64,000 nt of DNA from NCBI GenBank assembly GCA_038134595.1, contig JAYPVM010000001.1:382035-446034 (forward strand), read 5' to 3'. Origin of the DNA: Pseudomonadota bacterium. Lineage in GTDB: Bacteria > Bdellovibrionota_C > UBA2361 > OMII01. Made by a program: the position numbers and the translations under genes. This document shows, one piece after another, positions 1 to 64,000 of this stretch. Under the pieces are notes generated by a model. It did no database searches and had not been told where the DNA came from. It saw nothing but the letters and a program-made list of their open reading frames with translations. Within the stretch, counting starts at the first letter, position 1, and each line of letters opens with the position of its first letter.

Positions 1-305
1 AGGCGACGGCTCAAATAAGTCGTAAGAGGGAAGTCGTCGATAGCCTCTCAGGTATCGATGAACTTAGGGCTAGGAGGGGGAGCTTGGAAGTCAGGGATTC
101 CTTCAAGCCTTCATGATGTCCTTGATTGAGTGCGCGTCCTCAATGAAGGCGATGATTCGCATTTGTGTGTTGGATTCGCTTCCACGATAAGGAGAGCGAG
201 TGGTTCGTAGCTCGCTATATCGAGCCTGCCCCACTTTCCCTTGAAAGAATATTAATCCAAGATGACGTCGTAACTTATACCACTAAGGACGCACCGCTCA
301 GATGA
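1..305. pseudogene. Two IS91-like (rolling-circle) transposase fragments in opposite orientation
   Basis: Minus strand from 162 reads MRIIAFIEDAHSIKDIMKA*, then after a frameshift GIPDFQAPPP (typical IS91-type C-terminus). Plus strand 174-305 reads IRFHDKESEWFVARYIEPAPLSLERILIQDDVVTYTTKD (resembles the IS91 'RYI..P.LS.ERL..V.Y.TK' segment). Stops and frameshifts are present. Confidence 0.6.
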
Positions 306-407
306 ATAAAAAAAGAGGCATCGGCGAAGGGACTTGGAGCGGCTCAGGATGCGGCCAGCATGTGATAGACTTTTTCAATCAAAGAGCCATCTGTTGGATG
401 CGCTACC

Positions 408-923
408 CTAGCCTTTCTCGACAACCTTTGTCTTAAAAATCAAATCATGTAAAGCACATCGATCAGATCGAAAGAATGCAAGTAGGTACCCGATATGGAG
501 AATGATTCCGGAAATATTCTTACCAAGAGTGTCTCGTAAGCCTCCCTTCAAAAAGCCTAATGTTTCCCCAGTCTCTCTTACTACCTGAAGTCCGAAAATC
601 ATTTTCCCCGGAGTCGCACGCATTGACGAGTAAAAGTAGCCTGCATACAAAAAAGAGATCGCAGTGTTCATGATAAACTGGAGCTTATAATCTTCAAATA
701 TCGAATTTATGATACCGTGTGTACCGACGATAGCCCACAGCACAACATTCAAGATCACTGCTGCGCCAAGAAGAATGCAGCTATCCACTATAAACGCCCC
801 AATTCGCTTGCCCCTAGAAGCTAGCTTGAGGGGAGAGTCTAGGCTAATGCTTCTTTGAGATGCAAGGGCATCGCTCTTTAGATATGATTCGAGAATCGAC
901 TTGTCGTTATTTTGAGTATCCAT
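408..923 (-). CDS. RDD family membrane protein
   Basis: KRIGAFIVD, TPGKMIFGLQVV, LRD, LHDLIFKTKVV motifs; TM segments. Confidence 0.9.
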   Translation of the reverse strand: MDTQNNDKSILESYLKSDALASQRSISLDSPLKLASRGKRIGAFIVDSCILLGAAVILNVVLWAIVGTHGIINSIFEDYKLQFIMNTAISFLYAGYFYSSMRATPGKMIFGLQVVRETGETLGFLKGGLRDTLGKNISGIILHIGYLLAFFRSDRCALHDLIFKTKVVEKG

Positions 924-989
924 CTCTTTGAATTCTTGTTAGCCTAACGCAAGTTTTCCTATAAAATATTGTATCCTCCGGGTGTGACT

Positions 990-2696
990 ATGACAAGCTT
1001 AGAAGATGTGTTGCGTGATTTTGATCGAAGACTAGAGTCGATTGAAAAACAACTCAATCAAGGGAAATCACACGCTCTCGAGGTGGCTATTGCAACCCCA
1101 AAGATCGATCCCCCACGTAGAGCCCCGAAAACAAGCGAAATCGATTCAGGTAATCGATCCTCAAAGCCGGCGATCCCCAGTAGAGAATACAGAAACATAG
1201 AAAGCAGTCCGGCCCTCGATTCCTCGGGTATTTTGGGGATTATCGGGATCATATTTGTCATCTTAGCAGGCGTATTTTTTATAAAGATTTCGATCGATTC
1301 TGGTTGGCTTACACCGATGCGTCAGACCATAGTGGCGGCTGGCGCGGGATTGGCCTTTTTCCTTATACCACAGCTTTTTCCGAGGACAGAAAGGGAATAT
1401 GGCTCCTTATTGGCGGGTGCAGGGGCTACCATTCTCCATTTAACGTGGTTTGGCGCATATTTCTATCATTCTATCCTGGGAGCCAATGCGGCTCTTATTT
1501 GTGCTACCTTAGTGGGTATTTTTTCACTCTCAGTGAACTTTGACAAAGCTAATGCATTCTATGTTCTCATTGCCATGTCTGGCACGTATCTCTCGGCACC
1601 GATAATTGGTTACAACGTCGGTGAATTAGGTCTGTTATCAATCTTTCTTATCATTTGGAATATCTCATTTTCGATGTTGTCTCTGATTATTAAGCGTCGA
1701 GACATCATGTTCATAGCGAGTTATTATGCGGTATTTACGGTGTTGTTGTTATCAGGCAAAGCAATCGGATATGAGCAATACTTTGATTTGCTAGTGCTTA
1801 ATCTAGTGCAGTTCGTGATTTTTGCCTTTGCCATGTTCTACTACTCTGTATTCAATAACAGCACGTTGACGAGTGATGAGAGCCTTGCCGTATTAGCGCT
1901 GCTACTGTTGTTTTACTTTTCGATGGACCATGTAATTACATCTATTAGTCCTGGATTTGCACCATGGTTTGGAATGGCGATAGGTGCGGGTGTGCTAGGT
2001 ATATATTTACTGGCTCGCCGCTACCTCAAAGGAGAGCTCAAAAGTGGTTCAGCGCTGACCGCCTTTGCTGCGATAACCTTCGTGCATAGTTTCTATTTCG
2101 AAATCTTGAGTGAATCTCTCAAGCCGCTCGCCGGCCTCGTATTAGGAGCCCTAGTGGTGACGTTGTGGGGCAAAAGTGTGCGTGCTCGAGAGAGGTATTT
2201 TTTCCCCTCGGCAATTTTAGCATCAACCTTTGCATATGGGGCGTTATTGACGGTAGTGTCACCTACGGCCTATATCTTGTACAACTGGCTCTATGGAGGT
2301 GTTGTGCTAGCAGGAGTTATTGGATTGGCTTCCAGTCGAGAGACTCGTTCACAGGTAACCGAATATTCACCGTTACTTTTAGGATTCGCCCATCTGGAGA
2401 TTATGCTGGGTCTCTATCGATTCTCCTTACAAATTTCATGGTCGGGGGCCCTCTTTGTAACGATCACCTGGGGCCTCTACGCGGCTTTGATACTTGCTGT
2501 TGCATATGCGCGCCGAGATAAAATGCTTGGTAATTCAGCCCTGACGATTCTACTTGCAGTCAGCCTGAAAGCATTTTTCTATGATGCTCGGTATACTAGC
2601 AATCTCACTCGAGTTGTATGCCTACTTGTTGAAGGGCTACTGCTCTATTGTGGTGGCTGGATTTTTAGGAAGATGCAGAGATGGACAACGCAGTAA
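990..2696 (+). CDS. DUF2339-like polytopic membrane protein
   Basis: Short N-terminal coiled segment, Pro-rich linker, 'GIIFVILAGVFFIKISIDSGWLTP' motif, many TMs, C-terminal 'LKAFFYD...RVV'. ATG at 990 preferred. Confidence 0.8.
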   Translation: MTSLEDVLRDFDRRLESIEKQLNQGKSHALEVAIATPKIDPPRRAPKTSEIDSGNRSSKPAIPSREYRNIESSPALDSSGILGIIGIIFVILAGVFFIKISIDSGWLTPMRQTIVAAGAGLAFFLIPQLFPRTEREYGSLLAGAGATILHLTWFGAYFYHSILGANAALICATLVGIFSLSVNFDKANAFYVLIAMSGTYLSAPIIGYNVGELGLLSIFLIIWNISFSMLSLIIKRRDIMFIASYYAVFTVLLLSGKAIGYEQYFDLLVLNLVQFVIFAFAMFYYSVFNNSTLTSDESLAVLALLLLFYFSMDHVITSISPGFAPWFGMAIGAGVLGIYLLARRYLKGELKSGSALTAFAAITFVHSFYFEILSESLKPLAGLVLGALVVTLWGKSVRARERYFFPSAILASTFAYGALLTVVSPTAYILYNWLYGGVVLAGVIGLASSRETRSQVTEYSPLLLGFAHLEIMLGLYRFSLQISWSGALFVTITWGLYAALILAVAYARRDKMLGNSALTILLAVSLKAFFYDARYTSNLTRVVCLLVEGLLLYCGGWIFRKMQRWTTQ

Positions 2697-2739
2697 GGAG
2701 GGTTCACGTAATTGGAGAGACAGCATGATGTAGCGAATT

Positions 2740-2824
2740 GATAGTGAGGTCAATTTACTTTTTGCAAGTAGTTGAATCGTGCGGGTCGGCCGAATCCCTA
2801 GGTCCAAAGCTCCTTAGCAAGAGA
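2740..2824 (+). repeat. ~85-bp direct repeat, copy 1 (copy 2 at 3633-3715)
   Basis: Shared TTTTGCAAGTA.TTGAATCGTGCGGGT.GGCCGAATCCCTAGGTCCAAAGCTCCTTAGCAAGAGA. Confidence 0.9.
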
Positions 2825-2921
2825 GGACGTTATGCACTCACTGATAGAGGAGACTAATTTGCGTAGGAGGCTGGCAACCTATATTCAAAGAGCTCTGCCG
2901 ACATCGTTTCCGCAGCGAGCT

Positions 2922-3449
2922 TTATTCATTTGATACCAGCGGCTCTGATACGTTTATCTGGCAACCATGAACGGCAGTGCTTAGCGTATCTCGGTTAGAC
3001 GGTATTGAATGATATCCAGCTATGTAGTTCATCAGTTGCTGTATTTCAAATCTCTGATCTTCTATCAAAGCTCGTACGATATCGCCAATTGAAACCAGTC
3101 CGCACAGTTTATTTTTATCCAGAACAGGCAAATAGCGCGCGTGCTGATTTGCCATTAGCGAGAAGCACTCTCGAATTGTTGTTTCCAAGGTAACTGAGGA
3201 GAGACACGGCTCAACGATCTCTCCTAAAGAGCGGTAATCGAAGTCAGAAGGATGGAGATCGAACTGCATCAAACAATCTCGCTCCGAGACGATTCCGACA
3301 AGCTTTTTTCGATCAACAACAAGAATCGCACCAATACTTTGATTGCGCATGATCTCAACTGCATCACGTACCGTCGCTTCACTAGGAAGACACCAAATTT
3401 TTTTTGATTTTTTAACAGCAAGAACCTCTGAAACTTTTGTGTTGAGCAT
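2922..3449 (-). CDS. CBS-pair domain protein
   Basis: ATVRDAVEIM..GAILVVD..LVGIVSERD and LPVLD..LCGLVSIGDIV; ATG 3449 follows a G-rich RBS. Confidence 0.9.
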   Translation of the reverse strand: MLNTKVSEVLAVKKSKKIWCLPSEATVRDAVEIMRNQSIGAILVVDRKKLVGIVSERDCLMQFDLHPSDFDYRSLGEIVEPCLSSVTLETTIRECFSLMANQHARYLPVLDKNKLCGLVSIGDIVRALIEDQRFEIQQLMNYIAGYHSIPSNRDTLSTAVHGCQINVSEPLVSNE

Positions 3450-3632
3450 GGCCCCCCCCAATTAAGTCGCATCAGCTTATTCTGATTGCCTTATAGTACT
3501 TAATGTAAGGGGCCATTTGAAGGAAAAAGAACGACTAGCTTCAGTTATACGGCAACTTCTTAGGAAATGTAATAGGTATTAGATGGTTATAGTGTGTCTA
3601 CGAAGAGGCGGATTCATATCCCAAGAGTGATG

Positions 3633-3715
3633 GATAGTAAGATCAATTCACTTTTGCAAGTAATTGAATCGTGCGGGTTGGCCGAATCCCTAGGTCCAAA
3701 GCTCCTTAGCAAGAG
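3633..3715 (+). repeat. ~85-bp direct repeat, copy 2
   Basis: Near-identical to 2740-2824. Confidence 0.9.
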
Positions 3716-4177
3716 ATGAAGAAGGCCTCGAAATGCTTGTGCTGTCTCTCCCCGTACAGAATCTACTTGTGTCGTAAATGCACGGCGCCTGTTGATCTTA
3801 TAGCTTCATAAGTTCTATCAGTATAACCAACAAGGCAAACTATAGAGCTATCGCGGTGCTCGTTGTGTTTTGATCTACTCTGAGGATTGTGAAGAAATAC
3901 CGTCGAGTACTCGTTCGAAAGAGAGACGGTAATCCCCGGCATTGTCGGTAAATTTTAAGGAAGAGACGTCCAATCACGGAGTTTTGAGAAGTGAAGTCCA
4001 GAAGACTTCTCAAAACTCAGCCTGAGAAATGAAATCATAAGCCTCGCACATAAGTGACAAATCGCTACATGCATTACAAGTAATGCGGGACACAGAATAT
4101 AGATAGCGCTTTACTCACAAGTAAGTGTTCCTAATGTAAGCGTGAATAAATAACTTTGTTTGATGCTATGCAACGCT

Positions 4178-4423
4178 TCAGATCGGAAGTCGAGCGTCTT
4201 TCATTCGGATTGTGGGAAGCGAGGGGCCTACGAACATGACCGCTGAATCTTCAATCTCATCGGAGTTGGCTATCTTTGAGATAAGTTCGGAGCGCGTGTT
4301 ACTGAAGTGTCGGATCGTTCCGGCCATAGGTCTTGATGCTTGGTTATCCCAAATGCTATCGACAAGCTCGATCCACTGTCCTTCAAATGCTTCTTGAATT
4401 CTGCTCCAAGGGATTTTTGCCAT
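4178..4423 (-). CDS. Small hypothetical protein
   Basis: 81-aa ATG-started ORF with globular composition (W..I..AF.GQWI.L motif), divergent from hisS. Confidence 0.6.
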   Translation of the reverse strand: MAKIPWSRIQEAFEGQWIELVDSIWDNQASRPMAGTIRHFSNTRSELISKIANSDEIEDSAVMFVGPSLPTIRMKDARLPI

Positions 4424-4714
4424 AGTGCACCAGCTCTTTTCTTGTAACTCTGTAAGTCGGGGACCGTTCGACCCTAAATTCAGCAGTAGTATACGAGGAT
4501 TCGATTTCTTTGTGAAGGTAAATCGGCTTGGGAGACATACTCTAATGAAGTATTTTTATCCATTTATTTGGCTATGTTAGTGCGTTGGAGATGCTTTGGT
4601 GATACGCTTTAGCACGAATGTTTTTAGTCTTCTTTACCCAAAACCCTCTGTTGAGGTACGTTTGAGAAGTCACCAAAGTGGTCGTAAGTATAGGAAAAAA
4701 GGAAATAGGTATCG

Positions 4715-6037
4715 ATGGCCAAGCCAACTAAGATCTCAGGTTTTCCGGAATGGTTACCGGAGCAAAAAATCGCAGAGGATAATCTAATCGCTCGGATTAA
4801 GGCCGTGTACCATAGCCTCGGATTCATACCTATCGAAACACCGGCTGTGGAGCTCCTCACAACGCTTGGCTCAAAAGGAGTTATCGACAAGGAGATATTT
4901 GCCGTTCAGCGAGTGCACGCCCAGGAAGGAGACAAGGCAGAGCTTGGACTCCATTTTGACCTCACGGTGCCGTTAGCAAGATACGTAGCGCAGCACAGCC
5001 ATAATTTAATTTTTCCATTTAAGCGTTATCAATTGCAGAAAGTTTGGCGTGGAGATAGACCGCAAAAGGGTCGCTTTAGGGAATTCCAACAGTTTGATAT
5101 CGATATTATTGGTCGAAACGACCTGCCGCTTTCATGTGACGCAGAGGTGTTATCGGCAGTTTCTTTAGTGATGAAGGAGATACCTGCCGGACCATACACA
5201 ATACGAATCAACAATCGAAAGCTTCTCTCGGGCATCTATGGAGCCCTGGGTCTTGAAGGTGAGGCAAGGAAATCTGCTGTGATAGCTGTCGATAAGCTCT
5301 TAAAGATAGGCAAAGAGGGAGTCGCTAAAGAATTAGCTGAGATACCGGGAGCAAATGAAGCGTTGATTGAATCAATTATCGCATCTACTGCGATTCAGTG
5401 TAGCCCTGATGAGTTGGCAGAGAGAGTCGCGTCGCTAGGTGTCGCTAGTGAAGAGATATCTCAAGGGATCGCCGAATTGACCTCAATTTGGGAGCTTGTT
5501 CCCCCGTTGGCGAGAGAGGGGATTGTTGTCGATTGTAGTTTGGCTCGAGGACTCGATTATTACACCGGACTCATCGTAGAAGTATCGCTCGATACGTATC
5601 CTGAGTTTGGAACCGTTCTTTCGGGAGGACGATACGATAACTTAGCTTCAGAGTTTACCAATGAGAAATTGCCGGGTGTTGGTATATCAGTCGGATTAAC
5701 CCGACTGATGGAACTTCTGTTAACTGAAGGATTAATAGCAACTGACAAGCGTTCGACGAGTGAGATGCTTGTTACGGTATACGATGAATCACAGCGGGTA
5801 GCGTGTAATACTATTGCGTACGAACTTCGTGAGTTGGGGATAGATACTGAGGTGTATTTCAAGAGTCCAAAACTCGGAAAACAGATCGAGTACGCAGAGC
5901 AAAAAGGTATTCGGTATGTATTGTTTCTAGATGCAGAATCAGGTGAGATGCGTATCAAGGACATCGTTACCAAGCAGCAAGAAACGATACCTTCAGTGGA
6001 AGCTTGGGTTGTAAAGCGCCAGACTTCTGATGATTAA
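4715..6037 (+). CDS. hisS: Histidine--tRNA ligase
   Basis: FDLTVPLARY, VWRGDRPQKGRFREFQQFDID, LARGLDYYTG, SGGRYD; anticodon-binding C-terminus. Confidence 0.97.
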   Translation: MAKPTKISGFPEWLPEQKIAEDNLIARIKAVYHSLGFIPIETPAVELLTTLGSKGVIDKEIFAVQRVHAQEGDKAELGLHFDLTVPLARYVAQHSHNLIFPFKRYQLQKVWRGDRPQKGRFREFQQFDIDIIGRNDLPLSCDAEVLSAVSLVMKEIPAGPYTIRINNRKLLSGIYGALGLEGEARKSAVIAVDKLLKIGKEGVAKELAEIPGANEALIESIIASTAIQCSPDELAERVASLGVASEEISQGIAELTSIWELVPPLAREGIVVDCSLARGLDYYTGLIVEVSLDTYPEFGTVLSGGRYDNLASEFTNEKLPGVGISVGLTRLMELLLTEGLIATDKRSTSEMLVTVYDESQRVACNTIAYELRELGIDTEVYFKSPKLGKQIEYAEQKGIRYVLFLDAESGEMRIKDIVTKQQETIPSVEAWVVKRQTSDD

Positions 6038-6434
6038 GAAACTCACCATAACAACCGATGGACAAGGCCTGCATGAGATTACCGATGCGGTGATGCGGGC
6101 AGTGCATTCATCTGATGTAAGTGAAGGGCTGTGTACGGTCTTTGTGCGACACACCTCGGCGAGTCTTACTATTCAAGAAAACGCAGATCCATCAGCGAAG
6201 GGAGACCTCGAGGCGTGGCTTAACCGGCTTGTTCCTGAAAGAGATCAACTGTACACCCATACCAGTGAAGGTCCCGATGACATGCCGTCACATATCAAGG
6301 CGATTTTGACAGCAACCTCTCTATCAATACCCGTTTCACAGGGGATTCTTGTGCTCGGCACGTGGCAGGGTATCTATCTGTGGGAGCACAGAAAAAGAAG
6401 CCATGTGCGAGAAGTTGTCGTCCATGTCGGCTAA
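6030..6434 (+). CDS. yjbQ: YjbQ/UPF0047 family protein
   Basis: HTSASLTIQENADP, EGPDDMPSHIK, LGTWQGIYLWEHR. Confidence 0.93.
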   Translation: MIKKLTITTDGQGLHEITDAVMRAVHSSDVSEGLCTVFVRHTSASLTIQENADPSAKGDLEAWLNRLVPERDQLYTHTSEGPDDMPSHIKAILTATSLSIPVSQGILVLGTWQGIYLWEHRKRSHVREVVVHVG

Positions 6435-6457
6435 ATATGTTCCAATAAGAAGTAACT

Positions 6458-7045
6458 ATGACTGATACATTGGACGCAATAGATAAGATTTTACAGGAGG
6501 TGTTTTTCATTACGGGAAACGCGCATAAATTGCGTGAGGTCGAGGCTATCTTAGGTAGTATGCGGCATGTAAATCTTGATTTGCCAGAGCTTCAAGAGCT
6601 CGAACCAAGAAAAGTAGTAATCGCAAAAGCACAAGCCGCCCTCGAAAAGGGCTACTCTCCTGTTTTAATTGAAGACACCTCGCTCTCTCTGCGAGCTCTT
6701 AATGGATTGCCGGGTCCACTGATTAAATGGTTTCTTAAAGCGGTCGGTGGAGAGGGAGTTTATCACATGGCTCATTCTAAGGGAGATTGCCATGCTGAGG
6801 TGCGGACCATTTTTGGGCTCGCATTTGGACCACAAACATTTATCTACGGAGAGGGTGTTGTATTGGGCAGTGTGGTGAGCCCGCGAGGAACTGGATTCGG
6901 TTGGGATGCGATTTTTTGCCCGGAGGGAAGTGAAAAGACAATGGGAGAGATGACGCAGGAGGAAAAAACCTCGTGTAGTATGCGGACACTCGCCTTGCAT
7001 GATCTTCGAGAACAGTTGGCACGGTATTACCAAAAACAGTTGTAA
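6458..7045 (+). CDS. Non-canonical purine NTP pyrophosphatase (HAM1/ITPase/RdgB family)
   Basis: FITGNAHKLRE, IEDTSL, ALNGLPGP, GFGWDAIF, EMTQEEK..SMR. Confidence 0.92.
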   Translation: MTDTLDAIDKILQEVFFITGNAHKLREVEAILGSMRHVNLDLPELQELEPRKVVIAKAQAALEKGYSPVLIEDTSLSLRALNGLPGPLIKWFLKAVGGEGVYHMAHSKGDCHAEVRTIFGLAFGPQTFIYGEGVVLGSVVSPRGTGFGWDAIFCPEGSEKTMGEMTQEEKTSCSMRTLALHDLREQLARYYQKQL

Positions 7046-7052
7046 CCGCTGT

Positions 7053-8057
7053 ATGACAAAGCCCGTGATATCAAACAATATGGAGCGTGTTGCTCGCAAG
7101 CTTTTCACAGATCAAGATGCGCAAAAGAATTTCTGTGAGGCGCTGATTGCCGAAAGCTCTAAGCGTACTGCTGTTGCGTGGGTGGGTGAGGCATCTAATG
7201 CTCCTTCGTTTTCTATCGATAAGAACCAGAAGCCTCAATGGATACCGGAGTGGATAGATATCGCGGATGCCGAAGATCAACCTGGTAGATCGAGTGAACA
7301 CGAGGGCGGTAAGATATATTGTTTAGATCTTTCATCGGTCTTTGCACTTGCACCGCTATTTTCTCTTTCGGCAAATGAAGTCAAAGATGAGATAAACCTT
7401 GTCATCGACATGTGCGCAGCCCCCGGAGGAAAAGGAATAGTGTCATGGCGAAATTTCAAGCCTCAGTTAATTGTTGCCAATGAGGTTATGAACAAACGAA
7501 CTGCCGCACTTATTTCAAACTATAAGCGGTGTTCGATAGCTCCTTCGATGATTACATCGTGTGATCCGGGGCTTCTTGCCTCGTTAGTATCGGCAGTAGC
7601 TGATCTGGTGATTGTCGATGCTCCATGCTCAGGGCAATCTCTACTTGTAAAAGGTATGCCTGCACCGGGGGCGTTTCACCGCGCAACTATAGCGCTTAAT
7701 GAGCGGCGGCAAAGGCGAATCCTTGCAAACTCAGCGAGCTTAGTCAGACCCGGAGGATATCTTCTCTATGCAACGTGTACGTTTTCAATTGAAGAAAATG
7801 AAAAGAACATGTATTGGTTCTGTAAAACCTTTCCTGATTTTGTGACCCTGCCAGTTGATACGCTAGCTGAGTTTTCGTCCCCACACGGACGAGGGGATTC
7901 GTATCGATTGTTCCCACAGCACGGCTATGGAGCAGGGGCGTTTGCTTGTCTGCTAAAGCGATCAGGAGAGGCGGAGAGGCTGCCTATTGATGAACGGGTA
8001 GCTCAAGTTGTCTCGAGTGTCCGTGCTATGTGGAGTGCTGGGGTTGTGACAGGATAG
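7053..8057 (+). CDS. RsmB/RsmF/NOP2-family RNA m5C methyltransferase
   Basis: DMCAAPGGK, VDAPCSG, LLYATCTF..EENE motifs. Confidence 0.9.
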   Translation: MTKPVISNNMERVARKLFTDQDAQKNFCEALIAESSKRTAVAWVGEASNAPSFSIDKNQKPQWIPEWIDIADAEDQPGRSSEHEGGKIYCLDLSSVFALAPLFSLSANEVKDEINLVIDMCAAPGGKGIVSWRNFKPQLIVANEVMNKRTAALISNYKRCSIAPSMITSCDPGLLASLVSAVADLVIVDAPCSGQSLLVKGMPAPGAFHRATIALNERRQRRILANSASLVRPGGYLLYATCTFSIEENEKNMYWFCKTFPDFVTLPVDTLAEFSSPHGRGDSYRLFPQHGYGAGAFACLLKRSGEAERLPIDERVAQVVSSVRAMWSAGVVTG

Positions 8058-8168
8058 GGAAGAAAAGAGAGGAGCGCCTAATTTATGGGAAGGTCTAAAT
8101 ACGTATCTAGGCAGTGCATCAGTGGGCATCAGTCCAGCGGCGTTAAGCCGGACATAAGAAAACCAAAT

Positions 8169-8921
8169 ATGAGAACACTTCTATCCAAGCTACCAGAGGC
8201 GATTAAAGCTGTTCTGCGGCTCACAAGACACACTATAACGACACTACCGTACTATGGGAAAGGGAGATACTGCCCAGTGTGCAGTCGGTCATCGTCTCGA
8301 TTTGAGTCGTTTGGAATAGTGCCACGTGAAGACGCTCGATGTCCTTACTGTGGCGCTCTCGAACGCCATCGTTTTGTGTGGCTTTTTTTTCAAAATAACA
8401 CGGACCTCTTTGATGGTAAAATCAAGAAAATGCTTCACGTAGCACCTGAGCCATGCTTTGAATCAATTTTCAAGGATCGGTTAGGTGGTAATTACTTGAC
8501 TGCTGATTTATTTAATCCCCGTGCTATGGTGAAGATGGATATTTGCGATATTAAATATCCTGATGGGTCGTTTGATGTCATTTATTGCAGTCATGTATTG
8601 GAACATGTTTTCGACGATAAACAGGCGATGAGTGAATTTTTTCGAGTTCTGAATCAAAATGGTTGGGCGATACTAAATGTCCCGGTGGGCCGAGAAGCAA
8701 CAACATTTGAGGATCCAGCAATAGTTGACCCTAAAGAGCGACTAAAGGCTTTTGGCCAGGCAGATCATGTTAGGCGTTATGGCCAAGATTATGTCGAGCG
8801 GCTTCGTGACTCAGGATTTACCGTCAAGATCATCAAAGTAGGCGACTTGATCGATAGCGATGAAGCGGTAAGAATGGGATTAACGCGAGCTAGCGGCGAG
8901 ATTTATTTTTGCACAAAGTGA
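8169..8921 (+). CDS. Class I SAM-dependent methyltransferase with N-terminal CxxC..CxxC (cassette 1)
   Basis: CPVC..CPYCGALERHR, LHVAPEP, FDVIYCSHVLEHV, FGQADHVRRYG. Confidence 0.88.
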   Translation: MRTLLSKLPEAIKAVLRLTRHTITTLPYYGKGRYCPVCSRSSSRFESFGIVPREDARCPYCGALERHRFVWLFFQNNTDLFDGKIKKMLHVAPEPCFESIFKDRLGGNYLTADLFNPRAMVKMDICDIKYPDGSFDVIYCSHVLEHVFDDKQAMSEFFRVLNQNGWAILNVPVGREATTFEDPAIVDPKERLKAFGQADHVRRYGQDYVERLRDSGFTVKIIKVGDLIDSDEAVRMGLTRASGEIYFCTK

Positions 8922-8927
8922 CATGGC

Positions 8928-8998
8928 GGCTAACAAGGTGTTGCACCGGACTGCAATTTCGCTGCGCTCTACTGCTGCCGGTGGGCTTCACTTTATAT
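8928..8998 (+). other. attC-like recombination site (degenerate)
   Basis: GGCTAAC-AAGGTGTTG-CACCGG...GCTGCGCT...CCGGTG...TTTATAT; inner inverted repeat CACCGG/CCGGTG; R' G mutated. Confidence 0.75.
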
Positions 8999-9019
8999 CG
9001 CAGATAGAGAATCAAACTA

Positions 9020-9574
9020 ATGAACTTATCAAATCCTGAAGTAGCCGAGTGTTTTGTTTGCGAGCGACTGGGAGAACAACCTCGAAGGCTCGCACACGTT
9101 TTAAGAGTAACTGAGAAAGTAAGGGAATCAGCAAAAGTCATAGAAGAAAATCATCCTGAATTGCCCTCTAAGGCGGATTTGGCAATATGCGTTGCGTTAC
9201 TTCATGACATTGGTTATGCAAAAAGCTTAGCTGTTACTGGATTTCATCCAATTGATGGCTTTAATTTTCTTAAACAGCAAGGTTTTGATGAACTTGCGCG
9301 TTTAATAGTGGGACACAGCTGTTCACCTGAAGAAGCCGAACTTAACGGCCTCGACGAAATCATTTCCAGTGACTCGCTAGAAGCAAAATTAGTGACTTAT
9401 TGGGACATGCGAGTTAAGCAAGGTGGTAGGCTTGTTTCGTACGAAGAACGGCTGAATGATATTATCACAAGATACGGAGAACACAGCATTGTAAGCTAAG
9501 CAAATTTAAAGTCTCAAGGACGCTTAACGGAAGAATTTGTTGAAGTAGAAAAGCTGTTGAAATATGACAAATAA
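9020..9574 (+). pseudogene. HD-domain phosphohydrolase (cassette 2) with probable premature stop at 9497-9499
   Basis: RLAHVLRV, ALLHDIGY, TGFHPIDG, VGHS, YWD. The frame continues 24 codons past the TAA (ANLKSQGRLTEEFVEVEKLLKYDK*) and ends inside the next attC, as cassette ORFs typically do. Confidence 0.7.
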
Positions 9575-9626
9575 AGTTAACGTATTTTCGCCCTTCGTGC
9601 GAAATCCGGTGCTTTAACTGTTAACC
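9562..9626 (+). other. attC-like recombination site (degenerate)
   Basis: ATATGAC...AAAG...ATTTTCGC-CCTTCGT-GCGAAAT-CCGGTGCTTT-AACT-GTTAACC imperfect palindrome. Confidence 0.7.
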
Positions 9627-9649
9627 GGCAAATTTAGAGAGGAGTTACT

Positions 9650-10372
9650 ATGTCAATTAAGCAAGTTTTGAGAACAGTATTTCCAAAACCAACAAGCGAT
9701 GGTCTTCGACCAATACCCAATCGTCTCCCTGAAAAAGGTGTTGAAGAATTGTCTTTTTGGCGAAGCAGATTGGAAATCGACCAAGGACAATTCAAGAATT
9801 CCCATTATGAGAGACTTATGTTGGCAATGGCAGAAGAATCAAATGACAATTTTTTAAAAGGAAAGATTGTAGCTGATTTTGGCTGTGGGCCACGTGGAAG
9901 CTTGGTTTGGGCTCGTTCAGCGATTCTACGAATTGGTATTGATGTACTTGCGGATCGATATGCTGACGAGTTTTCAAGTAACATCCTATCTCATGGGATG
10001 ATCTATTTGAAATCGACCGAAAAAGTAATCCCTTTGCCTTCAGAGTTTGTAGACATCCTATTTACTCTCAATGCGATAGATCACGTCGACAATTTCTCCG
10101 TAATGTGTGCTGAAATAGTGAGAGTTTTAAAACCCGGGGGGCAGTTTATAGGCAGCTTCAATTTAGAAGAACCTGCTTCGCATTGTGAACCACAACAACT
10201 TAATGAGGAATTAGTTAAAAACAATTTACTAAACGATCTGGAAATTCAATCCTACCGCATAACGAAGCAGGGGTCAAAAGATGACTTTTATGGCCCCTTC
10301 TTCAGTGGAAGTTTATCCTATGAATCTGGTGAACAAGGTATCCTTTGGGTAAAGGCCAGAAAACCCAGCTAA
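9650..10372 (+). CDS. Class I SAM-dependent methyltransferase (cassette 3)
   Basis: VADFGCGPRGS, LNAIDHVD, RVLKPGG; AGAGGAG RBS; stop TAA lies inside an R''-like AGCTAAC. Confidence 0.9.
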   Translation: MSIKQVLRTVFPKPTSDGLRPIPNRLPEKGVEELSFWRSRLEIDQGQFKNSHYERLMLAMAEESNDNFLKGKIVADFGCGPRGSLVWARSAILRIGIDVLADRYADEFSSNILSHGMIYLKSTEKVIPLPSEFVDILFTLNAIDHVDNFSVMCAEIVRVLKPGGQFIGSFNLEEPASHCEPQQLNEELVKNNLLNDLEIQSYRITKQGSKDDFYGPFFSGSLSYESGEQGILWVKARKPS

Positions 10373-10458
10373 CAAAGCGCTGTTACTGCTTCCTACGACC
10401 CTAAATAGAGCTCGTTTTGGGGTCGACAAGGATGGTGTTGTGGAGGTAGGCCATGAGC

Positions 10459-11304
10459 TCATTCCACGACAAAACCATCCACATTCTTTGATATGAAAGG
10501 CGGCAAATTTGGCGGTAGCGTCAATGCTTGCAAGGGAGGGGATTGTAGGCTTTTGCGGCCAATGAGGACAATTTCGATGTTTGCGCCAACGTGTTCAACA
10601 GAGATATCTCCGTGTGCAGAAAGAAGGGTGATCGAGATAGGGTTATTCTTTTGTGTTGCGATGCTAGTAACGGAGATGTCGCCCCCAGCTAAAACGAGTA
10701 GAGGCGCGTTGGCGATCAGTGAATCTGTTATTTTGATGCTTCCAGTTGATGCGATGGTTATGTATTCAGTCTCCTTAGTTGTTTCAGTAGTTAGGTTGGC
10801 AGCTTCAATATTAAATGGAAGCGTTAGGCTCTCTTTAATAAGATAGGTATCCATCAGACATGTTTGATTTGTTTTTGGAGTGGTGAATATAGTCCCTGCC
10901 GTATCAGACAGCCCGCTAGGACATCTCCCCATATTTTGAAACATCTCCTTGTAATGGGGCGAGCCTTGGGCAAGAGCTATCGCTGGTATGGTCGTAAAGG
11001 ATGTATCGATAAAAGTGCAACTAATCAATGTAGGACCGTTACTATCTTTAGAAGGAACAGAGATACGGTGACAGCCGCTAGATACTGAGCCCGGGGTTGC
11101 CAGTGTTCTCATGATAGTATTATCGATATGAGCTGACTTATTAGTGATGTTTTTTATCTCAAGCAGAGTGTGAGTTGTGCGAACTGTTGCCAGGAGAGAG
11201 TAGCTAATGATGCACAGCGGAACAAAAAGGAGGAAGGCAAGAACCCCTGATTCTTGTTGTAACTTCGATCGATTTAACGTTTGTGTGAGAATTAAAGGCT
11301 TCAT
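10459..11304 (-). CDS. PilX/GspK-like minor pilin
   Basis: QESG|VLAFLLF prepilin-like N-terminus lacking E5; last gene of a four-pilin operon. Confidence 0.55.
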   Translation of the reverse strand: MKPLILTQTLNRSKLQQESGVLAFLLFVPLCIISYSLLATVRTTHTLLEIKNITNKSAHIDNTIMRTLATPGSVSSGCHRISVPSKDSNGPTLISCTFIDTSFTTIPAIALAQGSPHYKEMFQNMGRCPSGLSDTAGTIFTTPKTNQTCLMDTYLIKESLTLPFNIEAANLTTETTKETEYITIASTGSIKITDSLIANAPLLVLAGGDISVTSIATQKNNPISITLLSAHGDISVEHVGANIEIVLIGRKSLQSPPLQALTLPPNLPPFISKNVDGFVVE

Positions 11305-12158
11305 TTCAGTACAAGAGAATTAATTGGATATGGCGTAAGGCGTTGGGGAATGAGAAAACTGCGTGGCGGAGCGAGACTTGGAAAGATTGTGAGAGAGTAA
11401 AAGATATCGTTGGTGTTGGTGGACTTTCTCTGTATTAAAAATCTCCGAAGGCCAGGGGTAATTGGTTGATTCTCAGTAATATTTAGCCCCGAGTGTGAGA
11501 GTAAACGGAGATTGCCACTTCGATCGACAAAGACTGTTTTATCGCTTTCGGTGGGATAGTATTCTAGGAATGCTTGTGGCTTACATTGCTCCTTTGGTGT
11601 CGTGATTGTGTCGATAGGATATCCGATTAGTTCATAGCAGCTGTCGGCGACATGTGTAAGAGAGCCGCGCATCTGACAGATAGAAGAACTTCCAATCAGG
11701 AGGTGTTTTTTGAAAGCAGTCGGAGAGGGGGTTTGCGAGAGCCCGCAAATATAAGCGAGTATAAACGCATTCTGAAAGTCACTCTTTACAACCCTTCCAC
11801 GAAGGGTCGGATCGATAAACGTACTTGTCAGAATATCAGAACCGACTCTTGGGCGAGATGTTCCATTAAGATGCGTGATAGGATGTGGGGCTCCCCAGGC
11901 GGTAATGGGATGAGCGCCTGTTGTAATTGAGACCAGGCCCGAGAGGCGCAGTCGTTCGGTCGCGTTAATCAGGGAGGCGATTACAGATTGAGCGCGAATA
12001 ACAGCAATATCATCATCAGCAATGCTCTTTGTTGTCGATGTGATACGAATAGTGTTTCCACTTGTCACTGATATAAAAAGACTGGCAAGACCCATGAGGC
12101 TAAGTGAGACGATAAGCTCCATTAGGCTAAAACCTGCCTCTGTAGCGACCCTTCTCAT
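11301..12158 (-). CDS. Prepilin-type N-methylation protein (PilW/GspJ-like)
   Basis: MRRVATEAG|FSLMELIVSL; ATG overlaps the upstream stop (ATGA). Confidence 0.8.
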   Translation of the reverse strand: MRRVATEAGFSLMELIVSLSLMGLASLFISVTSGNTIRITSTTKSIADDDIAVIRAQSVIASLINATERLRLSGLVSITTGAHPITAWGAPHPITHLNGTSRPRVGSDILTSTFIDPTLRGRVVKSDFQNAFILAYICGLSQTPSPTAFKKHLLIGSSSICQMRGSLTHVADSCYELIGYPIDTITTPKEQCKPQAFLEYYPTESDKTVFVDRSGNLRLLSHSGLNITENQPITPGLRRFLIQRKSTNTNDIFYSLTIFPSLAPPRSFLIPQRLTPYPINSLVLK

Positions 12159-12415
12159 GGAAGCACCAGAAAATGGCGGTTGCCACACGAGCATTGGTGT
12201 AGTGTGGGAGAGGAGGTGCATCGTATATCCTGGCACGCTATCGTGCTGTCATGTTTTAAAAGAGCTATCAGTCTGCCACAGACTTGTTGGGTTTTTGCCG
12301 CCGTTGCTAGTACCAGCAAAACTAATGTAATGCTTGCAATAACCTCAAAGAGAATAGCGCCCCTCTGCTTATAGAGCAGGGAGACCTCTGTTTTAATGAT
12401 CCTAGCAGGAGACAC
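12155..12415 (-). CDS. Short prepilin-like protein (PilV/GspI-like)
   Basis: QRG|AILFEVIASI with E5; start codon uncertain (GTG 12415 proposed). Confidence 0.65.
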   Translation of the reverse strand: MSPARIIKTEVSLLYKQRGAILFEVIASITLVLLVLATAAKTQQVCGRLIALLKHDSTIACQDIRCTSSPTLHQCSCGNRHFLVLP

Positions 12416-12851
12416 GAAATCTACCTCGTAGTGATATAACAACTCGACATTCATGCCCCCCGCGTCGTAGTCGAATAGATTTGGGTGAAGCTGCTAGCGT
12501 GGGGTGTAGGAAGATTGAGATAGGTTCATTGCGTTGAAGTAGTACCTGTGTATTCGGAGAAAAAACAAGGTTTCCGATTGTATGACTAGATTTGGTGATA
12601 GCTTGCGCTTTAGCCGTATCCACTGAAATCACTATTCGCTCTCTTCGGTTGAGGGCGCGTGCGTAGTATTTTTCGAAGAACAGTTTAAGTCGGCCGGCAT
12701 CATGCCGAAGGAGCAGATCAGTTGTATATGCTTGGACTGATATTGATGCCGACACAATAAGTATCGAGATGATTGAGCAGACCAGAAGTGACTCTAGCAG
12801 ACTAAATCCGCGTTGTGCTTCTTGATAAGAAGGATAGAAGGGGTGGCGCAT
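12402..12851 (-). CDS. Prepilin-type protein (FimT/GspH-like)
   Basis: QRG|FSLLESLLV; C-terminal 'CRVVISLRGRFRVSC' typical of FimT/GspH. Confidence 0.8.
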   Translation of the reverse strand: MRHPFYPSYQEAQRGFSLLESLLVCSIISILIVSASISVQAYTTDLLLRHDAGRLKLFFEKYYARALNRRERIVISVDTAKAQAITKSSHTIGNLVFSPNTQVLLQRNEPISIFLHPTLAASPKSIRLRRGGHECRVVISLRGRFRVSC

Positions 12852-12904
12852 GTCCTCTCATTCGAGAATTCAGGAAGGAAGTTGCCTTTTAGAGGAAACA
12901 TGCC

Positions 12905-15769
12905 TTAGGAACGCTTCCAAAGGACGTCAAGATCCTTTACATAGTAGAGTGGATCAAAAGAAAATATCTCTTTATAGGGAAGCGAAAACTGTTCGTTAAC
13001 CTCTCTTATCCTGGCTGTCAGTGCTTGTTCGAACATTCCTCCAGTTCGATTAGTTCGAATCCCTGAGTCTTGAGAGGTGGCTATTATGTCTATGTCGTTT
13101 TGCTCTGCAAACTCCTGTAGAATCCGCATGGTTTCATCAAAGAAGCGTTGTTCGTCAACTCTGTAGAGCAATGAAGAACTTGGGTTGATTGAAGCCGATA
13201 GAATACGCTTGTCTTCCTCTTTGTAATAATGAAGCAAGACGCCACCGACGCATCGCTTGGTTTCTTCGTCTCGAAATACTAGGTTAAAGTAATCCTTGGT
13301 TTGCCACATGTTGTCGTTGGGAAATTTGAGGCCGGGTCGTGGAACATCGCCTGCGACGCAAACTCCTGCTGAGAAGGGCATCCCTGCTGATTGGGAGCAT
13401 TTGGTAATAAAGGCAGAGATAGAGGGTGTAGAGTTTGTGCTCTCACCTTCGGGGGTATACTTTTTAATTTCGATGTCAATAAGACGCAGGTCTTCCTCAA
13501 AGAGGGCTGACAAGTGACCTCTGAGCCTGTTACGGTCTGATTGCTCGGAGATAGTATCGATGGCTTTCTTGACCGAATCTGGTACGACAGTTTCCAGGAA
13601 TTCGCGGAGTTCGAGTAAATAGGCATATTCTCTGTTGGGAGCTTGATCGACTCTATCCTGAGAGTCGGATGCATATTCACGGAAGTTTTGCTCTCGAAGA
13701 GCATGATATAAAACAGCTAGCTGCCGACAAGCTCTTCCTTTTTTGGGGTTTCCTGCCGCTAATTCGATAGCGGCAAGTATCTTCTCCTCCGTAGAGCTCC
13801 CAGAGATATCTGGAAAGCTACCCTGTATAGTTTCGTCAAACTCATTTTGTAGTTCTTGTGCTGACTCTGGGGTCTTGTCGATAATTCGTTGAGGCGTTTG
13901 GATGTATCGTTGTAGCCGGTTTAGCAGGGAGGAATCTGGCTCTATTCCTTTTTTTAAGACCATTGTTTTTCCAGCGAGAAGATTTAAGTTCTGTTTTGGT
14001 GGAACCTCAAATAGATCAAGGTCTTCAGAGCGATCTTCAGCTTGGGCGATTTTTTCAAAAGTGGCGCCAGGATATGCATAGGCAAAAATCATCGGATATA
14101 AGGGATCGCTCCTATACTCATCCGGTATCTCTTTAGGGGTAACGGAAGCCTCGAGGATGTCATGCGCTCTTACAAGAAGAGCCTTCGCCGCGGATTCGTT
14201 TTGGGCAAATTGTTCTTGATAGATTTTATAGAGGTTTGGTTCGCGCAGCCTAGTCTCGTTTTTAAATGTGAGCAGTGCTGGATGCTCGTTGCGTAATCGC
14301 TTAAGTAATCGTTCGGGAAAAAAGTCGAGGTTTTCAATTATTTGCTCTATTCGATTCCCCTGGATGAGTGACTCTAAGAGTGCAGTTTTGGAACGATTAC
14401 TCCATTCAAAACAGCGGCGGTGAAGAAGAGCCTGATCTATATGGCCATCATTAATGAATTTAAGGAGAATGTGTTCCGGTAAATTTGAAAAAGATTCGAC
14501 ATAGATAACGAACTGAGACCGCAACAACTCATTGCTCCAGATGGTGTTAAAGAAAGTTTCATCGTAGAAAATTGGTTGAATTTCTCGGGGTAAATTTAGA
14601 TTATCCCATTCAATTTTAGTTAGAATAGCCTTATCTCTTTCGATGGCGTCTGCAATATGCCCATGACTTGTTGCATCAAGATTGTCCCATCTTCTTAGGC
14701 ACTCTTCGACTGTGCTTACTGGGCAGTTTTTTAAACCAGCGAGGACAACATCTTCTGGAATATGTGTGAAGGCATCAAGTAGGCAGGGCTCACTAAATAA
14801 GCGGTTTGCAATATTTCCTCCGTCGTTTAGTCCGCGGGCGAGCTTGTTGAGTACCAGAGAGCTCCACCCAGCTGGCGCTGCTCCAAGGTCGTCGATTCCA
14901 CCTTCAATGAGCCCTTGATAGACTGCGACGCGGTACTGCTCAAGGGTGAGAGAAGAGGGAGACTTGTTTCTGTCTAAGTTAGAAATCAAACTATCGAGTT
15001 TGTCGTCTATCCAATCGTCAGCATCTTCATGATGCATGCTTCGAGCCATGAGTCTTCCCAGAATCCGGATGTGATCGGGATTGCTTGTGTCGCAATATCC
15101 GCTAAACCCTTGAATCATGCGGGTATGGATCGCTGGTTGACTGTGTGGAGACTCATATAAATCTGAAACAAGCCGAGTTACTGCCAGTGGCCCAAGTATT
15201 TGGAAGGCGGGTTCCCAGTTGCCCTCGTTTTCAGTGCGACTCTCCGCGGCGAAATCTTCGGTAAAGCTTACTGCTTCTTCAAAGAGATCTTCAAAATTCT
15301 CGTTGGACGGATAGCATGAATGTAGTGTTTTTAATGCGCCAACTATCCTCCATGCTAAGTCATTATGGGGGCAGTCAAACCCAATATCTTTGCGGGCTTG
15401 TTTGTACGTTTCTATGATCACGGAATGTAAGGTGTCCGATGCGACTATGTGATGTAAGCCATCGCTGTTGGCGCGTTGTGTGGCTATGCTTGATAATCGT
15501 AAAACCGTAGCGAGTTCTTCATGCGCCCGCGGATTGTTTGTACGCAGTGCGTTTGCTAGTTGCATTGCCGCGGTCACTACCGAGGGTTCTGAGTTCTTTA
15601 TATGAATCTTAGCCAACGAGCCACGTTCTTGATTATCTCCAAGTGTTATTGTGATATCACATGCCGTATCAGTGAGAGTGCCTTGGCAAGAGACATGGTC
15701 GAGATACTTGAGTTGGCTTGTAACATCAATCGCCGCGGTCTGTTTTGGATTAGATTGGGTTGGAGCCAT
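12905..15769 (-). CDS. Large hypothetical protein (954 aa)
   Basis: Long uninterrupted ORF, mostly helical, with a conserved-looking C-terminal alpha/beta block (AGVCVAGD, GGVLLH, SINPSS); no family recognised. Confidence 0.8.
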   Translation of the reverse strand: MAPTQSNPKQTAAIDVTSQLKYLDHVSCQGTLTDTACDITITLGDNQERGSLAKIHIKNSEPSVVTAAMQLANALRTNNPRAHEELATVLRLSSIATQRANSDGLHHIVASDTLHSVIIETYKQARKDIGFDCPHNDLAWRIVGALKTLHSCYPSNENFEDLFEEAVSFTEDFAAESRTENEGNWEPAFQILGPLAVTRLVSDLYESPHSQPAIHTRMIQGFSGYCDTSNPDHIRILGRLMARSMHHEDADDWIDDKLDSLISNLDRNKSPSSLTLEQYRVAVYQGLIEGGIDDLGAAPAGWSSLVLNKLARGLNDGGNIANRLFSEPCLLDAFTHIPEDVVLAGLKNCPVSTVEECLRRWDNLDATSHGHIADAIERDKAILTKIEWDNLNLPREIQPIFYDETFFNTIWSNELLRSQFVIYVESFSNLPEHILLKFINDGHIDQALLHRRCFEWSNRSKTALLESLIQGNRIEQIIENLDFFPERLLKRLRNEHPALLTFKNETRLREPNLYKIYQEQFAQNESAAKALLVRAHDILEASVTPKEIPDEYRSDPLYPMIFAYAYPGATFEKIAQAEDRSEDLDLFEVPPKQNLNLLAGKTMVLKKGIEPDSSLLNRLQRYIQTPQRIIDKTPESAQELQNEFDETIQGSFPDISGSSTEEKILAAIELAAGNPKKGRACRQLAVLYHALREQNFREYASDSQDRVDQAPNREYAYLLELREFLETVVPDSVKKAIDTISEQSDRNRLRGHLSALFEEDLRLIDIEIKKYTPEGESTNSTPSISAFITKCSQSAGMPFSAGVCVAGDVPRPGLKFPNDNMWQTKDYFNLVFRDEETKRCVGGVLLHYYKEEDKRILSASINPSSSLLYRVDEQRFFDETMRILQEFAEQNDIDIIATSQDSGIRTNRTGGMFEQALTARIREVNEQFSLPYKEIFSFDPLYYVKDLDVLWKRS

Positions 15770-15858
15770 GGCTATTTACATGCTGTTTCTAGCGTTTGTC
15801 CTCATCACAATTTACTCGAAGGTATTCAAACTCTGCCTAAAATGTGGAAGTGCTGTGG

Positions 15859-16335
15859 TTAATAATCCGATCGTGGTGGAAGCGGCTCATCGGCTAACCC
15901 CAATATGGAACGAAACCGCTTTCGCAAATAAACCTCCATGCTGTCCACAACGCCGTTACAACGAATAAGTGTATCGATGAGCTGGGCAATCGCTTTTTTG
16001 GTTGTAGGATCGAGGATGTCTTTTAACTGTGTCGCTTCTGCGGAGCTGCTTCGCATTGACGATAAGTGGGTTCGAGCCTTTATGAGTAGATTATTTACAG
16101 CTTGGTCTGAGATGTTAAATATCGATTTTAATCCATTCTGAATGACCGACTTTTCAAACTTGTCGACAACATGGTCGGAAGATGCCACTTCAAGGAGTAT
16201 GATGGCTGTAGCCAGTGGAACGTCGATACCTTTCGAATTTTTCTTGGAGTTGTTCTTTGCTTGCTCCATTCTTTGAATGATCTCATCGATGGAGAGCCTT
16301 TCGTTAGGTTCGTTATTGGTAGAATCGTCGCTCAT
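15859..16335 (-). CDS. TerB-like family protein
   Basis: LATAIILLEVASSDHVVDKFE and LIRCNGVVDSMEVYLRKRFRSILGL match the TerB repeat pattern. Confidence 0.8.
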   Translation of the reverse strand: MSDDSTNNEPNERLSIDEIIQRMEQAKNNSKKNSKGIDVPLATAIILLEVASSDHVVDKFEKSVIQNGLKSIFNISDQAVNNLLIKARTHLSSMRSSSAEATQLKDILDPTTKKAIAQLIDTLIRCNGVVDSMEVYLRKRFRSILGLADEPLPPRSDY

Positions 16336-16464
16336 CGCTATCCCTTAAAAATCCATACACTCAGATGGTTATGACATCGACAGTCTTGATCTGTAGCTTA
16401 AGGGGTGTAGGCATTTTTTAAGACGCCCTGTGCTCGATATGCTTGAAGCTAACTGTAAATACAA

Positions 16465-17232
16465 CTAGTTGCGGTTCACAGCGTTTGAATAATCCTGAAA
16501 AGTTCTCGTGTGGATGATGCGCTCAAGCTCTGGGAGCCCCGTTACGCCAAAGGGGGCAACTATGCGATAGATACAGTGCTCGATATCATCGCGATACGCA
16601 AATTCAACCTGTCCGATACCCTTATAAGGCTTTTTCATGGTGGCACCAGCTGCAATCGTTGTCCATTCTCCCTCGTTTGAACAGCCGCGGTATTGAATCG
16701 CTATCGGCACATTAGGGAGTTTTCGATTGTTTGCGCGCACTGTAACGCGAGCGACACATGAGAGATTTTGAGGCACTGCATTTGATTGTCTGATGGTAAG
16801 TCGATTCTCAAAGTAGATGTCGCATAGTCCTACGATTGCAGCTCCAAACTCTAGTGATTCGGAATCAATTTGTAACAAGCGAGGATTGAATGTAAGTGTA
16901 ATCGAGACGGTGCCGCCCTCTTCAGGGATTGCAATCGTTACAAACGATGAGCCGTTCTCAGTGGAGATTTCAAGGGTAACGTTCTCTTGTTCCGGTTCGG
17001 TGAGTAGTTCAAACTCTCCGGAATCCGACGTGATATCCTCTGAACCGGTTTCCACAACCCGCACGTTTACAGATTCAATCGGCACTCCGGATTCATCAAA
17101 AACAGCCCCTTGAACGACTACAATTGGGCCGGTGCCTGTTCCTGCGGAGCCACCACCACAACCCATGAGCATGAGTACTATCACCAATAGAACGGAAAAG
17201 AAGCCAAGAAAGATATTGTTGCTATTTGTCAT
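16465..17232 (-). CDS. Lipoprotein with carboxypeptidase-regulatory-like (beta-sandwich) domain
   Basis: Lipobox LMG|CGGGSAGTGTG; VQGAVFDESGVPIESVNV..TSDSGEF; ATG 17232 overlaps the end of the DUF6502 gene. Confidence 0.75.
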   Translation of the reverse strand: MTNSNNIFLGFFSVLLVIVLMLMGCGGGSAGTGTGPIVVVQGAVFDESGVPIESVNVRVVETGSEDITSDSGEFELLTEPEQENVTLEISTENGSSFVTIAIPEEGGTVSITLTFNPRLLQIDSESLEFGAAIVGLCDIYFENRLTIRQSNAVPQNLSCVARVTVRANNRKLPNVPIAIQYRGCSNEGEWTTIAAGATMKKPYKGIGQVEFAYRDDIEHCIYRIVAPFGVTGLPELERIIHTRTFQDYSNAVNRN

Positions 17233-18025
17233 CGCTTGCCTCCTCTTCGGTGCACAAGCTAAATGAGCCAACGGTGACGCGACCGCCACCTGCATCTTTA
17301 TGGCGAGTGGGATTGAGGTCTTTATCAAAGGAGCCAACGTACTCGCGCACTTCCTTATGAAAGGCCGCACCTCGCTCAAGGATCCAATCTCTAATTTGCG
17401 GAATGGCTTCTTTGGAAACATTATCAAATGAAGTCGCAATATGCAGGTTTGGTGTCGCCTGTGGGTTTGTAATATTCGAGTCAACGCTTTTTACCAGCGT
17501 TGCGATGTCTGATGAGAGTAGCGCATACGCATCATCGATGTCACCGCTTACTTGGTAACTATTCCAAAGAAGATGAACGCCCTTTGTATCTCGACGAACC
17601 AGATTTAGTCGCTCTAGTTCAAAGAGCACTGTCGATGGATTTATATCTTGGCTAACGCTTTTTACGAGGGCGTTGAAACTGTATGTGGAATCATCTGTCT
17701 GTAACGGTCGGGGAGAGCCGTTTTCGGAGAACGCATCGCTTGATGACCATAGTCCGATAACTTTCGTCATAAGGTCGGTATGGCGGAGGTCTTCGGTGTT
17801 GAGCGATAAAACCTTTTGTACATCACGCCGTTGTAGCCCGGTCATGACACTTAATTTACTCGTATTCGATTCTTGATTGGTTCGAGTAAGCTCTGCTTTG
17901 GCTTCATCGAGTAGCGTGTCTTTTAGATCCTCGATGATAGTCCTAACCTTGATGCCTCGCCTGATTGCAAACCGTACCGCTGGCCGTAACAGGTGTTTTA
18001 GGATTGTTGAAGAGGCGTTTTTCAT
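17222..18025 (-). CDS. DUF6502 family protein (putative HTH regulator)
   Basis: LLRPAVRFAIRRG, SKLSVMTGLQRRDV (HTH-like), VIGLW, PRPL, SFNALVKSVSQDINP..VLFELERL. Confidence 0.85.
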   Translation of the reverse strand: MKNASSTILKHLLRPAVRFAIRRGIKVRTIIEDLKDTLLDEAKAELTRTNQESNTSKLSVMTGLQRRDVQKVLSLNTEDLRHTDLMTKVIGLWSSSDAFSENGSPRPLQTDDSTYSFNALVKSVSQDINPSTVLFELERLNLVRRDTKGVHLLWNSYQVSGDIDDAYALLSSDIATLVKSVDSNITNPQATPNLHIATSFDNVSKEAIPQIRDWILERGAAFHKEVREYVGSFDKDLNPTRHKDAGGGRVTVGSFSLCTEEEASDDK

Positions 18026-18038
18026 GGAATGCCTGTCA

Positions 18039-18133
18039 GGTGTGCGTATTACACACCCAAGATAAATATCTAAGATGCTGTAATCAGACACTATACTAGA
18101 AATGTACAACTAGCAATGTGCTTTTTACACATT
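18039..18133. promoter_or_regulatory. Two TGTG-N7-CACA palindromes (18039-18057, 18115-18133), candidate DUF6502 operators
   Basis: GGTGTG-CGTATTA-CACACC and AATGTG-CTTTTTA-CACATT in the divergent intergenic region. Confidence 0.6.
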
Positions 18134-18309
18134 CTGAAGCTACTGTATCGTTTTTGGGTTAGTAGGGTGCTCATGAGCAAGGCCGCATCAATATGATTAG
18201 CTAATTCGGATGGTTAGCGCATTCAATGCAAGATTTACTCTGGGGCTTCAGTGATATTTGTGGCAGTGTTTTTTTGTCGATTAACCTATACGTGTACAGA
18301 ACGAAAAGT

Positions 18310-19545
18310 ATGCCTGTCTTTCATCTATTCGCTATTTTACTTGCCTTGGCCGCCATGTGTTCGTGGCTTAATTATCGGCTCATCAAGTTACCAGCTGCTA
18401 TCGGAGTAATGGCCATAAGCCTTCTGTGTTCACTGGTGCTTATCGCCTTGGGAAGGGCTGGCTATGTTGATATCACCGCAACGAGGGCGTTTGTCCGGCA
18501 GTTTGATTTTCAAGAGCTTGTTCTGCATGGAATACTTGCGTTTTTGCTCTTTGCAGGTGGTTTAAGCCTTGAGATGGCAGCACTCAAGACTCAGAGAGGA
18601 ATGATAGCGATGCTTTCTAGTATTGGAGTGCTTATAGGTACGTGTTTGACCGGGACACTCTTTTGGTCGCTCTTGTCTCTTATTGGAATAGATATTCCAT
18701 TTGTGATTGCACTTCTCTTTGGTGCGATTGTTTCTCCAACCGATGCAGTGGCTATCCTAGGGATCCTTCGAAAGGTAGGAGTGCCAAAATCACTAGAGGT
18801 TAAGTTAGTTGGTGAATCTCTCTTTAACGATGGTATCGGCGTTGTTGTGTTTTTTGCTATTGCCAGTCTTGCATATGGCGCAGGAATGACAGTGAGTGAA
18901 GTTGGAACAACTCTGGCTTTAGAGGTTGTGGGAGGAAGTGCTCTCGGAGCGGCACTAGGCTGGGCAGGATACCGAGCGCTTCGCGCTATCGACGATCACG
19001 TTGTTGAGATACTTATCACCTTGGCTCTAGCTGGAGGAGGTTATGCTTTAGCGGAAGTAGTGCATGTATCAGCACCTATCTGTGTTGTTGTGGCAGGACT
19101 CATTACTGGCAATCAAGGGTATACCTATGCGATGTCTCAAAACACACAAGAGCACCTCGATATCTTCTGGGAGTTAATCGATGAGCTTTTAAATGTGATG
19201 CTCTTTGTGCTTATGGGATTAGAGATTATTACCTTAGAGCTTTCAGGCTCGTATTGGCTTGCGTGCAGTATTGCTGTTTTTGTAGTGCTTATGAGCAGAA
19301 CCTGCGGAGTAGCGAGCATTGTGAGTGTAAGTAGTAGGTTTAGAACCTTTAGCCCCCATGCAGTAAAGATCTTAACGTGGGGCGGGCTCCGAGGAGGAAT
19401 CTCAGTTGCTCTAGCACTGTCGCTTCCAGAGAGTGAGTATCGAAGCCTAATCGTACTGTGTACGTACGCGGTAGTTTTGTTCTCAGTATTAGTGCAAGGG
19501 ATTACGCTTCCTATGTTGCTTCGGTATGCGAAGCGGAATGTATGA
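18310..19545 (+). CDS. CPA1-family Na+(K+)/H+ antiporter (NhaP-like)
   Basis: FGAIVSPTDAVA, GESLFNDG, WGGLRGGISVALAL. Confidence 0.93.
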   Translation: MPVFHLFAILLALAAMCSWLNYRLIKLPAAIGVMAISLLCSLVLIALGRAGYVDITATRAFVRQFDFQELVLHGILAFLLFAGGLSLEMAALKTQRGMIAMLSSIGVLIGTCLTGTLFWSLLSLIGIDIPFVIALLFGAIVSPTDAVAILGILRKVGVPKSLEVKLVGESLFNDGIGVVVFFAIASLAYGAGMTVSEVGTTLALEVVGGSALGAALGWAGYRALRAIDDHVVEILITLALAGGGYALAEVVHVSAPICVVVAGLITGNQGYTYAMSQNTQEHLDIFWELIDELLNVMLFVLMGLEIITLELSGSYWLACSIAVFVVLMSRTCGVASIVSVSSRFRTFSPHAVKILTWGGLRGGISVALALSLPESEYRSLIVLCTYAVVLFSVLVQGITLPMLLRYAKRNV

Positions 19546-19579
19546 CGCGGCTTTACTATTTTTATGCGGTCTCTCGACC

Positions 19580-20893
19580 TTATTCGGATGTTTTGAGACG
19601 CAGTATGATTCGGGCGAAAGCATTCGGACGAAAATCATCAGCAGAGCGAAGAACATCAAAGAGAGCATCTAGATCTTTCCCATGTTGAGAGCGGATATCT
19701 GGATTAGTTGCCAGGATAGACTGCAGCCCCATGCCGAGCTGTTCTGCGACTTCAAATGTCGGAAAGGGAGTAGCTTCGCCAAAGGCTAGGAGCCCTGAAA
19801 AGAGCTGGCGCGTTGTTTGTGGCGAATAATTAAGTGCTTGCACCATCGGACGAACGGATTCTTGTAGAAACTGTTGAAGCTTTAAGAGAGAGTCTACTGC
19901 GCCCTTATCTGAAAATGACTGATGAATCCCTTCCGTTAATTTGGCTAGTGTTCTTGCCTTCTCTGGATCTACTTTAGAGAGGCCGGCTTGAAGAAGTAGT
20001 AGGGGAGCAAGATTAAGTTTAAGGCTTCCTGGCTCTTTTGCATACGAGCGCTCCTTCCACTGGTTAAGCTTTAAGGGATGATGACAGGAGTAGCAATCAA
20101 AGATGCTTAGCTCAGGAAGCATCCCACGCCGAACAAAGGAAGGGTCTTGTAATTGTGTTGCCAAAGCGATGCTGTGTTCAAGTTGTCCGGTTAGCCACGT
20201 TTTAGCTGGGATGTATGCGCCTTTTCTTTTTTTGTAGTCTTCATCAACAACCCAGTGCTTAGGTTCCAAAATGCTGTAGGTATCAAGCTCGAATGTTAAA
20301 CGCGGATGTCCGGCGCCGTAGAGCTTGTGTGTTACTTGTTGTTTCGTATCGCCGTAGTGGCACGACAAGCAGAGTTCTGCGCGCGCATTGAGAGAATAGG
20401 TATCATGGAGTCCGTTTTGAAGGTTCTGTTCATGTGTAGCCCCACGCTCTGCATGGCTTGTTAGCCAATTTTGACTGGCTCCGTGACACGATTCACATGA
20501 TACTCCATCTTCTACTGAGTATTTCTCTCCTTGAAGCGAGGTGTCTGCTACATACGTTGCATGACACCGTAAGCATAGCGGCTCTTTTGTCGCATCTGAT
20601 ATCCCAAGGTGTTTTGCCATCTTCTTTGCATCAGAAGTCATGAGATTTGTATATGCCTTGGAGTGCTTATCGTGTGAGGCCCACGTCGTGTATTCATTTT
20701 GCAGCACATTCGTGCTCTTTCTAGCCTTTGTCGCACCGTGGCAATTTGATGATGAGCACGAACCAGTGCCTTCGTATCGAGGAAGGGCGTACGCAGAAGC
20801 TACGGTGTATCCGACCAAGAAAGCAGTGGAGATCGCACAGAAAGAATAAAGCCTTGTTACGTGTGCGATTAGTTGAAATGTTTTGGTCTTCAT
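19580..20893 (-). CDS. Periplasmic multiheme cytochrome c (c554-like), 4 CxxCH plus 1 CX4CH
   Basis: Signal peptide; CSSSNCH, CLRCH, CESCH, CLSCH, CYSCHH; GVSCESCHG and YGAGHPRL. Confidence 0.9.
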   Translation of the reverse strand: MKTKTFQLIAHVTRLYSFCAISTAFLVGYTVASAYALPRYEGTGSCSSSNCHGATKARKSTNVLQNEYTTWASHDKHSKAYTNLMTSDAKKMAKHLGISDATKEPLCLRCHATYVADTSLQGEKYSVEDGVSCESCHGASQNWLTSHAERGATHEQNLQNGLHDTYSLNARAELCLSCHYGDTKQQVTHKLYGAGHPRLTFELDTYSILEPKHWVVDEDYKKRKGAYIPAKTWLTGQLEHSIALATQLQDPSFVRRGMLPELSIFDCYSCHHPLKLNQWKERSYAKEPGSLKLNLAPLLLLQAGLSKVDPEKARTLAKLTEGIHQSFSDKGAVDSLLKLQQFLQESVRPMVQALNYSPQTTRQLFSGLLAFGEATPFPTFEVAEQLGMGLQSILATNPDIRSQHGKDLDALFDVLRSADDFRPNAFARIILRLKTSE

Positions 20894-21082
20894 TACATCG
20901 TAAAGGTTGTGTGTAATCTATCTAACGAGTTGATGATAGCGTTGTAGTTAGATGCATGGAACACTAGCTTTATATGCGAAGAAGTTTTTAATTGCCAAGA
21001 GAAGAATCTTGAATACAATCGAAGTGTTCTCAAGTTTAGGGGGATACGGAAGTCTCCTTAGAAACACACTGTTCTATTAAGT

Positions 21083-23425
21083 ATGGGCGAAATTCTAGAA
21101 ATTGCAATTATCGGCGCAGGGCCCGGTGGAATTGGCGCCGCTACGAATGCGGCTCGCCATGGAATTAGTCACGTACTTATCGAAAAAGCAGAAGTAGCAA
21201 ATACTATCTATCAGTATCAGCTTAAGAAATACGTCATGGCGGAGCCGCAACATCTTCCGCTACGAGCAGAGTGCCGATTCGAGGCTGGCTCAAGAGAGAC
21301 TATTCTTGAGCAATTCGGAGAGGACCTCGAACGCCATGGAGTCAATGTCGTCAAAGGAGAGGTTACAGCTATTGAGAGAGAGGGCGAGCTCTATCGAATC
21401 TCGTACGGAGACGCATCGTGTTTAGCTAGACATATTGTAATGGCAATAGGAGTACAAGGCTCTCCTCGAAAGCTTGGAGTTTCAGGAGACGCTCTGCCGC
21501 ATGTTTTCTACACGCTTTCAGATCCAGAGGCGCATACTGGAAAAGATATCGTTGTAGTTGGAGCAGGGGATGCCGCTATTGAGAATGCCTTGGCGTTGCT
21601 TGAACGCAATACCGTAACGCTTATAAACAGAGGTGCTGAATTTGCACGAGCAAAAGATGCCAATAGTAGAAAGATACTGCAGGCGATCTCATCTGGAGAG
21701 ATGCGGTGCTTCTACAATACGACCATAGAGAGTGTGAAAAGTGATACGATCGTTTTAAATACTCCCGAAGGAGAGGTTTCAGTGCCGTGCAATCATATCA
21801 TTGCGCGGTTGGGATGTGTGCCTCCGAGAAAATTCCTGGAAGGGGTCGGAATCTCTTTTCCTAGTGCAGATATCAACTCGGTTCCCGTAGTCTCTGAGCG
21901 ATATGAATCAAATGTGCCGGGGATACACATCATTGGAGCGCTGATCGGATATCCCCTAATCAAGCAGGCGATTAATCAAGGGTATGAAGTTGTCGAGCAT
22001 ATACGGGGTGCACCGGTTCTTCCTGCAGATCAGCCGCTTGTAGAGGAGCGCTTTAGTCATATCGAAAACGGGTATGAAAATTATTTTCTGCGACTTCAAG
22101 AGCTTTTGCCTCACTTTCAAGAGCTAAGCTCGCCGCAGATTCGAGAGCTTGTTATCGATTCTTCGGTACATGAGATGAGACCCGTTACGACGGTATTTGA
22201 GAAAAACGATTATACCGACACGTTTTGGAGTGTTTTATCAGGAAGTGTGCATGTTGTTCTCGATGGTGGGGAGCGTACCGTAACGTTATCAGCTGGCGAT
22301 GTTTTTGGAGAGATGGGGCTTCTCTCCGGTAGACGTCGAATGGCGACTATAAAAACCGGTCTAAGTGGTGCAGTGTTGCTTGAAACTCCTCGAAAACAGA
22401 TCGTAAAGCTTTTAGCCTCCGTGGAGCCTTTTAAGGTTTATATCGATAGGCTCTTTATGGAGCGAGCTTTAGGCGCATCAGTTTTTGCAGGCGCTTCACA
22501 CGAGTTTTTAAGTGACTTGGTATCTAAAGCTACGCTTAAAACCTTCAAGAAGGGCGAGATGCTTTTTGCAGAGGGAGACGAAGGGCATGAGATGTTTTTT
22601 ATTCGCAAAGGCTCTATCAAAATCTCCCGGAGAAATTCAAAAAAAGTCGATATCGCACAAACATATGTACCTGCTGGCCATATCATTGGTGAGATGGCTG
22701 TGTTGCAGGACAACGGAATAAGAAGCGCATCCGCTACTGCCGCTGTGCCCGTTGAAGTAGTAGTGATTAAAAAAAGCGACTTGGATCAATTGCAAGAGCG
22801 GTTTCCCGAGGCGTTACACGCTATCGAGCAGGTGGCAGAGGATCGTGCCATTGAGAACACGCTCGCTGATTGGAGTGAGGAGTCTGCCTCACTTCTAGAT
22901 TTTATGGTCCAAGAGGGACTTACTGATGCCGAGAGTGTTTTACTCATAGATTCTAATCTGTGCATTGGTTGTGATAACTGCGAGAGTGCGTGTGCGGCGA
23001 CTCACGGTGGATATTCAAGGCTTGATCGCAAAGAAGGCAAGAGTTTTGCTTCGTTGCAGCTTCCGATAGCGTGCCGACACTGTGAAAATCCGTTGTGTAT
23101 GCTTGATTGTCCACCTGATGCGCTTACACGGCAGGAGGATGGTGAGGTAGTGATTCGTGATTCCTGTATCGGATGTGGAAACTGTGTTACCAACTGTCCG
23201 TATGGTGTGATTAAACTTGTCCACGATGCTCCAGAGAGTCGATGGTCGCTCTTTGATCTCTTTAAGAAAAAGCAAAAAGATACAGGCCCCGCAAAGGCGG
23301 CGAAGTGTGATATGTGTCACGACCACAAGGGAGGCCCAGCCTGCGTACGCGCGTGCCCAACTGGAGCCGCGATTCGGGTGAATGCCGAAAAGTTAATTCA
23401 GATTGCGGGGACAAAGCATGAATAG
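21083..23425 (+). CDS. TrxB/FNR-like flavo-oxidoreductase fused to two cNMP-binding domains and a 4x[4Fe-4S] ferredoxin
   Basis: IIGAGPGG (FAD), VVGAGDAAIE (NAD(P)H), FGEMGLL..RRMAT and IGEMAVL..RSASA (cNMP), CIGCDNCESAC / CRHC..PLC...CP / CIGCGNC...CP / CDMC..PACVRACP. Confidence 0.9.
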   Translation: MGEILEIAIIGAGPGGIGAATNAARHGISHVLIEKAEVANTIYQYQLKKYVMAEPQHLPLRAECRFEAGSRETILEQFGEDLERHGVNVVKGEVTAIEREGELYRISYGDASCLARHIVMAIGVQGSPRKLGVSGDALPHVFYTLSDPEAHTGKDIVVVGAGDAAIENALALLERNTVTLINRGAEFARAKDANSRKILQAISSGEMRCFYNTTIESVKSDTIVLNTPEGEVSVPCNHIIARLGCVPPRKFLEGVGISFPSADINSVPVVSERYESNVPGIHIIGALIGYPLIKQAINQGYEVVEHIRGAPVLPADQPLVEERFSHIENGYENYFLRLQELLPHFQELSSPQIRELVIDSSVHEMRPVTTVFEKNDYTDTFWSVLSGSVHVVLDGGERTVTLSAGDVFGEMGLLSGRRRMATIKTGLSGAVLLETPRKQIVKLLASVEPFKVYIDRLFMERALGASVFAGASHEFLSDLVSKATLKTFKKGEMLFAEGDEGHEMFFIRKGSIKISRRNSKKVDIAQTYVPAGHIIGEMAVLQDNGIRSASATAAVPVEVVVIKKSDLDQLQERFPEALHAIEQVAEDRAIENTLADWSEESASLLDFMVQEGLTDAESVLLIDSNLCIGCDNCESACAATHGGYSRLDRKEGKSFASLQLPIACRHCENPLCMLDCPPDALTRQEDGEVVIRDSCIGCGNCVTNCPYGVIKLVHDAPESRWSLFDLFKKKQKDTGPAKAAKCDMCHDHKGGPACVRACPTGAAIRVNAEKLIQIAGTKHE

Positions 23426-23440
23426 AGCTGGAGTACACGC

Positions 23441-24259
23441 ATGACTACAGAGACTTTTGTCAGCTATAAAAGCTTTCGGTGGCTTTGGATTGCCTGTACT
23501 GCGTTACTTGTAAGTGGCTACATCTACTGGCTTGATGATCCTATCGGTGGAAGAAATGGAGGAACGCTTGTTGGATACGCACTGGGTGTCATCGCTACGA
23601 TTGCTGTTGTGTGGCTCATGGCGTACGGACTACGGAAGCGAAGTTATCATTCATCGCTCGGTACTGTAGAGGGTTGGCTCTCTGCACATGTGTGGATAGG
23701 GCTCGGTGTTTTAGTGCTCGTTCCTCTTCATGCTGGATTTAGCTTTGGAATCAATGTTCATACACTTGCATACGGCTGTATGGTCATAACAATTCTCTCC
23801 GGTATCTGGGGGGTGGCTAACTATGCCACGCTCACAACAAAGATAACCTCACATCACGGGGGCGCTAAAGAGAGCGCTGTTGTTGAGCAGATGCACGCCA
23901 TATCAGAGGAGCTTGACCGCCTCTGTGCAGGAAAAAGTGCTGAGTTTTTAGATATCTTCAATGCATACAATTTTTCATTTCATCCAAGCCTCCGTGCCCT
24001 TCTAAAGCGAAACTCCATTCCAGCCATCGACTCTAAGCGAGTACAACAGCAGATGCAGGGGGTGTCAGAGCAAGAGAGTGCAGATGCCCTAACAATGATT
24101 GGACTCCTTGATCAGAGAATCGATCTTGCAAGGGGGCTCCTTGAACAGGCTCGCATAAAAGCGCTTCTCAAAGTGTGGTTGTATATTCATGTTCCGTGTT
24201 CGGTTGCACTGTGTGTAACCCTTGCAATTCATATTCTTTCAGTATTTTATTTTTGGTAG
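23441..24259 (+). CDS. Inner-membrane protein with conserved-looking His residues (possible heme-b carrier)
   Basis: About 5 TMs; WLSAHVWIG, PLHAGF, NVHTL, WLYIHVP, AIHIL. Confidence 0.75.
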   Translation: MTTETFVSYKSFRWLWIACTALLVSGYIYWLDDPIGGRNGGTLVGYALGVIATIAVVWLMAYGLRKRSYHSSLGTVEGWLSAHVWIGLGVLVLVPLHAGFSFGINVHTLAYGCMVITILSGIWGVANYATLTTKITSHHGGAKESAVVEQMHAISEELDRLCAGKSAEFLDIFNAYNFSFHPSLRALLKRNSIPAIDSKRVQQQMQGVSEQESADALTMIGLLDQRIDLARGLLEQARIKALLKVWLYIHVPCSVALCVTLAIHILSVFYFW

Positions 24260-24267
24260 GACTCGCT

Positions 24268-25920
24268 GTGTTTCGTTTAATATATGAAAAGAAGCGAGAA
24301 GATGGAGGCGTTGAACGTCTCGTTCAAGAATTTCCTCATGATGAGATAACCATCGGAAGAGGGGGTGAATCTACAGTTGTAATTCCGGGGCGACGCCTAG
24401 CTTTAGTGCATGCCCGCATGGTGTGGGATGGACAGGCGCTTGTGGTGGTGGATGCCGGCTCTGTTGCTGGTGTGAGAGCCGAGGGAAGGCGCATCGCGCG
24501 AGAGAATCTTGCAAGCGGAGATACTATAGTATTAGGAGATGTATCGATCCGATGTGAATATGCAAACGGCTCTGTAGATCTCATCTGTCACATCGATGAG
24601 GAAGAAAAGATTCAAGTGCGGGCAAAAGACACGCTTGCAGGCTTGCGCGTAGAGACATACCTGCCCAGTATGCGAGCCTTGTGCCTCGTTGTCGGACTAG
24701 CAGCACTTATAGGATGTGGACTATACCCCTTTCTAGACGGAGATTTTAGTGCCTGGAGTAGCGGGCCAATCGCAAACCCACACAAATTAATTGAAGCCGA
24801 TTGCCAGAAGTGTCATACAAGCCCCTTTGAGCAGGTGCCAGATTCAAGCTGTTTGGCGTGTCACTCAATGACAGAGCACGGAAGCTCCAGCATGAATCAA
24901 GTAAGAGTGGGGCACCCCGATACTGAAAAGAGGTGTGCGCAGTGTCACATGGATCACAACGGCACATCGGGACTTATCGAAGAAGATGCTCGCCAATGCA
25001 CCACATGCCACGCCAACCTCAAACAGCACGCAAAAGAATCTACATTTCTCGATGTCAGTTCGTTTGCCAAGCACCCGCAGTTTCATATCGCTCTTCTAGA
25101 CAGTGCTGACCGCACAATTCGCGTTCCAATCGATAGTACAGACGCGATAGACCCAGGAACGATACAGCTAAATCACGCAGTTCATCTTGAAGGATTTATC
25201 AGAACTCGCACAGGAGAGAAGAAATTGGCGTGCAACTCATGTCATGAGTTGTCAGGAGACTTTAAGACCATTAAGCCGATATCATTTGATAACCACTGTA
25301 GAGAGTGCCACAGTTTAAGCTTTGATGACAGAGATCCCGAACAAGAAGTGCCTCACGGCGATGCTGAGGTGATATTCCCATTTCTCTACACCCATTACAC
25401 TACACAGACGTTAGAGAGAGAAAACAAGCCTGCAACCAAAACCTCTACAATGGATGTTAGTCGTAGGATACCGGGGAGCGAACCCGTTGCTCTCAGTGTA
25501 AAAGGCTCTCCGCAGGAGCTAGCTAGAGAAGCCGAAAGACAGCTATTTACCAAAACAGGATGCGCGCTCTGTCACGGTATAGATGAGAAACCGGTAGAAG
25601 AGCGAAAGGAAGACAATGCTCACTACCGAATTAAACCTTCAAACATCAAAACCGTGTGGTTGCCCCATGCCCGATTTAGTCACGGTGCGCACGAAGAGTA
25701 TACCTGTGAGTCGTGCCATGCAGGTGTGCAGAAATCAACGAACAGCGGGGATGTGCTCCTTCCAAAGGTGGGGATATGCCAAAACTGCCACGCGGATAAT
25801 CACAGAAAAGGTTTTGTATCGTCAGATTGCGTGACGTGTCATTCGCATCACGATCAGCAGGCTATGGCGCCTGAAAAGAAGCTTGATATTAGGACATACA
25901 TTCGGTCGTTGATACGGTGA
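24268..25920 (+). CDS. FHA-domain / TM / decaheme cytochrome c fusion
   Basis: ITIGRG...HAR..D.GS..G...L..GDTI.LG (FHA-like), one TM, then 10 CxxCH motifs; GTG start 24268. Confidence 0.88.
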   Translation: MFRLIYEKKREDGGVERLVQEFPHDEITIGRGGESTVVIPGRRLALVHARMVWDGQALVVVDAGSVAGVRAEGRRIARENLASGDTIVLGDVSIRCEYANGSVDLICHIDEEEKIQVRAKDTLAGLRVETYLPSMRALCLVVGLAALIGCGLYPFLDGDFSAWSSGPIANPHKLIEADCQKCHTSPFEQVPDSSCLACHSMTEHGSSSMNQVRVGHPDTEKRCAQCHMDHNGTSGLIEEDARQCTTCHANLKQHAKESTFLDVSSFAKHPQFHIALLDSADRTIRVPIDSTDAIDPGTIQLNHAVHLEGFIRTRTGEKKLACNSCHELSGDFKTIKPISFDNHCRECHSLSFDDRDPEQEVPHGDAEVIFPFLYTHYTTQTLERENKPATKTSTMDVSRRIPGSEPVALSVKGSPQELAREAERQLFTKTGCALCHGIDEKPVEERKEDNAHYRIKPSNIKTVWLPHARFSHGAHEEYTCESCHAGVQKSTNSGDVLLPKVGICQNCHADNHRKGFVSSDCVTCHSHHDQQAMAPEKKLDIRTYIRSLIR

Positions 25921-26076
25921 GTAGTATTAGGGGGAGCGCCTGAAGAAATTCACACGCGTTACCGACGCTTGCAATAGGCAAGCACCAAACATCCATACTG
26001 TTTACCGTACCTACACAGAAGCCTGCAATGCACCTGACGGCCCGCTGCCGAGTGAAAGATGTCTTTTCGCCGCACA

Positions 26077-26370
26077 CCACGCGGCGTCATGTAATGGGGT
26101 CCCCTAGGTACGATCAATCGTCCCTTCCCTGCCATTAATCAGTAATCGAAAGTCGACAGGAGTAGTTCTGCGCAACGAGAAAAAAGTAGTTTAGTCGTGA
26201 CTGGTACGATATATCGCCACGCTGCGTCATGTGATGGGGTACCCTAGGTACGATCAATCGTTTCTTCCGTGCCATTACTCAGCAACCGAAAGTTGATAGG
26301 AGAAGTTCTGCGCAACGAGAAAAAAGTAGTTTAGTCGTGACTGGTACGATATATCCGGTACGATATATCC
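26077..26370 (+). repeat. Tandem 140-bp repeat (copies start 26077 and 26217) ending in duplicated GGTACGATATATCC
   Basis: Two aligned copies with scattered substitutions. Confidence 0.92.
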
Positions 26371-26517
26371 TCGAGTGCTAGCTTAAGAACAGGGAAGCGG
26401 CTGACTAATATTATGTTCTCCAATTGCCTCCGTGTTCACCAAAAAGATGATTGCCGATGATAATGCTACCGTGTATAGTCTCTATTAAAATTTATTAAGA
26501 GCGAAGGATGGAGTTTA

Positions 26518-26733
26518 ATGGTTCAGAAATTAGGATTGATTTTAGTTTTAGCTATTGCTTTCTCGGTAACTGGGTGTTCAAGCAAAGCGGGGCCGTTTGT
26601 GACTAGTATCAGTAGCGATGGTGAGGGCGGTATAGTTGTAGAGAAGTGTATGGTGCGCTTAGACCGCATGATCAACACGGTCGAGAGTGCTGATTGTACA
26701 AATACAAACATAGTATTGCGCAAGGTGCGCTGA
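26518..26733 (+). CDS. Small lipoprotein
   Basis: Lipobox VTG|C, AGGATGGAG RBS, two further Cys. Confidence 0.75.
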   Translation: MVQKLGLILVLAIAFSVTGCSSKAGPFVTSISSDGEGGIVVEKCMVRLDRMINTVESADCTNTNIVLRKVR

Positions 26734-26738
26734 TGTGG

Positions 26739-26808
26739 GGATATATCGTACCGGATATGTCGTACCAGTCACGACTAAACTACTTTTTTCTCGTTGCGCG
26801 GAACTTCT
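26739..26808 (-). repeat. 70-bp inverted copy of 26301-26370
   Basis: Reverse complement matches 26301-26370 at all but two positions. Confidence 0.92.
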
Positions 26809-26886
26809 AACTAACACTGGTGCCTGCCAGCAGTTTTTCACACTAGTTTTTCAAATGCGCTTTAGAAAAGTTTTTGGAATAAACCC

Positions 26887-27996
26887 TTATTTATCGCGAT
26901 CTGGCAGTCTGTAACTGGTGCTACGTCCGCCTCCGGAATTCTGAATGAAAATCTCACGCTCCTTTAAATCCTGAATATCCCGCAAGGCTGTATCATTCGA
27001 ACATTTGGCCAGCTTGGCGTATTTGGAGGTGCTCATAAAACCCTCAAAATCATCTTCAAGCATACGGTTAATGATCAAGCGCTGGCGATCATTTACAGGC
27101 TTTTGGTTGATTACATGCCAGAGCTGTGCTTTGAACAGCACATTACCAAGCGTATCTTCCGCATTGCTGATGGCTCGGCCAAGGCAATCTAAGAACCAGG
27201 ACAGCCAGTCTGTAATATTAGGTGTAGAGCGTTGTTGCGCTTCAAGCTGATGATAATACTGCTTGCGCTCTGCCTCAATTTGCGATGACAGACTATAAAA
27301 ACGATCTGGTGTGCCATCGGCACGAGCAAGCACCATATCACCAATAGCTCTGGCGATACGTCCATTGCCATCTTCAAACGCATGGATTGTTACAAACCAT
27401 AAGTGTGCAATACCTGCTTTGATGACAGGGTCGGTAGTAGCTTCGGTCGCCAGCCACGCAAGAAACGCTTTCATTTCCTTTTCTAAGCGCGCAGCAGTAG
27501 GAGCCTCAAAATGCACCTTTTCTTTACCGATAGGGCCAGAAACAACCTGCATAGGACCAGCCTCTACTGTTCGCCACCCTCCAACGGTGATTTTGTGCAG
27601 GCCGCTACGCCCCGTTGGAAACAAGGCGGCATGCCAGTCAAAAAGCCGGTCTTTGGTTAGTGGTTTGGAATACTGTTGCGTGGCATCGAGCATCATTTCA
27701 ACGATGCCTTCAACATCGCGGCTTGCAGGGACAAGCCCGGCAATGTCAATTCCAAGCCTGCGGGCAATGGATGAACGCACCTCTTCAGGGTTAAGATTCT
27801 CACCTTCGATTGCCGATGATTTAACAACATCATTGGTAAGTGTCCCGAGAGTTGCTTCACGCTTTAGCTCAAAACCAAGGCTCTCCATGCGCCCCAGTAA
27901 ACGGCCCTGGCGATGGCGTATATCAGCAAGCTTGGATGCAAGGGATTCTGCATCCCATGTAAAGTTTGGCCAGTTTTGATGTTCATGAATCCACAT
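26887..27996 (-). CDS. Fic family protein with N-terminal DUF4172 and C-terminal HTH
   Basis: MWIHE..NWPNFTWD, SSAIEGE, HAFEDGNGRIAR, SNDTALRDIQDL..GGRSTSY. Confidence 0.93.
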   Translation of the reverse strand: MWIHEHQNWPNFTWDAESLASKLADIRHRQGRLLGRMESLGFELKREATLGTLTNDVVKSSAIEGENLNPEEVRSSIARRLGIDIAGLVPASRDVEGIVEMMLDATQQYSKPLTKDRLFDWHAALFPTGRSGLHKITVGGWRTVEAGPMQVVSGPIGKEKVHFEAPTAARLEKEMKAFLAWLATEATTDPVIKAGIAHLWFVTIHAFEDGNGRIARAIGDMVLARADGTPDRFYSLSSQIEAERKQYYHQLEAQQRSTPNITDWLSWFLDCLGRAISNAEDTLGNVLFKAQLWHVINQKPVNDRQRLIINRMLEDDFEGFMSTSKYAKLAKCSNDTALRDIQDLKEREIFIQNSGGGRSTSYRLPDRDK

Positions 27997-28000
27997 AGTA

Positions 28001-28098
28001 ATCACCGCATTAATTAAGGCGATTATAGGCGGTATTCACCGCAAGGTCAAGATAAATCACCGCACGCCATGCGGTGATTATGCAGGCGATTCACCGCA
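28001..28098. promoter_or_regulatory. Clustered TCACCGCA repeats upstream of fic (two 43-bp units, 55 bp apart)
   Basis: TCACCGCA at 28002, 28036, 28057, 28091; inverted at 28070. Confidence 0.65.
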
Positions 28099-28309
28099 GA
28101 AATAGAATTGTTGTGTAATATCAGTATGCTTGCAACTGGTTCCAGTCTACCTTTCCCGCTGGTTATCAATCGACAATAAAGAAACCGAAAGGAAGTATCA
28201 GAAGGCTGTTTCAACAACCGCGGCTCTTGTTCTTCTCATGCCAGGCCACGTAAAAACAGTAATTTGTAGCACCTACCTGATTGAATCACAGAGGTCCAAT
28301 CACAGAAGC

Positions 28310-28735
28310 CTACTCACAGGGGCTCTCACGTTTTGTATATGCTATGTGAACGTCATCAGAGACAACCAGCTCCGGCTCTCCAAACGGTACTTTATGTTCT
28401 GGAACAACGAGCCAATATCCGGCGGGGTATCGTATGCCTGAGCCATCGTCAGTTATGTGATGGAATGAGTTAAATGTGACCGCTAGACTATCGCTGTAGT
28501 GTGGCTCTAATTCCCAGGTTGCTTCGGTAGAAAGTTCCTCTACGCCGTTTGCAGATATTTTTTGCGAATAGGTATAATCGGCTCGGATATCAATACACGA
28601 GACACGCACGCCACGCCGAGATTCCCACGAGCCTACCAATTGATTCTCGGTGAGACCAAAAGTGCATCCGGCTAATAACATTGTAAATGCGGAGCCTGTG
28701 ATAAATGCTACGAAACTTGTGCTGGTTCTTTCCAT
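28310..28735 (-). CDS. Lipoprotein, putative immunity protein
   Basis: Lipobox LAG|C, 'LVGSW' lipocalin-like start; overlaps the upstream toxin-like ORF. Confidence 0.6.
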   Translation of the reverse strand: MERTSTSFVAFITGSAFTMLLAGCTFGLTENQLVGSWESRRGVRVSCIDIRADYTYSQKISANGVEELSTEATWELEPHYSDSLAVTFNSFHHITDDGSGIRYPAGYWLVVPEHKVPFGEPELVVSDDVHIAYTKRESPCE

Positions 28736-29343
28736 GTAAATACCTGTCTTAGATTTCCACCGAAGGGCATCTCGGATCGTTCGTATTCTCGCCCTCGTCC
28801 ATACAAGAATGATTGCATGCTCGTAGTGTTTTGAAGCCAGAATTCGATAGTCTTGTTTGGCCGAGGGAAGATGTCAACTCGGTAACTACCGACGAATTGT
28901 TCTGTGGGATCAATACCTGCTGTAACAAGTTCAATCGGACCAAAGGCACCTTTGAAGTTTGTGACGGCTTCCCATTCGTCAAAGGGCAGTCCTTTATTTT
29001 TATTGTAAAAATACTGTCGCGCGCGGTCTACATCCCAAGCATTAGACATGTTTTGTGACTGAAGCGAGCAGTGTTTGAAGATACGCACAGGCGACCCAGC
29101 GCCAAGTGCCCAGTCTGTGAACATACGAATTGAGTCAGCCCATCCTTTCAGTACAGAGGGTGGCTGACATTGAGCGAAAGTTTGCTTTGGCGCGGAGCGG
29201 TGAGTCAGAGTTTCTTCGGAGGCAAGGCTCTTAAACCCATCTTCAGAGGGTGCAATCTTTTCGGGTGGCACCATTGAAGGAGCCTCGATGGGGTCTTGAT
29301 AGTCTTCCTGAGACCCATTTATTGGGGGGATTCTAGTAGGCAT
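28708..29343 (-). CDS. Hypothetical protein with polymorphic/RHS-toxin-like C-terminal domain
   Basis: Low-complexity N-terminus; C-terminal 'TEQFVGSYRVDI...NTTSMQSFLYG...GGNLRQVFTWKEP' resembles RHS C-terminal tips from recall; ATG 29343 preferred. Confidence 0.55.
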   Translation of the reverse strand: MPTRIPPINGSQEDYQDPIEAPSMVPPEKIAPSEDGFKSLASEETLTHRSAPKQTFAQCQPPSVLKGWADSIRMFTDWALGAGSPVRIFKHCSLQSQNMSNAWDVDRARQYFYNKNKGLPFDEWEAVTNFKGAFGPIELVTAGIDPTEQFVGSYRVDIFPRPNKTIEFWLQNTTSMQSFLYGRGREYERSEMPFGGNLRQVFTWKEPAQVS

Positions 29344-29492
29344 AAGACATCTCAAACTTGAAACGTAGAGGTTGTACTTGAGGTTATCGTTTATAGGCTT
29401 TGAGAAGTTTCGTGCCGTTTCAAAAGTAATATGCGGGATGGACGCACGGGTTACTTGATGCCATACTTTCTTGAGTAAATTAGCATGTATAC

Positions 29493-29682
29493 CTAGCAGG
29501 GTGGTGAAAAATGATTTCCTGTTGCACATTTCGATAGTTCGACTGCAACTTCGTTGGAGCCGCCGAAAAAATCCTTGAACGTATCTCAGTGGATACGCCT
29601 CCGGTTTTTTCGTTGTCTCCGCCTCGTTTCGTCAAAACTCTCAAAATGTTCACGACGGAACCTTTTTTCACCACCCTGCTAG
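29493..29682. mobile_element. MITE, 182 bp, 15-bp perfect TIRs, CTAG flanks
   Basis: CTAG|CAGGGTGGTGAAAAA (29497-29511) ... TTTTTCACCACCCTG (29664-29678)|CTAG. Confidence 0.85.
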
Positions 29683-29727
29683 TGGCAGAGAGCTGGATAT
29701 GCACATACAATGAGGTTTTAATTTCCG

Positions 29728-31650
29728 ATGATTTCTAGGGCGCAACCTTCGAGGAAGAGCTACAAGGCATTAGTAGTTTGTGCACTGGCTCTTCTCACTA
29801 CGGCTACCTCCTGCGGTGGTGGCGGTGGCTCAGGAGGCAGTGCCTCTGGAGGGCTTGCCTCGGCTAACAGAGGTTGTACTGGTAGTTGCCCGAATCAATC
29901 GCTCTCCTCATCTGAAGTCCGAGTGATTCTTCGGCAAGCTCTGACTGCCGCGCGTGCGCTCAATACTGCTGGAACATTTGCTGTGCTCGATAGAGTTGGA
30001 AATGTCTTAGCGCTCTATCAGATGCAAGGCGCGCAAAGCTCGAGCATTGTAAATGGTCAAATCGGTGCCGTAGGCGGGCTTGAGGGAGTAGCTGTACCGG
30101 CAACGCTTGCGGCGATATCAAAGGCTGGTACAGGTGCTTATCTTAGTTCTCAAGGTAATGCGTTCTCAACTCGAACCGCGAGTCAAATCGTTCAAGAGCA
30201 TTTTCTTCCAGGGCAGAGTTTTCAACCGGGAGGTCCACTCTTTGGGGTTCAGTTCTCTCAGCTTGTGTGTAGCGATGTTACCCTTGAAGGCAATGCAATG
30301 CTGGGGCCTCGACCGCTTCCTTTAGGTTTATCTGCTGATCCCGGTGGATTTCCTCTCTATAAAGATGGAGACCTCGTAGGGGGAATTGGAGTCGAGATAG
30401 ACGGGCTCTATACTCTTGATAGAGACGTAAGTAATTTTGATGAGGCGCCGGAGGAGTTTGTTGCGCTAGCGGCAAGTCGAGGTTTTGAAGCTCCGGCAGA
30501 GAGGGTGGGCGACAACGTAGTCGTTGTTGGACGCTCACTTCGATTCTCTGATATCGGCTACTCTGAGATTCCATCCTATGAAACTCTCGATGATATCTCT
30601 GATAACGAGCTAGTGGCGCTCGCAGGATTTACCGATGGAACGATAAAAGATGGGGCAGTTTTTGGCACTGCTGAATCCGGAATTGCCAATACGGTGCGAA
30701 GAGATATTCCGGTATCAGTTCTTACTGGAAGATTTCCTACGAAGGCAGGTCGTGCTCTTTCTGGAGGAATTGAGCTCTCTGTATCAGATGTAGATGCTCT
30801 TTTGGATTCAGCGCTGATGACAGCAAATCGGATGAGAGCTGCGATTAGAACTCCCCGCGATTCTTCAGCTAGAGTTTCCATCTTTGTAGTTGATAACAGA
30901 GGTGAGGTCTTAGGTTTTGTTCGCTCGCAGGATGCTCCACTCTTTGGTATCGATGTGGCGCTTCAAAAAGCACGAATGGCGGCTTTCTTAAGCTCCACAG
31001 ATGCACACGATATCTTGGTGCGCGCATCGGGTGGATTTAATAAAAACTATGCGGAGGCATTCGAGCAGCTTCTTGGTAGAAGGCTAGATGGGTCGCTAGC
31101 TGTGTCTGCGCGTGCTGTTGGAACTATCGCTCGACCGTTTTTTCCAGACGGTATCGATGGAAATCAGGAAGGTGCATTCTCACTTCCATATCCGGGTAGT
31201 ACAACCGGTGCTTCATGGAGCATCTTTAATACAGGACTCCAACTCGATTTAATTACAGCCGCCTTTGTAGCGCCGGTTGTAGCTCCAGGTAGTGTTCCAC
31301 ACCGATGTACCTCAGATGCAAGCTTTGGAGATAGGTTACGAAACGGTATTCAGATATTTGCAGGAGGCGTGCCTCTTTATAGAAACGGTGTGCTAGTTGG
31401 AGCAATAGGTGTAAGTGGCGATGGGATCGATCACGATGATATGGTATCGTTTTACGGCGCAAGCAGACGGGGCTTAGATTTTGCCGGTCATACCGAGATA
31501 GGGGATGCAGAGTATGGATTTAACGCGCCGCGAGAATTACGAATCGATAATGTAACGATGCCAACACCAGAAACACGTCTTCGATATGTGCAGTGTCCAG
31601 AGGGTGGCTTTATTCAAGGAACAGAGCAGAATATCTGTGGAGATGGTTAG
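29728..31650 (+). CDS. Lipoprotein with tandem GlcG/HbpS-like heme-binding domains
   Basis: ATS|CGGGGGSGG; two copies of '(A/F)V(L/V)D..G.VL', 'A..KA', 'GG.PLY..G.LVG.IGV.(S)GD'. Confidence 0.85.
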   Translation: MISRAQPSRKSYKALVVCALALLTTATSCGGGGGSGGSASGGLASANRGCTGSCPNQSLSSSEVRVILRQALTAARALNTAGTFAVLDRVGNVLALYQMQGAQSSSIVNGQIGAVGGLEGVAVPATLAAISKAGTGAYLSSQGNAFSTRTASQIVQEHFLPGQSFQPGGPLFGVQFSQLVCSDVTLEGNAMLGPRPLPLGLSADPGGFPLYKDGDLVGGIGVEIDGLYTLDRDVSNFDEAPEEFVALAASRGFEAPAERVGDNVVVVGRSLRFSDIGYSEIPSYETLDDISDNELVALAGFTDGTIKDGAVFGTAESGIANTVRRDIPVSVLTGRFPTKAGRALSGGIELSVSDVDALLDSALMTANRMRAAIRTPRDSSARVSIFVVDNRGEVLGFVRSQDAPLFGIDVALQKARMAAFLSSTDAHDILVRASGGFNKNYAEAFEQLLGRRLDGSLAVSARAVGTIARPFFPDGIDGNQEGAFSLPYPGSTTGASWSIFNTGLQLDLITAAFVAPVVAPGSVPHRCTSDASFGDRLRNGIQIFAGGVPLYRNGVLVGAIGVSGDGIDHDDMVSFYGASRRGLDFAGHTEIGDAEYGFNAPRELRIDNVTMPTPETRLRYVQCPEGGFIQGTEQNICGDG

Positions 31651-31652
31651 GA

Positions 31653-33467
31653 GTGAATAATAAGAGCGCTCAGCACGGTGACAGCGATAAAGGTTACTGG
31701 AGTTGTTTGCGCGATTTTCTCCTGCGAAACGCAGTTTGCTTTTTAGCGGTTGTTCCTTTGACTCTCCAAGCTGAAGAGAGAGGCGTGCAAGACGAAGTGC
31801 ATCGTGAGCAATCTCCAGAGGATATACCCCGTAGATTTACCGATAAAGATACTCCTGATTTTCCTGCCTACATCTATGAGTCGATACCACCTGTTGCAAA
31901 TTCTGCCTCGGATTTTCTTGCACTTCCGGATAGGTGGCGGATGTTTTATGCAGGTAAATGGTATGACCCGTACAATCAAAGTGTATTAAAGGGTGATGTA
32001 CCAATCTTTGGATCGCCGGGGCACGAGTGGTTTACAGAGCTTTCGATTCTATCGGACTCGCTCTATGAGTCTCGCAGGATTCCAGTGCCGGTGGGATTTG
32101 CTTCTACGAAGAGACCTGATAGCAATAACGTATTTGGTGACGGCGACCAGTGGATGTTTGTGCAGAATGTTATCACCTCGCTGTCGTTAATTCGGGGAAA
32201 CACAGCCTTTAAGCCACCTGATTTTGAACTCCGCATAGCGCCAGTCTTTAATTACAACTATGTATCGGCAGATGAGAATGGACTTCTAAAAGCTGACCCG
32301 TCATTTGGTTCAGTTCGAAGTGATAGCTTCATAGGTTTTCAGGAACTGTTTGCAGATATTCACATAGCTAATCTCTCTGACCGCTATGACTTTGTATCAT
32401 CAAGAATCGGTATTCAGCAGTTTAATGCTGATTTTAGGGGCTTCTTGTTTAACGATAATGAGCCTGGCGTAAGGATCTTTGGAAACTACGATAATAATAA
32501 ATTACAGTTTAACCTCGCCGCATTCTCAAGGCTCGACAAAGATGTGAACTCCGGCATCAACACGATGTTTACCGATCGTCACGAAGATGTGTTTGTCGCA
32601 AACCTCTTTAGGCAAGATATGCTTACCCTCGGGCATACGATGCTCTTTAGCGTAGTACACCGGGCAGATACAGCAGGAAATTCTGGATACAGATACGATA
32701 GAAACAACTTTCAAGCGCGCCCGACAGCTATAGGAGATCAGCGCTTTCGAAATATCTACAGCACGTATTTTGGTATTGGAGGAGACGGACACTTCGGACG
32801 GATCAACACGACCTCACAGTTCTACTATGTGATGGGTTCCGAGAGCCATAATCCGATTGCAAATCGTAGGGTCTCTATCGGAGCTGCGATGTTTGCCACA
32901 GAAGCTTCCGTGGATGTTGATTGGGTTCGGTTTAGAACATCCTTCATGTGGGCCTCCGGCGACCGAGATCCGTATGACAGTAGGGCAACGGGATTCGATG
33001 CTATCTTTGATAATCCTAATTTTGCAGGAGGCGACCTCTCGTTTTGGCAACGACAAGGCATTCCGTTTATTGGGGGCGGTGCTACCAATCTTGTTAATAG
33101 AAATAGTTTGCTCCCGAATCTGCGTCCCACAAAAGAGCTTGGGCAATCAAACTTTGTGAATCCAGGTCTAAGGCTCTATAACGTTGGAATGGATATTGAG
33201 GTCCTTCCTGAATTAAAGCTAATAAATAACGCAACGTTCCTAGAGTTTGATCAGCCAGCGGTTTTAAAAACGCAACGGCAAGACGGTTCAATGGGCAGAG
33301 AGCTTGGAGTGGATCTCTCAACTGGTTTCTTGTATCGACCGTTTCTAAATAATAACGTTCAACTACGGGCGGGAGTTGGTGTGTTTTTGCCAGCGCATGG
33401 GTACGACAATTTATTTGGCGACCGTGTTAATTACGATGCGTTTACTAATATTATACTGCAGTATTGA
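31653..33467 (+). CDS. Predicted outer-membrane beta-barrel (porin / alginate-export-like)
   Basis: Signal peptide (LQA|EE), alternating amphipathic strands, C-terminal aromatic residue (ILQY); start uncertain. Confidence 0.75.
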   Translation: MNNKSAQHGDSDKGYWSCLRDFLLRNAVCFLAVVPLTLQAEERGVQDEVHREQSPEDIPRRFTDKDTPDFPAYIYESIPPVANSASDFLALPDRWRMFYAGKWYDPYNQSVLKGDVPIFGSPGHEWFTELSILSDSLYESRRIPVPVGFASTKRPDSNNVFGDGDQWMFVQNVITSLSLIRGNTAFKPPDFELRIAPVFNYNYVSADENGLLKADPSFGSVRSDSFIGFQELFADIHIANLSDRYDFVSSRIGIQQFNADFRGFLFNDNEPGVRIFGNYDNNKLQFNLAAFSRLDKDVNSGINTMFTDRHEDVFVANLFRQDMLTLGHTMLFSVVHRADTAGNSGYRYDRNNFQARPTAIGDQRFRNIYSTYFGIGGDGHFGRINTTSQFYYVMGSESHNPIANRRVSIGAAMFATEASVDVDWVRFRTSFMWASGDRDPYDSRATGFDAIFDNPNFAGGDLSFWQRQGIPFIGGGATNLVNRNSLLPNLRPTKELGQSNFVNPGLRLYNVGMDIEVLPELKLINNATFLEFDQPAVLKTQRQDGSMGRELGVDLSTGFLYRPFLNNNVQLRAGVGVFLPAHGYDNLFGDRVNYDAFTNIILQY

Positions 33468-36400
33468 TGGTGAATTTTGTGGCGAGGCAAGGATTGAGCA
33501 GGTGTAGGAAAAAAGCAGGCGAAACGCCGATAGTACGCACGCTACTTGCTGTTCTGGTCTGTATGTGTAGTCGAGTCGCCATTGCAGAAGATCCCTACAC
33601 CGATGTATTAGAGCCAGGGATAACACAAGCCGAACAAGATGAAACAAGTCTAGGCTGTATTGACTGTCATACGAAAACGGATGCTCCGACTATGCACACT
33701 AATCCAGCTGTGCATATCGGGTGCGCCCAGTGTCACGGAGGTGATGCTAGTGTGCGAGCAGAAGGGGTTTCCAAAGAGGATCCCGTGTATGAAGAGCTAA
33801 AGCGCGCAGCACACGTTCTACCAGAAAACCCTGAAAACTGGTTGTCATCAGCAAATCCCAAGCACTCATATACCAATTTGATGAAGGAGCCACGTGAATT
33901 CGTGCGCTTTATCAACCCCGGTGATTTACGTGTCGCTCCGCAAGTATGTGGCGGGTGTCACAGTGAGATCGTTCCTGCTGTTCGAAAGAGCTTGATGACC
34001 ACATCAGCGATGCTGTGGGGAGGCGCGTCGTATAATAACGGACTTCTTCCGTATAAGCGGTATGTCTTAGGTGAAGGGTATACTATAGACGGAGAGCCTG
34101 CCAGTGTCGCACACGATAGCTCAAGAGAGATGACACCAGAGATGCAGGCGCGAGGCGTATTAGAGAAGCTTCTTCCTATGCCTACATGGGAGGTGTATCA
34201 GCCAGCAGATATCTTTAGGATCTTTGAGCGGGGTGGATTCTTCATTCGCTCGCAGTTTGCTGAAACGGGGCTGCCCAATCCCTTTGAAGAATCTGGTAAG
34301 CCTGATGTTCGAGCATCGAATCGGGGCCCAGGAACAGGTGGCCGCATCGCAGTGCCACTCCTTAATCTTCATAAAACACGTCTTAACGACCCTCATTTAA
34401 GCTTCTTGGGAACCAATGACCATCCGGGAGACTATCGAAGTAGTGGCTGTACGGCGTGCCATGCAGTGTATGCCAATGATAGAGATCCACTGCACTCAGG
34501 ACCGTATGCAAAATATGGGCACGAAGGAAAGAGTATTACAAGCGACCCAACGATCCCTAAAGACGAAGAGGGGCACCCTCTAAAGCACGTGTTTACCCGA
34601 GCCATTCCAACCAGTCAGTGTATGGTGTGTCACATGCATCAGCCTAATATGTTTCTTAATACGTATTTAGGGTACACGATGTGGGATTATGAATCAGACG
34701 CTCCAAGCATGTGGCCTAAGAAACAGAAATATCCCAGTGATGAAGAGGAGCATGCCTCCCTTATGCACAATCCAGAGGAAGCTGCTGTAAGGGGTAAGTG
34801 GACAGATATTGATTTCTTAAAGCGTGTCAGCGATCTCAATCCATCTCTTAATACGACACAGTTTGCAGATTACCACGGACACGGATGGAATTTTCGAGCT
34901 GTCTTCAAGCGAGATAGAAAGGGACGACTACTCGATAAAAACGACAAAGTGGTGGATTTTAACGATCCAAAGAAGTTTAAGAAGGCAGTTCACTTACGAG
35001 ATATTCATGTTGATTTTGGCTTGCAATGTATCGACTGTCATTTTAGCCAAGACGTTCATGGAGATGGTAATATCTACGGCGAAGTTGCCCAGGCAGTTGA
35101 GATAGGGTGTGAGGATTGTCACGGTACGATTCAAAGTAAAGCAACGCTAACAACCTCAGGCCCAGCAGCACAAGAGGGCGGGCGAGACCTATCCTTAAAG
35201 CGTACCCCGTGGGGCGAGCGGCAGTTTGTGTGGCAGGGAGATAAACTTATACAACGCTCACTGGTTACTGAAGGGTTAGAGTGGACAGTAAAGCAGGTGC
35301 GAGATTCCGTTGATCCTGCCAGTAAACATTACAACCCGCGCTCTGCAAAAGCTAAACTCGTTACAAGGATTAAAGATGGAACAACCTCGTACGGGATAGC
35401 GAAGGTAGAGGAGATCGATACCAAAAAGAAAAATTCTAATCTGGCACACCCCAACGAAGACATGTCGTGCTTTGCCTGCCACAGTTCGTGGACTACAGCG
35501 TGTGGCGGATGTCACTTGCCAATAAAGGCTAATAGAAAGACGACTACAAACCACTACGAAGGCAAAGAAACACGCAACTGGGCGTCGTACAATCCGCAAG
35601 TTGCACGCGACGCTATGTATCAACTAGGACGCCACGGACCAGCTAAGAATGGCAAGATCGTGCCGATTCGTTCCTCCAGCGCGCTTATACTAAGCTCCGA
35701 AGACAGTAATCGGCAGAAGATTTACGTACAACAACCCCCAACCTCTGCTAGCGGACACAGTTCACAGGCTTTTGCTCCGCATTTTCCTCATACAGTGCGA
35801 ACTCGGGAGACGAAGGGTTGTAAGGATTGCCACGTCTCTGAAGCAAACGATAATAACGCCATAATGGCGCAGCTGTTACTGCTTGGAACCAACTACGTAA
35901 ACTTTATGGGCTACCACACGTGGCTTGCAACAGCGGAGGCTGGTTTAGAGGCGGTGCAAGTCACAGAGTGGGACGAGCCACAGGCTGTAATCGGAAGTTA
36001 TCTGCATAAATACGCGTATCCTGACTACTACAAACAACACCAGGGGCGAAAACTCGAACTAGAAACTAGCCACAGACATCACGGAGCGGGGGGGAGCACG
36101 CAAGCCATTCAGCTTCGTGGCGAGTATCTCTATACTGCGGCTGGTAGCGGAGGTTTTAGAGTATACGATGTGGCAAATATCGCGAATAAGGGGTTCTCAG
36201 AGCGGATCGTGACGAGCCCAGTTTCTCCCCTTGGACAAAACACGCATGTTGCAACCACTGATGCAACCGACTTAGCGCTTCCAACAACGATGCCAGTAGC
36301 TCCGTTTAAGAAACAGTTGTCTGAGAATTTGGAGAGCCCGCTTCATGCCATCTACCACTATGCGTTTATTACCGATCGAAAAGAAGGTTTAATCGTAGTG

Positions 36401-37201
36401 AATATCGACACGCTTCAGGACGGTGAGCCTCGAAATAATTTTCTAAAGCGGGCTGCTACGTGGAATCCAGATGGAGTCTTAACAGGAGCAAGAACGATAA
36501 CGCTTGCCGGCGCCCGCGCGTTTGTCGGTACAGAGACAGAAGTTGTTGTCGTGTCGCTTCAAGATCCGCTTGCCCCTGTTATTGAGACACGTTGGAAGGC
36601 AGATAAGCCAACGGGGATAGAGGTTCAATTCCGGTATGCGTTTATGACAGATGCACAAGGGTTTCATGTCATAGATATCACTGACACTGCAAATCCACGG
36701 GAATTAGAGAGCGGATTTATACCGCTTAGTGATGCCAGAAATGTATATGTGGCAAGAACATATGCGTATGTGGCAGGGGGCAAGGATGGCGTTGTAATCA
36801 TCGATATCGAGAAGCCCCACAAGCCTTTCTTGTACCAGAGATTTACAGGCGATGGAGCAATTACAGATTGCTATGATGTAAAGGTCGCATCTACCAACGC
36901 TAGCCTTATCGGCTATGTCGCTAACGGACGAGATGGGCTCGTCGTACTACAACTTACCGACCCCGACACAGTTCCAGGATTCTACGGCTTTTCTCCCCCA
37001 GTAAAGCCCCGTATCATTGCAACGAAGCACACTGCAGGCTCTGCTGTAGCACTCTCCAAACCCCTTGATCGCGATCGTGCTGTAGATGAGACGGGGAATC
37101 AGGTAAGCGTTCTCGGGCGTCTGGGTAGCCGTCCGTTTACCTTAGAAGAGATGAGGCGTATGTATCTGACCCGTGAGGGCAAGCTTTGGACGGTAGAGTA
37201 G
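33464..37201 (+). CDS. Large decaheme cytochrome c with C-terminal LVIVD-repeat beta-propeller
   Basis: Signal peptide (AIA|E); 10 CxxCH; repeats GEYLYTA..GFRVYDV, YAFITD..GLIVVNI, YAYVAGG..GVVIIDI, GLVVLQL. Confidence 0.9.
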   Translation: MMVNFVARQGLSRCRKKAGETPIVRTLLAVLVCMCSRVAIAEDPYTDVLEPGITQAEQDETSLGCIDCHTKTDAPTMHTNPAVHIGCAQCHGGDASVRAEGVSKEDPVYEELKRAAHVLPENPENWLSSANPKHSYTNLMKEPREFVRFINPGDLRVAPQVCGGCHSEIVPAVRKSLMTTSAMLWGGASYNNGLLPYKRYVLGEGYTIDGEPASVAHDSSREMTPEMQARGVLEKLLPMPTWEVYQPADIFRIFERGGFFIRSQFAETGLPNPFEESGKPDVRASNRGPGTGGRIAVPLLNLHKTRLNDPHLSFLGTNDHPGDYRSSGCTACHAVYANDRDPLHSGPYAKYGHEGKSITSDPTIPKDEEGHPLKHVFTRAIPTSQCMVCHMHQPNMFLNTYLGYTMWDYESDAPSMWPKKQKYPSDEEEHASLMHNPEEAAVRGKWTDIDFLKRVSDLNPSLNTTQFADYHGHGWNFRAVFKRDRKGRLLDKNDKVVDFNDPKKFKKAVHLRDIHVDFGLQCIDCHFSQDVHGDGNIYGEVAQAVEIGCEDCHGTIQSKATLTTSGPAAQEGGRDLSLKRTPWGERQFVWQGDKLIQRSLVTEGLEWTVKQVRDSVDPASKHYNPRSAKAKLVTRIKDGTTSYGIAKVEEIDTKKKNSNLAHPNEDMSCFACHSSWTTACGGCHLPIKANRKTTTNHYEGKETRNWASYNPQVARDAMYQLGRHGPAKNGKIVPIRSSSALILSSEDSNRQKIYVQQPPTSASGHSSQAFAPHFPHTVRTRETKGCKDCHVSEANDNNAIMAQLLLLGTNYVNFMGYHTWLATAEAGLEAVQVTEWDEPQAVIGSYLHKYAYPDYYKQHQGRKLELETSHRHHGAGGSTQAIQLRGEYLYTAAGSGGFRVYDVANIANKGFSERIVTSPVSPLGQNTHVATTDATDLALPTTMPVAPFKKQLSENLESPLHAIYHYAFITDRKEGLIVVNIDTLQDGEPRNNFLKRAATWNPDGVLTGARTITLAGARAFVGTETEVVVVSLQDPLAPVIETRWKADKPTGIEVQFRYAFMTDAQGFHVIDITDTANPRELESGFIPLSDARNVYVARTYAYVAGGKDGVVIIDIEKPHKPFLYQRFTGDGAITDCYDVKVASTNASLIGYVANGRDGLVVLQLTDPDTVPGFYGFSPPVKPRIIATKHTAGSAVALSKPLDRDRAVDETGNQVSVLGRLGSRPFTLEEMRRMYLTREGKLWTVE

Positions 37202-37251
37202 AAGATATAGTTGATTGCACACATACCGAACTAAGAGAGATAAGCACCCCT

Positions 37252-38613
37252 ATGAAAGAGTTATTGTTTAAGGCGTGTTCAAGGCGCACGTTTTTGGGAA
37301 GCGGTCTCTTCTCTGTGGCGGCATTGGCAAGCAGAAGGTGTTTGGCAGAAAAAATATCCCATATCTATCCACCGTCATGGGTTTCGGATGCACATGAGGT
37401 ATTAAGAAATATTAGACCCGTATCATTTTCTCCGTTGGTGATAACGCTTGTTCATCGAAACGATGATGCGCAGGTTAGAATTCAAGATATGATTGATATT
37501 TTGGCTAGCCAAGGGGGTGGAACCTTGCGGTTGTCAGCAGGCCTGTGGCGAGTACGAGGGCCACTGCGTCTTCACTCAAATATCCACCTTCAGATTCCTC
37601 GAGGAGTGGTTTTAGAGTTTACAGGAGATAGAGACGCGTATCTACCGCTTGTTAAAACAAGATGGGAGGGGACCGATCTCTACGGCTACTCTCCGTGTAT
37701 CTATGCGGCAGATTGTAGCAATGTAGCGATTACAGGGCAGGGCGCTATTCGATTTGATTGTGCAGGCGACATGGTTCGCTGGAGAGATGAGCAAACAGAG
37801 GCGCAGGCGACGCTTCGCCAAATGGGAGATTCTGGTGTGCCTCTAGCTAAGCGGATATTTGGGAGTGGCAGTTTTTTAAGGCCGTCGTTCATACAGTTTA
37901 TTAACTGCTCCAGAGTACTTGTGGAGGGGCTTTCGATCGGCCCCACAATCTTTTGGGGGCTTCATATGCTTTATAGCGAGCATATTACGATACGAAACGC
38001 CAAGTTTGAATCACATACGGTAAATACCGACGGTATTGATATTGATTCATCAAAGCTAGTGCATATCGATGGATGTCACTTTCGAACAGGTGATGACTGT
38101 ATTGCAATAAAGTCAGGTAGAGACCTCGATGGTAGAACTGTTGCCAAGCCGAGTGAAGATGTCGTTATTCGAAACTGTTTTGTTGAGCGCAGTGGAAGTA
38201 ATGCACTTGCAATCGGTAGCGAGATGTCGGGCGGCGTGCGACGGGTGTATCTTATTCAGTGTCGTATTAAGGAAGCCGCTGGCATTATCACGATAAAATC
38301 AAATCTTGATAGAGGTGGCGTTGTCGAGGATGTTTTTGTGTGGGATGTTCAAGCTGATAGGTGCGGCACTGGTATTAAGATAACAAACTCGTATCACGGT
38401 TACAGGGGAGGGGCGCATCCTCCAAGTTTTCGCGACATTACGATAGAAACTATAGCTATCCGAGAGGCAAAGAGAGCTATCGATCTCGCCGATGTTCTAC
38501 AGGGGAGGGTAGCTCGGGTTCTCTTGCAAGATATCGTTATAGACAAAGCTTATGAGCCATCACGCATTTCGGATAGTGACGGCTATATTTTGCGGCGGGT
38601 TACGTTTAATTAG
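37252..38613 (+). CDS. Tat-exported glycoside hydrolase family 28 (polygalacturonase-like)
   Basis: SRRTFL twin-arginine; TRWEG, NTDGID, GDDCIAIKSG, IGSEMSGGV. Confidence 0.9.
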   Translation: MKELLFKACSRRTFLGSGLFSVAALASRRCLAEKISHIYPPSWVSDAHEVLRNIRPVSFSPLVITLVHRNDDAQVRIQDMIDILASQGGGTLRLSAGLWRVRGPLRLHSNIHLQIPRGVVLEFTGDRDAYLPLVKTRWEGTDLYGYSPCIYAADCSNVAITGQGAIRFDCAGDMVRWRDEQTEAQATLRQMGDSGVPLAKRIFGSGSFLRPSFIQFINCSRVLVEGLSIGPTIFWGLHMLYSEHITIRNAKFESHTVNTDGIDIDSSKLVHIDGCHFRTGDDCIAIKSGRDLDGRTVAKPSEDVVIRNCFVERSGSNALAIGSEMSGGVRRVYLIQCRIKEAAGIITIKSNLDRGGVVEDVFVWDVQADRCGTGIKITNSYHGYRGGAHPPSFRDITIETIAIREAKRAIDLADVLQGRVARVLLQDIVIDKAYEPSRISDSDGYILRRVTFN

Positions 38614-39511
38614 GCGCTAATTGCGATCGCTTTAACTGCTATGGGTTCCTGCATTTAGGACAGCTCTTTTTAGTATTTCAAAGTATGAAACGCCGGGAGC
38701 CTGGTTTGGTAGTTCAATGTTAACCGTCCCGTTTACTAGGTTTGAGGTGACGCGCCACTTGAGTTAGTTATCCAAGCTCGGGAACTTGGATGGTGGCCTT
38801 GGCTTGCTTTGTCGCCTCTTTCTGCTACTGGCTAATGTCGCTAAAGGTCTTCAAAGTTTGAGTAATTCCCTTCCAAATTGAAGAGGGCGCTTTTCTATAG
38901 GCCTCTTGGTGAAACCACCTTGTAAGGACATTCTTTAGCCTTACTGATTGCTTCTAAACTTATTTAGGACGTAACAAAATCGACATGACGTTAGATAACA
39001 GAAGCGACTAGGCTCTACTAGGTGAGCGAGGATTTTGGTCTACGAAAATTCACTAGAGCTTATGAGAGAAGTAAGACGCACTCGGGCATCTACTTATTCT
39101 AATAAACAGGAATAAATAGAATCCAACTGTACCAAGGACTACGTTCTATTTAGTGGATACGTATGACTACGCCTATAAGGCAAAGTTCCTAAGTTGCTGT
39201 AACGAGGCTAGTTCATGCAGTTATGACACAGATTCAGAGCAGTACTACATATCACTGATGGTGGTTTAAAATCTTGTTCAAGGATCTTTTTCAGAGAAAG
39301 GGAAAGAGATGAATGCATCTTACACAGGTATGTCATGGTGGATGATCTTGACTCCACCGGTAAGCATTCTAGTTCCACTGGTAGCCGTGATACGGATGCA
39401 AGGGGGACTGCAGGCGGCACACCCCTACATGGGGTTTGTCGCCGGGCTGATGGCCGGAACGGTATTCGGGGTTTTAGCGGGACGCTGCACCCGATGATAC
39501 TCAAGTTATGA

Positions 39512-39558
39512 CCCTTAGCATAACGCGCCTTTTTAGGAAGTCGCGTTATTGCTAAGGG
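39512..39558. repeat. Strong palindrome (terminator or REP-like)
   Basis: CCCTTAGCATAACGCG ... CGCGTTATTGCTAAGGG with one bulge, followed by AGTTTTT. Confidence 0.6.
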
Positions 39559-39925
39559 AGTTTTTACAAAGGTTTTTAAGAGATTTTTTTACCACCAATT
39601 TCCTTCTTCCTTATGGTCTTCTACGTGAGGTTCCGTGCAACAGCTCGGAAGGTAGTATCATTTTGGCTTTTTGTTGATGTCCCCTTGTTTTGAGACGCTT
39701 GTTGTATCGTTCTCTTCGTTCCACTAAAGGGCGGGAGTAACGAGGTGGTTTCCGAGCGAGTGTAATCATTCAAAAGGATTTGAAATAGTAGATCTTCTTC
39801 ACGAGATTGTTTTCTTTATCGACTAGCTTTCAGTATGTAGTACTCAGACCGTTAAAAAGAGCCCCTACCCGATGAAATAGAGATAATAGAGACTCTCACG
39901 AGAGAATGTTTTCATCAGAAGTGAG

Positions 39926-40762
39926 TTATTCTGTAGCATTTAAAAGCTCTAACAACTGTGGCATCAGCACAGGGTTAGCAGCCACAATATTATCTACATA
40001 AAGATCTCCCGGATACCCTTCAGTAAGCCGCTGAGAATCGTGGTCATAATTGTAGTGACCGATGACAGCACCAGCTTCTTTAGCGATTAGTCCACCTGCG
40101 GCACCATCCCAAGGTCTAAGCGTTTCCTCAAAGTACGCATCAAGTCTTCCACACGCTACCCAGCAGAGATCAAGTGAAGCGGCGCCAAGTCGGCGAACAT
40201 CTCGGCAGTGCGTTGCCACGCGCTCTATTCGTTTGCAGATGTTATGAATGTTAGCTCGAGAGTAGGGGAATCCTGTTGTTACCAACATCCCTTCAATTGT
40301 CTCGGTTGTTGTGCAAGCAATCTTATTGCCGTTAAGAAAAGCTCCACCATTTTTTGTTGCGGTGAATATTTCATCAAGAAACGGCGCAACTACCACACCT
40401 GCGATAACCTCTCCATTGAGTGCGCACGCAATAGAAATTCCTACATGAGGGTGCCCGTGTGCGTAGTTAGTAGTTCCATCGATCGGATCTATTATCCAGA
40501 CATAGCCTTGTCCGTATTCTTGGGGATCGAGTCTTTCGGTGGTTTCCTCTGCGAGAATCTTGTGTTCTGGGAAGTGGGTTAAGATGGTTTCCTTGATGAT
40601 TTTTTCTGCGGCGATATCTGCTGTCGTCACAAGATCTCTGGTACCTTTGTACGAAACGGATACGGAGAGCTTCTCTCTCTGGTCTTTTGCAATGTGTGCC
40701 GCTTTGTTGCCAGCATCTATAGCGACCTGAAGGATAGATTCAAGCGAGATTTCTGTACTCAT
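39926..40762 (-). CDS. suhB: Inositol monophosphatase family protein
   Basis: DLVTTAD, WIIDPIDGTTNYAHG, RRLGAASLDL, PWDGAAG. Confidence 0.92.
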   Translation of the reverse strand: MSTEISLESILQVAIDAGNKAAHIAKDQREKLSVSVSYKGTRDLVTTADIAAEKIIKETILTHFPEHKILAEETTERLDPQEYGQGYVWIIDPIDGTTNYAHGHPHVGISIACALNGEVIAGVVVAPFLDEIFTATKNGGAFLNGNKIACTTTETIEGMLVTTGFPYSRANIHNICKRIERVATHCRDVRRLGAASLDLCWVACGRLDAYFEETLRPWDGAAGGLIAKEAGAVIGHYNYDHDSQRLTEGYPGDLYVDNIVAANPVLMPQLLELLNATE

Positions 40763-40902
40763 AAAAGTCTCCTAATGGCTTTCTGTATGCCGAAAGTATG
40801 GCAATCAAGAGGGAGAAAAGCAATTTAGGAGACCAAGATGCTGTTAGTGGGCGTGGAACCCACGGAACTGATAAAATCTTCGCAACGGTACCAAGAAGGT
40901 AT

Positions 40903-41121
40903 TTATGCGAAGATATTAATCGTCTGATGCGGCAATTGCGGGTTTCCAGCTTGTGGAGTTGGATATCTTCCATATTCCACGCTTTGAAACGGAACAAACG
41001 CCGGCATATGATTCTGCACCTTGTTGGGGTCGAAGGTTGCAAACGTTCCTGCACCACGAACCTCCGCGGTGTGAAACCCGTGCCCTCGAACGGCCGATGA
41101 GATGCTGTTTACACTATCCAT
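40903..41121 (-). CDS. Small hypothetical protein
   Basis: MDSVNSISSA... ending INIFA; protein-like composition. Confidence 0.4.
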   Translation of the reverse strand: MDSVNSISSAVRGHGFHTAEVRGAGTFATFDPNKVQNHMPAFVPFQSVEYGRYPTPQAGNPQLPHQTINIFA

Positions 41122-41295
41122 ATAAAGGAAATCGTCACACAATAAAAAACCTTAATGGTTTGGCGTTATTTCGAGGGTAAGTTGCAGAGAAAATAGAAGC
41201 TATGTGCCATCGGGGAAAATCGTATTGATTCTACCTGCAGTAGTTAGTAACGTCCTAAGTTTACTAGAGTTATGTGCACGTATGCGGAGCAAGCT

Positions 41296-42015
41296 ATGAC
41301 GGTTGAAATCCTTGGATTAGAGCAGGGGCTAGAGAGCGCTTTTGGTGCGGTTATTAAGAAGATGCTCTCACATCTATACGAAAAAACAGGAGAGGGCCCA
41401 CTTGCTATTGGTCTCTGTGGCGGGAGAAGTGTTGTTGGATTTCTCGATGCACTTGATAAAGAGCTACGAAATGTCTCCAAGGATTTCGTACGGAGGCTAC
41501 ACTTCTTCATGGTTGATGAGCGTTTGGTTCCTCTTGATCACGCAGATAGTAATTATGGCGGATTGCGGGCACAAATTTTTGATCGCTTAATAGCCGAACG
41601 TTTTATAGCCGAGGAGCAACTCCACGCGTTTGTTTCCACACCGGAGACTCGTCGTCAGGCGTGTGCCGAATACAAGGAGCAACTTGATGAGTGCGGCGGC
41701 GAATTCGCGGTCGTCGTATTAGGAATGGGTGAGGACGGGCATGTAGCAAGCCTATTTCCACAACACCCATTATTGCTCGAGGAGCACAAAGGCTTTGTTA
41801 CGATAGAGGACTCTCCAAAGCCACCGCCCGAGCGTATGACCGCTACAAGGCGACTATTGGAGGAGAGTTCTGTTGGGATTCTGTTGGCGCTCGGTGAGGC
41901 TAAGGCAGATGCCTGGCGACAGTTTAACGTGACGGGACAATCTGTTACGAGTTGTCCTGCCACGTTGGTTCGCTCGGTTGATCATCTCTATGTTGTGACC
42001 GATCTTTTGAAGTAG
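41296..42015 (+). CDS. pgl: 6-phosphogluconolactonase
   Basis: GLCGGRS, MVDERLVPLDHADSNY, LGMGEDGHVASLFP, SPKPPPERMT. Confidence 0.92.
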   Translation: MTVEILGLEQGLESAFGAVIKKMLSHLYEKTGEGPLAIGLCGGRSVVGFLDALDKELRNVSKDFVRRLHFFMVDERLVPLDHADSNYGGLRAQIFDRLIAERFIAEEQLHAFVSTPETRRQACAEYKEQLDECGGEFAVVVLGMGEDGHVASLFPQHPLLLEEHKGFVTIEDSPKPPPERMTATRRLLEESSVGILLALGEAKADAWRQFNVTGQSVTSCPATLVRSVDHLYVVTDLLK

Positions 42016-42204
42016 CGTGACCGAAAAAATTGTTAAGAAGTCAGGGGGCCTAGCTCCCATCTGGTCAATTAGATTTAGGGGATTGTGAATCCCTGCGTTC
42101 CTGATAGCATCTAAATAGTAGAAGTACACCTCTGTGCCCTCCGAAGACGTAAGCGGAAACGCGTCATCGGGCCTGTTTAGGAATGCATTTGATAAGGAGC
42201 TACT

Positions 42205-42906
42205 TTGAAATTTTATTCCGCCGCACACCTCTCTGATGTCTCCTCTGATTGCCTTGCAGGCGTTGATAGTCCTCGCTCCAAAAAATCTTACAAGAAGCCG
42301 GTAATACATAAGAACAAAATTGCCCGTAAACAGGCTAAGGACGAGTGTAAACGTCCTACTACGCAACGGTTTCTCTCAGTGCCTCAAAACGGAGATGATT
42401 CAGCCCCGAATTTTTGCTCTCGCTCGGAAGCTATTTGTGCTGAAATGCTATGTCGGTATGTACCGCATTTTAATCTTGAGGAGGGTCGAACGTTCCAGGT
42501 TGAGATCGGCCGTGATGATCGGGGCAACTCTTTGGCCGTTGATTTTTTAGTAGATGGGGTCTTGTTTGAGTATCACCCAGTACGTTTCTTTAAGAATAAG
42601 AGACGGTGGGGAGATTTTGCAAACAAGAGGGAGTATCGTTCGTATACTACGATTATGCATTCGCTTAAAGGAGAACAGCGCGAACTGTTTCAAACCGCTA
42701 TGCGAGCTCGCTTGGCCGAGAACTATTATTCAAAGAGGCGAGGCCAACTAGACGACCATCCGCTTTATCGGCGTATGGAGCTTGTTGTTGCAACGTCGCC
42801 AGAGGAATTTTACGAACTTATCCTCAAGCGTTTCGGAAGAAACGTCCCACGGTCGGTAGCGAGCTTCCTTCAGATCTTTGAAACGCTCCGACGCGACTTG
42901 CCCTGA
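42205..42906 (+). CDS. Hypothetical protein with PD-(D/E)xK/Vsr-like motif
   Basis: SRSE...L...VDFLVDGVLFEYHP; start uncertain. Confidence 0.5.
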   Translation: MKFYSAAHLSDVSSDCLAGVDSPRSKKSYKKPVIHKNKIARKQAKDECKRPTTQRFLSVPQNGDDSAPNFCSRSEAICAEMLCRYVPHFNLEEGRTFQVEIGRDDRGNSLAVDFLVDGVLFEYHPVRFFKNKRRWGDFANKREYRSYTTIMHSLKGEQRELFQTAMRARLAENYYSKRRGQLDDHPLYRRMELVVATSPEEFYELILKRFGRNVPRSVASFLQIFETLRRDLP

Positions 42907-42916
42907 GCTACTAGCT

Positions 42917-44845
42917 CTATTGGGTCAGGATACTTTCGTCGATATCGATAACAGCGCGACCTTTTAGCATCGCAATTGTCGAGGTAAGCGCCTGCTGTGT
43001 ACTTGATTCTTTAGCAGAGATTTGAAACTCCTCAATGGCGGCAATAGCCGCGGCAGAGGATGTATCGGGTGCTTGTATACGTTCTACCGCTCCAACGAAG
43101 AACCCATCTGGCTTTCTAAATATCGTATCCAGGCCACGAGGAGCCGTGTCGGAGGTAAAAACGTTCCTGGTTAGCTCGGGGCCAACAGAGGAGAGTTCTT
43201 GTACAGAGGGCTGAGCTCTCGAGATGGAAAAGGGTCCAACAAGTTTGTATTTTTTTTCAGAAGCGATAGTAGAGAGTTTTTCTGGATTAGCCTTTACTAA
43301 TTGTAGAAAATCTTGCGCTGCCTTTTGCGAAGCTACCTTTGCTTGTTGCTCTTTGTATTTTGAAACAACGGTATCCCTTACTTCCTCGAAAGGGGAGATC
43401 GTTGCCTCTTTGTATTGGGTTACCTGAAAAAGTATCGAGGTGTCGCCGACAGAGTGTAGCGCTGGAGCGATTCTCTCGGCGACGGGGCGCTGGAGAGCTT
43501 GTTGCGTAAGACCCTTAAGTAGCGGAGAGGGATCGACCCCTCGGGTCAGCAAGGATGCTTTCTGTACCTTCACACCGCTTCGATTAGAAACCACTTCAGC
43601 GAGGGTCTTGCCGCTTTTGTTTAGGGTCATAAGTATCTCATGAGCCTTCGCAGAAGCATACGATGGAGCATCTTGTCTTCGTAGGCTAGATTCAATCTCT
43701 GTGCGCACCGCATCAAGAGGTTTGACGGAAGCCTCCTTGTGTTCTTCTACAAATACGATTTCAAATCCGTAATCAGTTTCGATGAGCTCTGCCACACTTT
43801 GAGCGGGTGCGGCGAATACTGCATCGTCATATTTCTTTTCCTGATTGCCGCGCGACAACCATCCCTTATCTCCACCAGCGAGTTTTGTCGGGAGGTCTTC
43901 AGAATACTGTGCAACGAGTTCTTGAAATGGCTTGCCCGATAAGGCTTCGCTGTGAACTTGTTGTGCTTTTGTTTTTACATCAGCCATGAGTTTTGGATCG
44001 CTTGACTTGGGATAGAGAAGAGTAATTGCTCTTACGTGTGCTTGTTCGGGCACCTTAAACTCTGACTGATGCTCAGAGTAGTAGAATTCAACATCCTGCG
44101 GAGCGACAACAACGTCTTTCTCAAAGAGTGAGGGAGAGAAGACATAGTAATCATACGAGACTTTGGCTGGTTGCTCATATTCAGTGGCCGTCTTTTGGTA
44201 GTTGGTTCGTAGTACGTCATCGGCTGGTGTTGAAACAGCTTTCTCGAAATCACTGGTGATAATTTCAACCCCGGAGAGAGAGTACAATGTGTTTTGACGA
44301 GCGTATTGCGCTACGATCTCACCCTTTCCAAGAACCGAGACATCTCGTAGTAGATTGATGTAGGCTTCTCGAGCTATCTCTTCCTTTATCTCTTCACTAA
44401 ACTGTTTAAAGTTCATGCCCAGTGATTGTAATAGTCCACGCACGGCTTCTTTAGAAACGGCTTGTCCTGCAAAAACCTGTTGCACGAGATATTCGCTTAC
44501 CTTGTCATCACTACCTACAAAGCCTAATGCAGAGGCTTCTTGCGAAAGCAGAGCATTGTTGAGCGCCGAGTCCAACGCTTGCCTTGAGATATTGAGGTTA
44601 AAAGAAGTGATGAATTTGTCGAAGTTGTCTCCAAGCATCTTTCGGTAGCGGTCGCGTATGTTTTGTCGCATGCGCTCGTATTCCCGATAGGAGATCTCTT
44701 CCTCGTTCACTTTAAGAGCGTACGAGCCCCGGCTCTTCTGACTCTGAAAGAAGTCAAAAGTGACACTACTAAACATGAAACATACGGCTACAAATAAGAA
44801 AACATAGGTGATTATTTTAGAGTTTTGGTGGATAAGTTTTAGCAT
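42917..44845 (-). CDS. PpiD/SurA-like periplasmic chaperone with parvulin PPIase domain
   Basis: N-terminal TM, VNEEEIS, FQELVAQYSED..GGDKGW, IETDYGFEI. Confidence 0.88.
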   Translation of the reverse strand: MLKLIHQNSKIITYVFLFVAVCFMFSSVTFDFFQSQKSRGSYALKVNEEEISYREYERMRQNIRDRYRKMLGDNFDKFITSFNLNISRQALDSALNNALLSQEASALGFVGSDDKVSEYLVQQVFAGQAVSKEAVRGLLQSLGMNFKQFSEEIKEEIAREAYINLLRDVSVLGKGEIVAQYARQNTLYSLSGVEIITSDFEKAVSTPADDVLRTNYQKTATEYEQPAKVSYDYYVFSPSLFEKDVVVAPQDVEFYYSEHQSEFKVPEQAHVRAITLLYPKSSDPKLMADVKTKAQQVHSEALSGKPFQELVAQYSEDLPTKLAGGDKGWLSRGNQEKKYDDAVFAAPAQSVAELIETDYGFEIVFVEEHKEASVKPLDAVRTEIESSLRRQDAPSYASAKAHEILMTLNKSGKTLAEVVSNRSGVKVQKASLLTRGVDPSPLLKGLTQQALQRPVAERIAPALHSVGDTSILFQVTQYKEATISPFEEVRDTVVSKYKEQQAKVASQKAAQDFLQLVKANPEKLSTIASEKKYKLVGPFSISRAQPSVQELSSVGPELTRNVFTSDTAPRGLDTIFRKPDGFFVGAVERIQAPDTSSAAAIAAIEEFQISAKESSTQQALTSTIAMLKGRAVIDIDESILTQ

Positions 44846-44967
44846 TTCGATCTCTCACTCTTGCGCATTGGAAGCGCTCTTCGGCGCTCGCTAAATAATC
44901 GAATGTTATCGAGGTTTTTGCAAGTAAAACAGCGCAGTCAGTAGCCTTTTTTGGTTCTTTCTGAGTG

Positions 44968-45252
44968 CTATATCGATGTATCGTCACGGGTAGTTTCGCT
45001 TGATGCTGGAGTATACGAGGAGGGTATCCACCGAATGTGGTCTTGAACTTCCCGCAAAAGCGCACAACAGTCGTGATATTGGTCTTCAGTGGTGAGAATG
45101 CGAACGATTTGCTCGGGGTGATCGAGCGTTCGTACGGTTCCGATACCCTCATGCAGATCAAAGTATGCCTGCAACAATACAACGTTGTTGCGGGGAACTG
45201 TGAGAAACAGAGCGATGGTTCCCGGCTCGATGTCGTGACGCGTAATGGTCAT
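44968..45252 (-). CDS. DUF4911-like small protein
   Basis: LLQAYFDLHEGIGTVRTLD motif; immediately downstream of gatB. Confidence 0.7.
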   Translation of the reverse strand: MTITRHDIEPGTIALFLTVPRNNVVLLQAYFDLHEGIGTVRTLDHPEQIVRILTTEDQYHDCCALLREVQDHIRWIPSSYTPASSETTRDDTSI

Positions 45253-45260
45253 GAGCTCGG

Positions 45261-46700
45261 TTATCCTTTTCGTTTTGAAGCTTCTTGTTTGATGAGCTCG
45301 TTTACCTTCTTAGGATTTGCTTGTCCGCCCGTCACCTTCATTACTTGGCCAACAAAGAAACCGTGCAATCGGTCGTTTCCACCGAGATATTCAGCGAGTT
45401 GAGTAGGGTTTTGATCAAACAGGCCGGTGATAATAGCCGAAATCTCATCGTCGTTGCTGAGCTGCTTGAGTCCTTTCTCTTCTACAATCGTTTTGGGGCT
45501 CTTGGATGTTGCAAACATCTCTTCGAAGACAGATTTCGCCATCTTGCCCGATATTACCTCCGTATCGATGAGTGTGATGAGCTCACCTAACTGCTCAGCA
45601 GAGATAGGACTATTCCCAACATCAATTCCTTCTTTGTGTAGTACCCCGAAGAGCTCTGATGTTACCCAGTTGCAGGCAGCCTTTGGGTTGCTGCATGTTG
45701 CGACCACAGCTTCATAGTACTCCACAGAGGCTTTCTCTGAGGTTAAGACGGTTGCATCGTAGAGCGACAAACCGGTCTCTGATGTGAGCGTCTGGATCCA
45801 CTCGCCAGGTAGAGTAGGGAGGGTTTTTTGTACCTCTCGAATCCAACTCTCTTCAACTACAACAGGTGGCAGGTCTGGATCGGGAAAATAACGATAGTCA
45901 GCGCTCTCTTCCTTCGAACGCATCGGGCGGGTTGTCCCCTGTTCGCTGTCGAAAAGTAGAGTCTGCTGCACAACTTCTTGCCCACTCTTAAGCACCGCTG
46001 TTTGCCGAGCTATCTCGTACTCCAACGCACGCTCGACAAACTTGAAGGAGTTTAAGTTTTTAATCTCCGTACGAGTTCCAAATTTCATTTCCCCTACTGG
46101 ACGAAGTGAAATATTGGCGTCGCACCGCAAACTTCCTTCCTCCATATTTCCATCACTAATGCCGAGGTACCGAACGAGTTGTCGAATAGAGCGTAAGTAC
46201 GAAGCGGCTTCAGCGGGCGAGCGGATTTCCGGCTCTGATACGATCTCGAGCAGTGGAACACCTGCACGGTTTAAATCTACAAGGGAAGCATTTGTTCGAG
46301 AGTCGTGGATGTTCTTACCGGCATCTTCCTCCATATGGATTCGCTGCAGGCCGACAGAACGTTTCGTTTCTCCCATGTAAAAATCAACGTGCCCGCGCTC
46401 ACATATTGGCTCGTCAAATTGCGATATCTGATAGCCTTTCGGGAGATCTGGATAAAAGTAGTGTTTGCGTGCAAAGCGATTAAAGCGTCTGATTTCACAG
46501 CCTGTTGCGAGACCAAGCATTATGGCGAATTCAACAGCGCGCTTGTTTGTTACTGGAAGGGCGCCGGGGAGGCCAAGTGTAACAGGGTCGATAAACTCGT
46601 TTGGCTCTCCACCATACGCAGCAGAGGCGTTACAGAATATTTTAGACTCGGTTGCCAATTGAACGTGAACTTCAAGTCCTATAACGGTTTCAAATTCCAT
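45261..46700 (-). CDS. gatB: Asp/Glu-tRNA amidotransferase subunit B
   Basis: VIGLEVHVQL, YFYPDLPKGYQISQ, HMEEDAGK, GSLRCDAN, YRYFPDPDL. Confidence 0.98.
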   Translation of the reverse strand: MEFETVIGLEVHVQLATESKIFCNASAAYGGEPNEFIDPVTLGLPGALPVTNKRAVEFAIMLGLATGCEIRRFNRFARKHYFYPDLPKGYQISQFDEPICERGHVDFYMGETKRSVGLQRIHMEEDAGKNIHDSRTNASLVDLNRAGVPLLEIVSEPEIRSPAEAASYLRSIRQLVRYLGISDGNMEEGSLRCDANISLRPVGEMKFGTRTEIKNLNSFKFVERALEYEIARQTAVLKSGQEVVQQTLLFDSEQGTTRPMRSKEESADYRYFPDPDLPPVVVEESWIREVQKTLPTLPGEWIQTLTSETGLSLYDATVLTSEKASVEYYEAVVATCSNPKAACNWVTSELFGVLHKEGIDVGNSPISAEQLGELITLIDTEVISGKMAKSVFEEMFATSKSPKTIVEEKGLKQLSNDDEISAIITGLFDQNPTQLAEYLGGNDRLHGFFVGQVMKVTGGQANPKKVNELIKQEASKRKG

Positions 46701-46719
46701 GGTTCTACTCCTTTAACTC

Positions 46720-48183
46720 TTACGATAGGGCGGGGTTCTTTGTATGCCATTCAGTAGCGCTTTCAAACGCAGACCCTACTTGAAAGATCGTTGCTTCATC
46801 CCATGGACGCCCGATGAGCTGAAGACCCAGTGGGAGACCGAGTGACGAAAAGCCGCTAGGAAGACTCATCCCTGGGAGCCCCGCAAGGTTTACTGGAATC
46901 GTAAAGATGTCATTGAGATACATCGTCAGTGGATCACTAAACTTCTCGCCTATCTTAAACGGCGGTGTGGGTGCCGTTGGAGTTGCAATAATATCGCAAG
47001 AGGTCTCAAACGCATCTTTGAAATCTTTGACGATAAGCGAACGCACCTTCTGTGCCTTTACGTAAAACGCATCATAGTAGCCGGACGAAAGCACGTATGT
47101 TCCCACCAAAATACGCCGCTGTACTTCTTTACCAAACCCTTCACTGCGACTTCGCGAATAGAGGTCTCGAAGGTCTAGTTCGCCTTCGGCGCGGTGTCCG
47201 TAGCGAATCCCATCGTAGCGAGCAAGATTTGAGGAAGCCTCTGCCGGGGCAAGGATATAATATACAGATACAGCAAGCTCAGTATGAGGAAGCGATATTT
47301 CAACTGGAATAGCACCGAGATCCTCGAGAGTCTTGAGCGCAGTTTGAAAAGATTCCTTTACGTCGGCATCTAATCCAGCGCCCATGTACTCTTTGGGGAC
47401 ACCAATGCGCAGACCTTTAATTGACTGACCGAGCGACTCTTCAAAAGTTGGAACTTCTTTATCTACAGAGGTGGCATCATTCGGGTCGACGCCACACAAT
47501 GCTTGCGTCATTAACGCGCAATCTTGGACGTTTCTGGCGAAAGCGCCTACTTGGTCTAATGACGAAGCGTATGCAATGACACCGTATCGGCTGACACGAC
47601 CGTATGTTGGTTTAAGACCTACCACTCCGCAAAACGAAGCTGGTTGTCGAATCGATCCACCCGTATCAGTACCAAGCGTTGCAGGGCAAATCCCCGCGGC
47701 AACTGCTGCCGCCGAGCCGCCGCTCGAGCCACCTGGAACATACTCGGGGTTCCACGGATTTTTGACGGACCCAAACGCTGAATTCTCATTTGATGAGCCC
47801 ATCGCAAACTCATCCATGTTGAGTTTACCAACAGAAACTGTTCCGGCTTGAACGAGTTTGCGGGTTACGGTGGCATCATAGGGGGGGATGAAGTTTTCCA
47901 GGATCTTACTTCCGGCAGTGGTTCGCACCCCCTTGGTGCAGATAACATCTTTGATGCCAACTGGAATGCCAAGAAGGGGAGAGGATTTTCCTTGCCCAAT
48001 GAGAGTGTCGATCTTCTCAGCTTGTTGTAGTGCGCTTTCTTCCGACACTTCAATGAAGCAATTAAGGTCGGCGTGTTTCTTTGCGCGTGCGATAGAATCT
48101 TTTGTTAACTCAACACATGAGAAGCTCTTTGCTGTGAGCCCTTCTCGCATCGCGGATATTGATAAGGGTGTATTCTCTGACAT
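46720..48183 (-). CDS. gatA: Glu-tRNA amidotransferase subunit A
   Basis: [40 protein letters not shown]. Confidence 0.98.
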
Positions 48184-48203
48184 ACTGCTCGCCTATAGAA
48201 GTC

Positions 48204-48545
48204 TTATTCAACAATCAGTGGAACTCGAATGAACCGTCCGGAGTTATCGGGAGTGTTTTGCAACATATCCTCTGCCGATAGCATAGGTTGAGGCGTGGCT
48301 TCAGTTGAGGTCAGAGGCTCTGCGGGCGGTTGAGAGTCGACCGGGTGCACTTTATCCTCTCGCAACACGTTGATAGCTTCATGGGTATGGCTCATCGCTT
48401 GCGCATCGGCGGTATCGACATCGTCGAGCTTCTGTACGTAGCCCAAGATGGAACCGACTTGTTCAGTGAGTTCTCCTTTCATGGATGGGTCCACATCAAG
48501 CCGTGCAAGAGATGCTAGTTTCTCAAAATCATCTTCAGTGATCAT
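48204..48545 (-). CDS. gatC: Asp/Glu-tRNA amidotransferase subunit C
   Basis: LASLARL, ILGYVQKL, NVLRED, FIRVPLIVE; first gene of gatCAB. Confidence 0.92.
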   Translation of the reverse strand: MITEDDFEKLASLARLDVDPSMKGELTEQVGSILGYVQKLDDVDTADAQAMSHTHEAINVLREDKVHPVDSQPPAEPLTSTEATPQPMLSAEDMLQNTPDNSGRFIRVPLIVE

Positions 48546-48718
48546 AATCTTGTATCCACTGTTTAAGAGGGGTTGTCGTTACGGTTAACGTTTGTTCGAT
48601 ACTAGACCACTTTTGAGCAAAGAAATCAACGCGTTAGCAAATGCCATACACACCACTGTAACCTACTGTAAGTAGTTGATTTGTGGCATGGATGAAGCGA
48701 ATGAGATGATGAGACAAG

Positions 48719-48766
48719 GGATTGTGGCGCCGAATGGCGTGGGTTTAAGTCCCGTCAGCCACCCCA
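48719..48766 (+). pseudogene. 3' half of tRNA-His(GUG) (att-like remnant), copy 1
   Basis: GGATT-GTG-GC anticodon loop, T-arm GTGGGTTTAAGTCCCGT, acceptor strand CAGCCAC-C-CCA; no foldable 5' half. Confidence 0.75.
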
Positions 48767-48819
48767 CAGTCGGATTAACATTTCAAGAAACCAATTGAAA
48801 TTTATTGAAATGTTAATCC
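48760..48819 (+). repeat. Module left border: CACCCCACAG plus long inverted repeat (copy 1; copy 2 at 50567-50627)
   Basis: GGATTAACATTTCAA...TTGAAATGTTAATCC. Confidence 0.8.
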
Positions 48820-49733
48820 TTAACCCATTCCTGAGATTCTGGATTCCATTTTGCTTCTCCCCGCAATCTGCCACCTCCTGAGAGTAGTGGCATAATCAGG
48901 GCTCCGATGGTCTCTACCACATTAGCGAGAGAAAGCTTATCTGCATCGATTAGTTTGGACTTTCGTAAAAAGGCTATCCACTGCGCCATCTTTACCGAAT
49001 CATTCGTAAACTCATCCATTAGAGCCAACGGGGGTTCAACTGGTAGTTTCGTTGCCCTCCGTTTGAAAGTAGCAGATATCGCGTCTTTTAGAGGTTGTGC
49101 ATTGAACTGATGCTTAGTTGCCAAAACCCAGAGATCGTAAAAGTCCTTCATGCGGCTGTTGGCGATGCCTCTGTGAACCATGGCATGAAATTTTTCGGCA
49201 ACAACTGTCTCTTGAGAATACGCTTTCAATTTTGGGCTTGGCAGATCAAGCAAAGTAGGAAAATCAATGCTTACTGGCGCTGGAACTATAGAGTCACCAA
49301 AGCCGATGTCAATCTGAAGGGGTATGCGGGCAGAATCTAGCCGTGCAATGAGCGTAGCTCTTAAACCTTGATACTCATCCTCCTCCTTGATTCGTCCCAC
49401 TTGGACTGAGTTGCTATCGAAGACAAGTCCATCATCAGCGAAGTCTTGTAGGCAGATCTCGGCAATGACATTCGTAAAGTATGCTTCATCAGGATTACCG
49501 AAGCTAAGCAGATCAAGATCACGAGTAGGGCGCTGAAGAGACTCCTGCCAGACTTGAAAAAGCATAGCCCCTTTCAAGACAAAGTCGTTCGTATACTGCG
49601 ATTGTGATAGTCTAAATAAAAACCGTTCGAGAGAGAACCTGGTGAGAATCAATTGAAACTCAATTTTTTCTTCTCTTGAAATATTCAAAAGGCGTTGTCT
49701 GATTGATGCGGCGACATTCTTCCTTGAAGTCAT
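48813..49733 (-). CDS. abiEii: AbiEii/AbiGii nucleotidyltransferase toxin (type IV TA)
   Basis: ERFLFRL, FVLKGA, RPTRDLDL, DIGFGD, AEKFHAM, NSRMKDFYD. Confidence 0.93.
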   Translation of the reverse strand: MTSRKNVAASIRQRLLNISREEKIEFQLILTRFSLERFLFRLSQSQYTNDFVLKGAMLFQVWQESLQRPTRDLDLLSFGNPDEAYFTNVIAEICLQDFADDGLVFDSNSVQVGRIKEEDEYQGLRATLIARLDSARIPLQIDIGFGDSIVPAPVSIDFPTLLDLPSPKLKAYSQETVVAEKFHAMVHRGIANSRMKDFYDLWVLATKHQFNAQPLKDAISATFKRRATKLPVEPPLALMDEFTNDSVKMAQWIAFLRKSKLIDADKLSLANVVETIGALIMPLLSGGGRLRGEAKWNPESQEWVKD

Positions 49734-50332
49734 ACGAGGGACTCCAGATAGGGACGCATCACATTAGCAACGCGGCATACTTTTGCTGCAGCGTAGAGTT
49801 CGTCGATAGAAGCTTTTTTTTTCCACCAGGCATTGCGTAGTGCTTCAATGGCAACATCGGTTCCGATCTTGTTCCGATACTTAAAACAGTCCGCGACGGT
49901 TTTTGCTGGTGAGTATACGTTGACTATGAGACTTCTAAACTTGTGCCTTTCGATACCATATTCAAAGGCAGCTTTTGAGAATCGAAAAATTCGAACAGGC
50001 GGGAGGTCTCCTTGAGGGGGATGATCTCTTGCATCGATAGCAATCCACACTTCAAAGGGAAGCTGAGTCGTCAATTCATGAAACTGAAGGGCTGAAAGCA
50101 GACAGATAACACCTTTTGGGATTCTCTTGCATACTTCAAGAGCAGTCTGGTTTTGATCAATCTCTGCATCCTTTAGGGTGTACACACCTCGACTTGGTCT
50201 CTCAAGAAATCCCTCATGGTAGAGTTTGTTGAGATAGACTCCCGATACACCAATAGCCTCTACGTCCTTTGGACGCACGATCTGATTTTTTTCTATAAAT
50301 TTCAGGATTTTATCTCTTTTGCTCTTAAGCAT
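49730..50332 (-). CDS. abiEi: AbiEi antitoxin / transcriptional regulator
   Basis: N-terminal wHTH (RGVYTL), ICLLSALQFHELTTQ, YSPAKTVADCFKYRNKIG, RVANVMRPYLE. Confidence 0.92.
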   Translation of the reverse strand: MLKSKRDKILKFIEKNQIVRPKDVEAIGVSGVYLNKLYHEGFLERPSRGVYTLKDAEIDQNQTALEVCKRIPKGVICLLSALQFHELTTQLPFEVWIAIDARDHPPQGDLPPVRIFRFSKAAFEYGIERHKFRSLIVNVYSPAKTVADCFKYRNKIGTDVAIEALRNAWWKKKASIDELYAAAKVCRVANVMRPYLESLV

Positions 50333-50335
50333 ATT

Positions 50336-50383
50336 AGTAAGAAAGTCTATGTACTTATTAATATCTACATAGATTATCTTACT
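50336..50383. promoter_or_regulatory. Inverted-repeat operator upstream of abiEi
   Basis: AGTAAGAAAGTCTATGTA-N12-TACATAGATTATCTTACT (16/18 complementary); AbiEi proteins are known to autoregulate via promoter IRs. Confidence 0.7.
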
Positions 50384-50467
50384 ATTCCGAGAATGCGTCA
50401 AGAATTGAAAGAATCCACTCAATGAGGGGCAGTGGGTAGATACGCTAAAATTGTGGCTTTCACGACC

Positions 50468-50515
50468 TTTCATGAAATTTCAAAATTGCTCAAAAGTTGG
50501 GCGCAAAAAAGCTGC
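50468..50515 (+). repeat. Module right-border motif copy 1 (copy 2 at 51616-51663)
   Basis: TTTCA.GA..TTTCAAAATT(T)GC.CAAAA(G)TTGG.CGCAAAAA.G.TGC in both copies. Confidence 0.7.
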
Positions 50516-50566
50516 AAGCTGGAAATAGTCCCTGTATTCCCAGGGGTTAGGATGTTTCAGATACTA

Positions 50567-50627
50567 CACCCCACAGCGAAATTGACATTTCAGGAACGCA
50601 TCTGAAATTTCTTGAAATGTTAATTCC
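50567..50627 (+). repeat. Module left border copy 2
   Basis: CACCCCACAG-CGAAATTGACATTTCAGGAA...TTTCTTGAAATGTTAATTCC. Confidence 0.8.
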
Positions 50628-50645
50628 CGCCTCTCTTTTCAAATG

Positions 50646-51560
50646 CTATTTTTTCAAACTCTTCAAATAGTCAGAGATTGCTTTTTCCGTAGCTAGCCAG
50701 TTGCGTGCCTTTTTATGTGCGTCAATCTTTCCTTGCCTAGCAAGTAAGCTTAGATACTCCTGCGAATAAGGAAATTTCTTTGCAAGCACTGAAAGCGGAA
50801 CATACTCATCGTTGCCTAGCGCCCCACAGCTTTCAAGATAGAGATCTAAGGAACGTTCAAGCGCCTGAGCGATGAGCAAAATGAAAGATTCATAAGCCCC
50901 ATTGTTTGCTTGATTGAGCGAGCGATAGTACTGCTGTCTATTGTTCTTTAAGATAATAGCTGGGGGATATCCAAGCTTAAGAAAAAGAAGATTCATCAAA
51001 AGTCGAGCAGTTCTACCGTTTCCATCAAAGAATGGATGAATCCAGACGAACTTATGATGAAATCTAGCGACAAGCTCTACATTATCGAGCCGTTCAGGAT
51101 TGTGATTAGTATAAGCTATCAGCTCTTTCATGAGCTGAGAAACTTTCACAAAATTAGGCGGAATAAAATTTGCACCAAGAATTCGAACCTGACCGTTCCT
51201 ATACCGCCCTGCAAACTCAGACTCTATGTTTTCCAGGACCAGACTGTGAATGCTAAAAATATCTTTCTCAGTTAGCTGATACCTTGGTTTAGCGAGATCC
51301 TCAACAAAGTAAATCGCCTTCTCATGGTTCTTTGCCTCAAAGTGCTCCCGAAGATTTCTGCCCTTTATTGTGATTCCCTGCTCAAGAACTAACCTAGTTT
51401 CCTGCAATGTAAGGGTATTTCCCTCAATAGCATTAGAGTTATAGGTCCATTCAATAGCCAGCTCAGATTTTAAACGCTTTAGTGCCGCCTGCGGCAGCGG
51501 TCGGAGCTTCGCAAGCTGCCTCTTCTTAGTTTCTATTCTTTCGAGTATCTTTTTTGCCAT
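50646..51560 (-). CDS. Fic family protein (class II-like, with C-terminal HTH-like tail)
   Basis: SNAIEGN inhibitory motif, HPFFDGNGRTAR catalytic motif, YSQEYLSLLARQGK tail. Confidence 0.93.
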   Translation of the reverse strand: MAKKILERIETKKRQLAKLRPLPQAALKRLKSELAIEWTYNSNAIEGNTLTLQETRLVLEQGITIKGRNLREHFEAKNHEKAIYFVEDLAKPRYQLTEKDIFSIHSLVLENIESEFAGRYRNGQVRILGANFIPPNFVKVSQLMKELIAYTNHNPERLDNVELVARFHHKFVWIHPFFDGNGRTARLLMNLLFLKLGYPPAIILKNNRQQYYRSLNQANNGAYESFILLIAQALERSLDLYLESCGALGNDEYVPLSVLAKKFPYSQEYLSLLARQGKIDAHKKARNWLATEKAISDYLKSLKK

Positions 51561-51593
51561 ATCGGATAGGCTTAATATTACACCTATCCGATA
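51560..51593. promoter_or_regulatory. Perfect 11-bp inverted repeat at the fic start
   Basis: TATCGGATAGG-N12-CCTATCCGATA. Confidence 0.65.
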
Positions 51594-51697
51594 CTATCCG
51601 CAAGCTAATTTAGTATTTCAGGAGCTTTCAAAATTTGCCCAAAATTGGACGCAAAAACGATGCGCGATTTCATTCCATTACCAGTGTTCTATTAAAG

Positions 51698-52141
51698 CTG
51701 GTCCTATTTCAGATAGCGCTGTGTGTGTGACGGAGCGCGCCTATGTGCAGGGGCACGCTATCGCCGGGTCTATCCAGAGGCAGCAAGTAGGGCTTATAGC
51801 GGAGCATCTTGCCAGGTGTAGGATCCTATCTGCTGAGGCTGGAGTAAGTGTCTCGCATCCTGCCAGCAGAAATGCTCTTGGGGTCTACACTGACCGGGGC
51901 GGGGGGGTGCAGATAGGGCCGTATAAGACGTAGCGTTGCTACTGTGGGAACAAAGGGGAGCCCCTCTTGTGTGCGAAAGGTAATGAAGTGGATTCTGCCT
52001 GCAAGGAGGTATCTTGGGTTGCGCATGCAGGTATATTCGTAAGCTTAGAGGTAAAGTTGCGGGGGAGGGAGGATTTTGGGATTTCCTCAGTAGGATGAAA
52101 AGAAGTGAGGAGGGGTAGGGCGCGGAGCAGCCTGGTACCAG
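51698..52141 (-). pseudogene. Internally deleted Y1/RAYT-like transposase element
   Basis: N-terminal MRNPRYLLAGRIHFITFRTQEGLPF (from 52026); ends CTGGTACCAGGCT (52141, minus) and degenerate CTGGTCC (51698). Confidence 0.55.
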
Positions 52142-52200
52142 TAACAGAGATCCGAAAGACTATACTTTAGCAGATAGCCTAATTCCTGTAGGTCAACGAG

Positions 52201-52797
52201 CTACTTGGCTCGAAACGGAATCCTAAAAACAATCTCATTCAGAGTGCCACCATGCATCGTTGGGACCTCTTTTTCCTCGAAAATCTCACCCCCTAGAGAT
52301 TCCGGAATCCTTTTACTCGGGATGTTATCCTTGTCGACTGGATATATGAAGAAATCTGCTTCGATGGTTTGAAGTGCCCATTCGTAGAGCCCTGTGATAG
52401 CCTCTCTACCGTACCCGTGGCCGTGGGCGGAGGCTTTAAGCCATATTCCGAATTCTGGTTGTCGTGGATTTTGTCGAGGGTGAAGACCACACACGCCAAG
52501 AAACTCCTTAGTATCTTTGTTTAAGATGACTAGTACGAGATCGGCATTTTGGCTCCGAAGCTTGGTTGTTTCAGCGATGAAGGCTTTGGTTTCGCTTATG
52601 TCTTCTGGCTGACTTGGAATCATGTATAAGGCGATCTCTTGGGTGAACTCTCTGAATATATCCTCGGCGTAGTCGTCGGTTACAGGCAGAAGGTTAAGCC
52701 TTTCGGTTGTGATGCAGGCAGTATTTAGATTTAGATGCTTGGTTCCCTGGGAAATGAATGCGCTGGTAGATCTTTGTACGTTTGATTGCATTGCCAT
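52201..52797 (-). CDS. RimJ/RimL-type GNAT N-acetyltransferase
   Basis: ITTERLNL, EFGIWL..AHGHGYGREA, NIPSKRIPESLG. Confidence 0.9.
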   Translation of the reverse strand: MAMQSNVQRSTSAFISQGTKHLNLNTACITTERLNLLPVTDDYAEDIFREFTQEIALYMIPSQPEDISETKAFIAETTKLRSQNADLVLVILNKDTKEFLGVCGLHPRQNPRQPEFGIWLKASAHGHGYGREAITGLYEWALQTIEADFFIYPVDKDNIPSKRIPESLGGEIFEEKEVPTMHGGTLNEIVFRIPFRAK

Positions 52798-52879
52798 GAC
52801 CTCAGGTTAGCATGGCACCTTAATAATTTCTACAAAAGCTTTTTTGATTCGTTGCGAGCGCATGCAACGAAGGAATAGG

Positions 52880-52927
52880 GGGCTGTGATTTCGAATGGCG
52901 TGGGTTTAAGTCCCGTCAGCCACCCCA
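52880..52927 (+). pseudogene. 3' half of tRNA-His remnant, copy 2
   Basis: 36 bp (52892-52927) identical to 48731-48766; preceded by GGCT-GTG-ATT. Confidence 0.75.
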
Positions 52928-52956
52928 GGCTTCCAAATACAAGAAATCATTTAAAG

Positions 52957-53951
52957 CTGGTACCAGGCTACCTTTCCCGCGTGATACGAATTAGCAATTA
53001 ACCGTAACGAAAATACTCAGAAAAATAAAAAGCAAGCGCCTATTTCTGGCTAAAAACAGCGACTAAGCTCTGCATTACCGGCCGATTGAAGCTAAAGCGT
53101 CGGAAGTCCCAGTCTCACACTCCGCCCCCTAGAAGCCTGTGAGTAAGAGAGTCATAGAAAAGCCCCAAGGCCCCGCAGTGAAGAAAGACACAAATAAACT
53201 ACTAAGCCAGCAAGCTAGCAATCCTAGGCATATGAGGCGCAAACATCCCTGGGGGATACGGCACTACGTCACCTGTCTTCCACCTCCTATAAGCCTCTTG
53301 GCACAGTGCCTTAATATGCATAAACGTCCTTATAAATAATTGACGTAGATGCCTGTGAGAGGAGAGGCAGATCATTCTCTTGCCCCTTATAGGTGGCTTT
53401 CTTGTTTGTAGAAGAGATGCAGATAGAAGCTTTCTAACACCAAGAACACCTCCGTTTCGATTTGCGGTAAAGAGGTTCTCATAGCGTTTAATTGTTTCGA
53501 GAAGCTTAATGCGAAAGTCGTCAGAACTACCATCCACGGTAGAGGAAAATGCAAGTCGAAGTTCATCAGGAGATAGAACAATGAAGAGATCCTCAAACTC
53601 ATCTGACTCAAAGTAGTTAGAGAGCTCCTTGTTATACTTTTGAGGATTATGTGGATCTGGTAAGGCAGGTACTTTATCTCTAGGAATCGACTTTGCAGGG
53701 ATAGGCTTACCTTGTTCTGGATTGTGTTGGTATTCTATGGGGTGCTCACTAACCTAGGATATTTGGCTCTGTATACTGCATACAACTTGCGAGAAGCTTG
53801 GAGGTCCTAAAGAAGTGGTATGAATAATATACTCTTTCATGTTCTCTAGTATAGGAGCCCTTAGTTTTTGAGCGTAGTCTTTGCAAGGAGGAGGGGGGCT
53901 TGGTGCGGGGATGTCTAGCCACCTGAATTTACGTATAATTTTGGTCATCAA
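52957..53951 (-). pseudogene. Fragmented Y1/RAYT-like transposase, C-terminal part with element end
   Basis: EAYRRWKTGDVVPYPPGMF C-terminal motif (53202-53537), frameshifted upstream pieces, end CTGGTACCAGGCT at 52957. Confidence 0.6.
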
Positions 53952-54044
53952 GTGGGAATTTAATACAAATCCAAGCTTAACTGGTGTAGAGTTCTAAGTC
54001 CGCAGGCGATAGGGGATTTTGAGTACAAGAGTTTTTAAGGGATT

Positions 54045-54665
54045 TTGAAGTTGAAAGCGGATTCTGAAAGCCAGTTGGCAGCCCGGCTATTACGGGCCTT
54101 GGCCCACCGAATTAGGGGAGACCTTTCGGTAATTACAAATGACCTTTCATATCTAGCCACTCTTGTTGATCCGACCGAAATTGAGCGTTCGCAAGAGCGG
54201 TGCCGAAAGATAGCTTCAGAGCTTTCTGTTTTACGTGTGCTAACGGGAACTTTTGATAAGCAAGACGTAGGCGCTAGCCGCGTGGCAGAGCTGTTTCACG
54301 TTTCGCTTCGTGATGTGGTGGGGTGCTCAGCTGACACGGTTTCAGTCGATGAGGGAGCGTTGCAACAGGCCGTTCAGATTATCCGTCAGTTGTTAGGCAG
54401 TTCGAGTGCTGCAGTTGAGCAGACTGAGTCGCTGCTTATTGTGACACTTACGTGGCCAGACAAGACAGATGACTTCAAAGTGACTTCCTCTTTTAGTGCG
54501 GGTATTGCGACGTGTATCGGAGAAGGTGGTGTGGTGCCAGCGGCGGTTGTTGATTATGTTGTCCGCGATTTTGGTTGGCAGATTGAGATGGGCTGTCGTG
54601 ATAGAGTTTTGAAGGTGAGCATCTCCATGCCGCTTGTATTCAAAAGAGGGGTTGGAAATGCTTGA
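54045..54665 (+). CDS. Degenerate histidine-kinase-like protein (H-box only)
   Basis: LAHRIRGDLSVI resembles the HisKA H-box; no N, G1 or G2 boxes recognisable; overlaps the downstream RR gene. Confidence 0.6.
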   Translation: MKLKADSESQLAARLLRALAHRIRGDLSVITNDLSYLATLVDPTEIERSQERCRKIASELSVLRVLTGTFDKQDVGASRVAELFHVSLRDVVGCSADTVSVDEGALQQAVQIIRQLLGSSSAAVEQTESLLIVTLTWPDKTDDFKVTSSFSAGIATCIGEGGVVPAAVVDYVVRDFGWQIEMGCRDRVLKVSISMPLVFKRGVGNA

Positions 54666-56034
54666 TGTCCTACTTGTCGATGATGATGTTGAGTTGCTTC
54701 AGAGTGTCATGCGTATTTTGCGGCACAAGCTCTCTAATCGTACTATCGAGGGAGTGGGTACGCCCGAACGAGCTTTAGAGATTCTTGCGCAGAAAAGACC
54801 GTCGGTTGCTGTGATTGATCTGTGTCTCGATGAAAGTGTTGGCGTTGATAGTGGGTTCGAACTTCTTAAGAAGTGTAGAAATTTTGATGGTGATTTACGG
54901 GTTCTTGTTCTGACAGGACACGGCTCGGTTGAAAACGGCGTGCGGGCAATGGGTTTGGGAGCGGCCTCGTTTCTTGAAAAACCTGCAGATCCAGATCATT
55001 TAGCTGCGTTGGTTAGTGACGCGTTAAGTCAAGCTGAGCTAAGGCGAGAGTACAGAAGATTACAAGACCAGCAAGAGAACAGGGGCGAGGGCGTCCTCAT
55101 AGGTAACAGTTCTGCTATTAGCAAGCTTCGAGATGAGATAGCTTTTGCCGCATCAACATCTCTGCCAGTTCTGCTCCTTGGGGAGACGGGTACTGGTAAG
55201 AGTCTCTCGGCTAGGCTCATACATGAAGCAAGCCAAAAGCAGGCAGGGAAATTTGTTCAGTATCATCCGAATTTTGCAGGTGGTGATATCGTTCAGAGCG
55301 AGTTGTTTGGCCATAAAAAAGGGGCCTTCACTGGCGCAGTTGAACAGAGAAGGGGGTTAGTCCTTGAAGCCGATAGGGGTACGTTGTTTATTGATGAGTT
55401 GGATTCGATACCCTCGGATACGCAGGTGTTACTCCTTGACCTTGTGCAGGAGCATCGTGTTCGAGCTCTTGGCTCGGATCATTTTACTCCGGTTCAGTGT
55501 AGGTTTGTTGCGGCGACGAATAAGCCGATTGCGGATGTTTTGCAGTCAGGCGTGCTTCGGGAGGATCTTTATCATCGTCTAGCACATTGCACCGTTGAAT
55601 TGCCTGCGCTTCGAACTAGGCTAGAGGATATCCCGGAACTTGCGCAGAGCGTGTTGGAGCGTGTGCAAAAGCGCGATGATTTGAATGTTTTTGAGTGTAG
55701 TAGAGAGGCAATTGTCTCTTTGCAGGAATATCGATGGCCGGGAAATGTGCGCGAGTTAGTCGGGGTGCTCGAAACTGCTGCTCATCGAGCAAGCTTTCGA
55801 GGGAGATCTCATGTCGAACTCGAGGATCTCTCTCTTGGCAGAGGTTTCGGTGAGCCGACACAGGTTTTTAGGAGTGGAGGCCTCTCGGATGAAGGTGATT
55901 TTCACGAGCAGGTGGAAGCTTTTAAGCGTGCACTTGTTGCGCATGCGCTTCGTGCCTCAAATGGCAATCAGGTACAAGCGGCTGAGCAGCTCGGAATTGA
56001 TAGGGGAACGATCCGACGATTGTCAACTAAGTGA
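54658..56034 (+). CDS. Sigma-54-dependent response regulator (NtrC family)
   Basis: REC (VDDD, D, LTGHG, EKP), GETGTGKS, ELFGHKKGAFTGA, LFIDE, WPGNVREL, Fis-HTH. Confidence 0.95.
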   Translation: MLDVLLVDDDVELLQSVMRILRHKLSNRTIEGVGTPERALEILAQKRPSVAVIDLCLDESVGVDSGFELLKKCRNFDGDLRVLVLTGHGSVENGVRAMGLGAASFLEKPADPDHLAALVSDALSQAELRREYRRLQDQQENRGEGVLIGNSSAISKLRDEIAFAASTSLPVLLLGETGTGKSLSARLIHEASQKQAGKFVQYHPNFAGGDIVQSELFGHKKGAFTGAVEQRRGLVLEADRGTLFIDELDSIPSDTQVLLLDLVQEHRVRALGSDHFTPVQCRFVAATNKPIADVLQSGVLREDLYHRLAHCTVELPALRTRLEDIPELAQSVLERVQKRDDLNVFECSREAIVSLQEYRWPGNVRELVGVLETAAHRASFRGRSHVELEDLSLGRGFGEPTQVFRSGGLSDEGDFHEQVEAFKRALVAHALRASNGNQVQAAEQLGIDRGTIRRLSTK

Positions 56035-57444
56035 TGCGCGACGTATTTTGCCTGATCCGGTGGTTGGAAGCGACTTCACTAGCCTAAAGGCGCTTGGTAC
56101 AAGGTGGATTGGGAGTGCATCCTCGCAGAGTTTTTGTAGTGAGGCGATATTGAAGTTTTCCGAGTCATTTATCGAAATCTCTGCTATGAGGCGGTTTGAA
56201 TGAGTGGCATCGCTTCTAACCCTTGCGAGATTGATATCAGGGTGTTGTAGGAGCACGCGCTCTATTTCTTCTGGAAAGACAACTTTATTTTCAATCGTAA
56301 CAGCCGTTTTCTTTCGGCCTCGAAAGGTCATCGAGCCTTTGGTGTCTTTGGTGACTATATCGCCGGTGGGAAACCACGTGGTATCGATTAGTGGTGCTCG
56401 TTCAAGGTGTTCATGGGAGTAGATGTATCCTGAAAATATGCCTGGGCCTGTAAGACATAGCTCACCTGTGGTTGTATCAGCGCAAGTTTCAGGATTAAGC
56501 AGCTTGTAAGAATAAGGTGTGAGACACATTCCTAAAACCGCTCCATCGTCACAGTTTTGGTTATTCCAGATAGGGAGCCCGACTTCGATAATTCCATATA
56601 CTTGTACAAGACGCTTTCCAAAGATCGTTTCAAAGGTTGTGGCTGTCTCTGGGCTTAAGGATGACGATGTAGAGAGCGCGCTTCGAAGAGAGGCTATCGG
56701 CTGAGCGAGGGGTGAGCGAATCACTTGATCGTATACGCGAGGCTCGCCGTAGATCATTGTAGCCTGGTGTCTCTCTGCAAGCCGTAAGATGGTATCTATC
56801 GATGCTCCGACTGTTTCCACAATCGTGGAGCCACACCGCAAAAATGTGAGAGCCGAGGCGATGAAATGATACGATAGTGGGACGGGAGAGAGGATGACAT
56901 CTTCCGAGGTTGTGCCAAGGAGTATGGCCGATGCCTTTGTTCTCTCAAGTACTGCCTTGTGGGAGAGGACTACCCCTTTCGGTGTGCCTGTTGTGCCGGA
57001 GGTGTGACGAATTATGGCTGCATCAGGAAATGTGGTGACCACGTACGGGTTACTCTTTTGACCTTTAGAATGGAGATATACACCCTCTGTAAGTTGTAGT
57101 GTTGTATCGGTCGAGATGGTGCTGTGAGAGATATGTAGCGATGCTCCCATACGGTTCATGGTGTTAATTCTGTCTTCGATAGAGACTGTGGGCGCTATCG
57201 GAAGTACTATGAGTCCTGCTTCAAGGATGCCGAGAACGGTTGGAAGGAAGTCGCGTAGGCTACTTAATGAAATCGCGACAATAGAGCCGCGGGCGATTTT
57301 GCAATGCGCTAGATTCTCACAGATAGTATGCGAACGTTCTATAAGCGTTTGGTATGAAAGCGAACCCTTACTATCGATAATAGCTGTAGCATCGCCGTAT
57401 GAGTGCATGATGTTGTATAGGTATTGTGGAACTGATTCTGACAT
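56023..57444 (-). CDS. Adenylate-forming enzyme (acyl-CoA synthetase family)
   Basis: HTSGTTGTPKG, YGIIE, WFPTGD, GRKK, PTTGSGKI. Confidence 0.9.
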   Translation of the reverse strand: MSESVPQYLYNIMHSYGDATAIIDSKGSLSYQTLIERSHTICENLAHCKIARGSIVAISLSSLRDFLPTVLGILEAGLIVLPIAPTVSIEDRINTMNRMGASLHISHSTISTDTTLQLTEGVYLHSKGQKSNPYVVTTFPDAAIIRHTSGTTGTPKGVVLSHKAVLERTKASAILLGTTSEDVILSPVPLSYHFIASALTFLRCGSTIVETVGASIDTILRLAERHQATMIYGEPRVYDQVIRSPLAQPIASLRSALSTSSSLSPETATTFETIFGKRLVQVYGIIEVGLPIWNNQNCDDGAVLGMCLTPYSYKLLNPETCADTTTGELCLTGPGIFSGYIYSHEHLERAPLIDTTWFPTGDIVTKDTKGSMTFRGRKKTAVTIENKVVFPEEIERVLLQHPDINLARVRSDATHSNRLIAEISINDSENFNIASLQKLCEDALPIHLVPSAFRLVKSLPTTGSGKIRRASLS

Positions 57445-57540
57445 GAGTATGCAACGCAGTTGTGTGGAAAACGCTTCCGTATGGTGATTTGCATAGTTAA
57501 GTATTTCACACCCGAGAGAGAGGCGCTACATACTAACAGC

Positions 57541-58833
57541 TTAGGACGGAATATCTCTTCCGTGCGGATCGGTATCGGAAGCAACTTCTTCGGCGATGTC
57601 TCGGGCGAGGGCGCGCCCGATGTAGTGTTCGGTTCGCTCGCTAGGCTCGTGTAAGTGATCGGGCGCAAGCCCGAGGTGTTTTGCAAGATAGGTCTCCCAC
57701 AGTCGATGGGAGCGGATTAATGCTTTTGCCTCTACGAGCCCCTGTTCTGTGAGGCGTAAAGAAGAATCCCGCGCTACTAGAATAGAACCTTTCCATTGAA
57801 GTGTGCGCAGAGCAATACTTGCAGGGGTTTTCGATTGTAGAGCAGATTTAATAAAGGTTGGTTTAATTGGAATAGTAGGTATCTTTGAAGAGGTTTCATG
57901 CCACCGAAATAGAATACCGAGAATGTCGTCTTCTGTTATCCGCAACCGTAATAGTGCTCTTCGAATTGCCAGAGAAACAAGCCCACGTGATGGGGCTAAC
58001 GTAATTGCTAGGGCGCACATTATGCCTAGGGTGATACCCATCATGCTAGCTACTGGGGTGTTAGTGTGAAGAGCAGAGAGGTAACCTATAGGGGCAGCGA
58101 CTACTGCAAGAAATCCCGAGAGAAGTGTAATGCCAATCAGAGAGCGACTGAGCATCGATGCGCCGATGGCAGGGGCTACAAGTAGAGCAACAACTAAAAT
58201 AGAACCGACGACCTCAAACGACACTACGACGGTAATCGTGACGGATACTAAAAATATGAGACGAACCGCGAGGGCTGGCACCCCTTGTATTTTTGCTACA
58301 ACGGGATCGAAGGTAGTAATGACTAGTTCTTTCCAAAAAAGGGTATATCCAATAACTGTCGCGCATAAAACAGTTGTAAGAGATAGAAATGCTTTGGGAA
58401 CCTCTATGCCGTAGATGTTGCGTGAGTCAAAGGGTATAAATTCTGCGAGTCCATACAGGACACATCCTGGATCGAGATCAACGTCGTGTGCGACTGTTGA
58501 GATAATGACGACACCGAGAGCGAAAAGACTGGTGAAAACCACTCCTAGTGCTGTGTCTGATTTAAGAACTCTCGTTTTCTGAATGCCAACGATAAGAAAA
58601 ACGGTAATTAAGCCAGCGCAAAACGCACCCCCTGCAAGAAGGGCAGGGTTTCTCGATTTGAAAATCAAAAATGCCATGCCGATACCTGCTAGGGTAGCAT
58701 GCGCTATTCCGTCTGCTAAAAGACTAGAACGAGAGAGCATAAGAAATACTCCGGGTATAGCGCAGGCAAGTCCGCACACCATGCATGTTGCTATGACCCA
58801 TAATTCCTCGGGGGCAAGTCCTAAGTCATTCAT
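57541..58833 (-). CDS. Mn/Zn/Fe ABC permease (TroD/MntD-like) fused to a C-terminal DtxR-like domain
   Basis: ABC-3 permease (DGIAHATL, VDLDPGCVLYG), then EDDILG..LTEQG..LIRSHRLWETYL..EHY..DPHGRDIP. Confidence 0.9.
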   Translation of the reverse strand: MNDLGLAPEELWVIATCMVCGLACAIPGVFLMLSRSSLLADGIAHATLAGIGMAFLIFKSRNPALLAGGAFCAGLITVFLIVGIQKTRVLKSDTALGVVFTSLFALGVVIISTVAHDVDLDPGCVLYGLAEFIPFDSRNIYGIEVPKAFLSLTTVLCATVIGYTLFWKELVITTFDPVVAKIQGVPALAVRLIFLVSVTITVVVSFEVVGSILVVALLVAPAIGASMLSRSLIGITLLSGFLAVVAAPIGYLSALHTNTPVASMMGITLGIMCALAITLAPSRGLVSLAIRRALLRLRITEDDILGILFRWHETSSKIPTIPIKPTFIKSALQSKTPASIALRTLQWKGSILVARDSSLRLTEQGLVEAKALIRSHRLWETYLAKHLGLAPDHLHEPSERTEHYIGRALARDIAEEVASDTDPHGRDIPS

Positions 58834-59720
58834 CGCATGCCTCCCTTAGTATTGAGCCGATGCAACAAACCGTGAGATGTTCCAAAGAGAAGTGAAACAA
58901 TAAAGAAAGATGCCGCAGTTAGGACTATCAAAGGCCCGGTTGGAAGTCCGGAGAAGGAAGGTGATGAGGGCATTAGCGCACTAATGGCAGTTCCAATCAA
59001 TGCAGAGAGCATACCAAATAGGGCTGATAGTGCTGCCATATATCGAATATTATCTGTCCAAAGGCGTGCACTGGCGGGTGGTATGATAAGTAGCGCGACG
59101 ATTAAAACAGCGCCAACAGCAGGTAATCCAGCGGCGGTACAGAAGCACAGGATAGTCATTAGGATTAGGTCAAGGAGGAGGGGAGAGAAGCCTTGGGAGG
59201 CCCCGAAGTTTTGATCGAAGCACAGGATTACAAACTCCTTGAACATGAGGCCAATTACAGAGATGCAAAAGAGTGAGACTCCGACTACGACGTAGAGGTC
59301 TTGCTGAATGATTGTGGAAGCGTTTCCGAAGATATAGCTTTCGATACCAGCTTTGTTTCCAATAGGGCTTGTTTGAATCATCTTTGATAGTGCAAGTCCG
59401 CCTGCAAAGAAGGTGCTGAGAGCCAAGGCTGTGGCTGCGTCCTCTTTAATTTTTGTTCGCGCACACAATGCCGAAACAAGCCAGGCGCTCAAGAGTCCCG
59501 AGAAGATTGCTCCAAGCGATAGTACAAAAAAGTCTCTCGTATGAGACATAAGAAATGCTGTGCAAATTCCCGGAAGCGAGGCGTGGGCGACACAATCTCC
59601 GATTAAAGAGCGACGCCTAAGAAGTGTAAACAATCCAACTATTCCACTGGCCATTCCTAACAGCATTGTGCTTATAAGCACTATTCTTGAGTTGTATGAA
59701 TCAAGGAGTAGCAGGCTCAT
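58830..59720 (-). CDS. Mn/Zn ABC permease (TroC/MntC-like)
   Basis: GDCVAHASLPG, YIFGNA, LIIPPASARLWT, PTGP. Confidence 0.92.
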   Translation of the reverse strand: MSLLLLDSYNSRIVLISTMLLGMASGIVGLFTLLRRRSLIGDCVAHASLPGICTAFLMSHTRDFFVLSLGAIFSGLLSAWLVSALCARTKIKEDAATALALSTFFAGGLALSKMIQTSPIGNKAGIESYIFGNASTIIQQDLYVVVGVSLFCISVIGLMFKEFVILCFDQNFGASQGFSPLLLDLILMTILCFCTAAGLPAVGAVLIVALLIIPPASARLWTDNIRYMAALSALFGMLSALIGTAISALMPSSPSFSGLPTGPLIVLTAASFFIVSLLFGTSHGLLHRLNTKGGMR

Positions 59721-59725
59721 GGTGG

Positions 59726-60523
59726 TTATCCTTTCACTTCCGTTTCGGAGTCTTGCGTATGGCGTTGTTGGCCGGTACGCACTGCTTCAGTCACCTGGTC
59801 GAGAATGGTAAGTCGTCCTCCAAAGGTTTTCTGTAGATTTTCTGCCGTGAAGACATCTTGGACTTTCCCGCAGGCGATAAGGCGAAGGTTTAAGAGAATC
59901 ACAGAGTCAAAATAGCTCGGAATCGTTTGAAGATCGTGATGAACGGCAACGATAGTTTTTCCATCTTTTTGTAGGCCTTTGAGTATGTCAACGATGGTGT
60001 TTTCTGTTGCGGCATCGATGCCTGCAAAGGGTTCATCCATAAGATAGATATCAGGTTGTTGGGCAAGTGCTCGTGCAATAAAGATCCGTTGTTGTTGGCC
60101 GCCGGAGAGCTGGCTTATCTGACGTTTTGCGTATTCAGTCATTTGAACTTTATCAAGACATTCTGCAACGATTTTGCGGTCGTATTTGGATGGCCGGCGA
60201 AAAAGACCCAAGCGTCCGTATCTTCCCATTAAAACAACTTCTTCGACCGAGATTGGAAAATCCCAATCTACTGATTCGCGCTGAGGGACATACCCAATCG
60301 AACGTACGGCACGTTTTGCAGTGCTGTCAAAGATAGAAACATAGCCACTCGTTGGTTGTAAAAGGCCCATGGCGGCCTTTAGAAGAGTTGATTTGCCAGC
60401 GCCGTTAGGCCCTACGATCGCGGTTAACGATCCGCTCGATACGGTGAGATCGATGTCCCACAAGACGGGTTTCTGATCGTAGGTGACGCACAGGTCATGG
60501 ACTTCGATAGCTGTTGGCTGCAT
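59726..60523 (-). CDS. Metal ABC transporter ATPase (TroB/MntB-like)
   Basis: GPNGAGKST, YVPQRESVDWDFP, LSGGQQQR, MDEP, VHHD. Confidence 0.95.
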   Translation of the reverse strand: MQPTAIEVHDLCVTYDQKPVLWDIDLTVSSGSLTAIVGPNGAGKSTLLKAAMGLLQPTSGYVSIFDSTAKRAVRSIGYVPQRESVDWDFPISVEEVVLMGRYGRLGLFRRPSKYDRKIVAECLDKVQMTEYAKRQISQLSGGQQQRIFIARALAQQPDIYLMDEPFAGIDAATENTIVDILKGLQKDGKTIVAVHHDLQTIPSYFDSVILLNLRLIACGKVQDVFTAENLQKTFGGRLTILDQVTEAVRTGQQRHTQDSETEVKG

Positions 60524-60535
60524 GTGGTAGTTTCC

Positions 60536-61462
60536 TTATAATTTCCTTCCTAGTCCAGCGACGATCGTGGCAACGTTTCTCTTTATCATACTCTGATAGG
60601 TGTCGCCCGGCGTGCCTGGCTCACCTAATGCATCGCCTAAAAGTTGTCCGCCTAATTGCACCTGATGGCCTTGGGCGGCTGCGCCCGCTATGAGCGCGTG
60701 AATGCTTTTGGGAGAAATTGTATTTTCAATAAAAACAGCCGGTACTTTTTTTGAATCGATGGTCTTTATAAGTGTATTGATACCGTGAAGACTCGCCTCG
60801 CTTTCGGTGCTTATGCCCTGAATTGCGAGCACTTCAATGTCATAAGCACGACCAAAATATCCAAATGCATCGTGGGCAGTGACCAGAATGCGCTGATGTT
60901 TTGGTATTGAGCGGATCTGTAGGAGCGCCCATTTGTGTAGCTCTTGAAGTTCTTTTGACCATTGGAGGAAGCGTTTCGTTATCGATTCTTTGTGTTGTGG
61001 TAGCAGTGTGACGATATCACTGTATATTGAGTTGCTTGCCCGTTCCCAGAGAGAGACATTAAGCCATATGTGAGGGTCAATAATACCTTGGCCTTGTTGC
61101 GATGTTATGAGTAGTTGAGAAGGAAGAGATGATGCAGCTGAAATGACCGGTTTTTTCGAGGAGAGTTTTTGCAAGAGCTCCGACATTTTGCCTTCAAGGT
61201 GCAAGCCATTGTGAATTATTATATCTGCCCGCATGAGTGAACGGAGGTCTCGCGGCGAGGGAGAATAGAGGTGTGGATCGACTCCAGCTTGCATTAAACT
61301 TGTTACCCCACAAACATCTCCAAGGAGAGCGCTCGTTGTATCGGCTATAATGGTGGTGGTTGTCACGATGTTGCATTGCGCAGCGTCTGAGGCAAGTGAT
61401 TGCTGGTAGGTGAGGGCAATGCTTGCGACGATGGTTGTAAGAAAACTTGCAAGTCGTTTCAT
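60536..61462 (-). CDS. Metal ABC substrate-binding protein (TroA/MntA-like)
   Basis: GVDPHLY, NGLHLEG, DPHIW, TAHDAFGYFG, GDALG; signal peptide. Confidence 0.94.
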   Translation of the reverse strand: MKRLASFLTTIVASIALTYQQSLASDAAQCNIVTTTTIIADTTSALLGDVCGVTSLMQAGVDPHLYSPSPRDLRSLMRADIIIHNGLHLEGKMSELLQKLSSKKPVISAASSLPSQLLITSQQGQGIIDPHIWLNVSLWERASNSIYSDIVTLLPQHKESITKRFLQWSKELQELHKWALLQIRSIPKHQRILVTAHDAFGYFGRAYDIEVLAIQGISTESEASLHGINTLIKTIDSKKVPAVFIENTISPKSIHALIAGAAAQGHQVQLGGQLLGDALGEPGTPGDTYQSMIKRNVATIVAGLGRKL

Positions 61463-61496
61463 ATAGGTGTGCGTTCCAAAGATTATCCTATACTTA

Positions 61497-61518
61497 AAGT
61501 GTAGCACAGGCTACAATT
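61497..61518. promoter_or_regulatory. MntR box
   Basis: AAGTGTAGC-ACAG-GCTACAATT, the TAGC-N4-GCTA palindrome known for MntR boxes, lying between troA and mntR. Confidence 0.8.
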
Positions 61519-61571
61519 AAAAGACATCTTTAATCAAAGCTCCCTAACCGATAAGGTATTGAGGCGAAAGT

Positions 61572-62006
61572 ATGGGCAACACGGTAAAGCGATTCAAGAA
61601 AACTCGGGAGGCGAGAGCGCAAGAGGTGGCTCAAGACTATGTTGAGGCTATCGCCGAGTTAATCGAGGAAACTGGTACTGCAAGAGTTATTGATTTGGCC
61701 CGAAAATTCGGAGTAAGCCACGTTACGGTCAATAGAACAATAGCTCGATTGAGTAAGCAAGATTTAGTGACCTCCGAGGCTTATAAGGCTATCGAATTAA
61801 CGCCTCGGGGCAAAACGTTGGCCCATACGGTTAAAGAAAGACACGCGGTTGTCTTACAGTTTTTAATCGATATGGGGGTTCCGAGAGAGGTTGCGGTTAT
61901 TGATGCAGAAGGAATTGAGCATCATGTAAGTCGAAGAACTCTGGAGGCTTTCAAAAGATTTAGTACATCGCGCAATCAGCTGACTTTACACTCAAATAAA
62001 GAGTAG
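61572..62006 (+). CDS. mntR: Manganese-responsive regulator MntR (DtxR family)
   Basis: AQDYVEAI, DLARKFGVSHVTV, RHAVVLQFL, DAEGIEHHVS. Confidence 0.92.
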   Translation: MGNTVKRFKKTREARAQEVAQDYVEAIAELIEETGTARVIDLARKFGVSHVTVNRTIARLSKQDLVTSEAYKAIELTPRGKTLAHTVKERHAVVLQFLIDMGVPREVAVIDAEGIEHHVSRRTLEAFKRFSTSRNQLTLHSNKE

Positions 62007-62058
62007 GGTATACGAAATACTCCGTAGCTGATTCTGTCTCTATTTGGTGCATTTTTCT

Positions 62059-62979
62059 ATGGTAGATTGGTTGTCCTACGTCTGTTTTCGAGTTGTGTAT
62101 CAACTGCTGGGAGCGATTCCCCATCGGATTCTTGTCGCGCTCTTCGGCGGAGTCTGGTTGTTACTGTTTAAATTAGTTCCCCGCCTTAAGTCCACTATTG
62201 AGAGTAATCTTAAGATTGCATTTCCCGGCCGAGATAGGGCGTGGTATCGTGGTTTGATATCAAGACATGCTCGTGAGATGGGTCGTTTGACAGCCGATAT
62301 TATTCGATTGCCCTCTATTGACGAGCAGTGGGTTCGACGCAATGTCGAGTTTCGGGGCGAAGGGAGTTATCGTTCTGCGCATCGGGAGCGCGGAGTTTTA
62401 ATTGCCACAGGACATTTGGGAAGCTTTGAGCTACTGGGGTACATTGTGGGATTGCGCGGGACGCCAGTTGCAGCGATTGCGCGTCGATTTAAGTCTGAGC
62501 GACTCAATGCTTGGTGGGAGAGAATGCGATGTGCTAGTGGCAATTCAATAATTGACCGCAATGGCGCATTTAAAAAGATGATACGAGCTCTAGAAAAGAA
62601 CGTTTCTGTGGCGGTATTGTTCGATCAGAATGTGAAGCGAAAGCACGCGGAGTTTGTTCCCTGGTTTTCATCTCTTGCCGCCACAACGAAGTCTCTGGCA
62701 GTGGCGTGTCTTCAAACTGATTGTCCAGTTTTTATCGCTAGTATTAAGTACGGTGCAGGAGACGGTAAGTATCATATTTTGTTGGAGGAGCTGGATATCT
62801 GGGATGTTCGGCGTGATACAGATATTTCGGAGGGGGATAAAATTAATAGAATTACCGCCGAAATATCAAATGCATTTTGTGCCCGTATTACAGAGTTTCC
62901 AGAGGGTTGGTTCTGGACACATCGACGGTGGAAGACAAGGCCCGATGGAGAAGAGAAGTCGCCTTATTCCTCGAAATAG
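62059..62979 (+). CDS. Lipid A late acyltransferase (LpxL/HtrB family)
   Basis: TGHLGSFE, LFDQN, PEGWFWTHRRWKTRP. Confidence 0.9.
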   Translation: MVDWLSYVCFRVVYQLLGAIPHRILVALFGGVWLLLFKLVPRLKSTIESNLKIAFPGRDRAWYRGLISRHAREMGRLTADIIRLPSIDEQWVRRNVEFRGEGSYRSAHRERGVLIATGHLGSFELLGYIVGLRGTPVAAIARRFKSERLNAWWERMRCASGNSIIDRNGAFKKMIRALEKNVSVAVLFDQNVKRKHAEFVPWFSSLAATTKSLAVACLQTDCPVFIASIKYGAGDGKYHILLEELDIWDVRRDTDISEGDKINRITAEISNAFCARITEFPEGWFWTHRRWKTRPDGEEKSPYSSK

Positions 62980-63071
62980 TACGACAACACCGATAGTGCT
63001 TTGCATTGGTTGAAGATATAAGGTAGCGTTTGACGCGTATAGCGTGCGCTGAGAGATAGAGAGATTTTCTT

Positions 63072-63617
63072 ATGAATGGCAAGCAGTTGCGTATCCCTGA
63101 GGTGGTGCTTTTCGAGCCAACGGTATTTGGCGATGACAGGGGATTTTTCTTTGAAAGCTTCAATCAACGCCGATTTGAAGAGCTAATTGGCGAAAGCGTT
63201 TCCTTTGTGCAGGATAACCATTCGCGTTCGCAACACGGTGTCCTCAGAGGGTTGCATTATCAGATTAAACATCCACAGGGGAAATTAGTTCGGGTAGCAT
63301 CGGGTGAGATTTTTGATGTGGCTGTCGATCTAAGAAAGACTTCTCCTACCTTTGGTATGTGGGCGGGTGATATCTTAAGTGCAGAAAACAAGCGACAGTT
63401 ATGGGTCCCGGCTGGATTTGCGCATGGATTTTTGGTTCTCTCGGATTCAGCTGATGTGTTGTACAAGACAACAGATTTCTATTACAAAGAATTTGACAGG
63501 GGTATTCGTTGGGATGACCCCACGTTGGCGATAGATTGGCCAGAAGTTACCGACATTCTGCTCTCTGACAAAGATAAGATAGCTCCAATGTTTACCGAGT
63601 GTGAGGTGTATCCTTAG
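63072..63617 (+). CDS. rmlC: dTDP-4-dehydrorhamnose 3,5-epimerase
   Basis: FGDDRGFFFESF, VQDNHS, VLRGLHYQ, FAHGF. Confidence 0.97.
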   Translation: MNGKQLRIPEVVLFEPTVFGDDRGFFFESFNQRRFEELIGESVSFVQDNHSRSQHGVLRGLHYQIKHPQGKLVRVASGEIFDVAVDLRKTSPTFGMWAGDILSAENKRQLWVPAGFAHGFLVLSDSADVLYKTTDFYYKEFDRGIRWDDPTLAIDWPEVTDILLSDKDKIAPMFTECEVYP

Positions 63618-63641
63618 TAAGGCTACGCGACTTGGTTGCTG

Positions 63642-64000
63642 TTATTGTTTTGTTGGTATAGTTAAGATCCAATCAGTAAAACGGTTTATGGTGCCCGTTA
63701 CGCCTAGGTCTTCAAGCCGATTGTATCCCCCGATATTGCCTGCGTTTATCTCTGTAAGAGTCCAGACTCCATCGTTGTCCTGCAAGAAATCGTAGCCCAA
63801 AGTTTTCATGCCTCTGGATGTGTATTCGGGAGCTGTTTGGCGAATAATCTCTTCCTCGTGAGGGAGTACTTCGCAAAGCTCTGCGTAGCCACCTTGAGAG
63901 ATGTTGTTGACCCAAGTATTTCCCGATGAGCGTCTAATGTATGCACCGTAAATTTGGTCTTCAACGACGATTATGCGCTTATCGCCCTCGGAGGCTCTTT
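63642..64000 (-). CDS. Glutathione-synthetase-like ATP-grasp ligase, 3' part (runs off the window; absent from the ORF track)
   Basis: Manual translation: GDKRIIVV...WVNNISQGG...LGYDFL.D..G.W.LTEINAGNIGG. Confidence 0.75.
   Translation of the reverse strand, partial: RASEGDKRIIVVEDQIYGAYIRRSSGNTWVNNISQGGYAELCEVLPHEEEIIRQTAPEYTSRGMKTLGYDFLQDNDGVWTLTEINAGNIGGYNRLEDLGVTGTINRFTDWILTIPTKQ

Follow-up and report, generated by a model that had tools for sequence, protein, structure and literature searches.

The 64,000-nucleotide stretch of DNA analyzed here (the window) carries a set of seven genes for redox and envelope proteins, together with an insertion that splits them (Table 1). All seven open reading frames were present where an earlier note had placed them, and the haem-c motifs counted in the three cytochromes total 25 (5 + 10 + 10), the approximate number it had given.

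Table 1. Features of the locus, in window coordinates
Feature	Position	Strand	Basis
c554-like pentahaem cytochrome, periplasmic	19580..20893	-	haem motifs, PDB match, PtdD homologue
TrxR/YpdA-fold FAD/NADP(H) + tandem cNMP + 4x[4Fe-4S] protein, cytoplasmic	21083..23425	+	domain matches, PtdE-homologous C-terminal half
Di-haem-b inner-membrane protein, ferric-reductase/NOX-like	23441..24259	+	WX3HX13H motifs; PtdF + PCC3/PCC4 IMP homologue
Degenerate FHA + one TM helix + periplasmic decahaem	24268..25920	+	motifs, domain match
Lineage-specific insertion, outside the system	25921..29727	.	Fic/DUF4172 gene, orphans, repeats
Tandem DUF336 (GlcG/HbpS) lipoprotein	29728..31650	+	HbpS-like/DUF336 match
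Probable outer-membrane beta-barrel, alginate-export-like	31653..33467	+	sequence only
Secreted decahaem fused to seven-bladed LVIVD propeller	33467..37201	+	motifs, modelled propeller

Layout and conservation of the gene set

The set does not form one operon in the window but falls into three units: The pentahaem gene is divergent from the other genes, and the 3.8-kb insertion separates two parts of the cluster. This insertion holds repeats flanking a 71-aa lipoprotein-like ORF, a Fic/DUF4172 gene, two orphan ORFs, and a 190-nt repeated element. It is missing from the genomes G001, G016, and G022, and the distance from the membrane-protein gene to the decahaem-propeller gene is 10.0 kb in the window vs. 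6.3 kb in G001, G010, G013, and G016. We rejected this lineage-specific insertion as a system component; a GH28 gene downstream of the cluster was also rejected. The likely start of the FHA-cytochrome is a GTG at 24268 preceded by a ribosome-binding-like AGGA, that of the barrel is at 31653, and that of the decahaem-propeller is at 33467, in a TGATG overlap with the barrel stop. An Rfam search gave no match, and the numbers of promoters and terminators agreed with chance expectation.

The earlier suggestion that the set is widespread and co-occurring was borne out by a comparison of gene neighborhoods, which gave tight linkage across the sampled loci and genomes. The decahaem-propeller was found in 25 of 551 sampled proteobacterial genomes, all 25 of which also encode the membrane subunit. 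Neighborhoods were counted at the 54 of 80 loci that have a full 10-kb upstream flank (26 short loci were dropped): the barrel is present at 54, the lipoprotein at 52, the FHA-cytochrome at 50, the membrane protein and the oxidoreductase at 49 each, the pentahaem at 40, and all seven genes at 37. Sphingobium herbicidovorans MH has the complete set (locus tags B6S01_RS18410-18455). The seven genes are a real, widespread, and conserved system whose predicted redox and envelope proteins extend from the cytoplasm to the outer membrane.

Predicted cofactors and control of the inner half

The 780-aa flavoprotein matches Pyr_redox, two cNMP, and Fer4 domains, as expected of the FAD/NAD(P)H oxidoreductase with two cNMP-binding domains that had been described, and 16 invariant cysteines agree with the four [4Fe-4S] clusters assigned to it. 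The closest solved structures to its flavin domain are YpdA/Bdr and TrxR-type ferredoxin-NADP reductases. Input from NAD(P)H, also proposed earlier, is supported and can be narrowed to a putative NADP-type site: GAGDAA and R183 occur in 48 of 49 aligned homologues, R189 in 46, and K191 in 47, a combination that we take to be an NADP-type motif.

The phosphate-binding cassette of cNMP domains follows the pattern G-E ... R. In the first domain, G409 and E410 are conserved in 49/49 homologues and R419 in 48/49; in the second, G536 is conserved in 48/49, E537 in 46/49, and R547 in 49/49. Both pockets are intact (ligand binding is predicted), and the best solved matches are the tandem domains of PKG and PKA. 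The two conserved cassettes and a linked CHASE2 cyclase thus lend support, at the level of sequence, to the suggested gating by a cyclic nucleotide. The window genome (G000) has a single class III cyclase match; a CHASE2 cyclase of the relative G010, encoded 2 kb downstream of its decahaem gene, is 56% identical to it. Members of the CHASE2 protein cluster are found at 9 of 82 loci and FecR at 11 of 82. Against such a link, 36 of 41 relatives encode CHASE2 proteins, with or without the gene cluster, and G000 encodes three further cNMP proteins, so that cyclase and cluster are tied by proximity alone. Because CHASE2 and cNMP families are both common in this order, their genome-level co-occurrence with the cluster is uninformative.

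The inner-membrane protein, described earlier as His-rich, has four invariant histidines. They fall in W79-H83-H97 and W246-H250-H264, two WX3HX13H haem-b motifs accompanied by an SGxxG element (S120-GxxG), a signature that He et al. 2017 (PMC5566968) tie to FRE/NOX. A profile search of PDB sequences with this protein gave nothing significant (best E 0.36).

The FHA–TM–decahaem fusion was recovered with 10 haem motifs, one TM helix, and an FHA match; its decahaem part has ∼35 aa per haem and nine extra conserved periplasmic histidines. Gating by phosphorylation, which had been proposed for it, found no support. Canonical phosphothreonine-binding FHA domains require GR, SXXH, and NG motifs (PMC3162421), two of which are degenerate here: GR is kept in 51/51 sequences, the Ser of SXXH in 6/51, and the Asn of NG in 5/51, and the window copy has Ala at both of the latter positions. 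With these residues mostly lost, phospho-gating through the FHA domain was rejected. The periplasmic pentahaem carries four CxxCH motifs and one CX4CH, a 4+1 pattern seen in 51/51 aligned sequences along with five further invariant histidines, and its best PDB match is cytochrome c554 (E 1e-8). Signal peptides, like the cofactor motifs, are read directly from the sequences.

The outer module and related clusters

The lipoprotein gives the HbpS-like/DUF336 match expected of a tandem GlcG/HbpS protein, and a lipobox is present in 40 of its 58 homologues (lipobox counts here and below come from a crude regular expression). In haem-binding DUF336 proteins (HbpS, PduOC), a conserved histidine is the haem ligand. 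No histidine is conserved at 90% among the 58 homologues, and haem binding through His was rejected; the second DUF336 domain retains the EfgA pocket residues K414, S563, D570, and R399. The next gene probably encodes an outer-membrane β-barrel with many conserved Arg and Asp residues and an aromatic C-terminal residue; a single-sequence AlphaFold model made without an alignment has a pLDDT of 29.7. The window protein does not match the alginate-export family PF13372, nine of 69 members match it weakly (best E 4e-4), and Atlas neighbors by language-model features are named alginate export, with PF13372 on 21% of one cluster. A profile search of PDB sequences with the barrel gave no match. A tetrahaem c3 domain is fused to 3 of 150 barrel representatives, an arrangement equally compatible with a wire and with a channel.

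Both the 10 haem motifs and the LVIVD propeller reported for the last gene were found, the propeller being seven-bladed in the predicted model. The protein has ∼73 aa per haem. We regard it as enzyme-like because its mean identity to distant homologues is 58% vs. 27% for the anchored wire decahaem, because 17 His and 5 Met beyond the motifs are conserved, because the model is one rigid compact body (pTM 0.90), and because a lipobox is found in 3 of 76 sequences (neither soluble cytochrome of the set has a lipid anchor). It is probably a terminal enzyme, although the surplus conserved histidines, which include those at 344, 371/375, 471/473, and 773/776, may be structural. A conserved segment at ∼253–308 is disordered in the monomer model. 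Fold searches with the full model returned propellers only and thereby barely probed the haem domain, and a profile search of PDB sequences gave nothing significant (best E 0.18).

The earlier note had found no known architecture to match. This holds for Mtr, Nrf, Nap, and Hmc, whose family cut-offs were not reached, and is overstated for the inner half, which is homologous to PCC4/Ptd. The seven-gene system appears from sequence comparison to be a sister of these predicted clusters, namely ptdABCDEFG (bioRxiv 10.1101/2023.11.21.568154) and PCC4 subgroup II (PMC5566968). Homology to Ptd was judged on a Ptd-like cluster of G228 (L102), picked by the preprint’s description. Common to both are a membrane protein with two WX3HX13H motifs and SGXXG (homologous to PtdF); directly upstream of it, a cNMP Fe-S protein (PtdE; the C-terminal half of the flavoprotein matches the L102 PtdE-like protein by profile at E 3e-49); a PtdD-type c554-like cytochrome (hhalign 99%, E 3.5e-18), with five haems in the window vs. 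four in PtdD; a membrane-anchored decahaem; an FAD oxidoreductase; and a porin–multihaem pair. The cytochromes carry 5/10/10 haems in the window vs. 4/5/10 in PCC4/Ptd. In the stead of PtdA, a pentahaem with a β-sandwich, the window has the decahaem-propeller, which showed no substantial similarity to PtdA-like proteins (hhalign 44%, over 40 columns only), and no similarity was detected between the barrel and PtdB (hhalign 0.5%, single-sequence template), though the two may be remotely related. PCC4/Ptd has a separate PtdC oxidoreductase, whereas in the window a TrxR-fold domain is fused to the cNMP-Fe-S protein, and the L102 PtdC-like ORF did not match the profile of this flavoprotein. The DUF336 lipoprotein and the FHA domain are additions of the window type. 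In two genomes (G153 and G459), PtdA and PtdB replace the decahaem-propeller and barrel while the inner half is kept; because one inner half works with PtdA–PtdB there, the outer module seems interchangeable.

PCC3 clusters have a related inner-membrane protein and a proximal cytochrome whose first haems are alike, and 12 of the 15 PCC3-type loci examined encode an Fe-S/TrxR-fold flavoprotein homologous to that of the window. According to two papers, they have two wires of 15–69 haems (medians 21 and 34) and a larger porin (PMC5566968; PMC10734462); such very large wires and porin are not seen in the window. No cNMP, FHA, DUF336, or propeller matches were found in these PCC3-type loci, and their membrane proteins form a branch separate from the window type in a quick tree (100 SH-aLRT).

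The logic of the Geobacter extHIJKLMNOPQS cluster (ExtI porin, ExtKL/MccSep polysulfide reductase, ExtM, and ExtN; PMC5877670, bioRxiv 10.1101/2025.11.18.688581) is similar, combining a porin, a periplasmic multihaem enzyme, a membrane cytochrome b, and an Fe-S protein. ExtKL/MccSep reduces polysulfide in the periplasm and its genes neighbor one for a porin, and PtdA-like proteins are weakly similar to it (E 3e-9 to 2e-5). The decahaem-propeller aligns with the ExtM model in three collinear stretches at 91 bits vs. a cut-off of 800. The ext-type rhodanese, Rieske protein, and selenoprotein are not among the window’s seven, and no NADPH or cNMP input is described for ext.

In MtrCAB, MtoAB, and OmbB-OmaB-OmcB, as in the window, a barrel adjoins multihaem cytochromes and one decahaem is wire-like. 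Mtr-type systems are fed by a CymA-type quinol oxidase, whereas the window has a cytoplasmic flavoprotein and no surface lipoprotein cytochrome; its proteins reached no NCBIfam cut-off for the MtrA/DmsE, MtrB, or MtrC families (best, DmsE at 22 bits vs. 192). Transmembrane reductases of the FRE/NOX/MsrPQ type pass electrons outward from NAD(P)H through flavin and two b haems; to this scheme the window adds an outer-membrane module and 25 c haems as well as four predicted Fe-S clusters and putative control by cNMP. We rejected the Uet cluster of Tenderiales as a match because its components differ. In the literature searched, which included few subscription papers, the full seven-gene set is undescribed, and the outer module (alginate-export-like barrel, DUF336 lipoprotein, and anchorless decahaem-propeller) matched no described system; supplements to the ptd preprint and He 2017 may list variants with this outer module.

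Direction and endpoint of electron flow

The reading that we favor, at a probability of about 0.45, is that electrons from NADPH are exported, under gating by cAMP, to a periplasmic reductase located at a pore. We infer an outward order of carriers, in which NADPH would reduce the FAD of the TrxR-fold domain and the two cNMP domains that follow would, on binding cAMP, gate electron passage to the four [4Fe-4S] clusters. The inner membrane would be crossed through the two b haems, in ferric reductase/NOX fashion, and the anchored decahaem and the pentahaem would ferry electrons over the periplasm to the decahaem-propeller. This protein would act as periplasmic terminal reductase where its dedicated barrel opens inward; the barrel would let in a small soluble oxidant, and the DUF336 lipoprotein may bind or sense a small molecule there. 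The role would be non-respiratory: acquisition, detoxification, or signaling. Besides the motifs and the enzyme-like traits of the decahaem-propeller, we count in favor of this reading the PtdA–PtdB replacements in G153 and G459, the weak similarity of PtdA-like proteins to ExtKL/MccSep, and the redox gene content of G000 (ACIII-like and haem-copper-oxidase-like genes). As for the substrate, our first guesses are sulfur or selenium species, by analogy with the ext cluster, or a chelated metal, each of them unlikely taken singly. MtrC is haem-sparse too, yet is a surface protein, which counts against a periplasmic reductase, as does the possible secretion of the decahaem-propeller without a lipid anchor. 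The low score of the ExtM match, the c3–barrel fusions, and the presence of the same flavoprotein type at PCC3 clusters, proposed for inward flow, were also counted against this reading.

Ranked second, and rather unlikely, is a true porin–cytochrome conduit, in which the barrel sleeves a haem chain, supplied either by the terminal stretch of the anchored decahaem or by a portion of the large one, and NADPH electrons reach the surface. Minerals, humics, electrodes, and other cells were proposed as targets. The barrel adjoins the decahaem-propeller in 54/54 full loci, and the anchored decahaem is wire-like, resembling GSU1996, HmcA, and chain A of 6r2q (presumably MtrA). The c3–barrel fusions and the inner module held in common with PCC3, a wire-type cluster, also fit a conduit, and the disordered segment of the decahaem-propeller may bind a partner. 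Weighing against it, there is no lipoprotein cytochrome, the large decahaem is compact, the barrel is closer to alginate-export porins than to MtrB (by language-model features and the weak Pfam hits), and the hosts belong largely to groups that we take to be aerobic heterotrophs.

Inward flow, with the decahaem-propeller oxidizing a periplasmic or external donor and electrons passing to NADP+ or the quinone pool (a route already suggested for PCC4), is improbable in our estimate. TrxR-type ferredoxin-NADP reductases are reversible, and an FHA-decahaem cluster is listed for 27 of 87 Gallionellaceae iron oxidizers. PCC3 has been proposed for inward electron flow, and He et al. 2017 (PMC5566968) model PCC3 and PCC4 as donor-to-quinone conduits in Fe(II) oxidizers. 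However, NADP+ reduction from c-type haems would be uphill, and the cluster has no coupling device. ACIII-like genes in G000, which also has haem-copper-oxidase-like genes and in which no further protein exceeds five haem motifs, would serve ordinary quinone exchange, and the FRE/NOX/MsrQ family exports electrons.

Slightly less probable again is a NOX-like burst, in which NADPH, on a cAMP signal, would drive the formation of superoxide or H2O2 from O2 at the envelope, to serve signaling, competition, predation, or polymer attack. Regulated NOX enzymes likewise combine NADPH as the source, a haem-b subunit of this type, and gating of the kind predicted here by a second messenger, and signaling modules are neighbors, but NOX needs no c-type chain, and O2 reduction would hardly call for 25 haems and a specific pore. 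Least probable is a redox sensor or store, with the haems as capacitor or antenna and the cNMP and FHA domains signaling instead of gating bulk flux: the FHA fold, tandem cNMP domains, DUF336 sensor fold, and FecR, kinase, and cyclase neighbors fit it, but none of the seven proteins is fused to a DNA-binding, kinase, or cyclase output domain, the NADP site of the flavoprotein is complete, and the FHA motifs are degenerate.

A broader version of the favored export reading, which we would bet against as a joint claim, is a second-messenger electron valve in ∼1/20 of the sampled alpha- and gammaproteobacterial species and in members of several other phyla. An outside signal would act through a CHASE2 adenylate cyclase, cAMP would open a quinone-independent NADPH path over both membranes, and swappable outer modules (decahaem-propeller, PtdAB, or PCC3 wires) would choose the acceptor. 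If so, many ordinary aerobic bacteria would switch on NADPH electron export to the envelope by cAMP, a general and overlooked extracellular redox route in aerobes, and PCC3 and PCC4 would be NAD(P)H-coupled, not quinone-coupled, conduits. Extracellular reduction is usually ascribed to anaerobic specialists; such a route would matter for the question of which organisms reduce metals, sulfur species, or oxygen outside the cell in oxic soils and waters. The module swaps join three predicted cluster families (window type, PCC4/Ptd, and PCC3) to one common cytoplasmic input. The predicted allosteric cNMP-controlled flavin-to-Fe-S gate and the predicted new family of decahaem enzymes are each of biochemical interest.

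Gene set and co-occurrence

All seven open reading frames proposed in the earlier note were found in the window, and its estimate of ~25 c-type haems agrees with the motif count of 5 + 10 + 10 = 25 (one being CX4CH), a pattern kept in alignments of homologues. The genes do not form a single operon: the pentahaem gene is divergent from the others, and the inner half (oxidoreductase, membrane protein, and FHA-cytochrome) is split from the outer half (lipoprotein, barrel, and decahaem-propeller) by 3.8 kb of foreign DNA, comprising a Fic gene, repeats, and a MITE-like element, that is absent from close relatives. A check for ccm/ccs genes in the host genome, G000 (2.6 Mb, 94% complete), returned CcmF- and CcmC-like genes; ACIII-like and haem-copper-oxidase-like genes are also present. 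The closest named homologues bear Bdellovibrionota or Oligoflexia labels.

Coordinates of the seven genes, their surroundings, and related loci (window unless a genome, contig C, or fetched locus L is named)
Location	Strand	Feature	Remarks
16465-18109	-	DUF6502 gene and carboxypeptidase-regulatory-like lipoprotein gene	Na+/H+ antiporter gene downstream of the pair
19580-20893	-	Pentahaem	
21083-23425	+	Oxidoreductase, 780 aa	
23441-24259	+	Membrane protein, 272 aa	
24268-25920	+	FHA-cytochrome (anchored decahaem)	
26077-26808		71-aa lipoprotein-like ORF (26518-26733) flanked by two 139-nt direct repeats and a 70-nt inverted repeat	Akin repeats at G000 C1:162762-163058
26887-28005	-	Protein with Fic/DUF4172	Within the insertion
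29493-29682		MITE-like 190-nt element, 47-nt imperfect terminal inverted repeats	8 further near-full copies in G000, 87-98% identity
29728-31650	+	DUF336 lipoprotein	
31653-33467	+	Barrel, 604 aa	
33467-37201	+	Decahaem-propeller	
37186-38613	+	GH28 polygalacturonase-like gene, twin-arginine-like signal	Immediately 3' of the decahaem gene; not found at that place in genomes G001 or G010
G000 C3:215875-223226		CHASE2 adenylate-cyclase-like gene, 1160-aa FecR-TPR gene, 654-aa secreted protein gene	Orthologous trio after the decahaem gene in G010
G228 C1:340000-366000 (L102, L111)		Complete Ptd/PCC4-II-like cluster	Faces a complete seven-gene system, tail to tail
L093:10155-11710; L099:8593-10178		Membrane protein and seven-haem cytochrome	Minimal two-gene relative; no flavoprotein match nearby

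The decahaem search gave at least 8000 candidates, and 596 of the 600 matches listed in GTDB contigs were relatives. The best 80, which are top matches rather than a representative sample, were fetched as loci; their taxa include Alpha- and Gammaproteobacteria, Thermoanaerobaculia, Myxococcales, Nitrospirae, Binatia, and Bdellovibrionota. Among the 54 with a full upstream flank (26 were dropped), all seven genes stand together in 37; the barrel occurs in 54, the lipoprotein in 52, the FHA-cytochrome in 50, the membrane protein and the oxidoreductase in 49 each, and the pentahaem in 40. One locus that seemed to lack the inner half carries it a few kb farther along. The complete set of seven is also present in Sphingobium herbicidovorans MH.

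An even draw from the class of the gammaproteobacterium G041 (300 genomes scored, including the centre; G262 unscored) contained 11 genomes with a full decahaem and 14 with a strong membrane-protein match, both counts including the unpublished genome G082, and all 11 fell within the 14. The corresponding draw for the alphaproteobacterium G042 (251 genomes, including the centre) gave 14 with the decahaem, one as a contig-edge piece, and 16 with the membrane protein (14/14 within the 16). Without the centre genomes, the decahaem frequencies were 10/299 and 13/250, respectively. Among 41 relatives including G000, 29 carry the decahaem (not counting G012, where the match spans 53 residues), 28 of those also the membrane protein, and 12 neither. 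These counts are given without a test statistic because kin are not independent.

Cytoplasmic input and electron carriers

The 780-aa protein has the composition claimed for it: a Pyr_redox domain is joined to a pair of cNMP domains and to a ferredoxin domain, and 16 Cys are invariant. Its flavin domain is nearest to YpdA/Bdr and TrxR-type ferredoxin-NADP reductases; the window sequence has no CxxC at the usual place and retains an NADP-type site. Both cNMP cassettes are conserved (46-49/49 at every key residue), and cNMP control of the chain, also proposed earlier, is likely. G000 yields a single Guanylate_cyc match, a CHASE2 protein that shares 56% identity with a cyclase whose gene follows the decahaem gene of G010 at a distance of 2 kb. 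The G000 protein carries Lys and Thr as base-specifying residues, which point to cAMP as its product. Among 82 loci (L011-L092), a CHASE2 protein cluster turned up in 9 and a FecR cluster in 11. Counting against a dedicated link between this cyclase and the system, CHASE2 occurs in 36/41 relatives and G000 has four cNMP proteins.

Gating by phosphorylation, by contrast, is not supported. The GR, SXXH, and NG motifs are crucial for phosphothreonine binding by FHA domains (PMC3162421). Across 51 sequences GR is kept in all, but the SXXH Ser in only 6 and the NG Asn in 5, and the window copy has Ala at both places. With two kinases over the cut-off in G000 and a kinase cluster in seven loci, a kinase link to the system is conceivable, but the state of this binding site speaks against one.

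The 272-aa membrane protein has invariant H83, H97, H250, and H264 in two WX3HX13H motifs plus SGxxG, the exact signature of PCC3/PCC4 membrane proteins, which are related to FRE/NOX (PMC5566968); 41/52 members match cytochrome b561 weakly. The anchored decahaem (~35 residues per haem, nine additional conserved periplasmic His) and the pentahaem (five additional conserved His) look like pure carriers. Sequence evidence gives good support to a chain leading from NADPH into the periplasm.

Outer module and the proposed end of the chain

The lipoprotein has two DUF336 domains, with no conserved His among the homologues aligned; domain 2 keeps residues equivalent to the EfgA pocket residues K57, S114, D121, and R42 (PMC8153426); these positions are also typical of the family in general. 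The 604-aa protein is a probable beta-barrel. It has a signal peptide, a final Tyr or Phe in at least 56/69 homologues, 14 conserved Arg, 14 conserved Asp, and alginate-export-like neighbours. Three of the best 150 barrel representatives (P0166, P0176, and P0235) carry a fused N-terminal tetrahaem c3 domain; other homologues are fused to SPOR, SH3, AMIN, HEAT, or fn3 domains.

The propeller expected in the large decahaem is seven-bladed in a model that forms a single rigid body (pLDDT 85.7, pTM 0.90), and it matches 7bid (Z 20.8, rmsd 2.3, 269 aligned) in a fold search that barely probed the haem domain. This is the most conserved subunit (58% vs. 27-45% for the others), with 17 extra conserved His and a lipobox in only 3/76. 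ExtM shares three collinear matching stretches with it, at a score far below the cut-off. Such a profile would fit an enzyme better than a wire. In Geobacter ext clusters, a porin gene adjoining the gene for a periplasmic multihaem reductase provides a precedent (PMC5877670, bioRxiv 10.1101/2025.11.18.688581). We tentatively place a periplasmic reductase at the end of the chain, working at a pore for its substrate, with a probability of about 45%. A surface wire, which would pass electrons through the outer membrane, ranks second and is less likely. Inward electron flow is improbable; an oxygen-reducing burst is slightly more doubtful still, and a sensor is the least credible reading.

Related gene clusters

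Ptd/PCC4 clusters combine a porin and 4-, 5-, and 10-haem cytochromes with an FAD oxidoreductase, a cNMP-Fe-S protein, and a ferric-reductase-like protein; no function is assigned to them (bioRxiv 10.1101/2023.11.21.568154, PMC5566968). We identified a Ptd-like cluster in G228 (L102) by its fit to the published description. Its tetrahaem is homologous to the window pentahaem, its cNMP-Fe-S protein (E 3e-49) and membrane protein (E 1e-20) match, and its decahaem does so weakly; its porin and pentahaem, however, gave no detected match to the barrel and the decahaem-propeller, respectively. The claim that the system matches no known architecture is overstated, since the inner half is homologous to PCC4/Ptd; the outer module matched nothing described in the literature searched. 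The system would work like PCC4/Ptd, a kind that is itself prediction only, yet it is a nonmember by its outer genes. Hoover 2023 (PMC10734462) lists a forkhead-associated ten-haem protein cluster without function; no description of the full seven-gene set was found in the literature searched, and published supplements could hold one.

Five sampled genomes have a strong membrane match without the decahaem: G153, G459, G561, G312, and G251. G153 (L114) and G459 (L121) are hybrids in which PtdA- and PtdB-like genes (36% and 28-29%) replace the lipoprotein, barrel, and decahaem beside this system's inner module and pentahaem. In a tree of 68 membrane proteins (quick search only, without a clade test), both nest among decahaem-linked sequences (99 SH-aLRT branch). 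The outer module was not found within 34 kb in G561, in G312 the contig breaks off within the barrel gene, and in G251 the membrane gene stands alone. Eighteen of 41 weak membrane matches, picked for long contigs, comprised 15 PCC3-type loci, 2 seven-haem pairs, and 1 Ptd. In 12/15 of the PCC3-type loci, all gammaproteobacterial (L095-L098, L100, L101, L103-L110, and L112), an Fe-S and TrxR-fold flavoprotein adjoins the membrane gene. These flavoproteins share homology with the input domain of the seven-gene system (E 1e-35 to 1e-68), and most have an NADP-type motif. The association, not found stated in the available text of He 2017 (PMC5566968) or Hoover 2023 (PMC10734462), suggests a coupling of PCC3 to NAD(P)H. 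Given the hybrids and the PCC3-linked flavoproteins, a single inner module serves several outer ones. The G153 hybrid cluster has two pentahaem genes.
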